A DNA stretch of 64,000 bases from Candidatus Stammera capleta. GTDB taxonomy: Bacteria; Pseudomonadota; Gammaproteobacteria; Enterobacterales; Enterobacteriaceae. Positions 1-64,000 of this stretch are shown here, piece after piece; positions within the stretch are counted from its first letter, which is position 1, and every line of letters starts with the position of its first letter. The translations under genes were made by a program, and so were the position numbers. The stretch spans positions 35,394-99,393 of the forward strand of contig CP145602.1 in NCBI GenBank assembly GCA_036884345.1. The letters are read 5' to 3'. Below the pieces are notes generated by a model. It saw only the letters and a list, made by a program, of their open reading frames with translations. It did no database searches and was not told the DNA's origin.

Positions 1-629
1 GACATGATCCTGGTGCTATAGGTATAAATGGAACTAAAGAAAAAGATATTAATTTATTAATATCTAAAAAATTATTTAGTCTTTTAAGTTTAAATAAAAA
101 ATTTAAAGTTTTTTTAATTAGAAATAAAGATAATTATGTTTCATTGAAAGATCGTTTACGTATAGTACGTATTAAAAATGCAAATTTATTTTTATCTATA
201 CATGTAAATTCTATTTATAATAATAAATATATAAAAGGTGCTTCTATTTGATTATTAGAAGTATTAAAAAAATATAAATATATAAATAGAGAAAAATTTT
301 TAAAATTAAATAAAAATAATAATTTGAAATTAAATTATTTATTTTTTGATTTAAATAAAAGAGTAAGTCAATTAAATTTTTATTTAGCGTCTGAAATATT
401 AAATAAATTTCGTAATACTGTTATATTACATAAAAATTATTTACAGTATGCAGATTTATTTATATTATCTTTATTTTATATACCTTCAATACTTATTGAA
501 GTTGGTTATATTAGTAATCCTATAGAGGAAAAAAAATTAATTAATAAATTTTATCAATATAAAATAGCTAAATATATTTATTTAGGTATAGAAAATTTTA
601 CAAATAATATTTGTATGTTAAAATATTAG
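1..629 (+). CDS. amiB: N-acetylmuramoyl-L-alanine amidase, C-terminal part (5' end outside window)
   Basis: Frame 3 is open from the window edge. Amidase_3 motifs HDPGAIG, LFLSIHVNS and EVGYISNPIEE are present. In-frame TGA 249-251 aligns with the Trp of AmiB GASVWVLS. The gene sits upstream of mutL as in E. coli. Confidence 0.8.
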
Positions 630-638
630 GTAAAAAAA

Positions 639-2273
639 ATGAATATAAAATTTTTACCTGAAAAAACTATAAGAAAAATTACTACTGGTGAATTAATAAA
701 TAGTAGTTATGATGTTATAAAAGAATTATTAGAAAATAGTTTAGATGCTGGTTCTTTAAATATTAAAATTGAAATATTAAACAATGGTTTAGATTTAATT
801 AGAATTATAGATGATGGTATTGGTATAAAAAAAAATGATTTGTTTAAAAGTATTCAAAAATATACAACTAGTAAAATTTTTTTTTCAAATGATTTATTTA
901 AAATTAATAGTTATGGTTTTAGAGGTATGGCATTATCTTGTATAAGTTCTATATCTAATTTTAGTATTTCATCTAAATATAAATATAGTAATGTTAATTA
1001 TGGTTGGTTGTTATTTAATAAAAAAAATAAATTTTTATCTTTTAATATAAAACCGATATTTCATAATATTGGTACTATAGTAAGTATTAAAAATATACTT
1101 TTCAATGATTTTAATAAAAAAAAAAATTTTTATTTTTTAAATAAAAATGAATGATTTTATATTAAAAAAATATTTAATTATTTTTCTTTATCTAATTATA
1201 GAATTAATTTTTCTATTTATAAAGAAAATTTATTATATAAAAAATATATAAATAAATTTTATGATGATAAAAATAGTATATTAGATAGAATGATATGTAT
1301 ATATGGAAAAAATAAAATTAAAGATTATAGATATATATGTATATATGATAAGTATATTTCTTTTAAAGGATATATATTAAAAAATAATAAAAATATTAAG
1401 ATTATTTTTTTAAATAATAGAATTATATCTGTAAAAAATTTATTATATATATTAATAAATAATTTTTTTTTTGATTTGTGAGGTAAAGATTTTTTTTTTT
1501 CTTATGTATTATATTTTAAAATTTCTAGTAAAAATATTAATATAAATATATGTCCTGATAAAAGTAAAATAAATTTTTTAAATCCTTCTTTATTATTTAA
1601 TAAAATATATAAAAAATTGTCTTTAATATTTTTTAAAGAAAAAAATATATATAAAGAAAAAAAAAAAATAAATAAATTATGTTTAAATAATTATTTAAAT
1701 TATTTTTTATTATATTTTGGTAATATTATAAATATTTTAAATGAACGTTTTGTTTTTTCTGTTTTAAATTCTATATTAGTAATTACGGATTTATTATTTG
1801 TTTTTTATTATATGAATATTTTAATATTTAAAAAAAAATATTTTTTTTTGGTAAAAATTAAAAAAATAAGTGAATTTAAAATATTTTTATCTAAAGATTT
1901 TTTTTTAAATAAAAATAAAATTTTTTTTTTTTTAAATAATTTAGGTATTAAAATATCTTATAAAAAAAATTATTTTTTAATTACTAGTATTCCTATAGAA
2001 TTATTTAATTTAAATTTAAAAATTTTTTTTTTATCTTTTTTAAATTTTTTAAAAAAAAATGAAAAAAAAAAATTTTTTTTAGAATTTACAATTTATTGAT
2101 TATCTAATTATATTATTATTAATAAAGGATGAAATAAATTTAATATTATAAAATTAATATGTAGATTTCATAGTTTATATATTAAATTAAATTTTTGTTT
2201 TAAAAAAAAAATTTTTTATTTTTTAAATTTTAATAAAATATTTTTATATTTTAATAATGAAATATGATCATAA
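639..2273 (+). CDS. mutL: DNA mismatch repair protein MutL
   Basis: Track ORFs 639-1154, 1290-1481 and 1617-2099 share one frame and are joined only by TGA. Motifs ELLENSLDAG, DDGIGI and YGFRG are present, and ININICPDKSKINF resembles VDVNVHPAK. I checked by hand that the gaps contain no TAA/TAG. The gene ends at TAA 2271-2273. Confidence 0.85.
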
Positions 2274-3214
2274 AAAGAAGTATACCTAAAATTTTTTGTA
2301 TATTGGGGCCTACAGGAATAGGAAAAAGTTATATAGCTATGCAATTATGTAAAATTCTTCCTATAGAATTAATTAGTGTTGATTCTGGTTTAATTTATAA
2401 AGATTTAAATATAGGTACAGCTAAACCTAACAATTTAGAATTAAAATATTTTCCTCATAGATTAATTAATATTATTAATCCTGAAGAATATTATTCTGTA
2501 AAAAAATTTTTTATAGATTTAATTTATGAATTAAATGATATTATTTATATTAAAAAAAAAATACCTTTATTAGTTGGTGGAACTATGATGTATTTTAATA
2601 TTATATTTAATGGATTATATTTATTACCTGATCCTAATTATAAAATACGTTTTTATATAGAAAATTTATTGAATAATTTTGGTATTAAATATATTTTTAA
2701 TATATTAAAAAATGTTGATATTAATTCATCAAAAAAAATTCATTGAAATGATAAATATAGAATTATAAGAAATTTAGAGGTTTTTTTTACTACAAAAAAA
2801 AATGTTTCTTTTTTTAAAAATATACAAAAAGTAAATTTAAATTTTAAAATATATAAAATTATAATATTACCTAAAAATAAAAATAAATTATTTGAAATAA
2901 TAGTTGATAGATTTTATAAAATGTTGTCTATGGGTTTAGAAGATGAAGTATATAATTTATATATACGTAATAATTTAAATATTAATAAACCTTCAATAAA
3001 ATGTATTGGTTATAAACAAATGTGATTATATATTGATAGAAAAATTTCTTATTTAAAAATGATTAAAGATACTGTTAATAGTACTTTTAATTTAGTTAAA
3101 AAACAATTAACTTGATTAAATAGATGATCAAGTGATTTAAAAATTATTAATGATAGTAATTATATAAATAAAATTAGTGAAATTTCTAATTTTATTGTTA
3201 ATTTAATTAATTAG
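2264..3214 (+). CDS. miaA: tRNA dimethylallyltransferase (i6A37)
   Basis: P-loop GPTGIGKS. IHW(TGA)NDKYRIIRNLEVF matches the MiaA D.qRi.RaLEv motif, and LTW/NRW are encoded by TGA. The gene ends at TAG 3212-3214 and overlaps the mutL end by 10 nt. Confidence 0.9.
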
Positions 3215-3225
3215 AGGATAATTAT

Positions 3226-4512
3226 TTGATAAATAAAAATAATGTTTTAGCTATTTTTATATATTTTAATAAGTTAAATATAATTGAAAAAAAAGAATTT
3301 AAAAAATTAATTTTTTCTGCTGGTTATAATATAGGTAAGTTATTATATGTTAATATAAGATATCCAAATAGAAAATTTTTTTTTGGTTTAGGTAAACTAA
3401 AGGAAATTATTTTTTTTGTTAAAAAATTTTTTTTTAAAAAAATATTTATTAATTTAGTATTAAAAAGTACACAAGAATATAATTTAAAAAAAAAAACAAA
3501 ATGTTCTATTATAAATAGAACTTATATAATACTAAATATTTTTAAAAAAAGAGCAAATACCAATTATGGTAAATTACAAGTAAAATTAGCTTATTTAAAT
3601 TATTTAAGTACTAGATTAGTAAGAAGATGAAGACATTTAGAACGTCAGAAAGGTGGAATAAAATATATATCAGGTCCTGGAGAAAAACAAATTGAAATAG
3701 ATAGGAGAATAATTAAAAAAAAAATTAGTTTAATTTCTAAAAATATTAAAAAAATTTCTAATCAAAAAAATAAAAATACTCAATTTCGTAATAAACATAA
3801 TGTACCTATTATTTCTTTAGTTGGTTATACTAATTCTGGTAAATCAACTTTATTTAATTTATTAACTAATTCTAATTTTTATTATAAAAAAGGTTTTTTT
3901 TCTACTTTAGATACATATATAAGAAAAATTAGTAAATTTAAATTTAGTAGTAATGTTTTACTTTCTGATACAATTGGTTTTATAAGAGACTTACCTTCTA
4001 GTATTAAATCTGCTTTTAAAAGTACTTTAAATGAAATTTCTTATTCACAGTTAATTTTACATATTATAGATTCTTCTAATTTATATTTTTTAGATTATAT
4101 TAATATAGTTAATTCTGTTTTAAAAGATATTAATATTTATAATGTTCCTGTTATTCAAATAATGAATAAAATAGATAAATTAAAAAATTTTAGTGTTAAA
4201 TTGGATATTAATAATTTAAATTTACCATTTAGAATATGAATTTCTGCTAAAAAAGAAATGGGAATAAATTTTATATATAATATAATTAATTTTTATTTAT
4301 TTTCTAAAAAAATAAAAACTACTATTTGTGTTCCTTTAAAAATTTCATTTTTTTTAAGAAATATTTTATATAGTAATAATATTGTATTAAAAGAATGAAG
4401 TAATAATGGTAAAAAATATTATTTTGATATTTTATCTCCTAAAATTTTATTTTTATCTATTTTAAAAAAATATTGTTTTTTAAAAAAATATTTAGGTAAT
4501 TTTCATGAATAA
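3226..4512 (+). CDS. hflX: GTPase HflX
   Basis: TTG start. LVRRW(TGA)RHLERQKGGIKYISGPGEKQIEIDRR matches the HflX signature. G1 is GYTNSGKST, G3 is DTIGF and G4 is NKID. The gene ends at TAA 4510-4512. Confidence 0.9.
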
Positions 4513-5257
4513 AAAAGAAAAATATTTTTATGGTTTTAGAACTGTTAAAAATTTAATTGAATTTAAATTTAATTATATAAAAAAAATATTTTTAACTAAT
4601 TTTCATAATAAAAAATATACATATTTATTAAATTTAATAAAAATTAAAAATATTCCTTATAAAAAAGTTCATAAAAATTTTTTTAAAAAATTTCATTTAT
4701 TTAATCATCAAGGTATAATTGCATTAGTAAAAAAAAAAAAAATGTTTTGTAATGATATTAATAATCTTTTAGAATTAATTAAAAAAAAAAAAAAACATTT
4801 TTTTTTAATTTTAGATAGTATTAATAACCCTAATAATTTAGGTTCTTGTATTAGAACTGCTGTAGCTGCTAATATAGATGCTATTATAATAACTAATTAT
4901 AATACAGTTTCTATAGATAATAATATTGTACATAAAGTATCTATGGGATCTATTTATAAAATTTTTATTATTATTATTAATAATATTAATAATATAATAA
5001 CTTTATTAAATAAATATAATTTTTTTTTATTATGTACTGATTTAAATTCTAAAAATTCTATTTATAAATTTAATTTTAATAATTATAATTCTATAGCTTT
5101 AATATTAGGTTCTGAAAATAAAGGAGTAAAAAAAAAAATAAAAGAAAAATGTAATTTTTTATTTAAAATACCAATTAAAAATATTAATTCATTAAATGTT
5201 TCAGTTTCTAATGGAATAATAATTTTTGAAATTTTACGTCAAATTAATAATTTATAA
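4505..5257 (+). CDS. rlmB: SpoU/TrmH-family 23S rRNA 2'-O-methyltransferase
   Basis: Track ORF of 250 aa. SpoU motifs NPNNLGSCIRTA, LILGSENKGV and IPIKNINSLNVSVS are present. The rlmB assignment rests on family membership plus E. coli neighbourhood logic. Confidence 0.75.
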   Translation: MNKKEKYFYGFRTVKNLIEFKFNYIKKIFLTNFHNKKYTYLLNLIKIKNIPYKKVHKNFFKKFHLFNHQGIIALVKKKKMFCNDINNLLELIKKKKKHFFLILDSINNPNNLGSCIRTAVAANIDAIIITNYNTVSIDNNIVHKVSMGSIYKIFIIIINNINNIITLLNKYNFFLLCTDLNSKNSIYKFNFNNYNSIALILGSENKGVKKKIKEKCNFLFKIPIKNINSLNVSVSNGIIIFEILRQINNL

Positions 5258-6187
5258 TATTTCTCCAGGAATAAATAGGTTTGGTTTAGAATTAATTAAT
5301 TCTGATATTTTAATTTTTTTACGATTGTTTAATTGTATTTTTTTAATTTTTAAAATATAAGATTTTTTTGTAAATATATTTAAATTTTTTTTATTGTATT
5401 TAATTATTTGTCCTGGTATATATTTTTTATTTTTTATTTTTTTTATTTTTATAGATCATATAAATATAATATATTTTTTATAATAAAAAAAAGTTTTTGG
5501 TCATATATAAAAAGCTTTTATTTTTCTTTCTATTTTTAAAGCTGTATCTTTGTTTCAATTTATTAATCCTTCTTTTTTTTTTATTTTTTTTGCATAAGTT
5601 ATATATTTTTTATTTTGTTTTTTTTCTATATATTTTTTATTTATAAAATTTTTTAATACTTTTGGTAAATATTTAGAACCCATTTTTTTAAGTTTTTTAT
5701 ATAATTTTGGATATGTATATTTATTTTTAATAATACATTTTTTTTGATATATTATTTTACCAGAATCTATAAATTTATTAATTTTTATAAATGTTATTCC
5801 AGAATATTTATCTCCGTAAAGAATACTTTTTTGTATTGGTGATGATCCTCTTCATCTAGGTAATAATGATGCATGTATATTAATACAACCAAATTGAGGA
5901 ATATTAATTATTTCTTTAGGTAATATTAATCCATATGCTACTATTAATATAATATTTACATTTAGTAAATTTATTTTTTTTTTAATTTTTTTTAATTCTT
6001 TAATATTTTTAGGTTCAAAAATATTTATATTGTTTTTTTTAGCTATTTTTTTAACTGGATTATTTTTTTTTGTTTTTTTAGTTACTACTCCAACTATTTT
6101 ATATTTTTTTTTTTTAATGATATTTTTTAATTGATAAGAAGCAAATTCTGGTGTACCAAAAAATAATATATTTTTTTTTTTTTTCAT
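5252..6187 (-). CDS. fmt: methionyl-tRNA formyltransferase
   Basis: The N-terminal track ORF 5852-6187 continues through TGA: HASLLPRW(TGA)RGSSPIQ. The C-terminus [15 protein letters not shown] resembles E. coli LLNSRREWFVPGNRLV*. The stop is at 5252-5254. Confidence 0.9.
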
Positions 6188-6189
6188 TT

Positions 6190-6630
6190 TTATATATAAT
6201 CTACAAATAATATTCCTTTTGTATGATCTATTTCATGTTGTATACAAACTGAAAGTAATCCTTTTGATTTTAATGTTATTGTATTTCCATGTATATTTTT
6301 TGCTTGTATATGTAATTTATTATATCTTTTTATAAAATAAAAAAAATTTGGTATAGATAAACATCCTTCTTGTGTTTCTATAGATCCAGTTTTTTTAATT
6401 ATTTTAGGATTAATTAAAACTATTTTTTGTTTTTTTTTTTTTGTATCTATTATAATTATAGATTTATTTATATTAATTTGTATTGCTGCTAATCCAATTC
6501 CATTAAAATAATACATAGTTTTAAACATATATTTAATTATATTTTTTAATTTATTATTAAATTTTTTAACTTTTTTAGATTTTTGGCGTAATTTAGGATT
6601 AGGGTAAGTTATTATTCTAAAATTTGACAT
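6190..6630 (-). CDS. def: peptide deformylase
   Basis: Track ORF of 146 aa with motifs [15 protein letters not shown] and HEIDH. It lies directly upstream of fmt. Confidence 0.95.
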
Positions 6631-6642
6631 TTTTATATATTA

Positions 6643-6730
6643 TGCCCAAGGCGGGATTTGAACCCGCAAGATTATTAATATAATCGAGGGATTTTAAGTC
6701 CCTTGTGTCTACCAATTTCACCACTCGGGC
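6643..6730 (-). tRNA. leuZ: tRNA-Leu (anticodon UAA), long variable arm, no encoded CCA
   Basis: The reverse complement GCCCGAG-TG-GTGAAATTGGTAGACAC...AGGGA-CTTAAAA-TCCCT...GCGGG-TTCAAAT-CCCGC-CTTGGGC-A folds as a class II cloverleaf. Confidence 0.9.
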
Positions 6731-6748
6731 GTTTTTTTTTTTTAAATA

Positions 6749-6819
6749 AAGCGTGTCCCGGAATTGAACCGGGATTTATGGATTTGCAATCCATTGCATT
6801 ACCTTTCTGCCAACACGCT
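6749..6819 (-). tRNA. cysT: tRNA-Cys (anticodon GCA), no encoded CCA
   Basis: The reverse complement AGCGTGT...ATGGA-TTGCAAA-TCCAT-AAAT-CCCGG-TTCAATT-CCGGG-ACACGCT-T folds as a cloverleaf. The cysT-leuZ order is the same as in E. coli. Confidence 0.9.
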
Positions 6820-6865
6820 ATTGTATTATTATATAACATAATTAATATAAAAGTGATTTAATTTT

Positions 6866-6889
6866 AAATTAGAATTAAAATTCTAATTT
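6866..6889. repeat. 24-nt near-perfect palindrome (11 bp arms) in the cysT/rpsL divergent spacer
   Basis: AAATTAGAATT-AA-AATTCTAATTT. 11 of 12 positions pair, with a single G:C pair. Confidence 0.6.
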
Positions 6890-7017
6890 TTAAATATTGG
6901 TATAAATTATTAAAATGTAGTAATATATTAATTTAAAGTTTATATATTTTTTATTATTTAATTGATATATTTTGTTTTAATTTTTTAGTTTTTAAAATAT
7001 TATATTTAGGTAAATAA

Positions 7018-7392
7018 ATGTCTACTATTAATCAATTAGTACGTAAATCTAGAGTACGTAAAATATTTAAAAATAATGTACCTGCTTTAAATGGTTGTCC
7101 TCAAAAAAGAGGTGTGTGTATAAAAGTATATACTACTACACCTAAAAAACCTAATTCTGCTTTAAGAAAAGTTTGTAGAGTACGTTTAACAAATAACTTA
7201 GAGGTTACTGCTTATATTCCTGGAGAAGGTCATAATTTACAGGAACATTCTGTAGTTTTAATACGTGGTGGTAGAGTAAAAGATTTACCTGGAGTTCGTT
7301 ATCATGTTGTTAGAGGTACTTTGGATTGTTCTGGAGTAAAAGGTAGAAAGAAATCTCGTTCTAAGTATGGAGTTAAAAAAAAAAAAAATTAA
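7018..7392 (+). CDS. rpsL: 30S ribosomal protein S12
   Basis: Track ORF of 124 aa with near-identity to enterobacterial S12 ([10 protein letters not shown]...[18 protein letters not shown]). Confidence 0.98.
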
Positions 7393-7412
7393 TGATATTT
7401 TAGGAGATTTTT

Positions 7413-7883
7413 ATGTCACGTCGTAAAATTATAAGTAGTCGTACTATATTACCGGATTATATATATAACTCTAAATTAGTAGCAAAATTTATTAATTTAC
7501 TTATGTTTGATGGTAAAAAATCTATAGCTGAAAAAATTTTATATACTTCTTTATGTATATTAAAAAAAAAAATAAATAAATCTAAATTGGATTTATTAGA
7601 ATTAGCTATAGATAATGTTAAACCTATAGTAGAAGTTAAATCTCGTAGAGTTGGTGGTACTACTTATCAGATTCCTATAGAAGTAAGACCTAAAAGAGGT
7701 AATACTTTAGCTATACGTTGAATTATATTTTCAGCTAGAAAAAGATCTAAAGGAAAAATGTTTTTAAAATTATCTGATGAATTATTAGATGCAATTAATA
7801 AAAAAGGTTTTGCTGTTAAAAAACGTGATGAAACTCATCGTATAGCTGAATCTAATAAAGCATTTGCTCATTATAGGTGGTAA
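7413..7883 (+). CDS. rpsG: 30S ribosomal protein S7
   Basis: Track ORF 7413-7721 continues through TGA (AIRW). The C-terminus ...[12 protein letters not shown] matches E. coli S7. TAA is at 7881-7883. Confidence 0.97.
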
Positions 7884-7908
7884 TTTAATTTTTTAGGAAG
7901 ATAGATAT

Positions 7909-10032
<2,124 letters not shown>

Positions 10033-10075
10033 AAATAAATTTAAATTAAATTATTTAATTTTAGGAATGTAATTT

Positions 10076-11260
10076 ATGTCAAAAGAAAAATTTGAACGTT
10101 CTAAAATACATGTAAATGTTGGTACTATAGGTCATGTAGATCATGGTAAAACAACTTTAACTTCTGCTATTACTACTATATTAGCAGAAAAATATGGTGG
10201 TTTACCACGTGCTTTTGAACAAATAGATAATGCACCTGAAGAAAAAGCTAGAGGTATTACAATTAATACTTCTCATGTAGAATATGATACTTCTAAAAGA
10301 CATTATGCACATGTAGATTGTCCTGGACATGCTGATTATATTAAAAATATGATTACTGGTGCAGCACAAATGGATGGAGCTATTTTAGTAGTTGCTGCTA
10401 CTGATGGACCTATGCCTCAAACTAGAGAACATATTTTATTGGCACGTCAAGTAGGTGTACCATATATATTAGTATACTTAAATAAATGTGATATGGTAGA
10501 TGATATAGAATTATTAGAATTAGTAGAAATGGAGATAAAAGATGTTTTATCTCAATATAATTTTCCTGGTAATAATACTCCTATAATTAGAGGTTCTGCT
10601 TTAAAAGCTTTAGAAGGAGATACTAAATGAAAAAATAGTATTTTAAAATTAGCTGATTCTTTAGATAATTATATACCTAATCCAAAAAGAAATATTGATC
10701 AACCATTTTTATTACCTATTGAAGATATTTTTTCTATTTCTGGTAGAGGTACTGTGGTTACAGGTAGAATAGATCAAGGTTTAGTTAAAATTGGTGATGA
10801 AGTAGAAATAGTTGGTATAAAGGGTACTAAAAAATCTATATGTACTGGTATAGAAATGTTTCGTAAATTACTTGATGAAGGTAGAGCTGGAGAAAATGTT
10901 GGTATTTTATTAAGAGGAATTAAAAGAGAAGATATAGAAAGAGGTCAAGTTTTAGCAAAACCTGGAAGTATAAATCCTCATACTAATTTTGAATCTGAAG
11001 TTTATGTTTTATCTAAAGAGGAGGGTGGTAGACATACACCTTTTTTAAATGGTTATCGTCCTCAATTTTATTTTAGAACTACTGATGTTACAGGTACTAT
11101 TGAATTACCTAAAGGTATAGAAATGGTTATACCTGGAGATAATGTTAAAATTTTAGTAAAATTATTTAGTCCTATAGCTATGGATGAAGGATTAAGATTT
11201 GCTATTAGGGAAGGTGGTCGTACAGTTGGAGCAGGAATAGTTAGTAAAATTTTATCTTAG
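10076..11260 (+). CDS. tuf: elongation factor Tu
   Basis: Track ORFs 10076-10630 and 10754-11260 are in one frame. TGA 10628-10630 lies at the conserved Trp of ALEGDxxW. 394 aa. Confidence 0.98.
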
Positions 11261-11288
11261 ATAATATTTTAATTTAGTAGGTTATAAA

Positions 11289-11600
11289 ATGATAAATCAA
11301 AGAATTAGAATTAAGTTAAAAGCTTTTGATCATCGTTTAATAGATATATCTACTTTGGAAATTGTAGAAACTGCTAAAAGAACTGGTGCACAAGTTAGAG
11401 GTCCTATACCTTTACCTACTTCTATTGAACGTTTTACTATTTTGATTTCTCCTCATGTTGATAAAGATGCTAGAGATCAGTATGAAATTAGAACTCATAA
11501 ACGTTTAATAGATATTGTTAAACCTACTGAAAGAACTGTAGATGCACTTATGAAATTAAATTTAGCTTCTGGAGTTGATGTTCAAATAAGTTTAGGTTAA
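11289..11600 (+). CDS. rpsJ: 30S ribosomal protein S10
   Basis: Track ORF of 103 aa, strongly conserved S10. Confidence 0.97.
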
Positions 11601-11606
11601 TATTTT

Positions 11607-12230
11607 ATGATTGTATTAATTGGTAATAAAGTTGGTATGACAAAAATATTTAATAGTAATGGTTTGTCATTTGCTGTTACTTTAATAGAAATTAAAGATA
11701 ATATAATAACTTGTATTAAAAAGGAAAATAATAAATATATTACTCAAGTTACAACTGGTTTAATAAATATTAATAAATTAAATAAGTCTCAATTAATTTT
11801 TTATAAAAAAATTAATGTTAATCCAGGTATAGGTTTATGAGAAATACCTTATTTAAAGAAAATACATTTACATGTAGGTCAATCTTTAAAAATTAATTTA
11901 TTTAAAAATATTAAAAAAGTTGATGTTGTAGGTATTTCTAAAGGAAAAGGTTTTTCTGGTACTGTTAAAAGATGAAATTTTCGTTCTCAAGATAAAACTC
12001 ATGGTAATTCTTTATCTCATAGAGTACCTGGTTCTATAGGTCAAAATCAAACTCCTGGAAAAGTATTTAAAGGTAAAAAAATGTGTGGTCATTTAGGTAA
12101 TGTAAGAAATACTATACAAAATTTAAAAATATATAAAATATATAGTAAAAAAAATATTTTATTAGTTAGTGGTTCTGTACCTGGATATAATGGTAGTAAA
12201 TTAATTATAAAATCATCAATTAAAGGATAA
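11607..12230 (+). CDS. rplC: 50S ribosomal protein L3
   Basis: Track ORF 11607-11840 is extended through TGA (GLWEIPY; [16 protein letters not shown]). TAA is at 12228-12230. 207 aa. Confidence 0.93.
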
Positions 12231-12240
12231 TAGAATTTTT

Positions 12241-12843
12241 ATGGTTAATATTTTATTAAAAGATTCTGGAGAAAAAATTATTTTATCTGATAATATTTTT
12301 AAAATTAATTTTAATATGAATTTGTTACATCAAGTAATTACTTTGTATAGAAATAATATTCGTAAAGGTAATGTTTCTCAAAAATCTAGATCAGATGTTT
12401 CTGGTTCTAATAAAAAACCTTGGAGACAAAAAGGTACTGGTAGAGCTAGAGCAGGATCTGTTAAAAGTCCTATATGACGTTCTGGAGGTGTAACATTTGC
12501 TAAAAAACCTAAAAAATATTTTTCAAAGATAAATAAAAAAGTTTATAAAAAAGCTTTTAAAATTATTTTATCTCGTTTATATTTTGAATCTAGATTACAT
12601 GTTGTAAGTAATTTAAACATTATCTATCCTAAAACTAAATTTTTTTTAAAAAAAATTAATTTTTTTAATTTTGATAAATTATTAATTGTTGTTAAAAAAT
12701 TAAGTAAAAATTTAGTTTTATCTTCTCGTAATTTGTATAATGTTAAGGTTTGTAATGTTAATAATATTAATATTATTGATTTTATAAATTTTAAAGATTT
12801 TATATTTACTATAGATTCTATAAAAATTTTAGAGGATAAATTA
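12241..12843 (+). CDS. rplD: 50S ribosomal protein L4
   Basis: Track ORF 12241-12477 is extended through TGA ([27 protein letters not shown]). By hand count the stop is TAA 12841-12843. The end could be 12849 if my count there is off by one base. Confidence 0.9.
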
Positions 12844-12848
12844 AGTTA

Positions 12849-13154
12849 ATGAATATTAAATTAAATAATTATAATTTTTTAAAAAAAACTTATTTTTCTG
12901 AAAAATCTCGTTGTATTTTAAAAAAAAATAAAACTTTAGTATTTAAAGTTTGTGATAATATTAATAAAATTGAATTATCTTCAGTTATAGAAAAATTATT
13001 TAAGTTAAAGGTTAAAAAAATTAGAACTTTATGAATTAAAAAAAAAAAAAAAAAAAATAAAAATGGTTTTTATGGTTATACTAAAGCATGGAAAAAAGTT
13101 TATGTTATTTTAAAAAAAAATCAAGATTTTGAGATTAATAATTTATTAAAATAA
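12849..13154 (+). CDS. rplW: 50S ribosomal protein L23
   Basis: Track ORF 12849-13034 is extended through TGA. The C-terminus GYTKAWKKVYVILKKNQ resembles E. coli DWKKAYVTLKEGQ. The gene contains an A20 run. TAA is at 13152-13154. Confidence 0.9.
13038..13057 (+). repeat. A20 homopolymer inside rplW (poly-Lys)
   Basis: Counted directly: 20 consecutive A, read in frame as KKKKKK. Confidence 0.9.
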
Positions 13155-13169
13155 TTTATAGGTTTTATT

Positions 13170-13991
<822 letters not shown>

Positions 13992-14008
13992 TTTAGGTAA
14001 TTATTAAA

Positions 14009-14290
14009 ATGTCTCGTTCTTTTAAGAAAGGTCCTTTTATTGATGCTCATTTATTTAATAAAGTAGAAAAAATGCTTAAAACTAAAAATAAGAAATCTAT
14101 TCGTACATGATCTAGAAGATCTACTATATTACCAAATATGATTGGTTTAACTATTTTAGTACATAATGGTAGACGTCATATTCCAGTTTATATTACTCAA
14201 GATATGGTAGGTCATAAATTAGGTGAATTTTCTCCTACTAGAACATATAGAGGTCATTTATCATCTGAAAAAAAAGTTAAAAAAGATTAA
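14009..14290 (+). CDS. rpsS: 30S ribosomal protein S19
   Basis: ATG at 14009 preceded by AGGT. The sequence reads [12 protein letters not shown]...IRTW(TGA 14108-14110)[12 protein letters not shown]...[15 protein letters not shown]. Confidence 0.96.
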
Positions 14291-14309
14291 TAAAAGGTAT
14301 TATTTAAAT

Positions 14310-14642
14310 ATGGAATTTTATGCTAAATGTTGTTATGTAAGATCTTCTACTCAAAAATTAAGATTAGTAGCTAATTTAATAAGAAATAAAAATGTAGATT
14401 ATGCTTTAAATATATTAAAATTTACTAGTAAAAAGGCAGCTTTTTTAATTAGTAAGGTATTAAAATCTGCTTTATTTAATGCTTTACATAATAATAATGT
14501 TAATAGAGGTATTTTAAAAGTATCAAAAATTTATATTGATGGTGCTACTTTAATAAAACGTATTATGCCTAGAGCTAAAGGAAGAGTAAATTATATTTTT
14601 AAACGTACTAGTCATATTACTATTTTTGTTTCTGATGTATAA
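14310..14642 (+). CDS. rplV: 50S ribosomal protein L22
   Basis: The internal ATG of track ORF 14223-14642 is preceded by AGGT. 110 aa, MEFYAKCCYVRSSTQKLRLVANLIR. The upstream part of the track ORF overlaps rpsS. Confidence 0.93.
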   Translation: MEFYAKCCYVRSSTQKLRLVANLIRNKNVDYALNILKFTSKKAAFLISKVLKSALFNALHNNNVNRGILKVSKIYIDGATLIKRIMPRAKGRVNYIFKRTSHITIFVSDV

Positions 14643-14665
14643 TAATATTGTGTTAGGTAATATAT

Positions 14666-15373
14666 ATGGGACAAAAAGTTAATCCTAATGTAATTCGTTT
14701 AGGAATTACAAAAATGTGAAATTCTTCTTGGTTTGCTAATAAAAAAGATTTTGCTAAAAATTTAGAAAGTGATTTTATAGTTAGAAATTTTTTATATAAA
14801 AAATTATCTAAAGCATTAATATCTAATATATTAATTGAAAGACCGGCTAAAAAAAGTATTAGAATAACTATTTATACTGCTAGACCTGGTATAGTTATAG
14901 GTAAAAAAGGTGAAGATATAGAAAAATTAAAAAAAAAAATTTCTTTTATTACTGGAGTTACTTCACAAATTAATATTTCTGAAATTCGTAAACCTGAATT
15001 AGATGCTAAATTAATAGCAGATAATATATCTTCTCAATTAGAAAGAAGAGTAATGTTTAGAAGAGTTATGAAAAGAGTTATAAATAATGCTATGCGTTTT
15101 GGAGCTAAAGGTATTAAACTGGAAGTTAGTGGAAGATTAGGAGGTGCAGAAATTGCTAGAAGAGAATGATATCGTGAAGGTCAAGTTCCTTTACATACTT
15201 TAAGAGCTGATATAGATTATAGTTTTTCAGAAGCTTTTACTAATTATGGTGTTATAGGTATTAAAGTATGAATTTTTAAAGGTGAAATTTTAGATAAATT
15301 TTATCCAATAAAATTATATAATAGTAATGTTTTAAGTATAAGAAGGTATTTTAAAAGAATTCATAAAAAATAA
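14666..15373 (+). CDS. rpsC: 30S ribosomal protein S3
   Basis: The N-terminus [18 protein letters not shown](TGA)NSSWFA resembles E. coli PWNSTWFA. The KH-domain sequence [12 protein letters not shown] is present. TAA is at 15371-15373. Confidence 0.96.
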
Positions 15374-15402
15374 AATAATTTTAATATGAGGTATATAATA
15401 TT

Positions 15403-15858
15403 ATGTTGCAACCTAAAAAAACTAAATATAGAAAAGTTCAAAAAGGTCGTAATAAAGGTATATCTAACGATGTAGAATTACATTTTGGTAAATTTGGTTT
15501 GAAAGCTATTACTAGAGGTAGTATATCTTCTAAACAGATTGAATCTGCTCGTCGTGTTATTACACGTACTATGAAAAGACAAGGTTTTTTATGAATAAGA
15601 ATTTTTCCAGATAAACCTATTACTAAAAAGCCTTTAGAAATTCGTATGGGTAAGGGTAAAGGTAATGTAGAATATTGGGTTTCTATAATTAAACCTGGTA
15701 AAATTTTGTATGAAATTGATGGTGTTAATGAAAGGATAGCGAGAAAAGCTTTAAAATTAGCTAGTGATAAATTATCTGTTAAAACAATGTTTGTAATAAA
15801 AAATCTTTTATTATGATTAATAATAAACTTTTGAAAAATAAAAATATTGAAGAATTAA
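15403..15858 (+). CDS. rplP: 50S ribosomal protein L16 (the end is 15858 if TGA 15814-15816 is read as Trp, or 15816 if that TGA still terminates)
   Basis: Track ORF 15403-15594 continues through TGA ([16 protein letters not shown]). A second TGA lies at the position of the E. coli L16 stop, and the next TAA is at 15856-15858. Confidence 0.9.
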
Positions 15859-16028
15859 ATATTGATTTATATAATTTATTTAAAGAATATTTAAATTTAC
15901 GTATTCAATTATCTTCTGGTAAATTAAAAAAAACTCATTTAATACGTTTATGTAAACGTAATATAGCTCGTATAAAAACTTTTTTAACTATTAAAAGGTA
16001 TTTAATTTGTGTTAAAAAAAAAAAATAA
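15813..16028 (+). CDS. rpmC: 50S ribosomal protein L29
   Basis: Track ORF of 71 aa. [35 protein letters not shown] resembles E. coli [35 protein letters not shown]. Confidence 0.93.
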
Positions 16029-16257
16029 ATTAAAATGTTATGTATTAAGTAATAAAATGAATAAGACTTTGGTTGTTTATATTTTAAAGTTTAAGAAACA
16101 TAAAATTTATAAAAAATATATTAAAAAAAGAATTAAAATATATGTTCATGATGAAAATAATATATGTAATGTTGGAGATTATATTAAAATTAAGCAATGT
16201 AAACCTTATTCAAAAAAAAAATCTTGAGTTTTTTGTGAGATAATTAAAAGATTTTAA
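16009..16257 (+). CDS. rpsQ: 30S ribosomal protein S17
   Basis: GTG start, extended through TGA at the conserved Trp ([14 protein letters not shown] vs E. coli KTKSWTLVRVVEK). [13 protein letters not shown] is present. Confidence 0.92.
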
Positions 16258-16268
16258 ATGAGATTTTT

Positions 16269-16640
16269 ATGATACAAGAAAGATCTTTATTATATGCAGC
16301 AGATAATTCTGGTGCAAAAGTTGTTATGTGTATTAGAATTTTAGGTGGTACTAGACGTAGATATGCTAATATTGGTGATATTATAAAAGTAGTTGTTAAA
16401 GAAATTATTTCTAAAAGTAAAGTTTATAAAGGAGAAGTATTAAAAGCTGTTATTATAAGAACTAAATATGGTATATCAAGATTTGATGGTTCATATATTA
16501 GATTTGATAGTAATTCTTGTGTGTTATTAAGTGATAATAATGAGAAACCTATAGGAACAAGAGTTTTTGGTCCTGTAACTAGAGAATTAAGATCGGATAA
16601 ATTTATAAAAATAATATCTCTTGCTTCAGAAGTTATTTAA
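16269..16640 (+). CDS. rplN: 50S ribosomal protein L14
   Basis: Track ORF of 123 aa, [17 protein letters not shown]. Confidence 0.97.
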
Positions 16641-16657
16641 ATAAAGGTATTTTTTAT

Positions 16658-16966
16658 ATGTCTTGTAAATTTCGTGTAAATGATGAAATTATAATTACAA
16701 CTGGTAAAGATAAAGGTAAAAAAGGTGTAATTATAAAAATTATTAATAATAAAGTTTTAATTAAAGGAATAAATTTAGTTTTAAAACATCAAAAATCTAT
16801 TCCGTCTAAAAATATTTTAGGAGGTAAAATATATAAAGAATCTTTTATAAATATTTCTAATATTAGTCATTTTTGTAAATTTTTTAATAAAAAATCTAAA
16901 ATAGGTTTTAAATTTGTTAATAATAAAAAAGTTCGTTATTTTAAATGTAGTAAATTAATTTTTTAA
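16658..16966 (+). CDS. rplX: 50S ribosomal protein L24
   Basis: Track ORF of 102 aa. A KOW motif (GKDKGKKGVI) is present and the position in the spc operon fits. Confidence 0.9.
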   Translation: MSCKFRVNDEIIITTGKDKGKKGVIIKIINNKVLIKGINLVLKHQKSIPSKNILGGKIYKESFINISNISHFCKFFNKKSKIGFKFVNNKKVRYFKCSKLIF

Positions 16967-16972
16967 ATTTAT

Positions 16973-17512
16973 ATGAGTAATTTATTTATTTTGTATAAAG
17001 ATGTTATTATAAAAAATTTGATAGATAGATTTAATTATAATTCTATAATGGAAGTTCCAAAATTAGTTAAAATAGTGTTAAGTGTTAGTTTAAATAGTTT
17101 AAATTTAGAAAAAAAGAGATTATTTGATGTTTGTACAAATTTAAAATTAATTACTGGTCAACAACCTATAATAATAAAATCTAAAAAATCTATTGCTAAT
17201 TTTAAAATACGTCAAGGTTTCCCTATTTCTTGTAAAGTTACTTTAAGAAAAATAAGTATGTGAAATTTTTTGGATAAATTAATATTTATTGCTATACCTA
17301 GAATAAGAGATTTTAGAGGTTTTTCTAAAAAATCTTTTGATAATTATGCTAATTTAAATATAGGTATTAAAGAACATACTATTTTTCCTGAAATAAATTA
17401 TGATAAAGTTATTTATATTCATGGTTTAAATATATCTATAGTTACTACTACAAATATTTTAAAAGAATCTATAGCTTTATTTACAGAATTTTATTTTCCA
17501 TTTTCTAATTAA
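16973..17512 (+). CDS. rplE: 50S ribosomal protein L5
   Basis: Track ORFs 16973-17263 and 17270-17512 are in one frame joined by TGA. 179 aa. Confidence 0.93.
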
Positions 17513-17523
17513 TATTAATTAAT

Positions 17524-17829
17524 ATGACTAAAAAATCTATTATAGTTCGTGAAAATAAAAGATTATTTTTAATAAAAAAATTTTTTTTAAGAAGAAAAAA
17601 ATTAAAAAAAATTATATCTAGTAATAAAACTTCTAATATAGAAAGATGAAAAGCTATTGTTAAATTACAATCTTTACCTAGAGATTCTAGTATTATACGT
17701 CATAGAAATAGATGTAAATTAACTGGTAGACCTCATGCTTATTTACGTAAATTTGGGTTAAGTAGAATGAAATTTCGTGAATTTGCTGTTAAAGGATATA
17801 TACCAGGATTAAAAAAATCTAGTTGGTAA
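17524..17829 (+). CDS. rpsN: 30S ribosomal protein S14
   Basis: The sequence reads [13 protein letters not shown]...ERW(TGA)[44 protein letters not shown]...SSW*. Confidence 0.93.
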
Positions 17830-17848
17830 TATAGTTAATGAGGTATTT

Positions 17849-18244
17849 ATGAGTATGCAGGATCCTATAGCTAATATGTTAACTAGTATTAGAAATTCTC
17901 AGTTAGCAAAAAAAAAAGAAATTTTAATATTTTATTCTAGATTTAAAGAATCTATTTTAAAAATTTTTTTATTTGAAGGTTTTATAAAAAAATATTGTTT
18001 AATAAATAATAAGGTAAATAAAAAAATTTTAATTAAATTAAAATATTTTACTGGTTTACCAGTTATATCTAAAATTAAAAGAATAAGTAGACCAGGTTTA
18101 AGAGTGTATTTATCTTTAAGTAAATTACCTATAGTAAAATCTGGTTTAGGAATTTTTGTTATTTCTACTTCTAAAGGGGTTATATCAGATAAACAAGCTC
18201 GTTTGTTTAAAGTAGGTGGTGAAATTATTTGTTATATTTTTTAA
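17849..18244 (+). CDS. rpsH: 30S ribosomal protein S8
   Basis: Track ORF of 131 aa. MSMQDPIANMLTSIRN matches the E. coli N-terminus. Confidence 0.96.
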   Translation: MSMQDPIANMLTSIRNSQLAKKKEILIFYSRFKESILKIFLFEGFIKKYCLINNKVNKKILIKLKYFTGLPVISKIKRISRPGLRVYLSLSKLPIVKSGLGIFVISTSKGVISDKQARLFKVGGEIICYIF

Positions 18245-18257
18245 TTAAGGTAAAAAT

Positions 18258-18806
18258 ATGTTTCGTATTTCTAAAAAACCAATTGTTTTTCCTAAAAATA
18301 TTTTGGTAAAGATTAAAAATAAAAAAATATTTTTTAGAAAGGATAAATTAAAAATTTTACAAGTTGTACATGATTCTATAACACCTATTTTAAAAGATAA
18401 AAATAAAATTTTTCTTGAGTTTAATAGTAATGTTATTAAAAATAAAAAATATGTTGGTACTACTAGATCTATATTATCTAATATTGTATATGGTATTATT
18501 TATGGTTTTTCCAAAAAATTATTAATTATAGGTATTGGTTATAAAGCTTTTATAGAAAAAAATGTTTTAAATTTAAATTTAGGTTTTTCACATATTATAA
18601 AATATGTTTTTCCTTTAGAAATAAATATTAGTTGTCCTAATTCTACTGAAATAATAATAAAAAGTTGAAATAAACAATTAGTGGGTTGTGTAGCTGCAAA
18701 AATACGTTCTTTTCGTGTTCCTGAACATTATAAAAAAGGTAAAGGGATACGTTATTGAAATGAAAAAGTACGTATTAAGGAACATAAAAAAAAAATTAGT
18801 AAATAA
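18258..18806 (+). CDS. rplF: 50S ribosomal protein L6
   Basis: Track ORF 18258-18668 is extended through TGA (KSW-NKQLVGCVAAKIRSFRVPEHYKKGKGIRYW-NEKV). TAA is at 18804-18806. Confidence 0.92.
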
Positions 18807-18830
18807 TTTTTTATTTATATATAAAATATT

Positions 18831-19184
18831 ATGAAGAAAAAGAAAAATCGTTTACGTAGATGTAAAAAAATACGTTTTATTTTTAAAAAAGAAAAAAAAA
18901 TACGTTTGGTAGTATATAAAACTTCTTGTCATATATATGCACAAATTATATGTCAAAAAAATAATTTTTCTAATGTTTTAGTTTGTGTTTCTACTTTAGA
19001 AAAAAATATTGGAATAAAATATGGTGGTAATAAAAATGCAGCTAAAAAAATAGGTAAAATTATTGCTTTAAGAGCTATTAAAAAAGGTATATTAAGAGTA
19101 GTATATGATCGTTCAGGTTTTAAATATCATGGTAGAATAAAAATTTTAGCAGATAGTTCTAGAAAATATGGTTTGATATTTTAG
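18831..19184 (+). CDS. rplR: 50S ribosomal protein L18
   Basis: Track ORF of 117 aa with the C-terminus YDRSGFKYHGRIKILADSSRKYGLIF. Confidence 0.95.
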   Translation: MKKKKNRLRRCKKIRFIFKKEKKIRLVVYKTSCHIYAQIICQKNNFSNVLVCVSTLEKNIGIKYGGNKNAAKKIGKIIALRAIKKGILRVVYDRSGFKYHGRIKILADSSRKYGLIF

Positions 19185-19199
19185 ATTGGTAAATTAATT

Positions 19200-19703
19200 A
19201 TGATCAAATTTAATAATAATAATGATTTTTATGAAAAATTAATATCAGTTAATAGAGTTTCTAAAACAGTTAAAGGTGGTAGGGTATTTTCTTTTACTGC
19301 TTTGACTGTAGTAGGAGATAGATATGGTAAGGTAGGTTATGGATATGCTAAAGCTAGAGAAGTTCCTTTTGCTATACAAAAAGCTATGGATAAAGCTCGT
19401 AAAAATATGTTTTTTATTTTGTTAAACAAGAAAAATACTATAAGATATGAAATTAAAGGTATGCATACTAGTACTAGTGTATTTATAAAACCAGCTTCTG
19501 AAGGTACAGGTATTATAGCTTGTAAATCTATGAGAGCTATTTTTGAAGCTGTAGGTATTAAAAATATTTTGTCTAAATTATATGGTTCTAGTAATCCTTT
19601 AAATGTAGTTAAAGCTACATTAAATGCTTTAAATAATATGCAATCTCCTATTTATATAGCTAAAAAAAGAGGTAAATTTTTGAAAGAAATATTTACGTAT
19701 TAA
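19200..19703 (+). CDS. rpsE: 30S ribosomal protein S5
   Basis: Track ORF of 167 aa with [27 protein letters not shown]. Confidence 0.96.
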
Positions 19704-19759
19704 TAATTATATATTTAATATATTTTAAATTTAATATTTTTATATTTTGGTTTAAATAA

Positions 19760-20200
19760 ATGATACTTAGTTTAAATAGTTTTAAAATAAATAAAAAAAA
19801 AAAACCTAAAAGATTAGGTAGAGGTATAGGTTCTGGTTTAGGAAAAACTTGTGGTAAAGGACATAAAGGTCAAAAAAGTAGATCAGGAGGTAAAATAAGA
19901 AGATCTTATGAAGGTGGACAAACACCATTTTATAGAAGAATACCTAAATTTGGTTTTAAAAATATAAATATAAAAAAGAAAATTGAATTACGTTTATCTG
20001 ATTTAAATATATTTAATGATAATTCAGTAATAGATTTAAAAAAACTTAAAAAAAAAAAAATTATTTCTTCTAAAATTAAACAAATTAAAATAATATTTAG
20101 TAGTGGTTTTAAAAAAAAAAATATTAAAATTTTTGATAAAAATATTAAATTTTCTTTAAGTGTAAAAAAATTATTAAAAATAAATAATTTTAATAAATAA
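19760..20200 (+). CDS. rplO: 50S ribosomal protein L15
   Basis: Track ORF of 146 aa with [27 protein letters not shown]. Confidence 0.95.
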
Positions 20201-20202
20201 TT

Positions 20203-21516
20203 ATGGATATTAAAAAATTTTTTTTTTACGATATTTTAAATAACTTACAAAATTTAAAAAATAGATTGTTTTTTTTATGTTTTGCTATTATTGTTTTACG
20301 TATAGGTGTTTTTATACCTATACCGGGAATAAATTTATATCTACTTAATGATTTGTTAAGGAAAAATAATAATAGTTTTATAGATATATTTAATATATTT
20401 TCTGGAGGATCTTTGTTTCATGCATCTATTTTAGCTTTAGGTATTATGCCTTATATATCTTCTTCTATTATTATTCAATTATTTACTATTATTTTTCCTA
20501 AATTTGTAGATTTTAAAAATCAAGTTAATGAAAGTAAATATAAATTAAGTAAATATACTCGTTATTTAACTTTTTTAGTTTCTATATTACAATCTTTTGC
20601 TTTATCTACAACTATAATTCATTTACCAATTATGAGTAATATTGTTATTTATAAAGAAACATTATTTTATTTTATTTCTATTACTACATTAGTTACTGGT
20701 ACTATGTTTTTAATGTGATTAGGAGAACAAATTTCTGAAAGAGGTATTGGTAATGGTATATCAGTAATAATTTTTATAGGAATAATATCTAGTTTACCAA
20801 TGTCTATATTAAATTTATTTAATAAAATTAAAGTTAATAATATTAGTTATTATAAATTATTTTTAATATTTTTTTTAGTTATATGTACTATATATTTTAT
20901 AGTTTTTATGGAAATTTCTCAAAGAAAAATATTAATACAATATGCTTCTAGAAGATATCAAATTAATAGATATTTTTCTTCTAATACTTATTTACCTTTA
21001 AAATTAAATATGTCTGGTGTTATGCCAGCTATATTTTCTTCTAGTGTAATGGTATTTCCTTATGTAGTTTTATTTTGACTAAAAAATACTAGTTATTTTT
21101 TTTGAATATCAAATTTATTAAGTTTTATATATCCAAAAAGTTTTTTTTATTTATTAATTTATTTATTTTTAATTGTGTTTTTTTCTTTTTTTTATACATT
21201 ATTAATGTATAATTCTAATGATATTGCTAATAATTTGAAAAGATCTGGTGCTTATATACCAGGTATACGTCCAGGTGAAAAAACATCTAGTTATATAAAT
21301 AATATTATTTTAAGATTAACTTTATTAGGTTCTTTATATATGTCTATTGTATGTTTAATACCTGATTTTATGTATGATGTAATAGGTGTACCTTTTTATT
21401 TTGGTGGTACATCTTTATTAATAGTTATAGTGGTTATTATGGAATTTATATCTCAAATTCAAGCTTTAATTATGTCTAATAAATATTTATCTATGTTAAA
21501 AAAAAATAATTTTTAA
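20203..21516 (+). CDS. secY: protein translocase subunit SecY
   Basis: Track ORFs 20203-20718, 20800-21078 and 21175-21516 are in one frame joined by TGA ([19 protein letters not shown]). 437 aa, with the expected position in the spc operon. Confidence 0.95.
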
Positions 21517-21520
21517 ATTT

Positions 21521-21637
21521 ATGAAAGTTAGAGCATCAATTAAAAAATTTTGTTCTTTTTGTAAAGTTGTAAAACGTAAGGGTGTATTACGTATTATATG
21601 TAGTGTTAATCCTAAACATAAACAACGTCAGGGTTAA
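21521..21637 (+). CDS. rpmJ: 50S ribosomal protein L36
   Basis: [38 protein letters not shown], 38 aa. It is too short for the track. Confidence 0.95.
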
Positions 21638-21668
21638 TAATTTTATTTTATAAAATATTGGAGTTTTT

Positions 21669-22019
21669 ATGATTAGAATAGCAGGAATAAATATTCCTAA
21701 TAATAAGAATATATTATATGGTTTAAGATTTATTTATGGTATAGGTAAATATAGATCTAAATATATTTGTGATTTAGCTAATATAAATTATTTTTCTAAA
21801 TTAAGTGATTTAAATTCTGATAAATTAAATTTAATTAGAGATAAAGTTTCTCAGTTTTTAATTGAAGGAGATTTACGTAGAGAAATTATGTTAAATATTA
21901 AAAGATTAATAGATCTTAATTCTTATAGAGGTTTACGTCATAAAAAGAGATTACCAGTTAGAGGACAAAGAACTAGAACAAATGCTAAAACTTGTAGAAA
22001 ATTACGTAATTTTAAATAG
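21669..22019 (+). CDS. rpsM: 30S ribosomal protein S13
   Basis: Track ORF of 116 aa with [13 protein letters not shown]...[20 protein letters not shown]. Confidence 0.96.
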
Positions 22020-22029
22020 GTGATAATAT

Positions 22030-22413
22030 ATGGAATTTAAAAAAAATCGTAAAAAAATTAAAAGGCAAATAATAAATGCTATAGCTCATATATATTCTTC
22101 GTTTAATAATACTATAATAAGTGTTACAGATATTAATGGTAATGTTTTAGGTTGATCTACTTCAGGTGGTTCAGGTTTTAGAGGATCTAGAAAATCTACT
22201 TCTTTTGCTGCTCAAGTAGCAACTGAAAAATGTATTAATGTTATTAAAATTTATGGTATTAAAAATTTAGAAATAATGGTTAGTGGTCCAGGTCCTGGTA
22301 GAGAATCTAGTATTAGAACTTTTAATTCTTCTGGTTTTAATATTATTAGTATTAATGATGTTACTCCTATTCCACATAATGGTTGTCGTCCTCCTAAAAA
22401 AAGACGTGTTTAA
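22030..22413 (+). CDS. rpsK: 30S ribosomal protein S11
   Basis: ATG at 22030 follows GGTGA. The sequence reads [24 protein letters not shown](TGA)[15 protein letters not shown]...[15 protein letters not shown]. It is missed by the track. Confidence 0.95.
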
Positions 22414-22432
22414 TAATTTTATTTATATTTAT

Positions 22433-23053
22433 ATGGCAAAATATTTAGGTGCAAAATTAAGATTAAGTCGTAGAGAAGGTAGTGATTTATTTTTAAAATC
22501 AGGTTTACGTGATATAGAATCTAAATGTAATTTAGAAAAATTACCTGGTCAACATGGTTATAAAAAATCTAGATTATCTGATTATGGTTTTCAATTACGT
22601 GCTAAACAAAAAATTCGTCGTATTTATGGTATATCGGAAAATCAATTTTTTAATTATTATAAAAAATCTTTAAAATTTAAAGGTAATACAGGAAGTTTAT
22701 TATTAAAATTATTGGAAAGAAGATTAGATAATGTTGTTTATAGAATGGGATTTGGAGTTACTAGAAGAGAATCAAGACAATTAGTAAATCATAAATGTAT
22801 TATTGTAAATAATAATATTGTTAATATTGCTTCTTTTAGTGTTTCTCCAGGAGATATAATTAAAATAATTAAAAAATCTTGTAATCAAGAAAGGATAAAA
22901 TATTCTTTAGAAATTTTTAAACAACGTGAATTACCTGTTTGATTACAAGTAAATATTAAAAAAATGGAAGGAATATTTTTAAATATTCCTAAACGTAATT
23001 ATTTATCTGCAGATATACAAGAACATCTTGTATTAGAGTTTTATTCTAAATAA
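22433..23053 (+). CDS. rpsD: 30S ribosomal protein S4
   Basis: The internal ATG of track ORF 22283-22942 gives [24 protein letters not shown]. The ORF is extended through TGA to TAA 23051-23053. 206 aa. Confidence 0.95.
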
Positions 23054-23086
23054 TTTTAAAATTAATTATTGAGGTATATTTTTTTT

Positions 23087-24085
23087 ATGTTTTCTACATT
23101 AGAATTTTTAAAACCTAAATTGGTAAATATAGAAAATGTATCTAAAACATATTCTAGGTTAGTTCTAGAACCTTTAGAAAAGGGTTTTGGTTATACTTTA
23201 GGTAATGCTTTAAGACGTATTTTATTGTCTTCTATATCTGGTTATGCAGTTACAGAAGTAGAAATTGATGGTGTATTACATGAATATAGTGTTAAAGATG
23301 GTTTGTTAGAAGATATAATAGAAGTTTTATTAAATTTAAAGAAATTATCTATTAAATTTAATGGTGATATAGAAGAAGCTGTATTATTTTTAAATAAAAG
23401 TGGTATTGGTCCTGTATTAGCTTCTGATTTAACTTGTGATTATGATTTTGATTTAGTTAATCCTAATCATATTATTTGTCATTTAACTCATAAAAATGCT
23501 TCTATTAATATGCGTATATATATAAAATTAGGTATAGGTTATGTTCCAGCTGCTTCTAGAATAAAAGAATTTAAAGAAATTAATGATACTTTAAAAGTAG
23601 GAAGATTATTTATAGATGCTCTTTATTCTCCTATAGAACGTATTTCTTATAAAATAGAATCTACTCGTGTAAAACAGCGTGTAGATTTAGATAAATTAAT
23701 TATTGATGTTTATACTAATGGAACTATAAAACCGGAATTTGCTATTAAAGAAGCAGCTACTATATTAGTTAATCAGTTAAGTTCTTTTATTAATTTAAAT
23801 AATAAAAATATTGAAAAAGTTAAAAAAGATAAATTATCTTTTGATCCTATTTTATTATCTTTAGTAGATGATTTAGAGTTAACTGTTAGATCAGCTAATT
23901 GTTTAAAAGCTGAATCAATTCATTATATTGGTGATTTAGTTCAGAAAACTGAAATAGAATTATTAAAGACACCTAATTTAGGTAAAAAATCTTTAAGTGA
24001 AATTAAAGATATTTTACTTTCTAAAGGTTTAACTTTGGGAATGAAAATAAAAAATTGAAATAATAATTTGAATTTAAAGAAATAA
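23087..24085 (+). CDS. rpoA: DNA-directed RNA polymerase subunit alpha
   Basis: ATG at 23087 gives [19 protein letters not shown] (E. coli TEFLKPRLVDIEQVS). TGA 24056-24058 lies at the conserved Trp (KNW vs ENW). TAA is at 24083-24085. Confidence 0.96.
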
Positions 24086-24105
24086 TTTACTTGGTATAAT
24101 TATAT

Positions 24106-24465
24106 ATGCGTCATAAAAAAATTGGTCGTAAATTAAATCGTAATAGTAGTCATAGAAATTTAATGTTTAAAAATATGGTTTGTTCATTAATACAATATGA
24201 ATTAATTAAAACTACTCTTTCTAAAGCTAAAGAATTAAGACGTTATTTTGAATATTTTATTAATATTATTTTAACAAAAAAAAAAAATTGAAAATTTTTA
24301 TTTTCTTATATTAAAAATAAAAATATTATTTACAAATTAATTAATGTTATAGTTCCTAAATTTATAAATTTTTCTAATGGAGGTTATTTAAAAATATTAA
24401 AATGTGGTTATCGTAATGGTGATAATGCACCTATGGCATATATAAAAATTATAAATAAAAATTAA
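24106..24465 (+). CDS. rplQ: 50S ribosomal protein L17
   Basis: Track ORF 24106-24291 ([17 protein letters not shown]) is extended through TGA to TAA 24463-24465. Confidence 0.93.
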
Positions 24466-24468
24466 TTT

Positions 24469-25554
24469 ATGATTAGACCTATATATAGTTTGTTAAATGT
24501 TAATAATTTAAAAAATAATTTTTTTTTAATACAAAAATTATCTTGTAATAAAAATATATGATTAGTTGTTAAAAGTGATGCTTATGGTCATGGAATTAAA
24601 AATATTTTTGATATATTAAAAAATTATGTAAATGGTTTTTCTGTTCTTAGTATTGATGAAGCTATATATTTACGTAATATAGGGTGAAAAAAAAATATTT
24701 TATTGTTAGAAGGTTTTTTTGATTTTTCAGAAATTAAATTATGTATAGAATATAACATAAGTATTGTTATACATAGTTTTTGACAAATTAATTTATTAAA
24801 AAAGATTAATAATTTATATAATAAAATAGATGTTTATTTAAAAATGAATATTAACTTAAATAGATTGGGTTTTGATTATTCAGAAGTTGATAAAATTTTT
24901 TTAATTTTAAAATCTTTTAGTATTGTAAAATATTTATCTTTAATAATACATTTATCATTATCGGATAAAAATAATAATATTTTTTTTTTAAAAAGTAAAT
25001 ATTATAAAATATTTAATTTAAATTTTAAAGAAATATCTATATCTAGTTCTTTAGGATTAATTTTAAATATTAATGATATTTATAGTACTTGAATTAGAAT
25101 AGGTATTTTATTATATGGATTATCACCTACAGGTAATATACATGATATTTTAAATTTAGGTTTTAAACCTGTTATGAGTTTAAAAAGTAAAATTATTAGT
25201 ATTAAATATGTAAAAAAAAATCAATATATAGGATATAATAATGGATTTTTTACTAATGAAAATAAATTAATTGGTATTATATCTTGTGGTTATGCAGATG
25301 GATATCCTAGACAATTATCTAATAAATGTTATGTTTTAGTAAAAAATTATTTTAAAGCTAAAATTTTAGGTTATATATCTATGGATATGATGATGATAGA
25401 TTTATCAAATAATAAAACTATTAATGTAGGTGATAGTATAGAATTATGAGGAGAACATATATATGTTGATAATTTAGCTAAAATAGCTAATACTGTTGGT
25501 TATGATTTAATTTGTGGTTTAAATAAAAATAGAGTTATTTCAAAATTAAAGTAA
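24469..25554 (+). CDS. alr: alanine racemase
   Basis: ATG at 24469. The PLP-site motif W-LVVKSDAYGHG is present. The frame is the same as track ORFs 24844-25092 and 25174-25449 (SCGYADGYPR). 361 aa. Confidence 0.88.
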
Positions 25555-25570
25555 TTTATCTATATTTATT

Positions 25571-26428
25571 ATGTTAACTTTTCAAAAATTAATTTTCAAA
25601 TTAATTAAATATTGATGTAATTTAGGAAGTTGTTATATACAATCTTTAGATTTAGAAATTGGAGCAGGAACTTTTCATCCTATTACTTTTTTTAATGCAT
25701 TAAAAGGAAAATATTCTTTTTTTTCTTATATTCAATTATGTAGAAGACCATTAGATAGTAGATATGGAAATAATTTTTGTAGATTACAACAATATTATCA
25801 ATTTCAAGTAATTATTAAACCTACTATATTAAATATGCAAAATTTATATTTAAATTCTTTAAAGTTTATTGGTATAGATTTATCTAGATGTGATTTACGT
25901 TTTGTAGAAGATAATTGAGAAAATCCTAGTTTAGGTATTTATGGTGTAGGTTGAGAAATATGATTAAATGGTTTAGAAATAACTCAATTTACTTATTTTC
26001 AAAATATTTCTGGTTTTGATTGTAATCCTGTATTGGGAGAAATTACTTATGGTTTAGAAAGATTATCTTTATTTTTACAGAATGTTGATTCTATATATGA
26101 TTTAATTTGAAGTAAAAGTTTATATAATACTATTAAATATAGAGATATTTTTTTAAATAGTGAAAAAGAAAAATCTTGATATAATTTTAATAAATCAAAT
26201 ATAAATTTTTTAATTAATTCTTTTTTAAATTATGAATCTGAAGTTATAAGATTATTATCTTATAAAAAACCTTTAATAATGATTTCTTATGAATTTATAA
26301 TTAAGATGGTTCATTGTTTTAATTTATTAGATACAAGAAATTATTTTTCTAGTATTGAAAGACAAAATTTTATTTTACGTATTAGAAATTTATTTCATAA
26401 AATAGCTAAAATTTATGTTTATTTATAA
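25571..26428 (+). CDS. glyQ: glycine--tRNA ligase alpha subunit
   Basis: Hand translation gives [27 protein letters not shown] and [35 protein letters not shown], almost collinear with E. coli GlyQ. Many TGA=Trp codons explain why the track has no ORF here. Confidence 0.95.
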
Positions 26429-26449
26429 ATATATTTATAGGTAAATAAA

Positions 26450-28552
26450 ATGTTTAAATATGGTGTTTTATTAATTGAATTAAATACTGAGGAATTACCT
26501 ACAAAAAATTTAAAAAATATAGCTAAAAGTTTTTTATCTTTTTTTTTACATGAATTTAATAAAAATTTATTTTTTTGTTTAAAATATAATTATTATTATA
26601 CTAATAGAAAGATATCTTGTTTATTTGAAAATTTTAATTTTTATCAAATTTTAAATAAAAAATATATTTTTATTTATGGACCTAAAATAAATATAGAAAA
26701 TAAAATTAATTTTTTTAAAAATCCTTTATTATCTTGAATTAAAAAAAATAATATTAATTATAAGAAAATTAAATATATAAAATATAAAGAAAAAAAAATT
26801 TTTTTTGTAAAAAAAAAAATTGTTATTAAAGATATTAATTTTTATATAAATAGTATTTTTCATAATGTTTTATCAAAATTAATTAAAAGTTATAATATTA
26901 TGAGATGGGGTAAAAAAAATTTTGTTTTTATTAGACCTATAACTAATATAGTAGTTATGTTTAATAAAAAAATTTTAAATGTTAATTATTTAGGTTTGAA
27001 ATCTAATAACTTATTATTAGGTCATAGGTTTATAGGTAAGAAAAATATTATTTTAGATCATGCTAGTAAATATATTTTATATTTAGAAAAATATGGTAAA
27101 ATTATAATTGATCATAATATTCGTAGATATAAAATATTGTGTTTATTAAATAAAATATCTTTTAAAAAAAAAATTTCTTTTAATTATACTAACATTTTTT
27201 TAGAGAGTATTATTTCTGTTATAGAAATTCCGTTTTTAATGGTATGTAAATTTAGTAAAAAGTTTTTATTTTTACCAAAAGAATTATTAATTTATATAAT
27301 AGAAAAATTTTATGGTTTTCCTACTTTTAATATTAAAGGTAATTTATTAAATTATTTTATTATAATTAATAATATAAAATTTAGTTATACAGATTATAAA
27401 AATGTCAAAAATGATTATGAATATGTAATAAAATCTAAATTATTAGATATTAAAATATTATTTTTAAATGATAGAAATTTACCTCTTATAGGTTATTTAT
27501 CTAAATTAAAAAATATTGTTTTTTATAATAAATTAGGTAATATGTTAGATAAAACTAGAAGATTATTATATTTATCTAAAAAAATATCAAATATTTTAAA
27601 GAAATATAATTTTAATATAGATAATAGTTTGTTATTTCATGCTGTTTTATTATCTAAATGTGATTTAGCTACTTCTTTATGTAAAGAATATAAGAATATG
27701 AAAGGAATTATAGGTATGCATTATTCTTTATTAGATTATAATATTTTAAATTTATCTTTATCAATTAAAGATCATTATTTTACTAAATATTCTTATAATT
27801 TTATTCCTGTTAATATATATAGTATTATAATTTCATTAATAGATAAATTAGATACTTTAGTAGGTATATTTTTACTTTATAAATTTAAAACTACTAATGA
27901 TCCTTATGGTTTAAGAAAATTATCTATATCTATATTTAAAATTATTTGATATAATAATTTTTGTATAAATTTATATAATTTAATAAAATTTAATATTTTT
28001 TTATTTAAAAATATAAATTTTAATCAAAAAAATATTTTAAATATTATAAAATTTATTTTAAAACGTTCTATAATTTTTTTTTTATATTTAGGTTTTGAAA
28101 AAAAATTTATTAATTCTGTAATTAATTTAAAAATATTTAATTTTTTAGATTTAAAATTAAGATTAGAAACTATATGAAATATAAGAAATACAAAATATTT
28201 TTTATTATTTTTAAATTTAATTAAAAGAATTAGAAATATTTTATTAAAAGAAAAATTTTTAAGTTTTAAAAATAGTAAAATTATTAATACTTCTTATTTT
28301 CAATATAAAGAAGAAATAAATTTATATAAATATATTATATTTTTAAAAAAAAAAAAAAAAAAAATATTTATAAATTATAAATATAATAAATTAATAAATT
28401 ATTTTTTTATTTCAATTAAAAAAGTAGAAAATTTTTTTTCTTTTGTTAGAATTAATGTTGATAATTTAAATATTAAAATAAATAGATTAAATTTAATTAA
28501 TCAGTTAAATATAATATTTTTTGAGTTTGTAGATTTTAATAGTTTGTTATAA
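26450..28552 (+). CDS. glyS: glycine--tRNA ligase beta subunit
   Basis: Track ORFs 26450-26737 and 26900-27949 are in one frame and continue to TAA 28550-28552. IELNTEELP and MRWG are present. 700 aa, following glyQ. Confidence 0.88.
28345..28364 (+). repeat. A20 homopolymer inside glyS (poly-Lys)
   Basis: Counted directly: 20 consecutive A, in frame. Confidence 0.9.
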
Positions 28553-29657
28553 TTTTTTTTTTTAAAAGTATATTTTTTGTTATTATACCTCCTCCTAAAC
28601 ATATATTATATTTATATAAAACTGCTGATTGACCTAATGCAATAGCAAATATAGGTTTTTTAAAAAAAATTTTATTTTTTTTTTTAAATGTTATTTTACA
28701 AGGAATTTCTTTTTGTTGATTTCTAACTTTAATTTTACAGAATATAGTTTTATATTTTTTTTTTATATGTATAAAATATATTTTTTTAATATATATACCT
28801 TGTGAAAATAAATATTTGTTATTTCTTCCTTTTATAACTATTAATTGATTAGTTTTTTTTTTTTTTTTAACTACATAATATGGTTTATGACTGTTTTTTT
28901 TTATATTTAAATTTTTTCTTTGTCCTATAGTATAATAAAAAAGTCCTTGATGATATCCAATAATTTTATTATTTTTTATATTAATAATATTACCAGGTTT
29001 ATTATGAATATATTTTTTAATAAAAATTTTATATTTTCTTTTACCTATATAACATATACCTGTTGAATCTTTTTTATTAGCGTTAATAAATTTTAAATTA
29101 ATAGCAATTTGACGAATTTTTTTTTTGTAATAATTACCTAAAGGAAAAATAATTTTTTTAATTTGTTTTTGATTTATTCTATATAAAAAATAGCTTTGAT
29201 CTTTTTTGTTATCTATACCTTTAAGTAATATAAATTTATTTTTTTTTTTTTTTTTAATTACATAATGTCCTGTAGCTAAATAATCAGAATGTAATATTTT
29301 TAAAACAAAATTTAATAATACTTTAAATTTTATTTCTTTATTACATAATATATCTGGATTAGGTGTTAATGCTTTTTTTAAATTTTTAATAAATTTTTGA
29401 AAAACATTTTTTCAATATTCATAAGAAAAATTAATTTTATGTAATTTTATTTTTAATTGTTTACATATATTTATAGAATCTAAATAATCTTTTTTAGAAT
29501 TACAATAGTTATTATTATCTTCATTTTCCCAATTTTTCATAAATATACATTCTACATTAAAACCTAATTTTTGTAATATTCATGCAGTTACAGAAGAATC
29601 TACTCCTCCAGATAATGCTACTATAATTTTATATTTTTTTATTATTTTAAATTTCAT
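28536..29657 (-). CDS. mnmA: tRNA-specific 2-thiouridylase
   Basis: The N-terminus reads [38 protein letters not shown] and the C-terminus CLGGGII. 373 aa with many TGA codons. Confidence 0.92.
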
Positions 29658-30815
29658 TTATTTTTTAAATATAGTTTTATAAAAAAAATTTTTAATTAAT
29701 AGAAATAATCATTCTAGACAATATTTTATTATATTATTGTTATTATGTTCTTCTAAAGAAATTAACAAATTTTTTTTTTTTTTAGTATTTATTATAATTT
29801 TTCCTATAATTTGTTTTTTTTTTATTGGTGATTTAATAATTTTAAATATTTTTAAAATAATTTTTCTTTTAGTAATATTTTTTTTTTTATATAATATATA
29901 TATATTCTTATTACAACCTAAATTAATATATTTATTTTTACTAAATCATATTTTATAATTTATTATTTTAGTATTTTTTTTAAATATTTTTTTAATTTTA
30001 AAATTATTAAATCCTCATTCTATAAGTTTTTGAGTATCTCTATTTCTATCTTCTATAGATTTAGATCCTAAAATAACAGATATTAATCTAAAATTATTTT
30101 TTTTTGCTGAAGTAATTAAATTATATCCTGCTTTATTAGTATGACCTGTTTTTATACCATCTATATAAAATTTTTTATTTCATAATAATATATTTCTGTT
30201 TTTTTGTTCAATATTATTAAATTTAAATTTTTTATTACTATATATTTTATATTCTTTAGGAAAATTTTTAATTAATAAAATACTTAATTTTACCATATCT
30301 TTAGATGTTGTATATTGATTATTATAATCTAATCCATGTACTGTTTTAAAATTAGTATTATTAAGTTTCATATTTTTAGCATAATTGTTCATTAATTTAA
30401 TAAATTTTTTTTCATTACCAGAAATATATTCTGCTATAGCAACACTAGCATCATTACCAGATTGTATTATCATACCTTGATTAAGTTTTTTTAAATTTAC
30501 TTTGTCATTTTTTTTAAGAAACATTAAAGATGATTTTTTAAATAAAGGATTTTTAAAAGAAGAATTATAATTAATTTTAACTAAATTATTTAAAGATATT
30601 TTTTTGGATTTTAATTTATCTAATAAAATGTAATTAGTCATTATTTTAGTTAAACTTGCTGGAGCTAATTTTAAATTAATGTTTTTTTTAGCTAATATTT
30701 TTTGTGAATTATAATCTACTAAAATAAATGATTTAGCAGTAATATTATTATATATATTATTTGCTCATGTGTTATTTAAAATTATTAATATTAATAATAG
30801 TTTAATTTTATTCAT
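29658..30815 (-). CDS. dacA: D-alanyl-D-alanine carboxypeptidase (PBP5/6 family)
   Basis: The N-terminus MNKIKLLLILII is signal-like. Motifs include APASLTKIMT (SxxK), QSGNDASVA (SxN), W-...DGIKTGHTNKAGYNL (KTG) and LIEW-GF. Hand translation stays open to the stop at 29658-29660. Confidence 0.9.
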
Positions 30816-31890
30816 ATTCTTTTTTTTTTTTTATTGACATTATTATACCAAACATACACATGTTGGTTATTAAAGATGTACCACCATAACTTATTAAGGG
30901 TAATGGTATACCTACTATAGGTAATAATCCACTAACCATACATATATTAACAATTGTATTAACAAAAAATATTATTACAAAACTTGTTGAAAATAATTTT
31001 TCAAAAAATGTTTTACTATTGATGGATATTAAAAAACTTCTTAATATTAGTAGACTATATATACTTATTGTAAAACATACACCTAAAAATCCCTGTTCTT
31101 CTGCTATAATAGTAAATATAAAATCTGTTTTTTTTTCTGGTATAAATCCTAGTTTTGATTGTGTACCTTTAAATATTCCTTTACCATATTTTCCTCCTGA
31201 ACCTATAGATATTTTAGATTGATAAATTTGATATCCATTTTTTAAGGAGTTATTGTTAGTAATTAGAGTAATAATTCTTTCTTTTTGATAATTGTGTAGA
31301 AAAAATTTTCATAATATTGGAGAGAATATACTAATTAAAAATATTAATACTAAAATCATTTTTTTATTAATTCCACCTAAATATAATGTTATTATTCCAG
31401 AAATTATTATTAGTATTGATGTACCTAAATCTGGTTGTAAATAAACTAATATTGCTGGTATTAAAATAATTATTTTAGTTTTTAATAAATCTTTAAATTT
31501 TAATGGATGATTGTCATTTATATATTTAGCTATAATTATAGGTATAATTAATTTAACTATTTCAGATGGTTGAAATTGTAATATACCTATGTTAATTCAT
31601 CTTTTAGCTCCTTTAATTATATGACCATTTATATAAACTAAAATTAAAAGTATATTACATATAATATAAAATATGTATGAATTATTTTTATAAAATGTAT
31701 TTTTAAATTTAGATGCTATAATCATAGCTATAAAACTTATACATAAATGTATAATTCTTTTATATATTAAATAAATATCTTTATTACTAGCACTATATAT
31801 AAGTAAAATACTATAAATATTTAATATAACAATACATATTAATATTGTTAGATCTAAATTTTGATAAATATTTTTTATTTTTTTAATCAT
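30808..31890 (-). CDS. mrdB: peptidoglycan glycosyltransferase RodA (SEDS family)
   Basis: Track ORF 31597-31890 is extended through TGA. QPSEIVKL, LQPDLGT and PLPLISYGGTS are present. 360 aa, downstream of mrdA. Confidence 0.9.
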
Positions 31891-31894
31891 TTAT

Positions 31895-33682
31895 TTATAA
31901 AGTTTTTATTTGTTTTTTATATAAATAATCTGTTATTTTTCTCATTATATAACCTATTTTAGGTCCATTACCTCCATGATCTAATACAATAGATATTGCA
32001 AAATTTGGTTTTTTATATGGTATAAATGCATTCATTAATGTATGATCTTTAAGTAATTGATTTTTATTTTTTAAAAAATAATTTTTTTGTAATGAAATAA
32101 TTTGTGCTGTACCAGATTTAATTGCTACTTTATATTTTATATTTAAAAAATTTTTATATGCAGTACCATTTTTTTTACATGCTACTCCATACATACTTTT
32201 TTTAATAATTTTTCAATATTTTTTTTTAATATTTTTTATTTTTTGGATATAAGGTTTATATTTTTTTTCATTTTCTATTTTTTTTAATAAATGTGGTTTT
32301 ATTATTAATCCATTATTTATTAATATTGTTAATGCTTTATTCATTTGTATAGGTGTAATAGCTAAATAACCTTGACCTATACCTATTGAAATAGTATTAC
32401 CTATATATCAATTTTTTTTTAATATGTTTTTATTGGGTATAATACCATCTTGTTCATTTGGTAAATCTATATTAGTTTTTTGTCCATAACCAAATATTTT
32501 AATTCATTTAATTAATTTATTTATACCCATATTATATGCTATATTATAATAAAATGTATCTGAAGATTCTTCTATAGATTTTTTAATATTTATTAAACCA
32601 TGTCCTAATGTTTTTCAGTCGTAAAATATTTTTTTTATTTTAGGTAATTTTCATCATCCTGGATCAAACATTATATATTTAATATTAATTATTTTTTCTT
32701 GTAATGCTGCTAAACAAATGTATGGTTTAATAGTTGAGGCTGGAGGGTATATTCCTTGTATAGATTTATTTATTAATGGTTTATGAGGATTATTAATTAT
32801 TTTATTATATCGTTTATTAGATATATTATTAGTAAATATATTAGGATCATATCCTGGAGTAGATACTAGAGATAATATTTCTCCGTTATTAGGATTAGAT
32901 ATTATTATAGAAGATTGATTATTTTTTACTAATTTATATATAAATTTTTGTATATTAATATCTATAGTTAAATATATATTTTTTCCTACATGTGGTTTTT
33001 TAATATTGGTACTATTTAATATAGTTCCTTGACTATTTAATATTATTTTATTTATTCCGTTTTTACCATGTAATATATTTTCATAATATTTTTCTATTCC
33101 ATTTTGACCAATATAATTATTGGTGTTTTTGTCTTTTGATACATATCCTATAATAGAAGATAAAATTTTTTTATATGGATAATATCTAGTTTTTTTTTTT
33201 TTAAGAAAAAGATTTTTGAAAATTATTTTATTTCTATAATATTCAATTAAATCTTTAGAATTAAGATATTTTTTTATAATAATGTTTTTATTTGTATTTT
33301 TTTTACTTATTTCAATAAGATAATTAATTTTTTCTTTTGTTATAAAAATTTTTTTTTTTAAAATTTTTAATATATTTTTTATTTTATTAAATTTATTTGA
33401 TGTAATAACTAAATAATAATAATTTTTATTTATAACTAATGGTATTTTATTTCTGTCGTATATAATACCTCTATATGGTATACTTGGTACTAGTTTAGTG
33501 TAATTATTTTTAGCTAAACTTGAATAGTATTTAAAATTGATAATTTGTAATTTATATATATTTAATATAATTATCATTAATATTAAAAATAATACAGTTA
33601 TTATTTGTTTAGATCTTTTAATAAAAGTGTAATTTTTTTTTTTATTGTAATAATAGAAGTAATTTTTATTTTTAAAATTCAT
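31895..33682 (-). CDS. mrdA: penicillin-binding protein 2 (elongasome transpeptidase)
   Basis: Track ORFs 32654-33682 and 31895-32194 are in one frame. I translated the gap by hand and found no TAA/TAG. PPASTIKP (SxxK), SIGIGQGYLAITPIQM and AIKSGTAQ (KSGT) are present. Confidence 0.92.
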
Positions 33683-33811
33683 ATTTTTATTTATTTAATA
33701 ATTTATTATTATTTTATTTTTTAGATTAAATTATTAAGATGTATAATATATTATACATATATATAGAAATATAATTTAATATTTATTAATTTAAATTATA
33801 AAAAGAGTATT

Positions 33812-35482
33812 ATGTTTAAAAATCCTGTTAAAACTAAAAGTTGATTAAATTTAAATAATCATTTTTTATCTATTAAAAATGTTAAAATATTTGATCTTTT
33901 TAAAAAAGATAAAAAAAGATTTGATAATTTTTCTATTAATTTTGATGATAATATTTTAGTAGATTTTTCTAAAAATCGTGTTATTTTGAAAACTTTAAAA
34001 TTATTTGAAGATTTGTTATATGAAATTAATTTTAAAAATTATATTTATTCTATGCTTATAGGTGAAAATATTAATTTTACAGAAAATAAACCAGTTTTAC
34101 ATTTTTTACTAAGAGATAGAAAAAATATTTTTTTGAAAAATAATAAAGATTTTTTAGATATTAAAAAAGATATAGATACTAATTTAAATAAAATAAAATT
34201 TTTTACAGATAAAATATTAAATGGAGAATGATTGGGTTATACTGGTAAAAAAATTGTTAATATTGTTAATGTTGGTATAGGTGGGTCTGATATAGGACCT
34301 CGTATGATTATAAAAGCTTTATCTTTATATAAAAAAAAAAAAATTAATATATATTTTGTATCTAATATAGATTCTACGGATATTAAAAAAATTTTAGATA
34401 AATTAACTCCTGAAAATACTATTTTTATAATATGTTCTAAGACTTTTACTACTTTAGAAACATTAAATAATGCAAAAATTTTACGTAAGTGAGTTTTAGA
34501 TTTTTATAATAATAAAGAAAAATCTTTAAGTTATCATTTTATATTAATATCAAGTAATTTTTCTGAATCTATTAAATTTGGTGTAAATTTAAATAATATT
34601 TTTATTGTGCATGATTGAGTAGGAGGTAGATATTCTTTTTGTTCAGCTTTTGGTATTTCTATTTCTTTAGCTATAGGTTTTAATAATTTTATTAAATTAT
34701 TAGATGGTGCACATAATATGGATTTACATTTTTTTAGTTCACCTTATTTAAAAAATATACCTATTATATTAGCTATTTTAAGTATTTGATATAGTAATTT
34801 TTTTAATTTTCATACTGAAGCTATATTAGCTTACAATGAAAATTTATTTTATTTACCTATGTATTTACAACAACTTGTTATGGAATCTAATGGTAAATAT
34901 ATAGATTATAATGGTAATTATATTAATGAATATTGTACTTCTCCTATTATTTGAGGTGGTATAGGTACAATATCTCAGCATTCTTTTTATCAATTATTAC
35001 ATCAAGGTACATATATTGTTCCTTGTGATTTTGTAGGAGAAATTGTAAATATTAATAACATTAATAATTCTCATTTAAAATTAATGTCTAATTTTTTTTC
35101 TCAAACACAAGCATTAGCTTTTGGTAATAAAATTTTTAAAAAATATAATTTAAGTAATAATTTTAACAATTCTAACAAATTTATGGAATTTAAAGGTAAC
35201 AGACCTTCTAATAGTATATTAATTAAAAAAATTAATCCTTATAATTTAGGAGCATTAATATCTTTATATGAACATAAAGTTTTTACTCAAGGTATTATTT
35301 TAAATATATCTAGTTTTGATCAATGAGGTGTAGAATTAGGTAAAAAATTATCTAATTTATTATTTCCTTACTTAGGTAAAAATAATTTTTTACAAAGTAA
35401 AAATTTTAAAAAAAAACTTTATTTAGATAATTCTACATTAAATTTAGTAAATTTTTTTAATAAAAAATATCTTAATAACTAA
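33812..35482 (+). CDS. pgi: glucose-6-phosphate isomerase
   Basis: ATG at 33812. The frame is the same as track ORFs 33986, 34232 and 35084. [14 protein letters not shown] and SFDQW(TGA)GVELGK are present. 556 aa. Confidence 0.93.
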
Positions 35483-35497
35483 AATTATATAAATAAA

Positions 35498-35758
35498 ATG
35501 GCTAATACTAAATCTTCCAAAAAAAGAATTTTAATAAATAAATTAAGAAATAGATTTAATACAAGTAAAAAATCTAAGTTAAAAACTTATATTAAAAAAG
35601 TTAAATTAGCAATTAAAAATAAAGATAAAATACTTGCTAAAAAATACTATCTTATAGTACAATCTTTTTTAGATAAATATTCTTGTAAAAATATTATACA
35701 TTTTAATAAGTCTTCTAGATATAAATCTATTATATTAAAATTAATTAATAATTTGTAA
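35498..35758 (+). CDS. rpsT: 30S ribosomal protein S20
   Basis: Track ORF of 86 aa with the N-terminus MANTKSSKKRILIN. Confidence 0.9.
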   Translation: MANTKSSKKRILINKLRNRFNTSKKSKLKTYIKKVKLAIKNKDKILAKKYYLIVQSFLDKYSCKNIIHFNKSSRYKSIILKLINNL

Positions 35759-35762
35759 AAAT

Positions 35763-36542
35763 TTATTTTTTTTTATATTTTGAATAAATATTTGTTATTT
35801 TATAAAATTTGTTTGTTGAAATTTCTCTAGGTCTTTTATTTAAATTAATATTTAATTTATTTAATTTATTTAAAATTTTTTTATTTAAAATATTTTTTAA
35901 ATTATTAATAATTTTTTTATTTTTTTTTTTAAAAGAATTATTTAATATATGTTTAAAATGATTAATATTAATATATTTTTTTTTTTTTTTTGGTATTAAT
36001 TTTATAAAAACAGAATCTACTTTGGGTACAGGAAAAAAATTTATTTTTTTAATTTTTATAAGATATTTAATTTTAAATATATATTTTATTAATAAACTTA
36101 GTTGATTAAATTTTTTATTTTTTTTTTTGTTTATTAATGAATAATAAAATTCTTTTTGTATTGTTATATGTATATCTTTAATAATTTTATAATTTTTAAT
36201 TAATTTAACTAAGATTTTTTTTGTTATATAGTAAGGTATATTACCAAATATTCTAATTTTTTTTTTTTTTTTTAAAAAAAAATTTAAGAAGTTAAATTTT
36301 AATACATCTACATTAATTATATTAAAATTTTTATTATTATTTTTTTTAATTAAATAATTGTCTATTTCTAATGAAGTAACTTTTTTATTAAATTTTATTA
36401 TTTCTTTAGTTAATTCTCCATTACCAAAACCTATTTCTAATAAATTATGTTTTTTTTTAGGTTTTATATAATAAATAATTTTTTTAATTATTTTTTTGTT
36501 TTTTAAGAATATTTGTCCTAAGCTATTTTTAATTTTTAACAT
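35763..36542 (-). CDS. rsmA: 16S rRNA (adenine1518/1519-N6)-dimethyltransferase
   Basis: Track ORF of 259 aa with LGQIFL, EIGFGNGELT and GNIPYYIT. Confidence 0.88.
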   Translation of the reverse strand: MLKIKNSLGQIFLKNKKIIKKIIYYIKPKKKHNLLEIGFGNGELTKEIIKFNKKVTSLEIDNYLIKKNNNKNFNIINVDVLKFNFLNFFLKKKKKIRIFGNIPYYITKKILVKLIKNYKIIKDIHITIQKEFYYSLINKKKNKKFNQLSLLIKYIFKIKYLIKIKKINFFPVPKVDSVFIKLIPKKKKKYININHFKHILNNSFKKKNKKIINNLKNILNKKILNKLNKLNINLNKRPREISTNKFYKITNIYSKYKKK

Positions 36543-36673
36543 TTTTTTTAATTAGTATAATTTATTATTTATTTAATAATATTTATATATATTATTAATT
36601 ATTATTTATTAATTTATGTTATAATATTTGTGTAATTTTATCAGTTTAATTTTTTAAAAATTTTATAATAGAT

Positions 36674-37396
36674 ATGAAATTATATTTTAAATATTTAATT
36701 TTAAATCATTTGTATGCAGCTTATTTTTTTATTTTTTGAGTATCTTTTTTTGAATCTTTGGCTTTTTTAGGTTTTTTTATACCTAGTAGTATTGTAATGT
36801 TTTTAATAGGTTTTTTTATAGGAAATAAAAATATTAATTTTTATTATGCATATTTTTTGGTAGTTTTAGGTTGTACTTTAGGAGATATAGTATCTTATTA
36901 TGTTGGATCTTATTATAAGAAATATTTATTTTATTTTCGTAAAAAAATATCTAATTATGTAAATATTTTTGAATATATATTTGAATATTTTAAAGAAAAT
37001 TCATATTACTTAATTATTTTTAGTAAATTTACTGGTCCTGTAAAGTCATTTTTTTTTTTTATTTCAGGGATGTTAGATATTCCTATGAAAAAAATTTTTT
37101 TTCCAAATTTTATAAGTACTTTATTATGAGTAATATCTTTTTTTATGCCTGGTATATTATCAGGTGTAGCATTAATATTACCTAATAGTTTTTATTTTAG
37201 AATAAATTTGTTTAGTTTTATATTTTTATTTATTTTTTGTATTTATATATTTTTAAAATGATTAAAAATATATAAAATTTTTTCTAATTTTTTTTATATT
37301 GTTTTTATAATTTTGTGTATGAAACATTTATTAATTTTGTTAAATAGTAAAATCTTTTATATATTTCTTAAATTAATGTTAAAGATTTTTTTTTAA
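36674..37396 (+). CDS. DedA-family inner-membrane protein (YabI-like)
   Basis: ATG at 36674 is upstream of track ORF 36758-37129 in the same frame. FFESLAFLGFFIPS, LGCTLGDIVSYYVG and SKFTGPVKSFFFFISGMLDIPMKKIFFPNFISTLLW(TGA) match the DedA signature (RF.gP.R..vp..aG...m....F...N..Sa.lW). Confidence 0.7.
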
Positions 37397-37398
37397 AA

Positions 37399-40218
37399 TT
37401 ATATAAATTTTCTTTTTTCACCTTTTCCTATAATATTTAATATACATCTTTTACATATATTTGGATAATTTTTATTGTTATTTATTTTAGTAACATAATG
37501 TCAACATCTTTTACATTTAATACCATAATGTTCTTTACATTTTAATTGAAAAAAATCTTTTTTACTTAAATTATTTTTTTTTTTTATATTTAATTTAGAA
37601 GTTAAAAAAAAAAATTTTAATTCTGATTTAATTTTTTTAATTTTTTTAAAAAAATTTTTTTCTAAATATAAAGTTACTATAGTTTTCAAAGTAGAATTAA
37701 TTTTTTTTTTATTTTTAAGTATTTCAATTTTTTTATTTAAATAATTTTTTATTTTAATTAATTTATTCCATATTTTAATATTTATATGATTATTTTTATG
37801 TATATAAAATAATTTTTCAAATCAAGTTTCTTCATATATTGAAGAAGGTTTTTTTCTAGGTAAATATTTTCATATTTCTTCTGCTGTAAAAGATAATATG
37901 GGAGCAATTCATTTTATTATTGTTTCTATTAATATTCATAAAGTAGTTTGAACACTATAATAAGGTAAAGTATTTTTTTTAATTGTGTATTTTCTATCTT
38001 TTATTATATCTAGATATATTGAACTTAAGTATATATTTAAAAATTTGAATATTTTTTTTGTTACTTTATAAAATTTAAATTTTTCATATAATTTTATTAT
38101 TTTTTGTTGTGTTTTTTTAGTTTTATGAATAATTCATTTATCTATTAATAACATTTTTTTAGGTATTATATAATTATTTTTAGGATTAAATTCATCTAAA
38201 TTAGATATTATAAATTTTATAGTATTTCTTATTTTTCTATATTTTCTACTAATTTGTAATATTATGTTGTTAGAAATATGTATTTCTTTTGTAAATTTAA
38301 TTGATGCAACTCATAATCTTAATATGTCTGCTCCATATTTATTAGTTATTTCTTTAGGATTTATATAATTTTTTAATGATTTAGACATTTTTTTACCTTT
38401 TTGATCTACTATAAATCCATGTGTTAAAATTTTTTTATAAGGAGCAGAATTATTAATTGCTGTGTTAATTATTAAAGAAGACATAAATCATCCTCTATAT
38501 TGATCTGTACCTTCTAAATATAAATCTATGTGATTTTTTTTTTTAAGAAAATTAGGATTCATTATTGAAAAACATGTAGCTCCTGAGTCAAATCATACAT
38601 CTAGTACATCTAAAACTTTAGTATATTTTTTATTATTTACTCCTAGTTTTTTAGGATGTATATCTAATCAATAATTAGGTCCATATTTTTTTATTTTAGA
38701 AGATATTATATCTATAATTTTTAATGTTTTAGGATGAATTTTATAATTTTTTTTGTTTATAAATATAGGTATTGGGGTACCTCAATAACGTTGTCTAGAT
38801 ATACATCAATCTGGTCTATTAATAATCATATTTTTTATTTTTTTATATCCCCATGAGGGAATTCATTTTACTTTTTTAATAGATTTAAGTATTTTTTTTT
38901 TGAATTTATTATTTTTTAAATCTATAAATCATTGTGATGTAGTTCTAAATATTATTGGTTTTTTATGTCTTCAACAAAAAGGATATTTATGTATTATATT
39001 TTCTTGAAATATAATTTTTTTTTTCTCTTTTAATTTTTTTAAAATTTTTTCTTCTGCTTGTTTAAATTTACATATTTCAATATTTTTAATATATGAATAT
39101 TTTATATATTTGCTTTTGTTTGTAATTACATTTAATCCTTTAATATTATTTTTTTTGGATAAATAAAAATCTTCTTCTCCATGTTCTGAAGCTATATGTA
39201 CTATACCTGTACCAGTATTAGAAATTATATTTTTATTAAATATAATAGGTGTTTTAATTTTTGTTATAGGATGTATAACAAATAAATTTTTAAATTTTTT
39301 ACCTTTTAAATTTTTAATTTTTTTATATTTTATTTTTTTTTTTTTAAAAAAAAACTTTTTTTGTTTTTTAGATATTATAAAAATATTTTTTTTGTGTTTT
39401 ATAAGTGAATATTTTAAATTTGGATGTATAGATATAGCACAATTTCCTGGTATAGTTCAAGGTGTAGTAGTTCAAATAATAAATTTAATATTTTTATTTT
39501 TTGTATTTTTATCTCAAATATTATTTTGAAATAGAAATTTTTTTGGAGAATAAAGTTTAAAAATTATATATATACTTTTAGATATTTTATTTTTATATTC
39601 TATTTCAGCTTCTGCTATTGATGAATTACATTTTATGCATCAGTTAGTAGGTTTTTTTTTTCTTTTTAGAAGTTTTAATTTAATAATTTTTTTTAATGTA
39701 TTTATAGTATTAGAAATTGTTGTAAATTCTGTAGTTTTATAATAATTTTTTCAGTCTGCTATTATACCTAATCTTATAAAATCTTTTTTTTGTTGTAAAA
39801 TTTGTTTTTCAGCATATTTAATACATTTATATTTAAATTTTTTAATTTTTTTGATTGATTTTTTTTTATTTTTATTATTTTTTTGAATTTTTAATTCAAT
39901 TGGTAAACCATGACAATCCCATCCTGGAATATATGGAGTATCAAAGTTCATAAAATTTTTATATTTTAATATTATATCTTTTAATATTTTATTTAAAGCA
40001 TGACCTATATGTATTTTTCCATTAGCATATGGAGGACCATCATGAATAATAAATTTTTTATTATTTTTTTTTATTTTTCTAATTTTTTCATATAAATTAT
40101 TTTTTTTTCATTTTTCAATTATTTTAGGTTCATTAATAGTTAAATTACCTTTCATAGGAAAATTTATTTTAGGTAAATTTATAGTTTTTTTGTAATTTAT
40201 TTTTTGATTATTTTTCAT
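37399..40218 (-). CDS. ileS: isoleucine--tRNA ligase
   Basis: The N-terminus reads ...[38 protein letters not shown] and the C-terminal Zn motif CKRCW-...CKRC are present. I translated about 1.2 kb of the C-terminal part by hand and found no TAA/TAG. 939 aa. Confidence 0.93.
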
Positions 40219-40362
40219 TTATTTAATAAATTTATATTAAGTTAAATATTTTTAGTAATTTTATAAGTACATTGTTAAGTATAACTTAAAAATATTTATT
40301 TTAGAATGTAAATATTGTTTTTTATAAATTAATATTTTAAAAATAAAAATTTTTTATTACAG

Positions 40363-40390
40363 TTGATATTTAAAAGTATAAACTCATATA
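40363..40390 (+). promoter_or_regulatory. possible sigma-32-like heat-shock promoter of dnaK
   Basis: TTGATA (40363-40368), a 14-nt spacer, then CTCATATA (40383-40390), compared with the consensus cTTGAAa-N13-15-CCCCATnT. The C residues stand out in an otherwise almost pure-AT spacer. It lies 37 nt upstream of the dnaK ATG. Confidence 0.25.
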
Positions 40391-40417
40391 TATATATAAT
40401 TAATAAATAAATTTTGA

Positions 40418-42325
<1,908 letters not shown>

Positions 42326-42363
42326 TTTAATATTTTATAATTTACTAGAGGGACATAATATCT

Positions 42364-43488
42364 ATGTCAGATAAAAATTATTATGATATTTTAGGTGTTT
42401 CTAAAACATCTAATAATATTGATATTAAAAGAGCATATAAACGTTTAGCTATTAAATATCATCCTGATAGAAATAGAGGTGATAAAATATATGAAGAAAA
42501 ATTTAAAGAAATCAAAGAAGCTTATGAAGTTTTAAGTGATGAAAAAAAACGTTCTATGTATGACCAATATGGTCATTCTGCTTTTACTCAAAGTGGATAT
42601 AGTAATGATAATGATTTTCATACAAGTTCTGATTTTGGTGATATATTTGGTGATATTTTTGGAGATATTTTTTCTTCTAAAAAAAAAAGATATTCAAATA
42701 AAAATTTAGATATATTACATAATATTAATCTTAGTTTAGAAGAAGTAGCAAAAGGTATATCGAAAGAAATTAATGTTAATGTAATACAAAAATGTAATGT
42801 TTGTTATGGTAGTGGTTGTAAACCTGGTACAAAACGTAAATTATGTAATACTTGTAGAGGAACTGGTAATTTAAAAACTAGTCAAGGATTTTTTACTATA
42901 CAACAAACTTGTCCTACATGTCATGGTCAGTGTTATATAGTTAATGATATTTGTTATATATGTAATGGTAGTGGTACAGAAAGTACTTTTAAAAATATTT
43001 TTGTTAAAATACCTGCTGGAATAAATAATAATGATCGTATTAGATTAGTAGGAAAAGGAAATTATTCTATTAAAGGTAATTTTGGTGATTTATATATTAA
43101 AGTTAGAATAGATAAACATCCTATATTTGTTAGAGAAAAAAATAATTTATATTGTGAAGTACCAATAAATTTTTCTTTAGCTGCTTTAGGAGGAGATATA
43201 AAAGTACCTACTTTAGATGGAGGTATAAAATTATATATACCTCCTGAAACTCAAACAGGAAAATTATTTCGTATTAAAAATAAAGGTATTAAATTTATTA
43301 ATAGTAATTATTATGGAGATTTATTGTGTAAAATTTTAATTGAAACTCCTGTTAATTTAAATAAATATCAAAGAAAATTATTATATGATTTAGGTTGTAC
43401 TTTATCAGGTAGTAAAAATATTAATAATCCTAAAACTAAAAGTTTTTTTGATCGTGTAAAAATATTTTTTGATAATTTAACTAATTAA
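42364..43488 (+). CDS. dnaJ: co-chaperone DnaJ
   Basis: Track ORF of 374 aa with a J domain (HPDRN), a GDIF-repeat G/F region and four CxxCxGxG zinc motifs. Confidence 0.96.
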   Translation: MSDKNYYDILGVSKTSNNIDIKRAYKRLAIKYHPDRNRGDKIYEEKFKEIKEAYEVLSDEKKRSMYDQYGHSAFTQSGYSNDNDFHTSSDFGDIFGDIFGDIFSSKKKRYSNKNLDILHNINLSLEEVAKGISKEINVNVIQKCNVCYGSGCKPGTKRKLCNTCRGTGNLKTSQGFFTIQQTCPTCHGQCYIVNDICYICNGSGTESTFKNIFVKIPAGINNNDRIRLVGKGNYSIKGNFGDLYIKVRIDKHPIFVREKNNLYCEVPINFSLAALGGDIKVPTLDGGIKLYIPPETQTGKLFRIKNKGIKFINSNYYGDLLCKILIETPVNLNKYQRKLLYDLGCTLSGSKNINNPKTKSFFDRVKIFFDNLTN

Positions 43489-44708
43489 ATATTATATACA
43501 GGAAATTTTTTACAAATTTGTATAATTTTTTTTTTTGTTTTTTTTATTATTTTATAATTATTAATATTATTTAATATTTTACATATGTATTTTGTAATTT
43601 TTTTAATTTTTTTTTTTTTAATTTTTCTGTATGTTATACAAATTGTACCAATTCTTATACCAGATGTAATAAAAGGATTTTTGTTATCATCTGGTATACA
43701 ATTTTTATTTACTATAATATTAGCTAAATTTAATTTTTTTTCAGCTTGTATTCCAGTAATATTTTTTTTAATTAAATTTATTACAAATAAATGTGTATCT
43801 GTACCATTAGATATAATTTTAAAATTATTTTTTATAAATATTTTACACATATATTTAGAATTTTTAACAATTTTTTTTTGATAGTTAATAAATTTTGATG
43901 TTAATGCTTTTTTAAAAGATATAGCTTTAGCTGCTATTACATGCATTAATGGTCCTCCTTGAATTCCAGGAAATACAGAAGAATTTATTTTTTTATATAG
44001 TTTATTATTATTACCTTTTGCTAATATTATACCACCACGTGGTCCTGAAAGAGTTTTATGTGTAGTAGAGGTAACTATATCAGCATATTTTAATGGATTA
44101 GGATATATTTTTGCAGCTACTAAACCTGCTATATGAGACATATCTATAAGTAAATAACTATTGTATAAATTAGCTATATATTTAAATTTTTTTCAATTAC
44201 ATATTCTTGAATATGAAGAAAATCCTGCTATAATTAATTTTGGTCTATATTTTTTAGTTAAATATTCTATTTTATTAAAATCTATCGTTTCTTTTTTATT
44301 TAAATTATAATATTTTATATTATATATTTTACCTGAAATATTTACTTTTGAACCATGACTTAGATGACCTCCATGGTTTAATTTCATACTAATAATAGTA
44401 TCTTTAGGTTTTAAAATAGCATTATAAACAGCTAAATTAGCTTGTGATCCTGAATGTGGTTGTACATTAACATAATCTGCTTTAAATAATTTTTTTGCTC
44501 TATCTATAGCTATTTTTTCTATTTTATCTATATATTTACATCCTCCATAATATCTTTTTTTATAGTATCCTTCAGCATATTTATTAGTTAATATTGAACC
44601 TTGTGCATTAAGAATATCTATATTAGCATAACTTTCTGAAGCTATTAAATTTAAATTTATTTCTTGTCTTTTTTTTTCTAATTTAATAAGTTTAAAAATT
44701 TTATCCAT
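43485..44708 (-). CDS. glyA: serine hydroxymethyltransferase
   Basis: Track ORFs 44193-44708 and 43485-44141 are in one frame joined by [17 protein letters not shown] contains the PLP lysine. 407 aa. Confidence 0.95.
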
Positions 44709-45639
44709 TTTTTATTTTTTTTTTAATTTTGTATGCTTGTAAATATATAAAATCTAATATAATATTAGCAGCTGTTAATGATGTTATACCTGATTTATCA
44801 TATATAGGACTTACTTCTACTAAATCAAATCCAATAATATTAATTTTTTTGAGTTTTCTTATTATTTTAAGTATTTTATGTATAGTTATACCTCCTATAA
44901 CTGGTGTACCTGTTCCAGGAGCATAAGAAGGATCTATACAATCTATATCAAAAGTTATATATGTAGGTAAATTTTTTGTAGTATTTATAATTTTTTTAAT
45001 AATTTTTTTAGTTGATTTACTATTTGTTTTTTCTGCATTAATAATATTAATTTTATTTTTTTTATTTATGTATGTTCTAATTCCTATTTGAATTATATTT
45101 TTTATTGAAACTAATTTTTCTTTTTTTATTTGATATATTATAGATCCATGATCATAAATATTATTATCATAATAAATATCTGTATGAGCATCAAAATGTA
45201 TGAGAGATATTTTTTTATAAAATTTTTTGTATATTCTTAATATTGGTAAAGTAATATAATGATCTCCTCCAATAAAAATTATATTTTTTTTTATTTTTAG
45301 TAAATTAGTAACTAATTTACTAATTTTTTTGTTTAAATTTTTTATGTTTCCTTGTTTATATATTAAATCTCCCCCATCAATTATTTTAAGATATTTTTTA
45401 AGTGATATATTTCATGGTCATTTTTTTTTTTCTCAGAATAAATTAATTGATTGTTTTCTAATACTATTAGGACCAAGTTTACTTCCTGGTTTACCTGTAC
45501 TAGTTATTTCACATGGTATACCTATTATAATAGTATTAAATTTATCTTTTAAATTATATTTATTTTTTATAACTAAAGGAAATCTCATAAATCCAAATAA
45601 ATTAGATATTAAAGATTGGTCTTTTTGAATTATTTTCAT
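44701..45639 (-). CDS. speB: agmatinase
   Basis: Track ORF 45433-45639 is extended through [39 protein letters not shown] and [19 protein letters not shown] are present. The stop is at 44701-44703. Confidence 0.9.
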
Positions 45640-45640
45640 T

Positions 45641-47425
45641 TTATTCTAAATATGTTTTATATTTTAAAAATTTATTTATTTTTTTATATATTTTTTTTTT
45701 TTTTTTGAAAAAATTATTTATTTTATTATTATCTATTTGTGTATATTGTAACATTTTTAAAATGTTGTCATGTTTATTAATTATAAAACTTTTAAATTTT
45801 TTATTTTTTTTTATATATACTAATATAGTTTTAATTTTACCAAATAAATTATGTACATTACTTAATATATTTTGATATGATCCTAACATAAAAAAAATTA
45901 TTTCGGGTAATTTTTTATTTTTATATTTTGGAATAGTTAATGTATTATTTATTTTTTTTTTATTTATATATTTATTTATTATTCCATCAGAATCACATGT
46001 AATATCTGATATGTGTATATTTTGTTTTTTTTTGTTATTTAATCCTTTTATAGGATATATAGGAAAAATTTGTTGTATACCTCAACTATCTGGTAATGAT
46101 TGAAATAAAGAGAAATTTATATGTATTTTATTAGATATATATAAATTTATATATTTTTTTTTTTTTTTGTTTTTAATAATTTTTTTATTTTTTATATATA
46201 TTAATATATTATAGTATATTTTTTCTATTAAAGATTTTTCAAAAATATTTGATTTTATAGATTTATAGTAATATTTAAGTTTTTTTAATTTTTTAAATAT
46301 TTTTTTTTCATTTATATATATATTATTTTTAATTTTTTTTCATAAATTTAAATATTTAATAATTTTTTTTTTTTTAATATAAATATTATTTATTAAATTA
46401 TTAGAAATATGTTTAATTTTATTATTTTCTATATTTATTATATTAGATATTAATATTGTATGATGTGCTGTAATAAATCTTCCTGATTCAGTATAAATAT
46501 TAGGAATAGGTGTTTGATATTTTTTACATAATAAAATAATTATTTTAATTATTTTTATTGTATATAAATTTAAATTATAATTTATATGTGATTTTTTATT
46601 GTAATAATTTACTGCTAATCCTCCACCGAAATCTAAATATTTAATTTTTATTTTAAATATTTTATATAAATCTATATATATTTTTACAAATTCTTTAAAA
46701 TTTTTTTCTATATATTTAATATTATTTATTTGTGATCCTATATGACAATGTAATAAATTAAGTTTATTAATTTTTTTTTTTTTTTTTAATATTTTAATAC
46801 AATTTATAATTTGTGAATTATTTAAACCAAATTTAAATTGTGATTTATTTTTAAAATCTAAAGTATTTAATTTTATTCTTATACCTATATTTATATTACT
46901 TTTTTTTGTATATTTAAGAATTAAAAATGTTTCTTTAATTTTTTCTATTATTAAAGATACTTTATGTCCTATTTTTTCTGCTTTTTTTGCTAGAGAAATA
47001 TATTTTTTATCTTTATATCCGTTACATAATATTTTAATTTTTTTATTTGCATGTATTAAAATAGTCATTAATTCAGATTTAGATCCTGCTTCTAAACCTA
47101 TTTTATATTTAGTTTTTTTTAATATATATTTAATTATATATGCTTCTTGATTTACTTTTATAGGATATATTAAATAATATTTAATTTTTAAATTATTTAA
47201 TTTTATATTTTTTTTAAATGATTTATTAATTAATTTTATTCTTTTTTTAATAATTTGAGGAAAAGATATTTTTATTGGTAATTTTTCTTTGTTAATTATT
47301 TTTTTTAATTCTAAATATTTTTTTTTTTTGTAATTTATACATATATTTATATTTCCTTTTTTATTTATATAAAAATATTTTTCTTTACAATTTTTTTCTT
47401 TTTGTATTTTTTTATTAATGTTCAT
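45641..47425 (-). CDS. speA: biosynthetic arginine decarboxylase
   Basis: Track ORFs 46340-47425 and 45641-45889 are in one frame. YPIKVNQ, FSLFQSLPDSW-GIQQIFPIYP, ISDITCDSDG and MLGSYQNILSNVHNLFG match E. coli SpeA. 594 aa. Confidence 0.9.
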
Positions 47426-47563
47426 TATTTATGTTTAAAATTATAAAATTAGTTTTCACAATTATTAATTGTTAAGGTATACTTGTTTAAGTAAATATAT
47501 TATTTATTTTAAATTATTTTATAATAAAATTATTTGTTTAATCTATTGGAGATTTAAAATATA

Positions 47564-48715
47564 ATGAATTTATGTTATTTTACTTCTGAATCAGTTTCAG
47601 AAGGTCATCCAGATAAAATAGCTGATCAAATTTCTGATGCTATTTTAGATTTTATTATTTCTAAAGATAAATTTGCTAAAGTTGCTTGTGAAGTTTATGT
47701 TAAAAATAATATAGTTATAGTTGGTGGTGAAATTAATACATCTATATCATTTAATATAGAAGATATTGTTAGAAATACAATTAAAAATATTGGTTATGTA
47801 AATAAAAATGATCTTTTTAATTTTAGTTCTTGTATAATAATTAATATTATTAGTAAACAATCTTTAGATATATATATGGGTATTAAAAAAGATAAATTTT
47901 CTAATCAAGGTGCTGGTGATCAAGGAATAATGTTTGGTTATGCTTCTAATGAAACTAATGTATATATGCCAGCACCTATTTTATATGCACATTGATTAGT
48001 AAAAAGACAATCTGAATTAAGGAAAAATAAAATTTTATCTTGATTATGTCCTGATGCTAAAAGTCAAATTACTTTTATATATAAAAATAATGTTATTATA
48101 GGTATAGATACAGTTGTTTTTTCTACACAACATATGGATTATATTACTTATAATGAATTAAAAGAAGCAATTATGGAAGAAATTATATTATATATATTAC
48201 CTAAAAAATGATTAAATAAAAATACTAAATATTTTATTAATCCTACAGGTAGATTTGTTATTGGTGGACCTATGGGTGATTGTGGTTTAACAGGTAGAAA
48301 AATAATTGTTGATACTTATGGTGGTATAGCTAGACATGGAGGAGGTGCTTTTTCTGGTAAAGATCCATCTAAAGTTGATAGATCTGGAGCATATATGGCT
48401 AGATATATAGCAAAAAATATTGTTGCTGCAGGTTTAGCAGATAAATGTGAAATACAAATTTCTTATGCTATTGGTGTAACATCACCTATATCTGTTATGA
48501 TTAATACTTTTGGTACTGAAAAAGTATTAATTAATAATTTATTAAAAGCAATAAATATTTTTTTTGATTTAAGACCTGGTAAAATTATAAAAAATTTAAA
48601 TTTATTAAATCCTATATATTATAAAACTGCTTCATATGGTCATTTTGGTAGAGAAGAATTTTCATGAGAAAAATTAGATAAAGTAAATTTTTTATTAGAT
48701 TATTTTAAAATTTAA
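47564..48715 (+). CDS. metK: S-adenosylmethionine synthase
   Basis: Track ORFs 47564-47995 and 48272-48667 are in one frame. [12 protein letters not shown] is present. FSW(TGA)EKLDK resembles E. coli FPWEKTDK. TAA is at 48713-48715. Confidence 0.96.
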
Positions 48716-49314
48716 TTTTTTTTATTTATAAAATATATCATATATTTAGCTTGAGGATATATAATTTTAATTTTTTTTTTTTTGTTCATTAAATTTAATA
48801 TTTTTTTTTTTGATTTATATTTATGTGTAATAATTTCTTTTTTAGTAGAATTAATTTTTTTTATTATTTTATTTAACGAAATTTTTTTATTATAAATAAT
48901 ATTATGATTTTTTATATAGCTTATATAAATATTTTTAATAGAATTAAAAATTATAAAATAATATTTTTTTTTTTTAGTGTATTTTATTTTAATTTTTTCA
49001 TTTATAATATTAAATGTATTTGTTTTAATTAATTTAATATTTTTATATTTTAAAAAAAATGTTTGTGCAATATTTAAAGATAAATTTGAATTTAAAATAT
49101 TTCCTGGATCATTGTTAATTAAAAAATAATTAATTTTTTTAAAATTAATATTATTTTTTTGTATAATTTTTTTTATTAATATTAATATATTTTGATTATT
49201 ATTTTTTTTTGTTTTTTTTTTCTTAGTAAATATATATTTTTTATATTTAATAGCAACAGATTGTAATTCTGTAGATATTTCTATAGATAAAATATTTTTA
49301 TTTTTTATGTTCAT
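48712..49314 (-). CDS. tsaB: probable tRNA t6A37 protein TsaB (YeaZ), highly diverged
   Basis: Track ORF of 200 aa. ILSIEISTELQSVAI resembles TsaB iLaiDTSte.csvAl, and NDPGNILNSNLSLNIAQ resembles GPGSFTGlRIG..vAQ. The similarity is weak and rests on motifs only. Confidence 0.55.
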   Translation of the reverse strand: MNIKNKNILSIEISTELQSVAIKYKKYIFTKKKKTKKNNNQNILILIKKIIQKNNINFKKINYFLINNDPGNILNSNLSLNIAQTFFLKYKNIKLIKTNTFNIINEKIKIKYTKKKKYYFIIFNSIKNIYISYIKNHNIIYNKKISLNKIIKKINSTKKEIITHKYKSKKKILNLMNKKKKIKIIYPQAKYMIYFINKKN

Positions 49315-49358
49315 TTAATTAATTTATAATAAAAATTTATATTTTGTCAAATAATTAT

Positions 49359-50402
49359 ATGAAAAAAATTAATTTATTAGATTTTAATAAAAGTATGATG
49401 GAAAATTTTTTTTTGAATTTAGGTGAAAAAAAATTTGTTGCTGATCAAATTATGTATTGAATTTATAAAAAATTTTGTTTTAATTTTTTTATGATGCATA
49501 ATATAAGTAAAAAAATAAGAAAAAAATTATATTGTTTATCAAAAATTAAATTACCTAAAATTTTTGATATTAAATATTCTGTTGATGGAGTAATAAAATT
49601 TATTTTAGATGTTAATAATGATTTAATCGAAACTGTATATATACCTGAAAAAAAAAGAAAAACTTTATGTATTTCTAGTCAAGTAGGTTGTACTATAAAA
49701 TGTAGTTTTTGTGCTACAGGTAAAATGAAGTTTAAAAGAAATTTATTAGTTTCGGAAATAATAGGTCAAGTTTTATTGGTAATAAATTTTCTTAAAAATA
49801 AAATATTTTTTGTTAAAGATTATAATAAATATATTACTAATATAGTATTTATGGGTATGGGAGAACCTTTATTAAATTTTAATAATGTTGTAAATTCTAT
49901 AAATATTATGATAGATTGTTTTTATTTTTCAAAAAGAAAGATAGTTATATCTACTTCTGGTATTGTTCCTTCTATTTATAAATTAATAGGAATAATAGAT
50001 ATTGTTGTAACTTTATCACTTCATGCTCCTAATAATATATTGAGAAGTAAAATAATGTCTATTAATAATATATATAATTTGCATGATATACTTAAAGCAA
50101 TGAATATTTATATAAGAAATTCTAAATCTAATAAAGGTAAATTAAATATTGAGTATATTATGTTAAATAATATTAATGATAGTTTTAAATATGCTAATCA
50201 ATTAGTAAATTTACTTAAAGATTTTTCTGTTAAAATTAATCTTATACCATATAATAATATAAATAATGGTATTTATACTAAAAGTAGTAATGAAAGAATA
50301 TTATTATTTCATAATTTTCTTAAAAAAAAAAATATTTTTTCTTTTATTAGAAAAACTAGAGGATCAGATATTAATGCTTCTTGTGGTCAATTATATAAAT
50401 AA
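49359..50402 (+). CDS. rlmN: dual-specificity 23S rRNA/tRNA m2A methyltransferase (radical SAM)
   Basis: ATG at 49359 is upstream of track ORF 49491-50402 in the same frame and joined by TGA (QIMYW-IYKK). CTIKCSFCATG (CxxxCxxC), GMGEPLLN and the C-terminal SCGQL are present. Confidence 0.9.
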
Positions 50403-50430
50403 TATTAATTTAAATTAAAAGTTCAATATT

Positions 50431-50817
50431 ATGAATAATAAAAAAATAAATTCTTTAGGTAAAATTTTAGTAAAATATAGAAAAATGTTAAATTTTACTC
50501 AAAAAGATATTGCAAAAAAATTATGTCTAAAATTAGAATTAATTGATAATATAGAAAAAGATATATTTCCTACTAATATTCCTAAAGTTTTTTATTGTGG
50601 TTATATATATTCTTATGCTCGTTTAGTTAAAGTATCTAAAAAAAAAATATTTTTATTTTTAGAAAGATATAATAATAAAAATTACTGTTTTTCTGAAAGT
50701 AAAATAAAAAAAGATTTTGATAGTTTTTTTTTTTTAAATTATATTTATTTTTTTCTAATTAAATTAATAGTATTATTTTTTTCTTTTTATTTTTTTTGAA
50801 GATATTTAAAAAATTAA
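50431..50817 (+). CDS. rodZ: cytoskeleton protein RodZ, truncated to the HTH domain plus one transmembrane helix
   Basis: LGKILVKYRKMLNFTQKDIAKKLCLKLELIDNIEKD...CGYIYSYARLV resembles E. coli [36 protein letters not shown]...RGYIRSYARLL. A hydrophobic helix LNYIYFFLIKLIVLFFSFYFF follows. The protein is 128 aa against 337 aa in E. coli. It follows rlmN as in E. coli. Confidence 0.8.
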
Positions 50818-50858
50818 ATTTAAATAAAATTATTTAGTTGTTTTAAAAATTATTTTTT

Positions 50859-52142
50859 ATGAATGAATTAAAAGTTAAATCAATTAAAGGAATGCATGAT
50901 TATTTTTCTGATGATATCTTAATATATAGAAATATAGAAAATAATTTTAAAATATTAATGAAAAATTATTCTTTTAATGAAATAAAATTTCCTATATTAG
51001 AAAAAACTATTTTATTTGATAAAAGTTTAGGTTTATTAAATAATATAATAAATAAAGAAATGTATTCTTTTTTAGATCGTAATGGTTTAAATTTAAGTTT
51101 AAGACCTGAAGGTACTGCAGGATGTATGAGAGCTTATATACAAAATAATTTATTTTTAAATAATTATTTAAATAGATTATGGTATTTAGGTCCTATGTTT
51201 AGATATGAAAATACTCAAAAAGGTAGATTTCGTCAATTTTATCAATTAGGTGCTGAAATATTTGGTTATAATAATATTAATGTTGATATAGAATTAATTT
51301 TAATTATTAAAAGATTATGAAAAAAATTAGGTGTATCTAGTTTTTTAAATTTAGAAATTAATTCTATTGGTTCTATAGAAGATAGAAATAATTATTTAAT
51401 GTTTATTAAAAATGAAATTATTAAAAAGGATTTTTTTTTTTTAAAAAATTTTGATTTAAATAAAATTAATTTTTTTAAATTATTAGATAGTAAAAATAAG
51501 AAGATTAAAAAATTTTGTCAGCATTTTCCTAAAATATTAGATTTTATTAATAATAATTCTTTATCTAATTTTAAAAATTTATGTAAAAATTTAAATATTT
51601 TAGGTATTAGTTATAAAATAAATTATAATTTAGTTCGTGGTTTAGATTATTATAATGATTTTGTTTTTGAATGAACTAGTAAAAATTTAGGATTTAAAAA
51701 ATCTATTTGTTCTGGAGGTAGATATGATAATTTATCTAAATCTTTATCTAGTTTTTCTATTCCTGCTGTTGGTTTTGCTATAGGTTTAGATAGATTAATA
51801 CTTTTATTAAAAAAAAAAAAAAAATATTCTATTAAAAATAATATTACTATATATATTATAGCTTCTTTAAATAAAAAAAGTAGTTTATTGGGTATTAAAA
51901 TTATGGAAAAAATTATTAATTATTTTTCTAATTCTATTCGGGTTTATAATGATTATAGTAAATATAAAAATTTAAGTAAAAAAATTTTAAAAGTTATTAA
52001 ATTAAAACCTCGAATAATAATTATTATAGATAAAAATGAATTAATTAATAATTTTATAACTATAAAAGATATTTTATATAATAAACAAAAAAGAATTTTA
52101 TATAAAAATTTAATTAGTACATTAATTAGTTTTTTAAATTAA
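50859..52142 (+). CDS. hisS: histidine--tRNA ligase
   Basis: Track ORFs 50859, 51399 and 51888 are in one frame joined by TGA. LRPEGTAGCMRAY, RQFYQLGAEIFG and GGRYDNL are present. 427 aa. Confidence 0.93.
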
Positions 52143-52181
52143 AATAAATTATTATAAAATTCATTTATTAAATTTATTAAA

Positions 52182-53579
52182 ATGTTAACTTTATTATTAA
52201 TAGGTAATACAAATGTAGGTAAAACAAGTTTTTTTAATTTATTAACTAAAACAAATTTAGCTATATATAATAAAATAAATAATTTTACTTATGATTTTAA
52301 TTATGGTATTTTTTCTTTTAAAAATAAATATTCTATATGTATAGATACATATAATATTTATAGAATAAATTTTTTAAAAGTAAATAAAGATATAAAAAGA
52401 AAATATATATATGATCAATTTATTTATATAATTAAAAATGTTGATTTAATATGTTTATTAGTTGATTATAGTTTAGGAATAAATGATAATGATATATATT
52501 TGTCTAAATTATTTTTAAAAACTTTTAAAAAAAATATTGTTTTATTAATAAATAAAATAGATTTATGTAAAGATTATTATTTAAATTTATATAATTATCG
52601 TTGTTTAGGAATAAATTTTATTTATCCTATTTCTATTTTAAATAGAAAAGGTATTTCTTTTTTTTTAAATGATATTTTTTTTAAAAAAAATATATTTTTA
52701 AAAAAAAAAATGTTTTTTTATAAAAAAATTTTTTTTTATTGTTTAAATTTAGATAAATATAGTTTTTTATTTCAAAAAAAAAATAATAAATTATATTTTA
52801 ATAATTATATTAAAATAATTATATTAGGTAAACCTAATGTAGGTAAATCAACTTTAATGAATTTTATGGTAGGTAATAATAGATCTATTATTTATTATAA
52901 ATCTGGAACTACTAAAGATTTTATAACTTGTTCAATAAATATTAAAAATATTAATTATATTATTAGTGATTCTCCAGGATTAAATAAATTTACTGAAAAT
53001 TTTTATATTAAAGATAAATATTTTTTTTTAAATAAAATTTTTGAATTTAAAATTATTTTTTATTTAATTGATATTAATATAGGTATTACTAAATATGATT
53101 TAATTTTGTTAAATTTATTATTTAAACATGGTAAAATAATAATATTAATATTTAATAAATGTGAATTATATAGTAAATTAGATTTAAAAAATTATAAAAA
53201 AAGTATTGTATCTAAATATAATTTTATTAATTATATAGATGTTTATTTTGTATCTGTAATTAATATGAAATATAAATATTTGTTGTTTATATTTGAAAAA
53301 TTAATTATTAATTATAAAAATATTTTTTTAAAAAAAATTACTAGTTATAAATTAACTAAAATTTTAAAAAAATCTATAAATAAATTTTATAGTTTTAATA
53401 AAGAATTAGTTAAATTAAAATATGCTCATATAGGTGGTTATTTACCTTTTACAATTGTTATACATGGTAAAAAAATAAATTTATTAACTTCTACTTATAA
53501 AAATTATTTAATTAATTTTTATATTAAAAAGTTAAAATTTAAAGGATGTAAAATTTTTTTAAAATTTAAAGAAATATAA
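52182..53579 (+). CDS. der: ribosome-associated double-GTPase Der (EngA)
   Basis: Track ORF of 465 aa with two P-loops (GNTNVGKT, GKPNVGKST) and a KH-like C-terminus. hisS..der synteny is preserved. Confidence 0.88.
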   Translation: MLTLLLIGNTNVGKTSFFNLLTKTNLAIYNKINNFTYDFNYGIFSFKNKYSICIDTYNIYRINFLKVNKDIKRKYIYDQFIYIIKNVDLICLLVDYSLGINDNDIYLSKLFLKTFKKNIVLLINKIDLCKDYYLNLYNYRCLGINFIYPISILNRKGISFFLNDIFFKKNIFLKKKMFFYKKIFFYCLNLDKYSFLFQKKNNKLYFNNYIKIIILGKPNVGKSTLMNFMVGNNRSIIYYKSGTTKDFITCSINIKNINYIISDSPGLNKFTENFYIKDKYFFLNKIFEFKIIFYLIDINIGITKYDLILLNLLFKHGKIIILIFNKCELYSKLDLKNYKKSIVSKYNFINYIDVYFVSVINMKYKYLLFIFEKLIINYKNIFLKKITSYKLTKILKKSINKFYSFNKELVKLKYAHIGGYLPFTIVIHGKKINLLTSTYKNYLINFYIKKLKFKGCKIFLKFKEI

Positions 53580-53599
53580 TTTTATAAAAAATAAAGTTT

Positions 53600-53965
53600 A
53601 TTAACTAAAAATTTTCAATCGCTATTATATATAGAGGAAAGTCTGGACTCCTAGGATAAAATGCCAGACAATATCTGGAAAAATTATATTTTATGAAAAG
53701 TGCAACAGAAAATAACCGCTTTATTTTTAAAGTAAGGGTGAAAAAGTGTGGTAAAAGCACACTATATTTTATAGAAATATAAAATATGTGTAAACTCCAT
53801 TTGGAGAAAGGTTAAATTAGATATTAAAATATGTTTTTAAAAATGTACTTATCCGTACGGATATTTTATATCATGGTAAACCGATTGAGTTATTAAGTAA
53901 TTAATAACCTAGATAAATGATTGTTTAAACAGAATCCAGCTTATAAATAAGTTATAAAATTTTAT
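53600..53965 (+). ncRNA. rnpB: RNase P RNA (type A), AT-rich and reduced; ends approximate (+/- about 15 nt)
   Basis: Universally conserved blocks are present: GAGGAAAGTCTGGACTCC (53634-), AGTGCAACAGAAAATAACCGC, GTAAGGGTGAAAAAGTGTGGTAAAAGCACAC, GTGTAAACTCCATTTGGAG and AAACAGAATCCAGCTTAT (about 53928-53945). Confidence 0.88.
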
Positions 53966-54184
53966 TTTTTATGTTTATTTTTAAATATATATTTTAAAAA
54001 ATTTTTTTTATTTATTAATTAAATATTAAAATTTTAGATTTTTATTTTTTAAAATTATAAAATTTTATATTTAAGTAATATTTATATTAGTTATTTTATT
54101 TTTTTATTGTATATATTATTAATAATTAATTATTTTTTTTAAAAAAATATTTATTTTTTATAATATTATAGAATATAATTTTTT

Positions 54185-55558
54185 ATGTTAAAAATTTTTA
54201 ATACTTTAAATAAAAAAAAAGAATTATTTAAATCTATTCAATGTAAATTAGTTAATATATATGTATGTGGTATTACAGTATCTAATTATTGTCATATAGG
54301 ACATGGTCGTACTTTTTATTTTTTTGATATTTTAGTAAATTATTTAAAACATATAGGTTATAAATGTAATTATGTACGTAATATTACAGATGTAGATAAT
54401 AAATTGATTAAAAAATCTTTGCAAAAAAAAATTTCTTTAAAAGATTTGTCATATAAAATGATTATTAATATGTGAAATAATTTTAATAATTTAAATTTTA
54501 GTAAACCTTCTTTTGAACCTAAAATTACTGATCATATAAAAATTATTATTAAAGAAATAAAAAAATTAATAGTATTAAAATATGCTTATATTTCTTTAAA
54601 TGGTGATGTATATTTTAAAATAAAAAAATATTTAAATAAAAATATTTTTCTTTTAAAGAAAAATATAGATATTTTTAAAAAAGATTTTGTTTTATGAAAA
54701 GTAAATAAAGGTAGTTTAAATTATGGATGGAAATCTCCTTGAGGTAAAGGTATACCTGGATGACATATAGGTTGTTCTGTAATAAGTAATAAATATTTAA
54801 ATAATAATATTGATATACATGGTGGTGGTTACGATTTAATTTTTCCTCATCATGAAAATGATATAATTCAATCTAAATGTTTATATGGTAATAAATATAA
54901 AGCTAATTATTGAATTCATACTGGAATGGTATTAAATATTAAGGGATGTAAATTATCTAAATCTAAAGATAATAATATTTATAGATTATGTGATTTATTA
55001 AAAATATATCATTCAGATGTATTAAAATTTTTTTTTATGTCTACTCATTATAGAAAAAATTTATATTTTAATTCTTTAAATTTTATAAAATATAAAGAAT
55101 GTATTAATAAATTATATTTATGTTTAAATAATTTAAATTTAAATATTAATTTAAAAAAAAAAGATTATTTAATTTTTAAAGAATTTGATGATTTGTTTTA
55201 TAATTATATGAATGATGATTTAAATATACCTAAAGTATATACATTAATTTTTTATATGATGCATGAAATTAATAAATTTAAATGTAATAATTTTTCTTTA
55301 GCTAATAAATTAGCATTAAGAATGCGTTATTTTGCTAATATTATCGGAATATTAAATAGTAATATTAATTATTATTTAAAAAATAAATTAAGTTTTAAAA
55401 TTGATATTAAAAAAATTAATAAGATAGTTAGAATTAGAAATTTAGCTCGTAAGAGAAAAAAATGATATATAGCTGATTTATTACGTAATAAATTATATAA
55501 ATTAAATGTTTTAGTAAGGGATAAGAAAAAATTTAATTCAGATTGATATTTAAAATAA
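54185..55558 (+). CDS. cysS: cysteine--tRNA ligase
   Basis: Track ORFs 54185-54475 and 54926-55465 are in one frame. [28 protein letters not shown] and KLSKS are present. The C-terminus SDW-YLK* resembles E. coli TTWRRK*. Confidence 0.93.
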
Positions 55559-56413
55559 TTTTTTGTTATTTTTTTTATATATTTTAATTATGTTTTTTAG
55601 TAATATTGATATAGTCATTAATCCTATTCCTCCAGGAGTTGGAGTAATATATTTAACTATTTTTTTAGCTTCTAAAAAATTAATATCTCCTACAATTTTA
55701 TTATTAATTTTATTTATTCCTATATCTATAACTATAGTTTTTTTTTTAATTCAATGTGTAGGAAATAAATTATATTTTCCAGTTGCGCTTATTAGTAAAT
55801 CAGTATTTTGAATATATTTTTTAATATTTTTTGTTTTTTTATTTGCTAATGTTACTGTACATCCTTCATTAATTAATTCCATACTCATAGGTTTTCCTAC
55901 TAGATTAGATGTTCCTATTATAAGAGCATTTAATCCTATTAAATTAATTTTATATAATTTTAATAATTTTATTACACCTAATGGTGTACAAGGATGTATA
56001 TAACATTTTCCTTGAGATAATTTACCTATATTTTGTGAATTTAATCCATCTACGTCTTTATTAGGATTTATATTATTAATTATTTTATTTGTATTTAAGT
56101 GTTTAGGTATAGGTAATTGAATTAATAGACAATCAATTTTTTTATTGTTATTATTTTTTTTTATTATTTTAATTATTTTTTTTTCTGTTATATTTGATTT
56201 TAGTTTTTTAATTTTATATTTTATATTAACTTTATTAAAATTTGTACATTTTTTTTTTATATATATATTGGATGCAGTATTATTTCCTATACTTAAAATT
56301 AATATACTTGGTTTTCTACCATATTTTTTTTTTAATAAAGAAATAGTTTTTTTAATTTTTGTTTTTGTTTTTTTTAAATATATGTTTCCATATAATATTT
56401 TACAATTAATCAT
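55550..56413 (-). CDS. folD: bifunctional methylenetetrahydrofolate dehydrogenase/cyclohydrolase
   Basis: Track ORF 55751-56413 is extended through TGA ([18 protein letters not shown]...[12 protein letters not shown]). 287 aa. The stop is at 55550-55552. Confidence 0.92.
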
Positions 56414-56456
56414 TTAATTGACTTTAGAAATATATTAATGATAATATAATTTTATT

Positions 56457-56530
56457 ACGCTCTTAGCTCAGTTGGATAGAGCAACAGCCTTCTAAGCTGT
56501 AGGTCACAGGTTCAAATCCTGTAGAGCGTG
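56457..56530 (+). tRNA. argU: tRNA-Arg (anticodon UCU), no encoded CCA
   Basis: ACGCTCT-TA-GCTC-AGTTGGAT-AGAGC-A-ACAGC-CTTCTAA-GCTGT-AGGTC-ACAGG-TTCAAAT-CCTGT-AGAGCGT-G. It closely resembles E. coli argU. Confidence 0.92.
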
Positions 56531-56534
56531 TTAA

Positions 56535-58886
56535 TTAGTTATAAATTTGTTTTTTAAATATATTTTTTTTAAAGGTTAATTTTAAAACTTCTTTAATATT
56601 TTTTAATGTATATATTTTAATATTTTTAATTATATTTTTAGGTATTTCTTCTAAATTTTTTTTATTACTTTTAGGTATAATAACTTTTTTAATTCCTCCT
56701 CTTAAAGCAGCTAAAAGTTTTTCTTTTAATCCTCCTATAGGTAAAATTCTTCCATATAGTGTTATTTCTCCAGTCATAGCTATATTAGATTGAACTTTTT
56801 CTTTTATTAAACTTGATATTATAGAAGTACATATAGTTATTCCTGCACTTGGACCATCTTTAGGTGTTGCTCCTTCAGGTATATGTATATGTATATCATT
56901 TTTGTTGTGAAATTTATTATCTATATTAATTTTTTTTGTTAATGTTCTTACTACAGTAAGAGCAATTTTTATAGATTCTTGCATAACTTCACCTAATGAT
57001 CCAGTATATGTTAATTTACCTTTTCCTGGTATACATATAGATTCTATATTTATTATTTCTCCTCCTGTTTCAGTTCAAGCTAATCCTGTAACTTGTCCTA
57101 TGGGGTTTTCTTTTTTTATTTTTTCGTAATTATATTTTTTAATACCTAAAAATTTTTTTAAATTTTTAAAATTTATTTTAATTGATTTACATTTTTTATT
57201 TATTGTAATTTTTTTAACTGATTTTCTACATATTTTAGAAATTTCTCTTTGTAAAGATCTTACTCCTGATTCTTTAGTATAATATCTAATTATATCTATA
57301 ATAGATTTGTTACTAATTTTTATTTCATTATTTTTTAAAAAATTATTTTTTATTTGTTTTGGAATTAGATACTTTTTAGCTATATTAAATTTTTCATTTT
57401 CTGTATAACCTACTAGTTTTATTATTTCCATACGATCTAATAATGGAGGTATAATATTATGTATTGAATTAGCTGTAGCTATAAACATTATATTAGATAG
57501 ATCATATTCTATTTCAATATAATGATCGTTAAATAAATTATTTTGTTCTGTATCTAATACTTCTAAAAGAGCTGATGAAGGATCTCCTCTCATATCAGAA
57601 GATATTTTATCTATTTCATCTAATAAAAATAAAGGATTTATTACTTTTGTTTTTGAAATTTTTTGTATAATTTTTCCAGGCATTGAACCTATATATGTTC
57701 TTCTATGTCCTCTAATTTCTGCTTCATCTCTTATACCACCTAAAGACATTCTAATATATTTTCTCCCTGTAGCTTTAGAAATTGATTTTCCTAAAGATGT
57801 TTTACCTACTCCTGGTGGACCTATAAAACATAATATTGGACCTTTTAATTTTTCAGATCTATTTTGTACAGCTAAATATTCTAAAATTCTTTCTTTTATA
57901 TATTCTAAACCGTAATGATCTTTATCTAAAATTTTTTTAGCTTTTTTTAAATCTTTTTTTATTTTAGTTTTTTTATATCATGGAATTTGCATTATTCAGT
58001 CTATATAATTTCTTGTAACTGTAGCTTCTGCTGATAAAGGAGACATTAATCTTAATTTTTTTAATTCTACAATAGTTTTTTTTTTAATTTCTTTGGGTAT
58101 TTTAATATTTTTAAATTTTTTATATAATAACTCATATTCATTAGATGGATGATTTTCTCCTAATTCTTTATGTATAGCTTTTATTTGTTCATTTAAATAA
58201 TATTCTTTTTGACTTTTTTCCATTTGTTTTTTAATTCTATTTCTTATTTTTTTTTCTATTTTAAGAATATTTATTTCTGATTCTATTGTAGATATTAGAT
58301 ATTCTAATCTTTTATTAATATTATTTATTTCTAGAATACGTTGTTTATTATTTAATTTTAATGGAATATGAGTTGCTATAGTATCAACTAATTTAACTGG
58401 ATTATTAATGTTATTTAATGAATTTAATATTTCTATAGGTATTTTTTTACTTATTTTAATATAATATTCAAATTGATTAATTAAAGTTTTAGTAATAATT
58501 TTTTGTTCTTTTTTATTTATTTTAGATTCGTGAATTTTTTTTATTAGTGCAATAAAATATTTTCCTTTATCTTGTATTTCTATGATTTTAGCTCTTTCTA
58601 ATCCCTCTACTAAAATTTTTATTGTTCCATCTGGTAATTTAAGTACTTGAAGTATAGAAGATACTGTTCCTATTTTAAATAAATCATTTATATTTGGTTC
58701 ATTTATAGATGCTTTTTTTTGTGCTACTAAAAGAATTTTTTTATTTTGTTGCATTGATAATTCTAAACAAAATATAGATTTTTTACGTCCTATAAATAAA
58801 GGAACTATCATATTTGGATATACTACTACATCACGTAATGGTAGAATTAGGATCTCAGTATTTTTTTGAGATCTTTTTAGGTGCAT
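56535..58886 (-). CDS. lon: ATP-dependent protease Lon
   Basis: Track ORFs 57996-58886, 57075-57749 and 56535-56984 are in one frame joined by [17 protein letters not shown] (in a gap, translated by hand) and [11 protein letters not shown] (catalytic Ser) are present. 783 aa. Confidence 0.95.
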
Positions 58887-58890
58887 ATTT

Positions 58891-60111
58891 TTACCTCTTA
58901 TTTATTTTTTTATATATTACATAAGGTTTAATTTTTTTATTGACTACTTTTTTACTTATTATTATTTTTTTAATACCTTCTATTGAAGGTATATTATACA
59001 TTAAATCTATTAATATATCTTCTATTATATTTTTTAATCCTCTAGCTCCTGTTTTTTTTTTTATTGTTTTAATAACTATTTGTTTAAGAGATTTTTTAGT
59101 AAATATAAGATTTATTTTATATAATTTAAATATATTTTGATAATATTTAATTATTGAATTTTTAGGTTTGATTAATATTTTTAATAAATCATTTTTTTTT
59201 AATTTATTTATATGAATAATATTAGAAAATCTACCTATAAATTCTGGTATAAATCCAAAATTTATTAAATCTTGTGTATTTATTTTAGATTTTTTTTTTT
59301 TTATATATTTACTATTAAAACCTATTTTGTAATTATTTGTTCTTTTTTTAATTATTTTATTTATACCATTAAATGTTCCACTGCATATAAATAAAATATT
59401 TGTAGTATCTATTTGTATATTATCTTGTTGAGGATGTATTCTTCCTCCTTTTTTAGGTACAGAAGATATTGTTCCTTCTATAATTTTTAATAAAGATTGT
59501 TGTACTCCTTCTCCAGAAACATCTCTAGTAATAGATAAATTAATAGATTTTTTTGCTATTTTATCTATTTCATCAATAAAAATAATTCCATATTGAGCTT
59601 TTGAAATATTAAAATTACATTTTTGTATTAATCTATATAATATATTTTCTACATCTTCTCCAACATATCCAGCTTCTGTTAAAGATGTAGCGTCAGTTAT
59701 AACTATTGGTATATTTATAATTTTTGATATTGTTTTAGCTAATAATGTTTTACCACTACCTGTAGGTCCTATTATTAAAATATTTGATTTGTTAGTAAAA
59801 TATTTTTTATAATTATATTTTATATTATAAATAATTTTATAATGATTGTATATGTGTGTTGATAGTATTTTTTTAGCTTCATTTTGTCCTATAATATATT
59901 GATCTAATTTTTTTTTTATTTTTTTAGGTGTATATTTTAGAATATTAAAAATATTTTTACTTTTATTTTTTTTTTTTAGAAAATTTATTTTATTAAATGT
60001 AGTAATACATTCATTACATATATATGATTTTTTACCAATAATCATTTTTTTAACTTGATATTTAGATTTTTGACAAAAAGAACAATTTATGTTTAGATTA
60101 TCAATTTTCAT
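58891..60111 (-). CDS. clpX: ATP-dependent protease ATPase subunit ClpX
   Basis: Track ORF of 406 aa with the zinc motif CSFC...CNEC and Walker [12 protein letters not shown]. Confidence 0.96.
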
Positions 60112-60122
60112 ATTTTAATATA

Positions 60123-60683
60123 TTAATTTCTTTGATTAATAATTTTGTCTATTATTCCATAATTTAGAGCTTTATTAGCGGAAAAAAATTTATCTCTTTC
60201 TATATCTTTGGAAATTTTTTTTATAGTTTGTTTTGTGTTATTACTTAATAAATAAATAATTTTTTTTTTTATTTTTAATATTTCTTTTGTATGTATTTCT
60301 ATATCTGTTACTTGCCCTTGTAAACTACCTAAAGGTTGATGAATCATTATTCTAGAATTAGGTAAACTAAATCTTTTTTTTTTTTTTCCTGAAGATAATA
60401 TTATTGCAGCCATTGAACATGCTTGACCAATACATATTGTATTTATATCTGGTTTAATAAAATTCATTGTATCATATATTGACATACCTGATGTTATTAT
60501 TCCTCCAGGAGAATTAATGTATAAATAAATATCTTTTTTATAATTTTTTGATTCTAAATATAATAATTGAGTAATTATATTATTAGATAAAATATCGTCT
60601 ATATAACCAGTTAGAAAAATTATTCTGTTATTTAAAAGTTTATTATATATATTTATATATTTGTTATTATAATTTTCTTCCAT
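60123..60683 (-). CDS. clpP: ATP-dependent Clp protease proteolytic subunit
   Basis: Track ORF of 186 aa with [11 protein letters not shown] (Ser) and MIHQP (His). Confidence 0.96.
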
Positions 60684-60703
60684 ATATTATTTAAAATTTT
60701 ATT

Positions 60704-61129
60704 TTAATATTTAATTATTTTGTCTAAAATATTGTTTATTAATTTATAACTATTATTGAATCCAAATTTTTTTGCTAGTTTAATACTTTCATTTATTACT
60801 ATTTTATAAGGTATTTTTTTATTTATTTTTAATTCATATGTAGCAATACTAAGTATTAAAAATTCTATTTTTCCTATATATGTTTCTTTAAAAATTAAAG
60901 ATGAATAAATTTTTTTTTTTATATATTTTTTATTTTTTTTTGTTCCTTTTAATATTTTATATAAATAATATATATTTATATTATTTAGTATTTTAGGATT
61001 GATTAATTTAAATTCTTTTATTTTTTTTTTTATGTTTTTATTTTTAGAAATTTTACAAGAATACATTATTTGTAATGCTAATTCTCTGGTATTTTTATTT
61101 TTTATAAAAAACAATTTTATATCCTTCAT
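60704..61129 (-). CDS. nusB: transcription antitermination factor NusB
   Basis: Track ORF of 141 aa. RELALQIMYS and INESIKLAKKFGFNNSYKLINNILDKI resemble the NusB C-terminal signature. Confidence 0.8.
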   Translation of the reverse strand: MKDIKLFFIKNKNTRELALQIMYSCKISKNKNIKKKIKEFKLINPKILNNINIYYLYKILKGTKKNKKYIKKKIYSSLIFKETYIGKIEFLILSIATYELKINKKIPYKIVINESIKLAKKFGFNNSYKLINNILDKIIKY

Positions 61130-61134
61130 TAAAT

Positions 61135-61356
61135 TTATTTATTGTTACGAAATATTATTCTTCCTTTATTAATATCATAAGGAGTTAATTCTACTGTTAC
61201 TTTATCACCTGTTAATATTCTAATATAATTTTTTCTCATTTTACCTGATATATGTCCTATTATTAAATGTCCATTATCTAATTTTATTTTAAACATTGTA
61301 TTTGGTAAAGTTTCTATTACTATTCCTTGTACTTCAATATTTTTTTCTTTTATCAT
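61135..61356 (-). CDS. infA: translation initiation factor IF-1
   Basis: Track ORF of 73 aa with [37 protein letters not shown]. Confidence 0.97.
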
Positions 61357-61364
61357 AGTAAATT

Positions 61365-62315
61365 TTATTTAGTTTTTCTTTCTAAATATTTTTTTACTTC
61401 CATAGCGGCTATACATCCTGATGCTGAAGAAGTTATTGCTTGTTTAAATTTGTTATTTATTACATCTCCTGCAGCAAATACACCTTTTATATTGGTCATA
61501 GATTGATATTTAGAATTTTTGTAGTTTGTTATTATATAACCTTGTTTATCCAGATTAATATTTTTTTTAAATATTTTAGTATTAGGTTTATAACCTATTG
61601 CTATAAATAATCCACTTATTTTAATTTTTTTTTTTTTATTATTTTTTAAATTTTTTATTTTTATACAATTTAAATATTTATTTTTTTTGTATATTTTAAT
61701 AATTTTATAATTTTTATAAAATAATATTTTTTTTTTTTTTATTTGTTTATAGATTTTTTTTATTAAAAATTTTTCTGATGTTAAATTTCTTCTATGTATT
61801 AAATAGATTTTATTAGCTATTTTAGATAAATATATAGTTTCTTCTGAAGCAGTATTTCCTCCACCTATTATTGCAATATTTTTTTTTTTATATAATAAAC
61901 CATCACATGTTGAACATGTAGATATACCTTTACCATATAATTCTTTTTCATAAGTTAAATTTAATTTCTTAGGTATACATCCAACAGCTATTATTAATGT
62001 AATACAAAAATATTTTTTATTTTTACTTTTTAAAGTAATTACTTTATTATTATATTTAATATTAATTATAGTATCATAAATTATTTTAGTATTAAATTTT
62101 ATAGATTGTTTTTTCATATTTTTAATTAATTTAATACCTTTAATACCTTTATATTCTCCTGGTCAATTTTCTATTTTATTTGATTTTATTATTTGACTAT
62201 CTTGTTCATGTTTAGTTATTATTATTGGTTTAAGATTATATCTACTAGCATATATAGAAGATGTATATCCTGCTGGTCCTGAACCTATAATAATTAGTTT
62301 TTCTATTTTTTTCAT
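61365..62315 (-). CDS. trxB: thioredoxin reductase
   Basis: ATG at 62315 gives [20 protein letters not shown]...ENW(TGA)PG, in the same frame as track ORF 61365-62117. The redox motif CSTCDG is present. 316 aa. Confidence 0.93.
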
Positions 62316-62439
62316 AGTAATTTTAAATCTTATTATAAATATATATTATTAAAATATAGTATAATTATACTACTGGTGTAAAAAATTTATAATTGTATAA
62401 TTAATAATTAGTATTTAAATTTTAATAATTAATAATTTT

Positions 62440-63726
62440 ATGTTAGATATAAAATTTTTGTTAGATAATTATAATGTTTTATCTAAACAATTAAATAATC
62501 GTATTTCATATTTTGATATAAAAAAGATATGTTTTTTATTTAATAAAAAAAAACAAATAAAATTTGAAATTGAATTATTACAATTCAAACGTAATTTTTT
62601 TACTAAAAAATTTTTTATTTATATAAAAAAAGATTCTTTTTTTTTGAAAGATATTATTAAATATTTTAAAGTTAATATAAATTTTAAAAAAAAAATTTTA
62701 AATAAAATATCTTTAATTTTACAAAAAATTTTATTTAGTATACCAAATATTCCTCATAAAAGTGTTCCATTAGGTAAAAATGATTCAAATAATAAAATAA
62801 TTTATAATTGAGGTATTATTAAAAAAAAAAAAAAAATATTAAGTCATATAAAATTTGGTAAATTAACTGGTAATTTAAATTTTGATGATTCTTCTAATAT
62901 TAGTGGTTCAGGTTTTGTAATTATGAAAAATAATATTGCTCTTTTATATAGAGCTATATCACAATTTATGTTAGATATACATACAAAAAAAAATTTTTAT
63001 TCTGAAATTTATGTTCCTTATATTGTAAATATTTCTTCTTTATATGGTTCAGGACAATTACCAAAATTTTATAAAGATATATTTTATATAAGTTCTAAAA
63101 GAGAAAAAAATATTAATTATGCTTTAATACCTACATCAGAAGTTTCATTAATAAATTTATTTAAAAATAAAATTTTAAATGATAGTGATTTACCTATTAA
63201 ATTAGTTTCTAATACTCCATGTTTTAGATCTGAATCTAAATCTTATGGTAAAAATAATAGAGGTTTAATTAGATTAAAACAATTTGATAAAGTTGAATTA
63301 ATTCAAATTGTTAAACCTCAAAATTCTATGTTAGCTTTAGAAGAATTAACTAATTCTGCTGAAGTAATACTTAAAAAATTAAATTTATCTTATCGTAAAG
63401 TATTATTATGTAGTAAATTAATGAGTTTTAGTTCTTGTAAAACTTATGATTTAGAAGTTTGATCTCCTTTAGATAAAAGTTATATTGAAGTTTCTTCTTG
63501 TTCTAATACATGAGATTTTCAATCTAGAAGAATAAATATTCGTTATAAAAATGTTCAATTAAATAAAAATATTTTTGTACATATTATTAATGGTTCTGGT
63601 TTAGCTATAGGTAGAATATTAATGTTAATATTAGAAAATTTTCAAATAGATACAGGTGTAATTAAAATACCTGATGTTTTATTAAATTATATGAATGGTA
63701 TAAAATTTATTAAATTAAATGATTAA
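62440..63726 (+). CDS. serS: serine--tRNA ligase
   Basis: Track ORFs 62440-62811 and 62923-63462 are in one frame, extended through TGA (EVW-SP...SSCSNTW-DFQSRR...NGSGLAIGR). TAA is at 63724-63726. 428 aa. Confidence 0.93.
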
Positions 63727-63743
63727 TTATTAATTTTATTTAT

Positions 63744-64000
63744 ATGTTTAAAAAATTTTCTGTTGCTCCTTTGTATAAATATACAGATAGACATTGTAGA
63801 TATTTTTATAGTCTTTTAAGTAACAATATAAAATTGTATACAGGTATGATATATACATCTTCTTTTTTATATAAATATAAAATTAATCGATTATTTTTAA
63901 ATGATATTAAAAATGTTCCTGTGGTAATACAATTTATAGGTAATAATAGTTATGATTTATATAAATCTGCTAAATTAGTTAGAAAATTAAATTTTTCTGA
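63744..64000 (+). CDS. dusA: tRNA-dihydrouridine synthase A, N-terminal part (3' end outside window)
   Basis: [36 protein letters not shown] resembles E. coli [33 protein letters not shown]. Confidence 0.85.
   Translation, partial: [85 protein letters not shown]

Follow-up and report, generated by a model that had tools for sequence, protein, structure and literature searches.

Candidatus Stammera capleta is an extracellular, genome-reduced gut symbiont of tortoise leaf beetles (Cassidinae) and belongs to the Enterobacteriaceae. About 50 Stammera genomes were reportedly presented by Garcia-Lozano et al. in 2024. Genetic code 4 is attributed to Stammera in Table 1 of PMC8629427, where Salem et al. 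2017 is cited for it; a Codetta screen places Stammera among the known code-4 cases, and the annotation protocol for Stammera specifies 'genetic code 4'. A survey of 49 Stammera genomes gave sizes of 0.22-0.34 Mb and G+C contents of 13.9-20.4% (PMC13462651), and Table 2 of the same paper records tRNA-Trp(CCA) as present and tRNA-Trp(UCA) as absent in the 49 genomes, with prfB in 15 of them; tRNA-Sec and selB are reported there as missing from Stammera. The same CCA anticodon is given in Table 2 of PMC10540940, and a canonical 5-bp anticodon stem is described for Stammera tRNA-Trp in PMC13092985. The gTranslate preprint, which states that GTDB leaves out Stammera genomes, also found a CCA-only tRNA-Trp, and observed that prfB is retained by some code-4 assemblies and by five code-11 Stammera genomes. 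Five of the 15 prfB-bearing genomes are called code 11 (gTranslate preprint; PMC13462651).

Several other recoded bacteria offer points of comparison. Candidatus Zinderia insecticola (Betaproteobacteria, code 4) is like Stammera in its CCA-only tRNA-Trp, its reading of UGA as Trp and its extreme A+T content, although it belongs to a different bacterial class and the anticodon stem of its tRNA-Trp is 4 bp long, a feature proposed to favour UGA reading, whereas that of Stammera is reported to have the canonical 5 bp (PMC13092985). Candidatus Hodgkinia cicadicola, Candidatus Nasuia deltocephalinicola and the Mycoplasmatales share genome-wide UGA = Trp with the stretch of DNA analysed here (64,000 nt, hereafter the window) and have lost prfB, but they have a tRNA-Trp(UCA), which Stammera reportedly does not (PMC10540940, PMC13462651). 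Since the literature gives Stammera the CCA anticodon only, a UCA tRNA-Trp is not a universal feature of table 4 organisms. The leech symbiont Providencia siddallii PSAC is, like Stammera, a member of the Enterobacterales with a CCA-only tRNA-Trp and UGA for Trp. PSAC is transitional, with UGA in about 20% of its genes, a prfB that is present and carries its own UGA, and about nine genes that are seemingly UGA-terminated; in the window, by contrast, UGA occurs in 66% of genes and none requires a UGA stop.

The window is very probably part of the chromosome of a Candidatus Stammera capleta strain whose whole proteome is written in translation table 4. Species placement was based on clade membership and synteny with CP024013.1, a sequence known to be Candidatus Stammera capleta (PMC9543054). 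In a SerS comparison, the window fell into a single clade of some 36 chromosomes, which are syntenic, measure 212-326 kb and have CP024013.1 among them; SerS identities were 60% to CP024013.1 and 83-84% to the nearest relatives, which lie on contigs of 297,036 bp (CP144833.1) and 306,783 bp. The best free-living matches to SerS in a scan of a genome collection were from Pectobacterium, Raoultella, Klebsiella and Photorhabdus, all at 45% identity or less. From der to hslU, gene order was identical to that of CP024013.1, and the relative loci L095-L101 had almost the same gene order as the window, while the G+C content of the whole window (18.0%) and the length of its chromosome (296,766 bp) were both inside the published Stammera ranges. 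CP024013.1 resembles the window in gene order in every compared region, in its class of genome size and GC, in the large excess of TGA over TGG, in TAA being far commoner than TAG, and in having no TGA stops; the window nevertheless comes from a different strain, which has retained slightly more TGG. The 16S gene and the pectinases are located outside the window. Proteins of the window are already public, translated with Trp at TGA: of ten that were compared with the protein collection, seven had an exact counterpart there, and six of these were traced to the 296,766-bp contig. The complete SerS, with Trp at all three of its TGA positions, likewise had an exact entry. The original prediction had placed the sequence beside Mollicutes and a handful of tiny insect symbionts in which UGA encodes Trp. 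It does belong to such a symbiont, but this is not a further case, as it is Stammera itself. The reassignment of UGA to Trp here is well supported as real, and it has been known since 2017.

When TAA, TAG and TGA were all treated as stops, the longest stop-to-stop frame in the window was 530 codons, compared with 939 codons, corresponding to ileS, when TAA and TAG alone were used. We mapped 71 protein genes under UGA = Trp, with at least one in-frame TGA observed in 47 of these (66%), a count that agrees with the more than 40 claimed earlier. Trp codons in the 71 genes comprised 138 in-frame TGA and 16 TGG, so that UGA accounts for about 89% of the total. Internal TAA and TAG codons were absent from all 71 genes, and no frameshift was needed to read any of them, which extends to the whole set the earlier claim that the pieces of a gene are separated by TGA alone. 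All 70 genes with a 3' end inside the window were terminated by TAA or TAG, as had been stated for the genes that could be closed; the 66 with an E. coli match divided into 61 TAA and 5 TAG. Among the fully aligned genes, rplP was the sole one whose reading frame did not close where the E. coli protein ends, and none of the window's genes required UGA as a terminator. UAA and UAG are still stops. The window also matched E. coli in gene order at the operon level, bearing out the Enterobacterales-type arrangement that had been proposed.

Orthologues were aligned by BLASTP against E. coli K-12. A Trp was found in E. coli opposite 104 of the 124 aligned in-frame TGA codons (84%), compared with a chance expectation of 1.14, Trp making up 0.92% of aligned columns (binomial P = 8e-190); enrichment of TGA columns for Trp had been proposed in advance as a check on the reading. 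The non-Trp partners were scattered, with V (3), R (3), F (2), Y (2) and A (2) the commonest, a distribution that substitution at variable sites would be expected to give. The TGG codons were opposite E. coli Trp in 16 of 16 cases.

Each TGA for which a coordinate or a motif had been given beforehand was found opposite E. coli Trp. On the plus strand these are the TGA of rpsG (7719..7721), fusA (8062..8064), rpsS (14108..14110), metK (48665..48667) and pgi (35324..35326), the single in-frame TGA of tuf (EF-Tu; 10628..10630), and the two in rplB (13806..13808 and 13911-13913). Three further fusA TGA codons (8122, 8287 and 8485) are on Trp columns too, as are all seven of the TGA codons in pgi. 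The rpoA TGA (24056..24058, plus strand) is in the C-terminal tail, which reads ...KNW against ...ENW in E. coli when aligned by eye. The most affected gene was ileS (37399..40218, minus strand), which has 3 TGG and 21 in-frame TGA; at 19 of the latter the E. coli residue is Trp, and one of these 19 is the TGA within its GADILRLWVAS motif (38311-38313, minus strand). Some Trp residues are still encoded by TGG, as had been noted, including the last sense codon of rpsG (7878..7880, plus strand), which is followed by TAA, and one codon each in rpsC, rplP and glyS.

Comparison within the genus gave a consistent picture. Three code-4 relatives showed the TGA pattern of the window, with TGA:TGG ratios of 37:1 in CP024013.1 and 33:4 in CP144819.1, and an alignment with two code-4 relatives (79-87% amino-acid identity) revealed 43 conserved TGA positions and 6 swaps between TGA and TGG. 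A syntenic relative, CP144793.1 (GCA_036689325.1; 303 kb, 21% GC), has nearly the same gene order but differs from the window in lacking in-frame TGA, with 0 TGA and 39 TGG in 18 genes and TGG at 12 of 14 window TGA sites. By this pattern, CP144793.1 appears to match the basal code-11 clade of the gTranslate preprint (2026). Together with the Trp-column enrichment and termination by TAA and TAG only, the strain swaps and the TGG codons of this standard-code relative confirm that UGA is a Trp sense codon in the window, and throughout it, as originally proposed.

Three tRNA genes were observed in the window, tRNA-Leu(UAA) (6643-6730, minus strand), tRNA-Cys(GCA) (6749-6819, minus strand) and tRNA-Arg(UCU) (56456..56531, plus strand), and there was no tRNA-Trp among them. 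The tRNA-Arg(UCU) was found at the same folD/lon junction in the Stammera relatives L097, L098 and L100, and adjoins folD in L101. The window contained neither prfB nor trnW, and both were likewise missing from some 35 kb of flanks taken from relatives. The left flank of the relatives ends in rrl-rrf-tRNA-Asp-orn-tRNA-Gly, with no tRNA-Trp behind tRNA-Asp, unlike E. coli rrnC, and no tRNA was present in the dcw cluster (rsmH-murE-murF-mraY) of one relative.

Judging from the published surveys of other Stammera genomes, a single tRNA-Trp of canonical form, with the anticodon CCA and an anticodon stem of 5 bp, would act as the decoder, and UGA would be read through near-cognate C34-A pairing, which loss or inactivity of RF2 would make tolerable. 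As to the history of the change, extreme A+T mutation pressure may first have nearly emptied UGA of stop use, as is suggested by the 0 UGA stops in 18 genes of the standard-code relative CP144793.1. UGA termination would then have lapsed, and the same A+T pressure would have turned UGG into UGA.

A variant of this mechanism, which we regard as unlikely though worth stating, is that the strain is a code-4 Stammera with RF2 and with the canonical 5-bp-stem tRNA-Trp(CCA) alone, so that UGA would be decoded by undescribed means. If so, candidates would include a modified C34, a change in the D-arm of the kind seen in the Hirsh UGA suppressor of E. coli, inactivation of RF2 through read-through of its own regulatory UGA frameshift site, or a site-specific dual use of UGA, for example at rplP 15814.

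An ambiguous code, in which UGA is mostly Trp and a retained RF2 terminates at some sites, would make the strain a living intermediate of reassignment. The annotation of prfB in 15 of 49 Stammera genomes, just 5 of them code 11, is in its favour, as is the 3' end of rplP (15814..15858, plus strand), where the TGA at 15814-15816 overlaps the rpmC start codon (15813-15815) as ATGA. The E. coli protein ends about two codons short of this TGA; in CP144799.1, a relative, a TAA lies five codons upstream of it. Under code 4, rplP reads past 15814 and past a second TGA at 15832 to the TAA at 15856-15858, making it the sole gene to extend beyond its E. coli end (by 15 codons), and 15814 is the only site in the window at which termination by UGA is still plausible. 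TGG was also kept above the mutational expectation, at 10.7% of Trp codons against 4.0% NNG in other A/G codon pairs (p = 4e-4), so UGA and UGG may not be fully equivalent. On the other hand, no window gene needs a UGA stop, and efficient competition by RF2 would carry a very high cost at the 138 in-frame UGA codons, some of which lie in 19 ribosomal-protein genes and in the genes for EF-Tu, EF-G and RpoA. Around sense UGA, neither the base at +4 nor the codon that follows could be told apart from background, giving no distinctive context, and in a rough manual count no excess of in-frame TGA was visible near gene 3' ends, with 5-6 in the last ten codons and about 4.5 expected. Given these observations, we consider dual use improbable in this strain. 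Separately, TGG made up 18% of Trp codons in highly expressed genes and 8% in the others (Fisher p = 0.08); other NNG codons followed the same trend, which points to local GC content, and Trp-specific selection for TGG in highly expressed genes was rejected as the cause.

A tRNA-Trp with a UCA anticodon reading both UGA and UGG, with prfB absent, is the arrangement of the Mycoplasmatales, Hodgkinia and Nasuia, and it was the one expected in the original prediction. For this strain it is very improbable, and the expectation probably wrong, as the 49 surveyed genomes, which are from other strains, have the CCA and not the UCA form (PMC13462651) and two further sources concur (PMC10540940; gTranslate preprint). 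The leftover TGG codons are no less compatible with the CCA anticodon than with UCA. The original prediction had also taken an intact prfB together with a CCA-only tRNA-Trp as a sign against reassignment. This criterion is invalid and would mislead for Stammera, because the surveyed genomes are CCA only, prfB is found in 15 of 49, and some code-4 assemblies keep it.

The readings that deny Trp at UGA fared worst. Massive pseudogenisation under the standard code, with TGA as nonsense mutations in a decaying genome, would account for the interruption of 47 of the 71 genes under table 11, but it is refuted by interruptions that are TGA alone and never TAA, TAG or frameshifts, by the position of 84% of TGA exactly on Trp columns and by the conservation of TGA across strains, and it is at odds with TGA in indispensable genes. 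Recoding of UGA to Gly (table 25), selenocysteine or Cys has parallels for Gly and selenocysteine in other bacteria, but is likewise refuted, with no Gly and no Cys opposite any of the 124 aligned TGA codons and, for selenocysteine, no tRNA-Sec or selB in Stammera (PMC13462651).

The reassignment itself adds nothing new, since Stammera is a textbook-listed case. In practice, annotation with table 4 is required, and table 11 would miscall two thirds of the window genes as pseudogenes, in keeping with the earlier warning that a standard-code annotation would do so for most genes. The interest is at the level of the genus, where a canonical tRNA-Trp with a CCA anticodon would serve about 89% of Trp codons as UGA and where prfB, in those code-4 strains that have retained it, has a role to be accounted for. 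With code-11 and code-4 lineages of almost identical gene order, Stammera offers a good natural series for stop-codon capture.

The window had a G+C content of 18.0%, and its longest stop-to-stop frame spanned 530 codons with TGA as a stop and 939 codons with TGA as sense. Our final map contained 71 genes, comprising 66 matched to E. coli together with def, rpsK, a DedA/VTT-family gene, a TsaB-like gene and a dus fragment. In-frame TGA was observed in 47 of these (138 TGA versus 16 TGG codons), including the genes for EF-Tu, EF-G and RpoA and 19 ribosomal-protein genes, which are among the most highly expressed. None of the 71 genes had an internal TAA or TAG, and all 70 with a 3' end inside the window terminated in TAA or TAG. 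The original prediction, that UGA is read as Trp (code 4), was a correct and careful reading of the raw sequence: the frames split by TGA rejoin, most aligned TGA codons lie on E. coli Trp columns, the stops are exclusively TAA or TAG, and all of the coordinates it listed were verified.

At a single site, TGA 15814-15816 in rplP, UGA could retain a residual role as terminator, as this codon overlaps the rpmC start codon (ATGA) and lies about two codons past the end of E. coli L16. Read with code 4, the rplP 3' end (15757-15858) continues through TGA 15814 and TGA 15832, with 14 further codons beyond the first of these, to TAA 15856-15858. The resulting L16 tail is about 15 residues longer than that of E. 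coli and 19 codons longer than that of the syntenic relative CP144799.1, and the gene overlaps rpmC by 46 nt. CP144799.1 carries a TAA five codons before the site of TGA 15814, where the window has AAA. No gene other than rplP extended past its E. coli terminus.

A similar ATGA, in which TGA 2265-2267 overlaps the start of miaA, lies at the end of mutL (2264-2273). A TAA follows two codons later and would make an inexpensive reserve stop if this TGA was formerly the terminator. In MutL (639-2273), the alignment to E. coli was confined to the N-terminal ATPase half (about 325 residues at 28% identity), and BLASTP did not recognise the remaining C-terminal part. MutL of the relatives is shorter (481 aa), and this repair gene may be decaying. 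Several other genes were missing or reduced. The gene rpmD (L30) was absent from the 56-bp gap between rpsE and rplO (19703-19760), and tblastn with E. coli L30 gave no match in the window. We also observed that hfq was missing between miaA and hflX (3214-3226), the latter apparently starting with TTG (3226) about 9 bp downstream of GAGGA. The rlmN-rodZ-hisS-der cluster lacked ispG, yfgM and bamB, and its rodZ homologue (50431-50817) encodes 128 aa versus 337 in E. coli, with alignment restricted to the N-terminal helix-turn-helix part.

Of ten window proteins looked up by exact sequence, seven had identical public entries, and six of these were placed on an NCBI contig of 296,766 bp. A homology search with SerS returned a full-length public protein identical to that of the window with Trp at its three TGA sites, so translation of this chromosome in the public collection already follows code 4. 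Next came about 36 NCBI relatives, each on a single contig of 212-326 kb, and then Buchnera (about 52% identity). DNA of six relatives was compared with the window, and all six shared its gene order apart from the occasional presence or absence of a single gene. The conserved left part runs orn, tRNA-Gly, amiB-mutL-miaA-hflX-rlmB, fmt-def and tRNA-Cys/Leu and continues into the str-S10-spc operons up to the limit of each locus, and the right part der-cysS-folD, tRNA-Arg(UCU), lon-clpX-clpP-nusB-infA-trxB and serS-dus onward. The Enterobacterales gene order noted originally agrees with the NCBI placement of Stammera in Enterobacteriaceae and with the best free-living SerS matches. One compared relative, CP024013.1 (271,175 bp), is named 'Candidatus Stammera capleta' in PMC9543054, and the gTranslate preprint gives the name Stammera to a further assembly of the same accession block, GCA_036689315.1. 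The chromosome of 296,766 bp and the G+C of the window both fall inside the ranges published for 49 Stammera genomes (0.22-0.34 Mb, 13.9-20.4% GC; PMC13462651).

The window was translated with TGA masked as X and searched by BLASTP against all open frames of the E. coli K-12 regions holding the expected orthologues, with antisense shadow matches removed. Orthologues were found for 66 genes, 45 of which contained in-frame TGA. TGA codons were strongly enriched on Trp columns: 104 of 124 TGA codons inside alignments were opposite Trp versus 1.14 expected (Trp = 0.92% of aligned columns; P = 8e-190), as were 16 of 16 TGG codons. The other 20 partners were V (3), R (3), F, A and Y (2 each), one each of L, P, I, E, T, S and H, and one gap. 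Codon by codon, two code-4 relatives had TGA at the same position in 43 cases and a TGA/TGG swap in six; the differences left over consisted mainly of Phe or Leu codons, with one Arg (AGA). Nonsense mutation and pseudogenisation are excluded, because the interruptions are exclusively TGA, lie on Trp columns, are kept across strains and affect essential genes. A reading of UGA as Gly, Sec or Cys is likewise excluded by the absence of Gly or Cys opposite any of the 124 aligned TGA codons.

UGA acts as a normal Trp codon in the window. It made up 89% of Trp codons, not far below the A-ending shares of 92-97% seen for the codon pairs of Lys, Glu, Gln, Leu and Arg, and third-position G+C across all genes was only 4.2%. 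The TGG share (10.7%) exceeded the 4.0% of G-ending codons in those pairs (odds ratio 2.9, p = 4e-4), so that TGG is kept somewhat above the prediction from mutation bias, and the cognate codon still enjoys a slight preference. This excess hints at slightly poorer decoding of UGA or at an unfinished conversion. Nothing special was found in the downstream context of sense UGA in the window.

The RNA genes of the window were limited to tRNA-Leu(UAA), tRNA-Cys(GCA), tRNA-Arg(UCU) and RNase P RNA. Neither tRNA-Trp nor prfB (RF2) was found in about 35 kb of flanks in the relatives, where tRNA-Asp and tRNA-Gly were the further tRNAs. Just left of the window start, CP144799.1 (L095 1-2234) carries 23S rRNA, 5S rRNA, tRNA-Asp(GUC), orn, tRNA-Gly(GCC) and amiB. 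Whereas tRNA-Trp follows tRNA-Asp in E. coli rrnC, it does not in CP144799.1, indicating that trnW moved elsewhere in Stammera. The UCA anticodon that had been expected is probably wrong, since published Stammera genomes carry tRNA-Trp(CCA) and never tRNA-Trp(UCA), with prfB annotated in 15 of 49 (PMC13462651 Table 2; PMC10540940 Table 2 agrees on the anticodon). The anticodon stem of this tRNA is the canonical 5 bp, in contrast to the 4-bp variant of Zinderia (PMC13092985). Given these published tRNA-Trp and prfB data, UGA is most likely read by tRNA-Trp(CCA) as a near-cognate codon, with little or no competition from RF2. An intact prfB with a CCA-only tRNA-Trp, originally named as refuting the reassignment, would be a false negative in this genus.

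The window is a member of a known code-4 case, and the reassignment carries no novelty. It was reported by Salem et al. 2017, according to Table 1 of the Codetta screen (PMC8629427), which includes Stammera; code 4 was used for annotation by the depositors of about 50 Stammera genomes, and the case, with its CCA-only tRNA and patchy prfB, was re-examined in 2023-2026 (PMC10540940, PMC13092985, the gTranslate preprint, PMC13462651). The remaining interest is the decoding mechanism in the genus, which lies beyond the reach of the window.

Within the regions fetched, in-frame TGA and TGG numbered 38 and 4 in CP144799.1, 37 and 1 in CP024013.1, and 33 and 4 in CP144819.1. The nearly syntenic CP144793.1 (GCA_036689325.1; L098 1-21305, 21% GC) had 18 genes with no TGA, as sense or stop, and 39 TGG, with TGG at 12 of 14 aligned sites of window TGA. 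By this pattern of almost unused UGA, rather than by listing, it looks like the code-11 (standard bacterial code) Stammera lineage of the gTranslate preprint, which lists five genomes and retains prfB. Near-absence of UGA is what would be predicted immediately ahead of codon capture, and the sample from CP144793.1 suggests that A+T pressure had all but eliminated UGA stops by the time the codon was captured for Trp.
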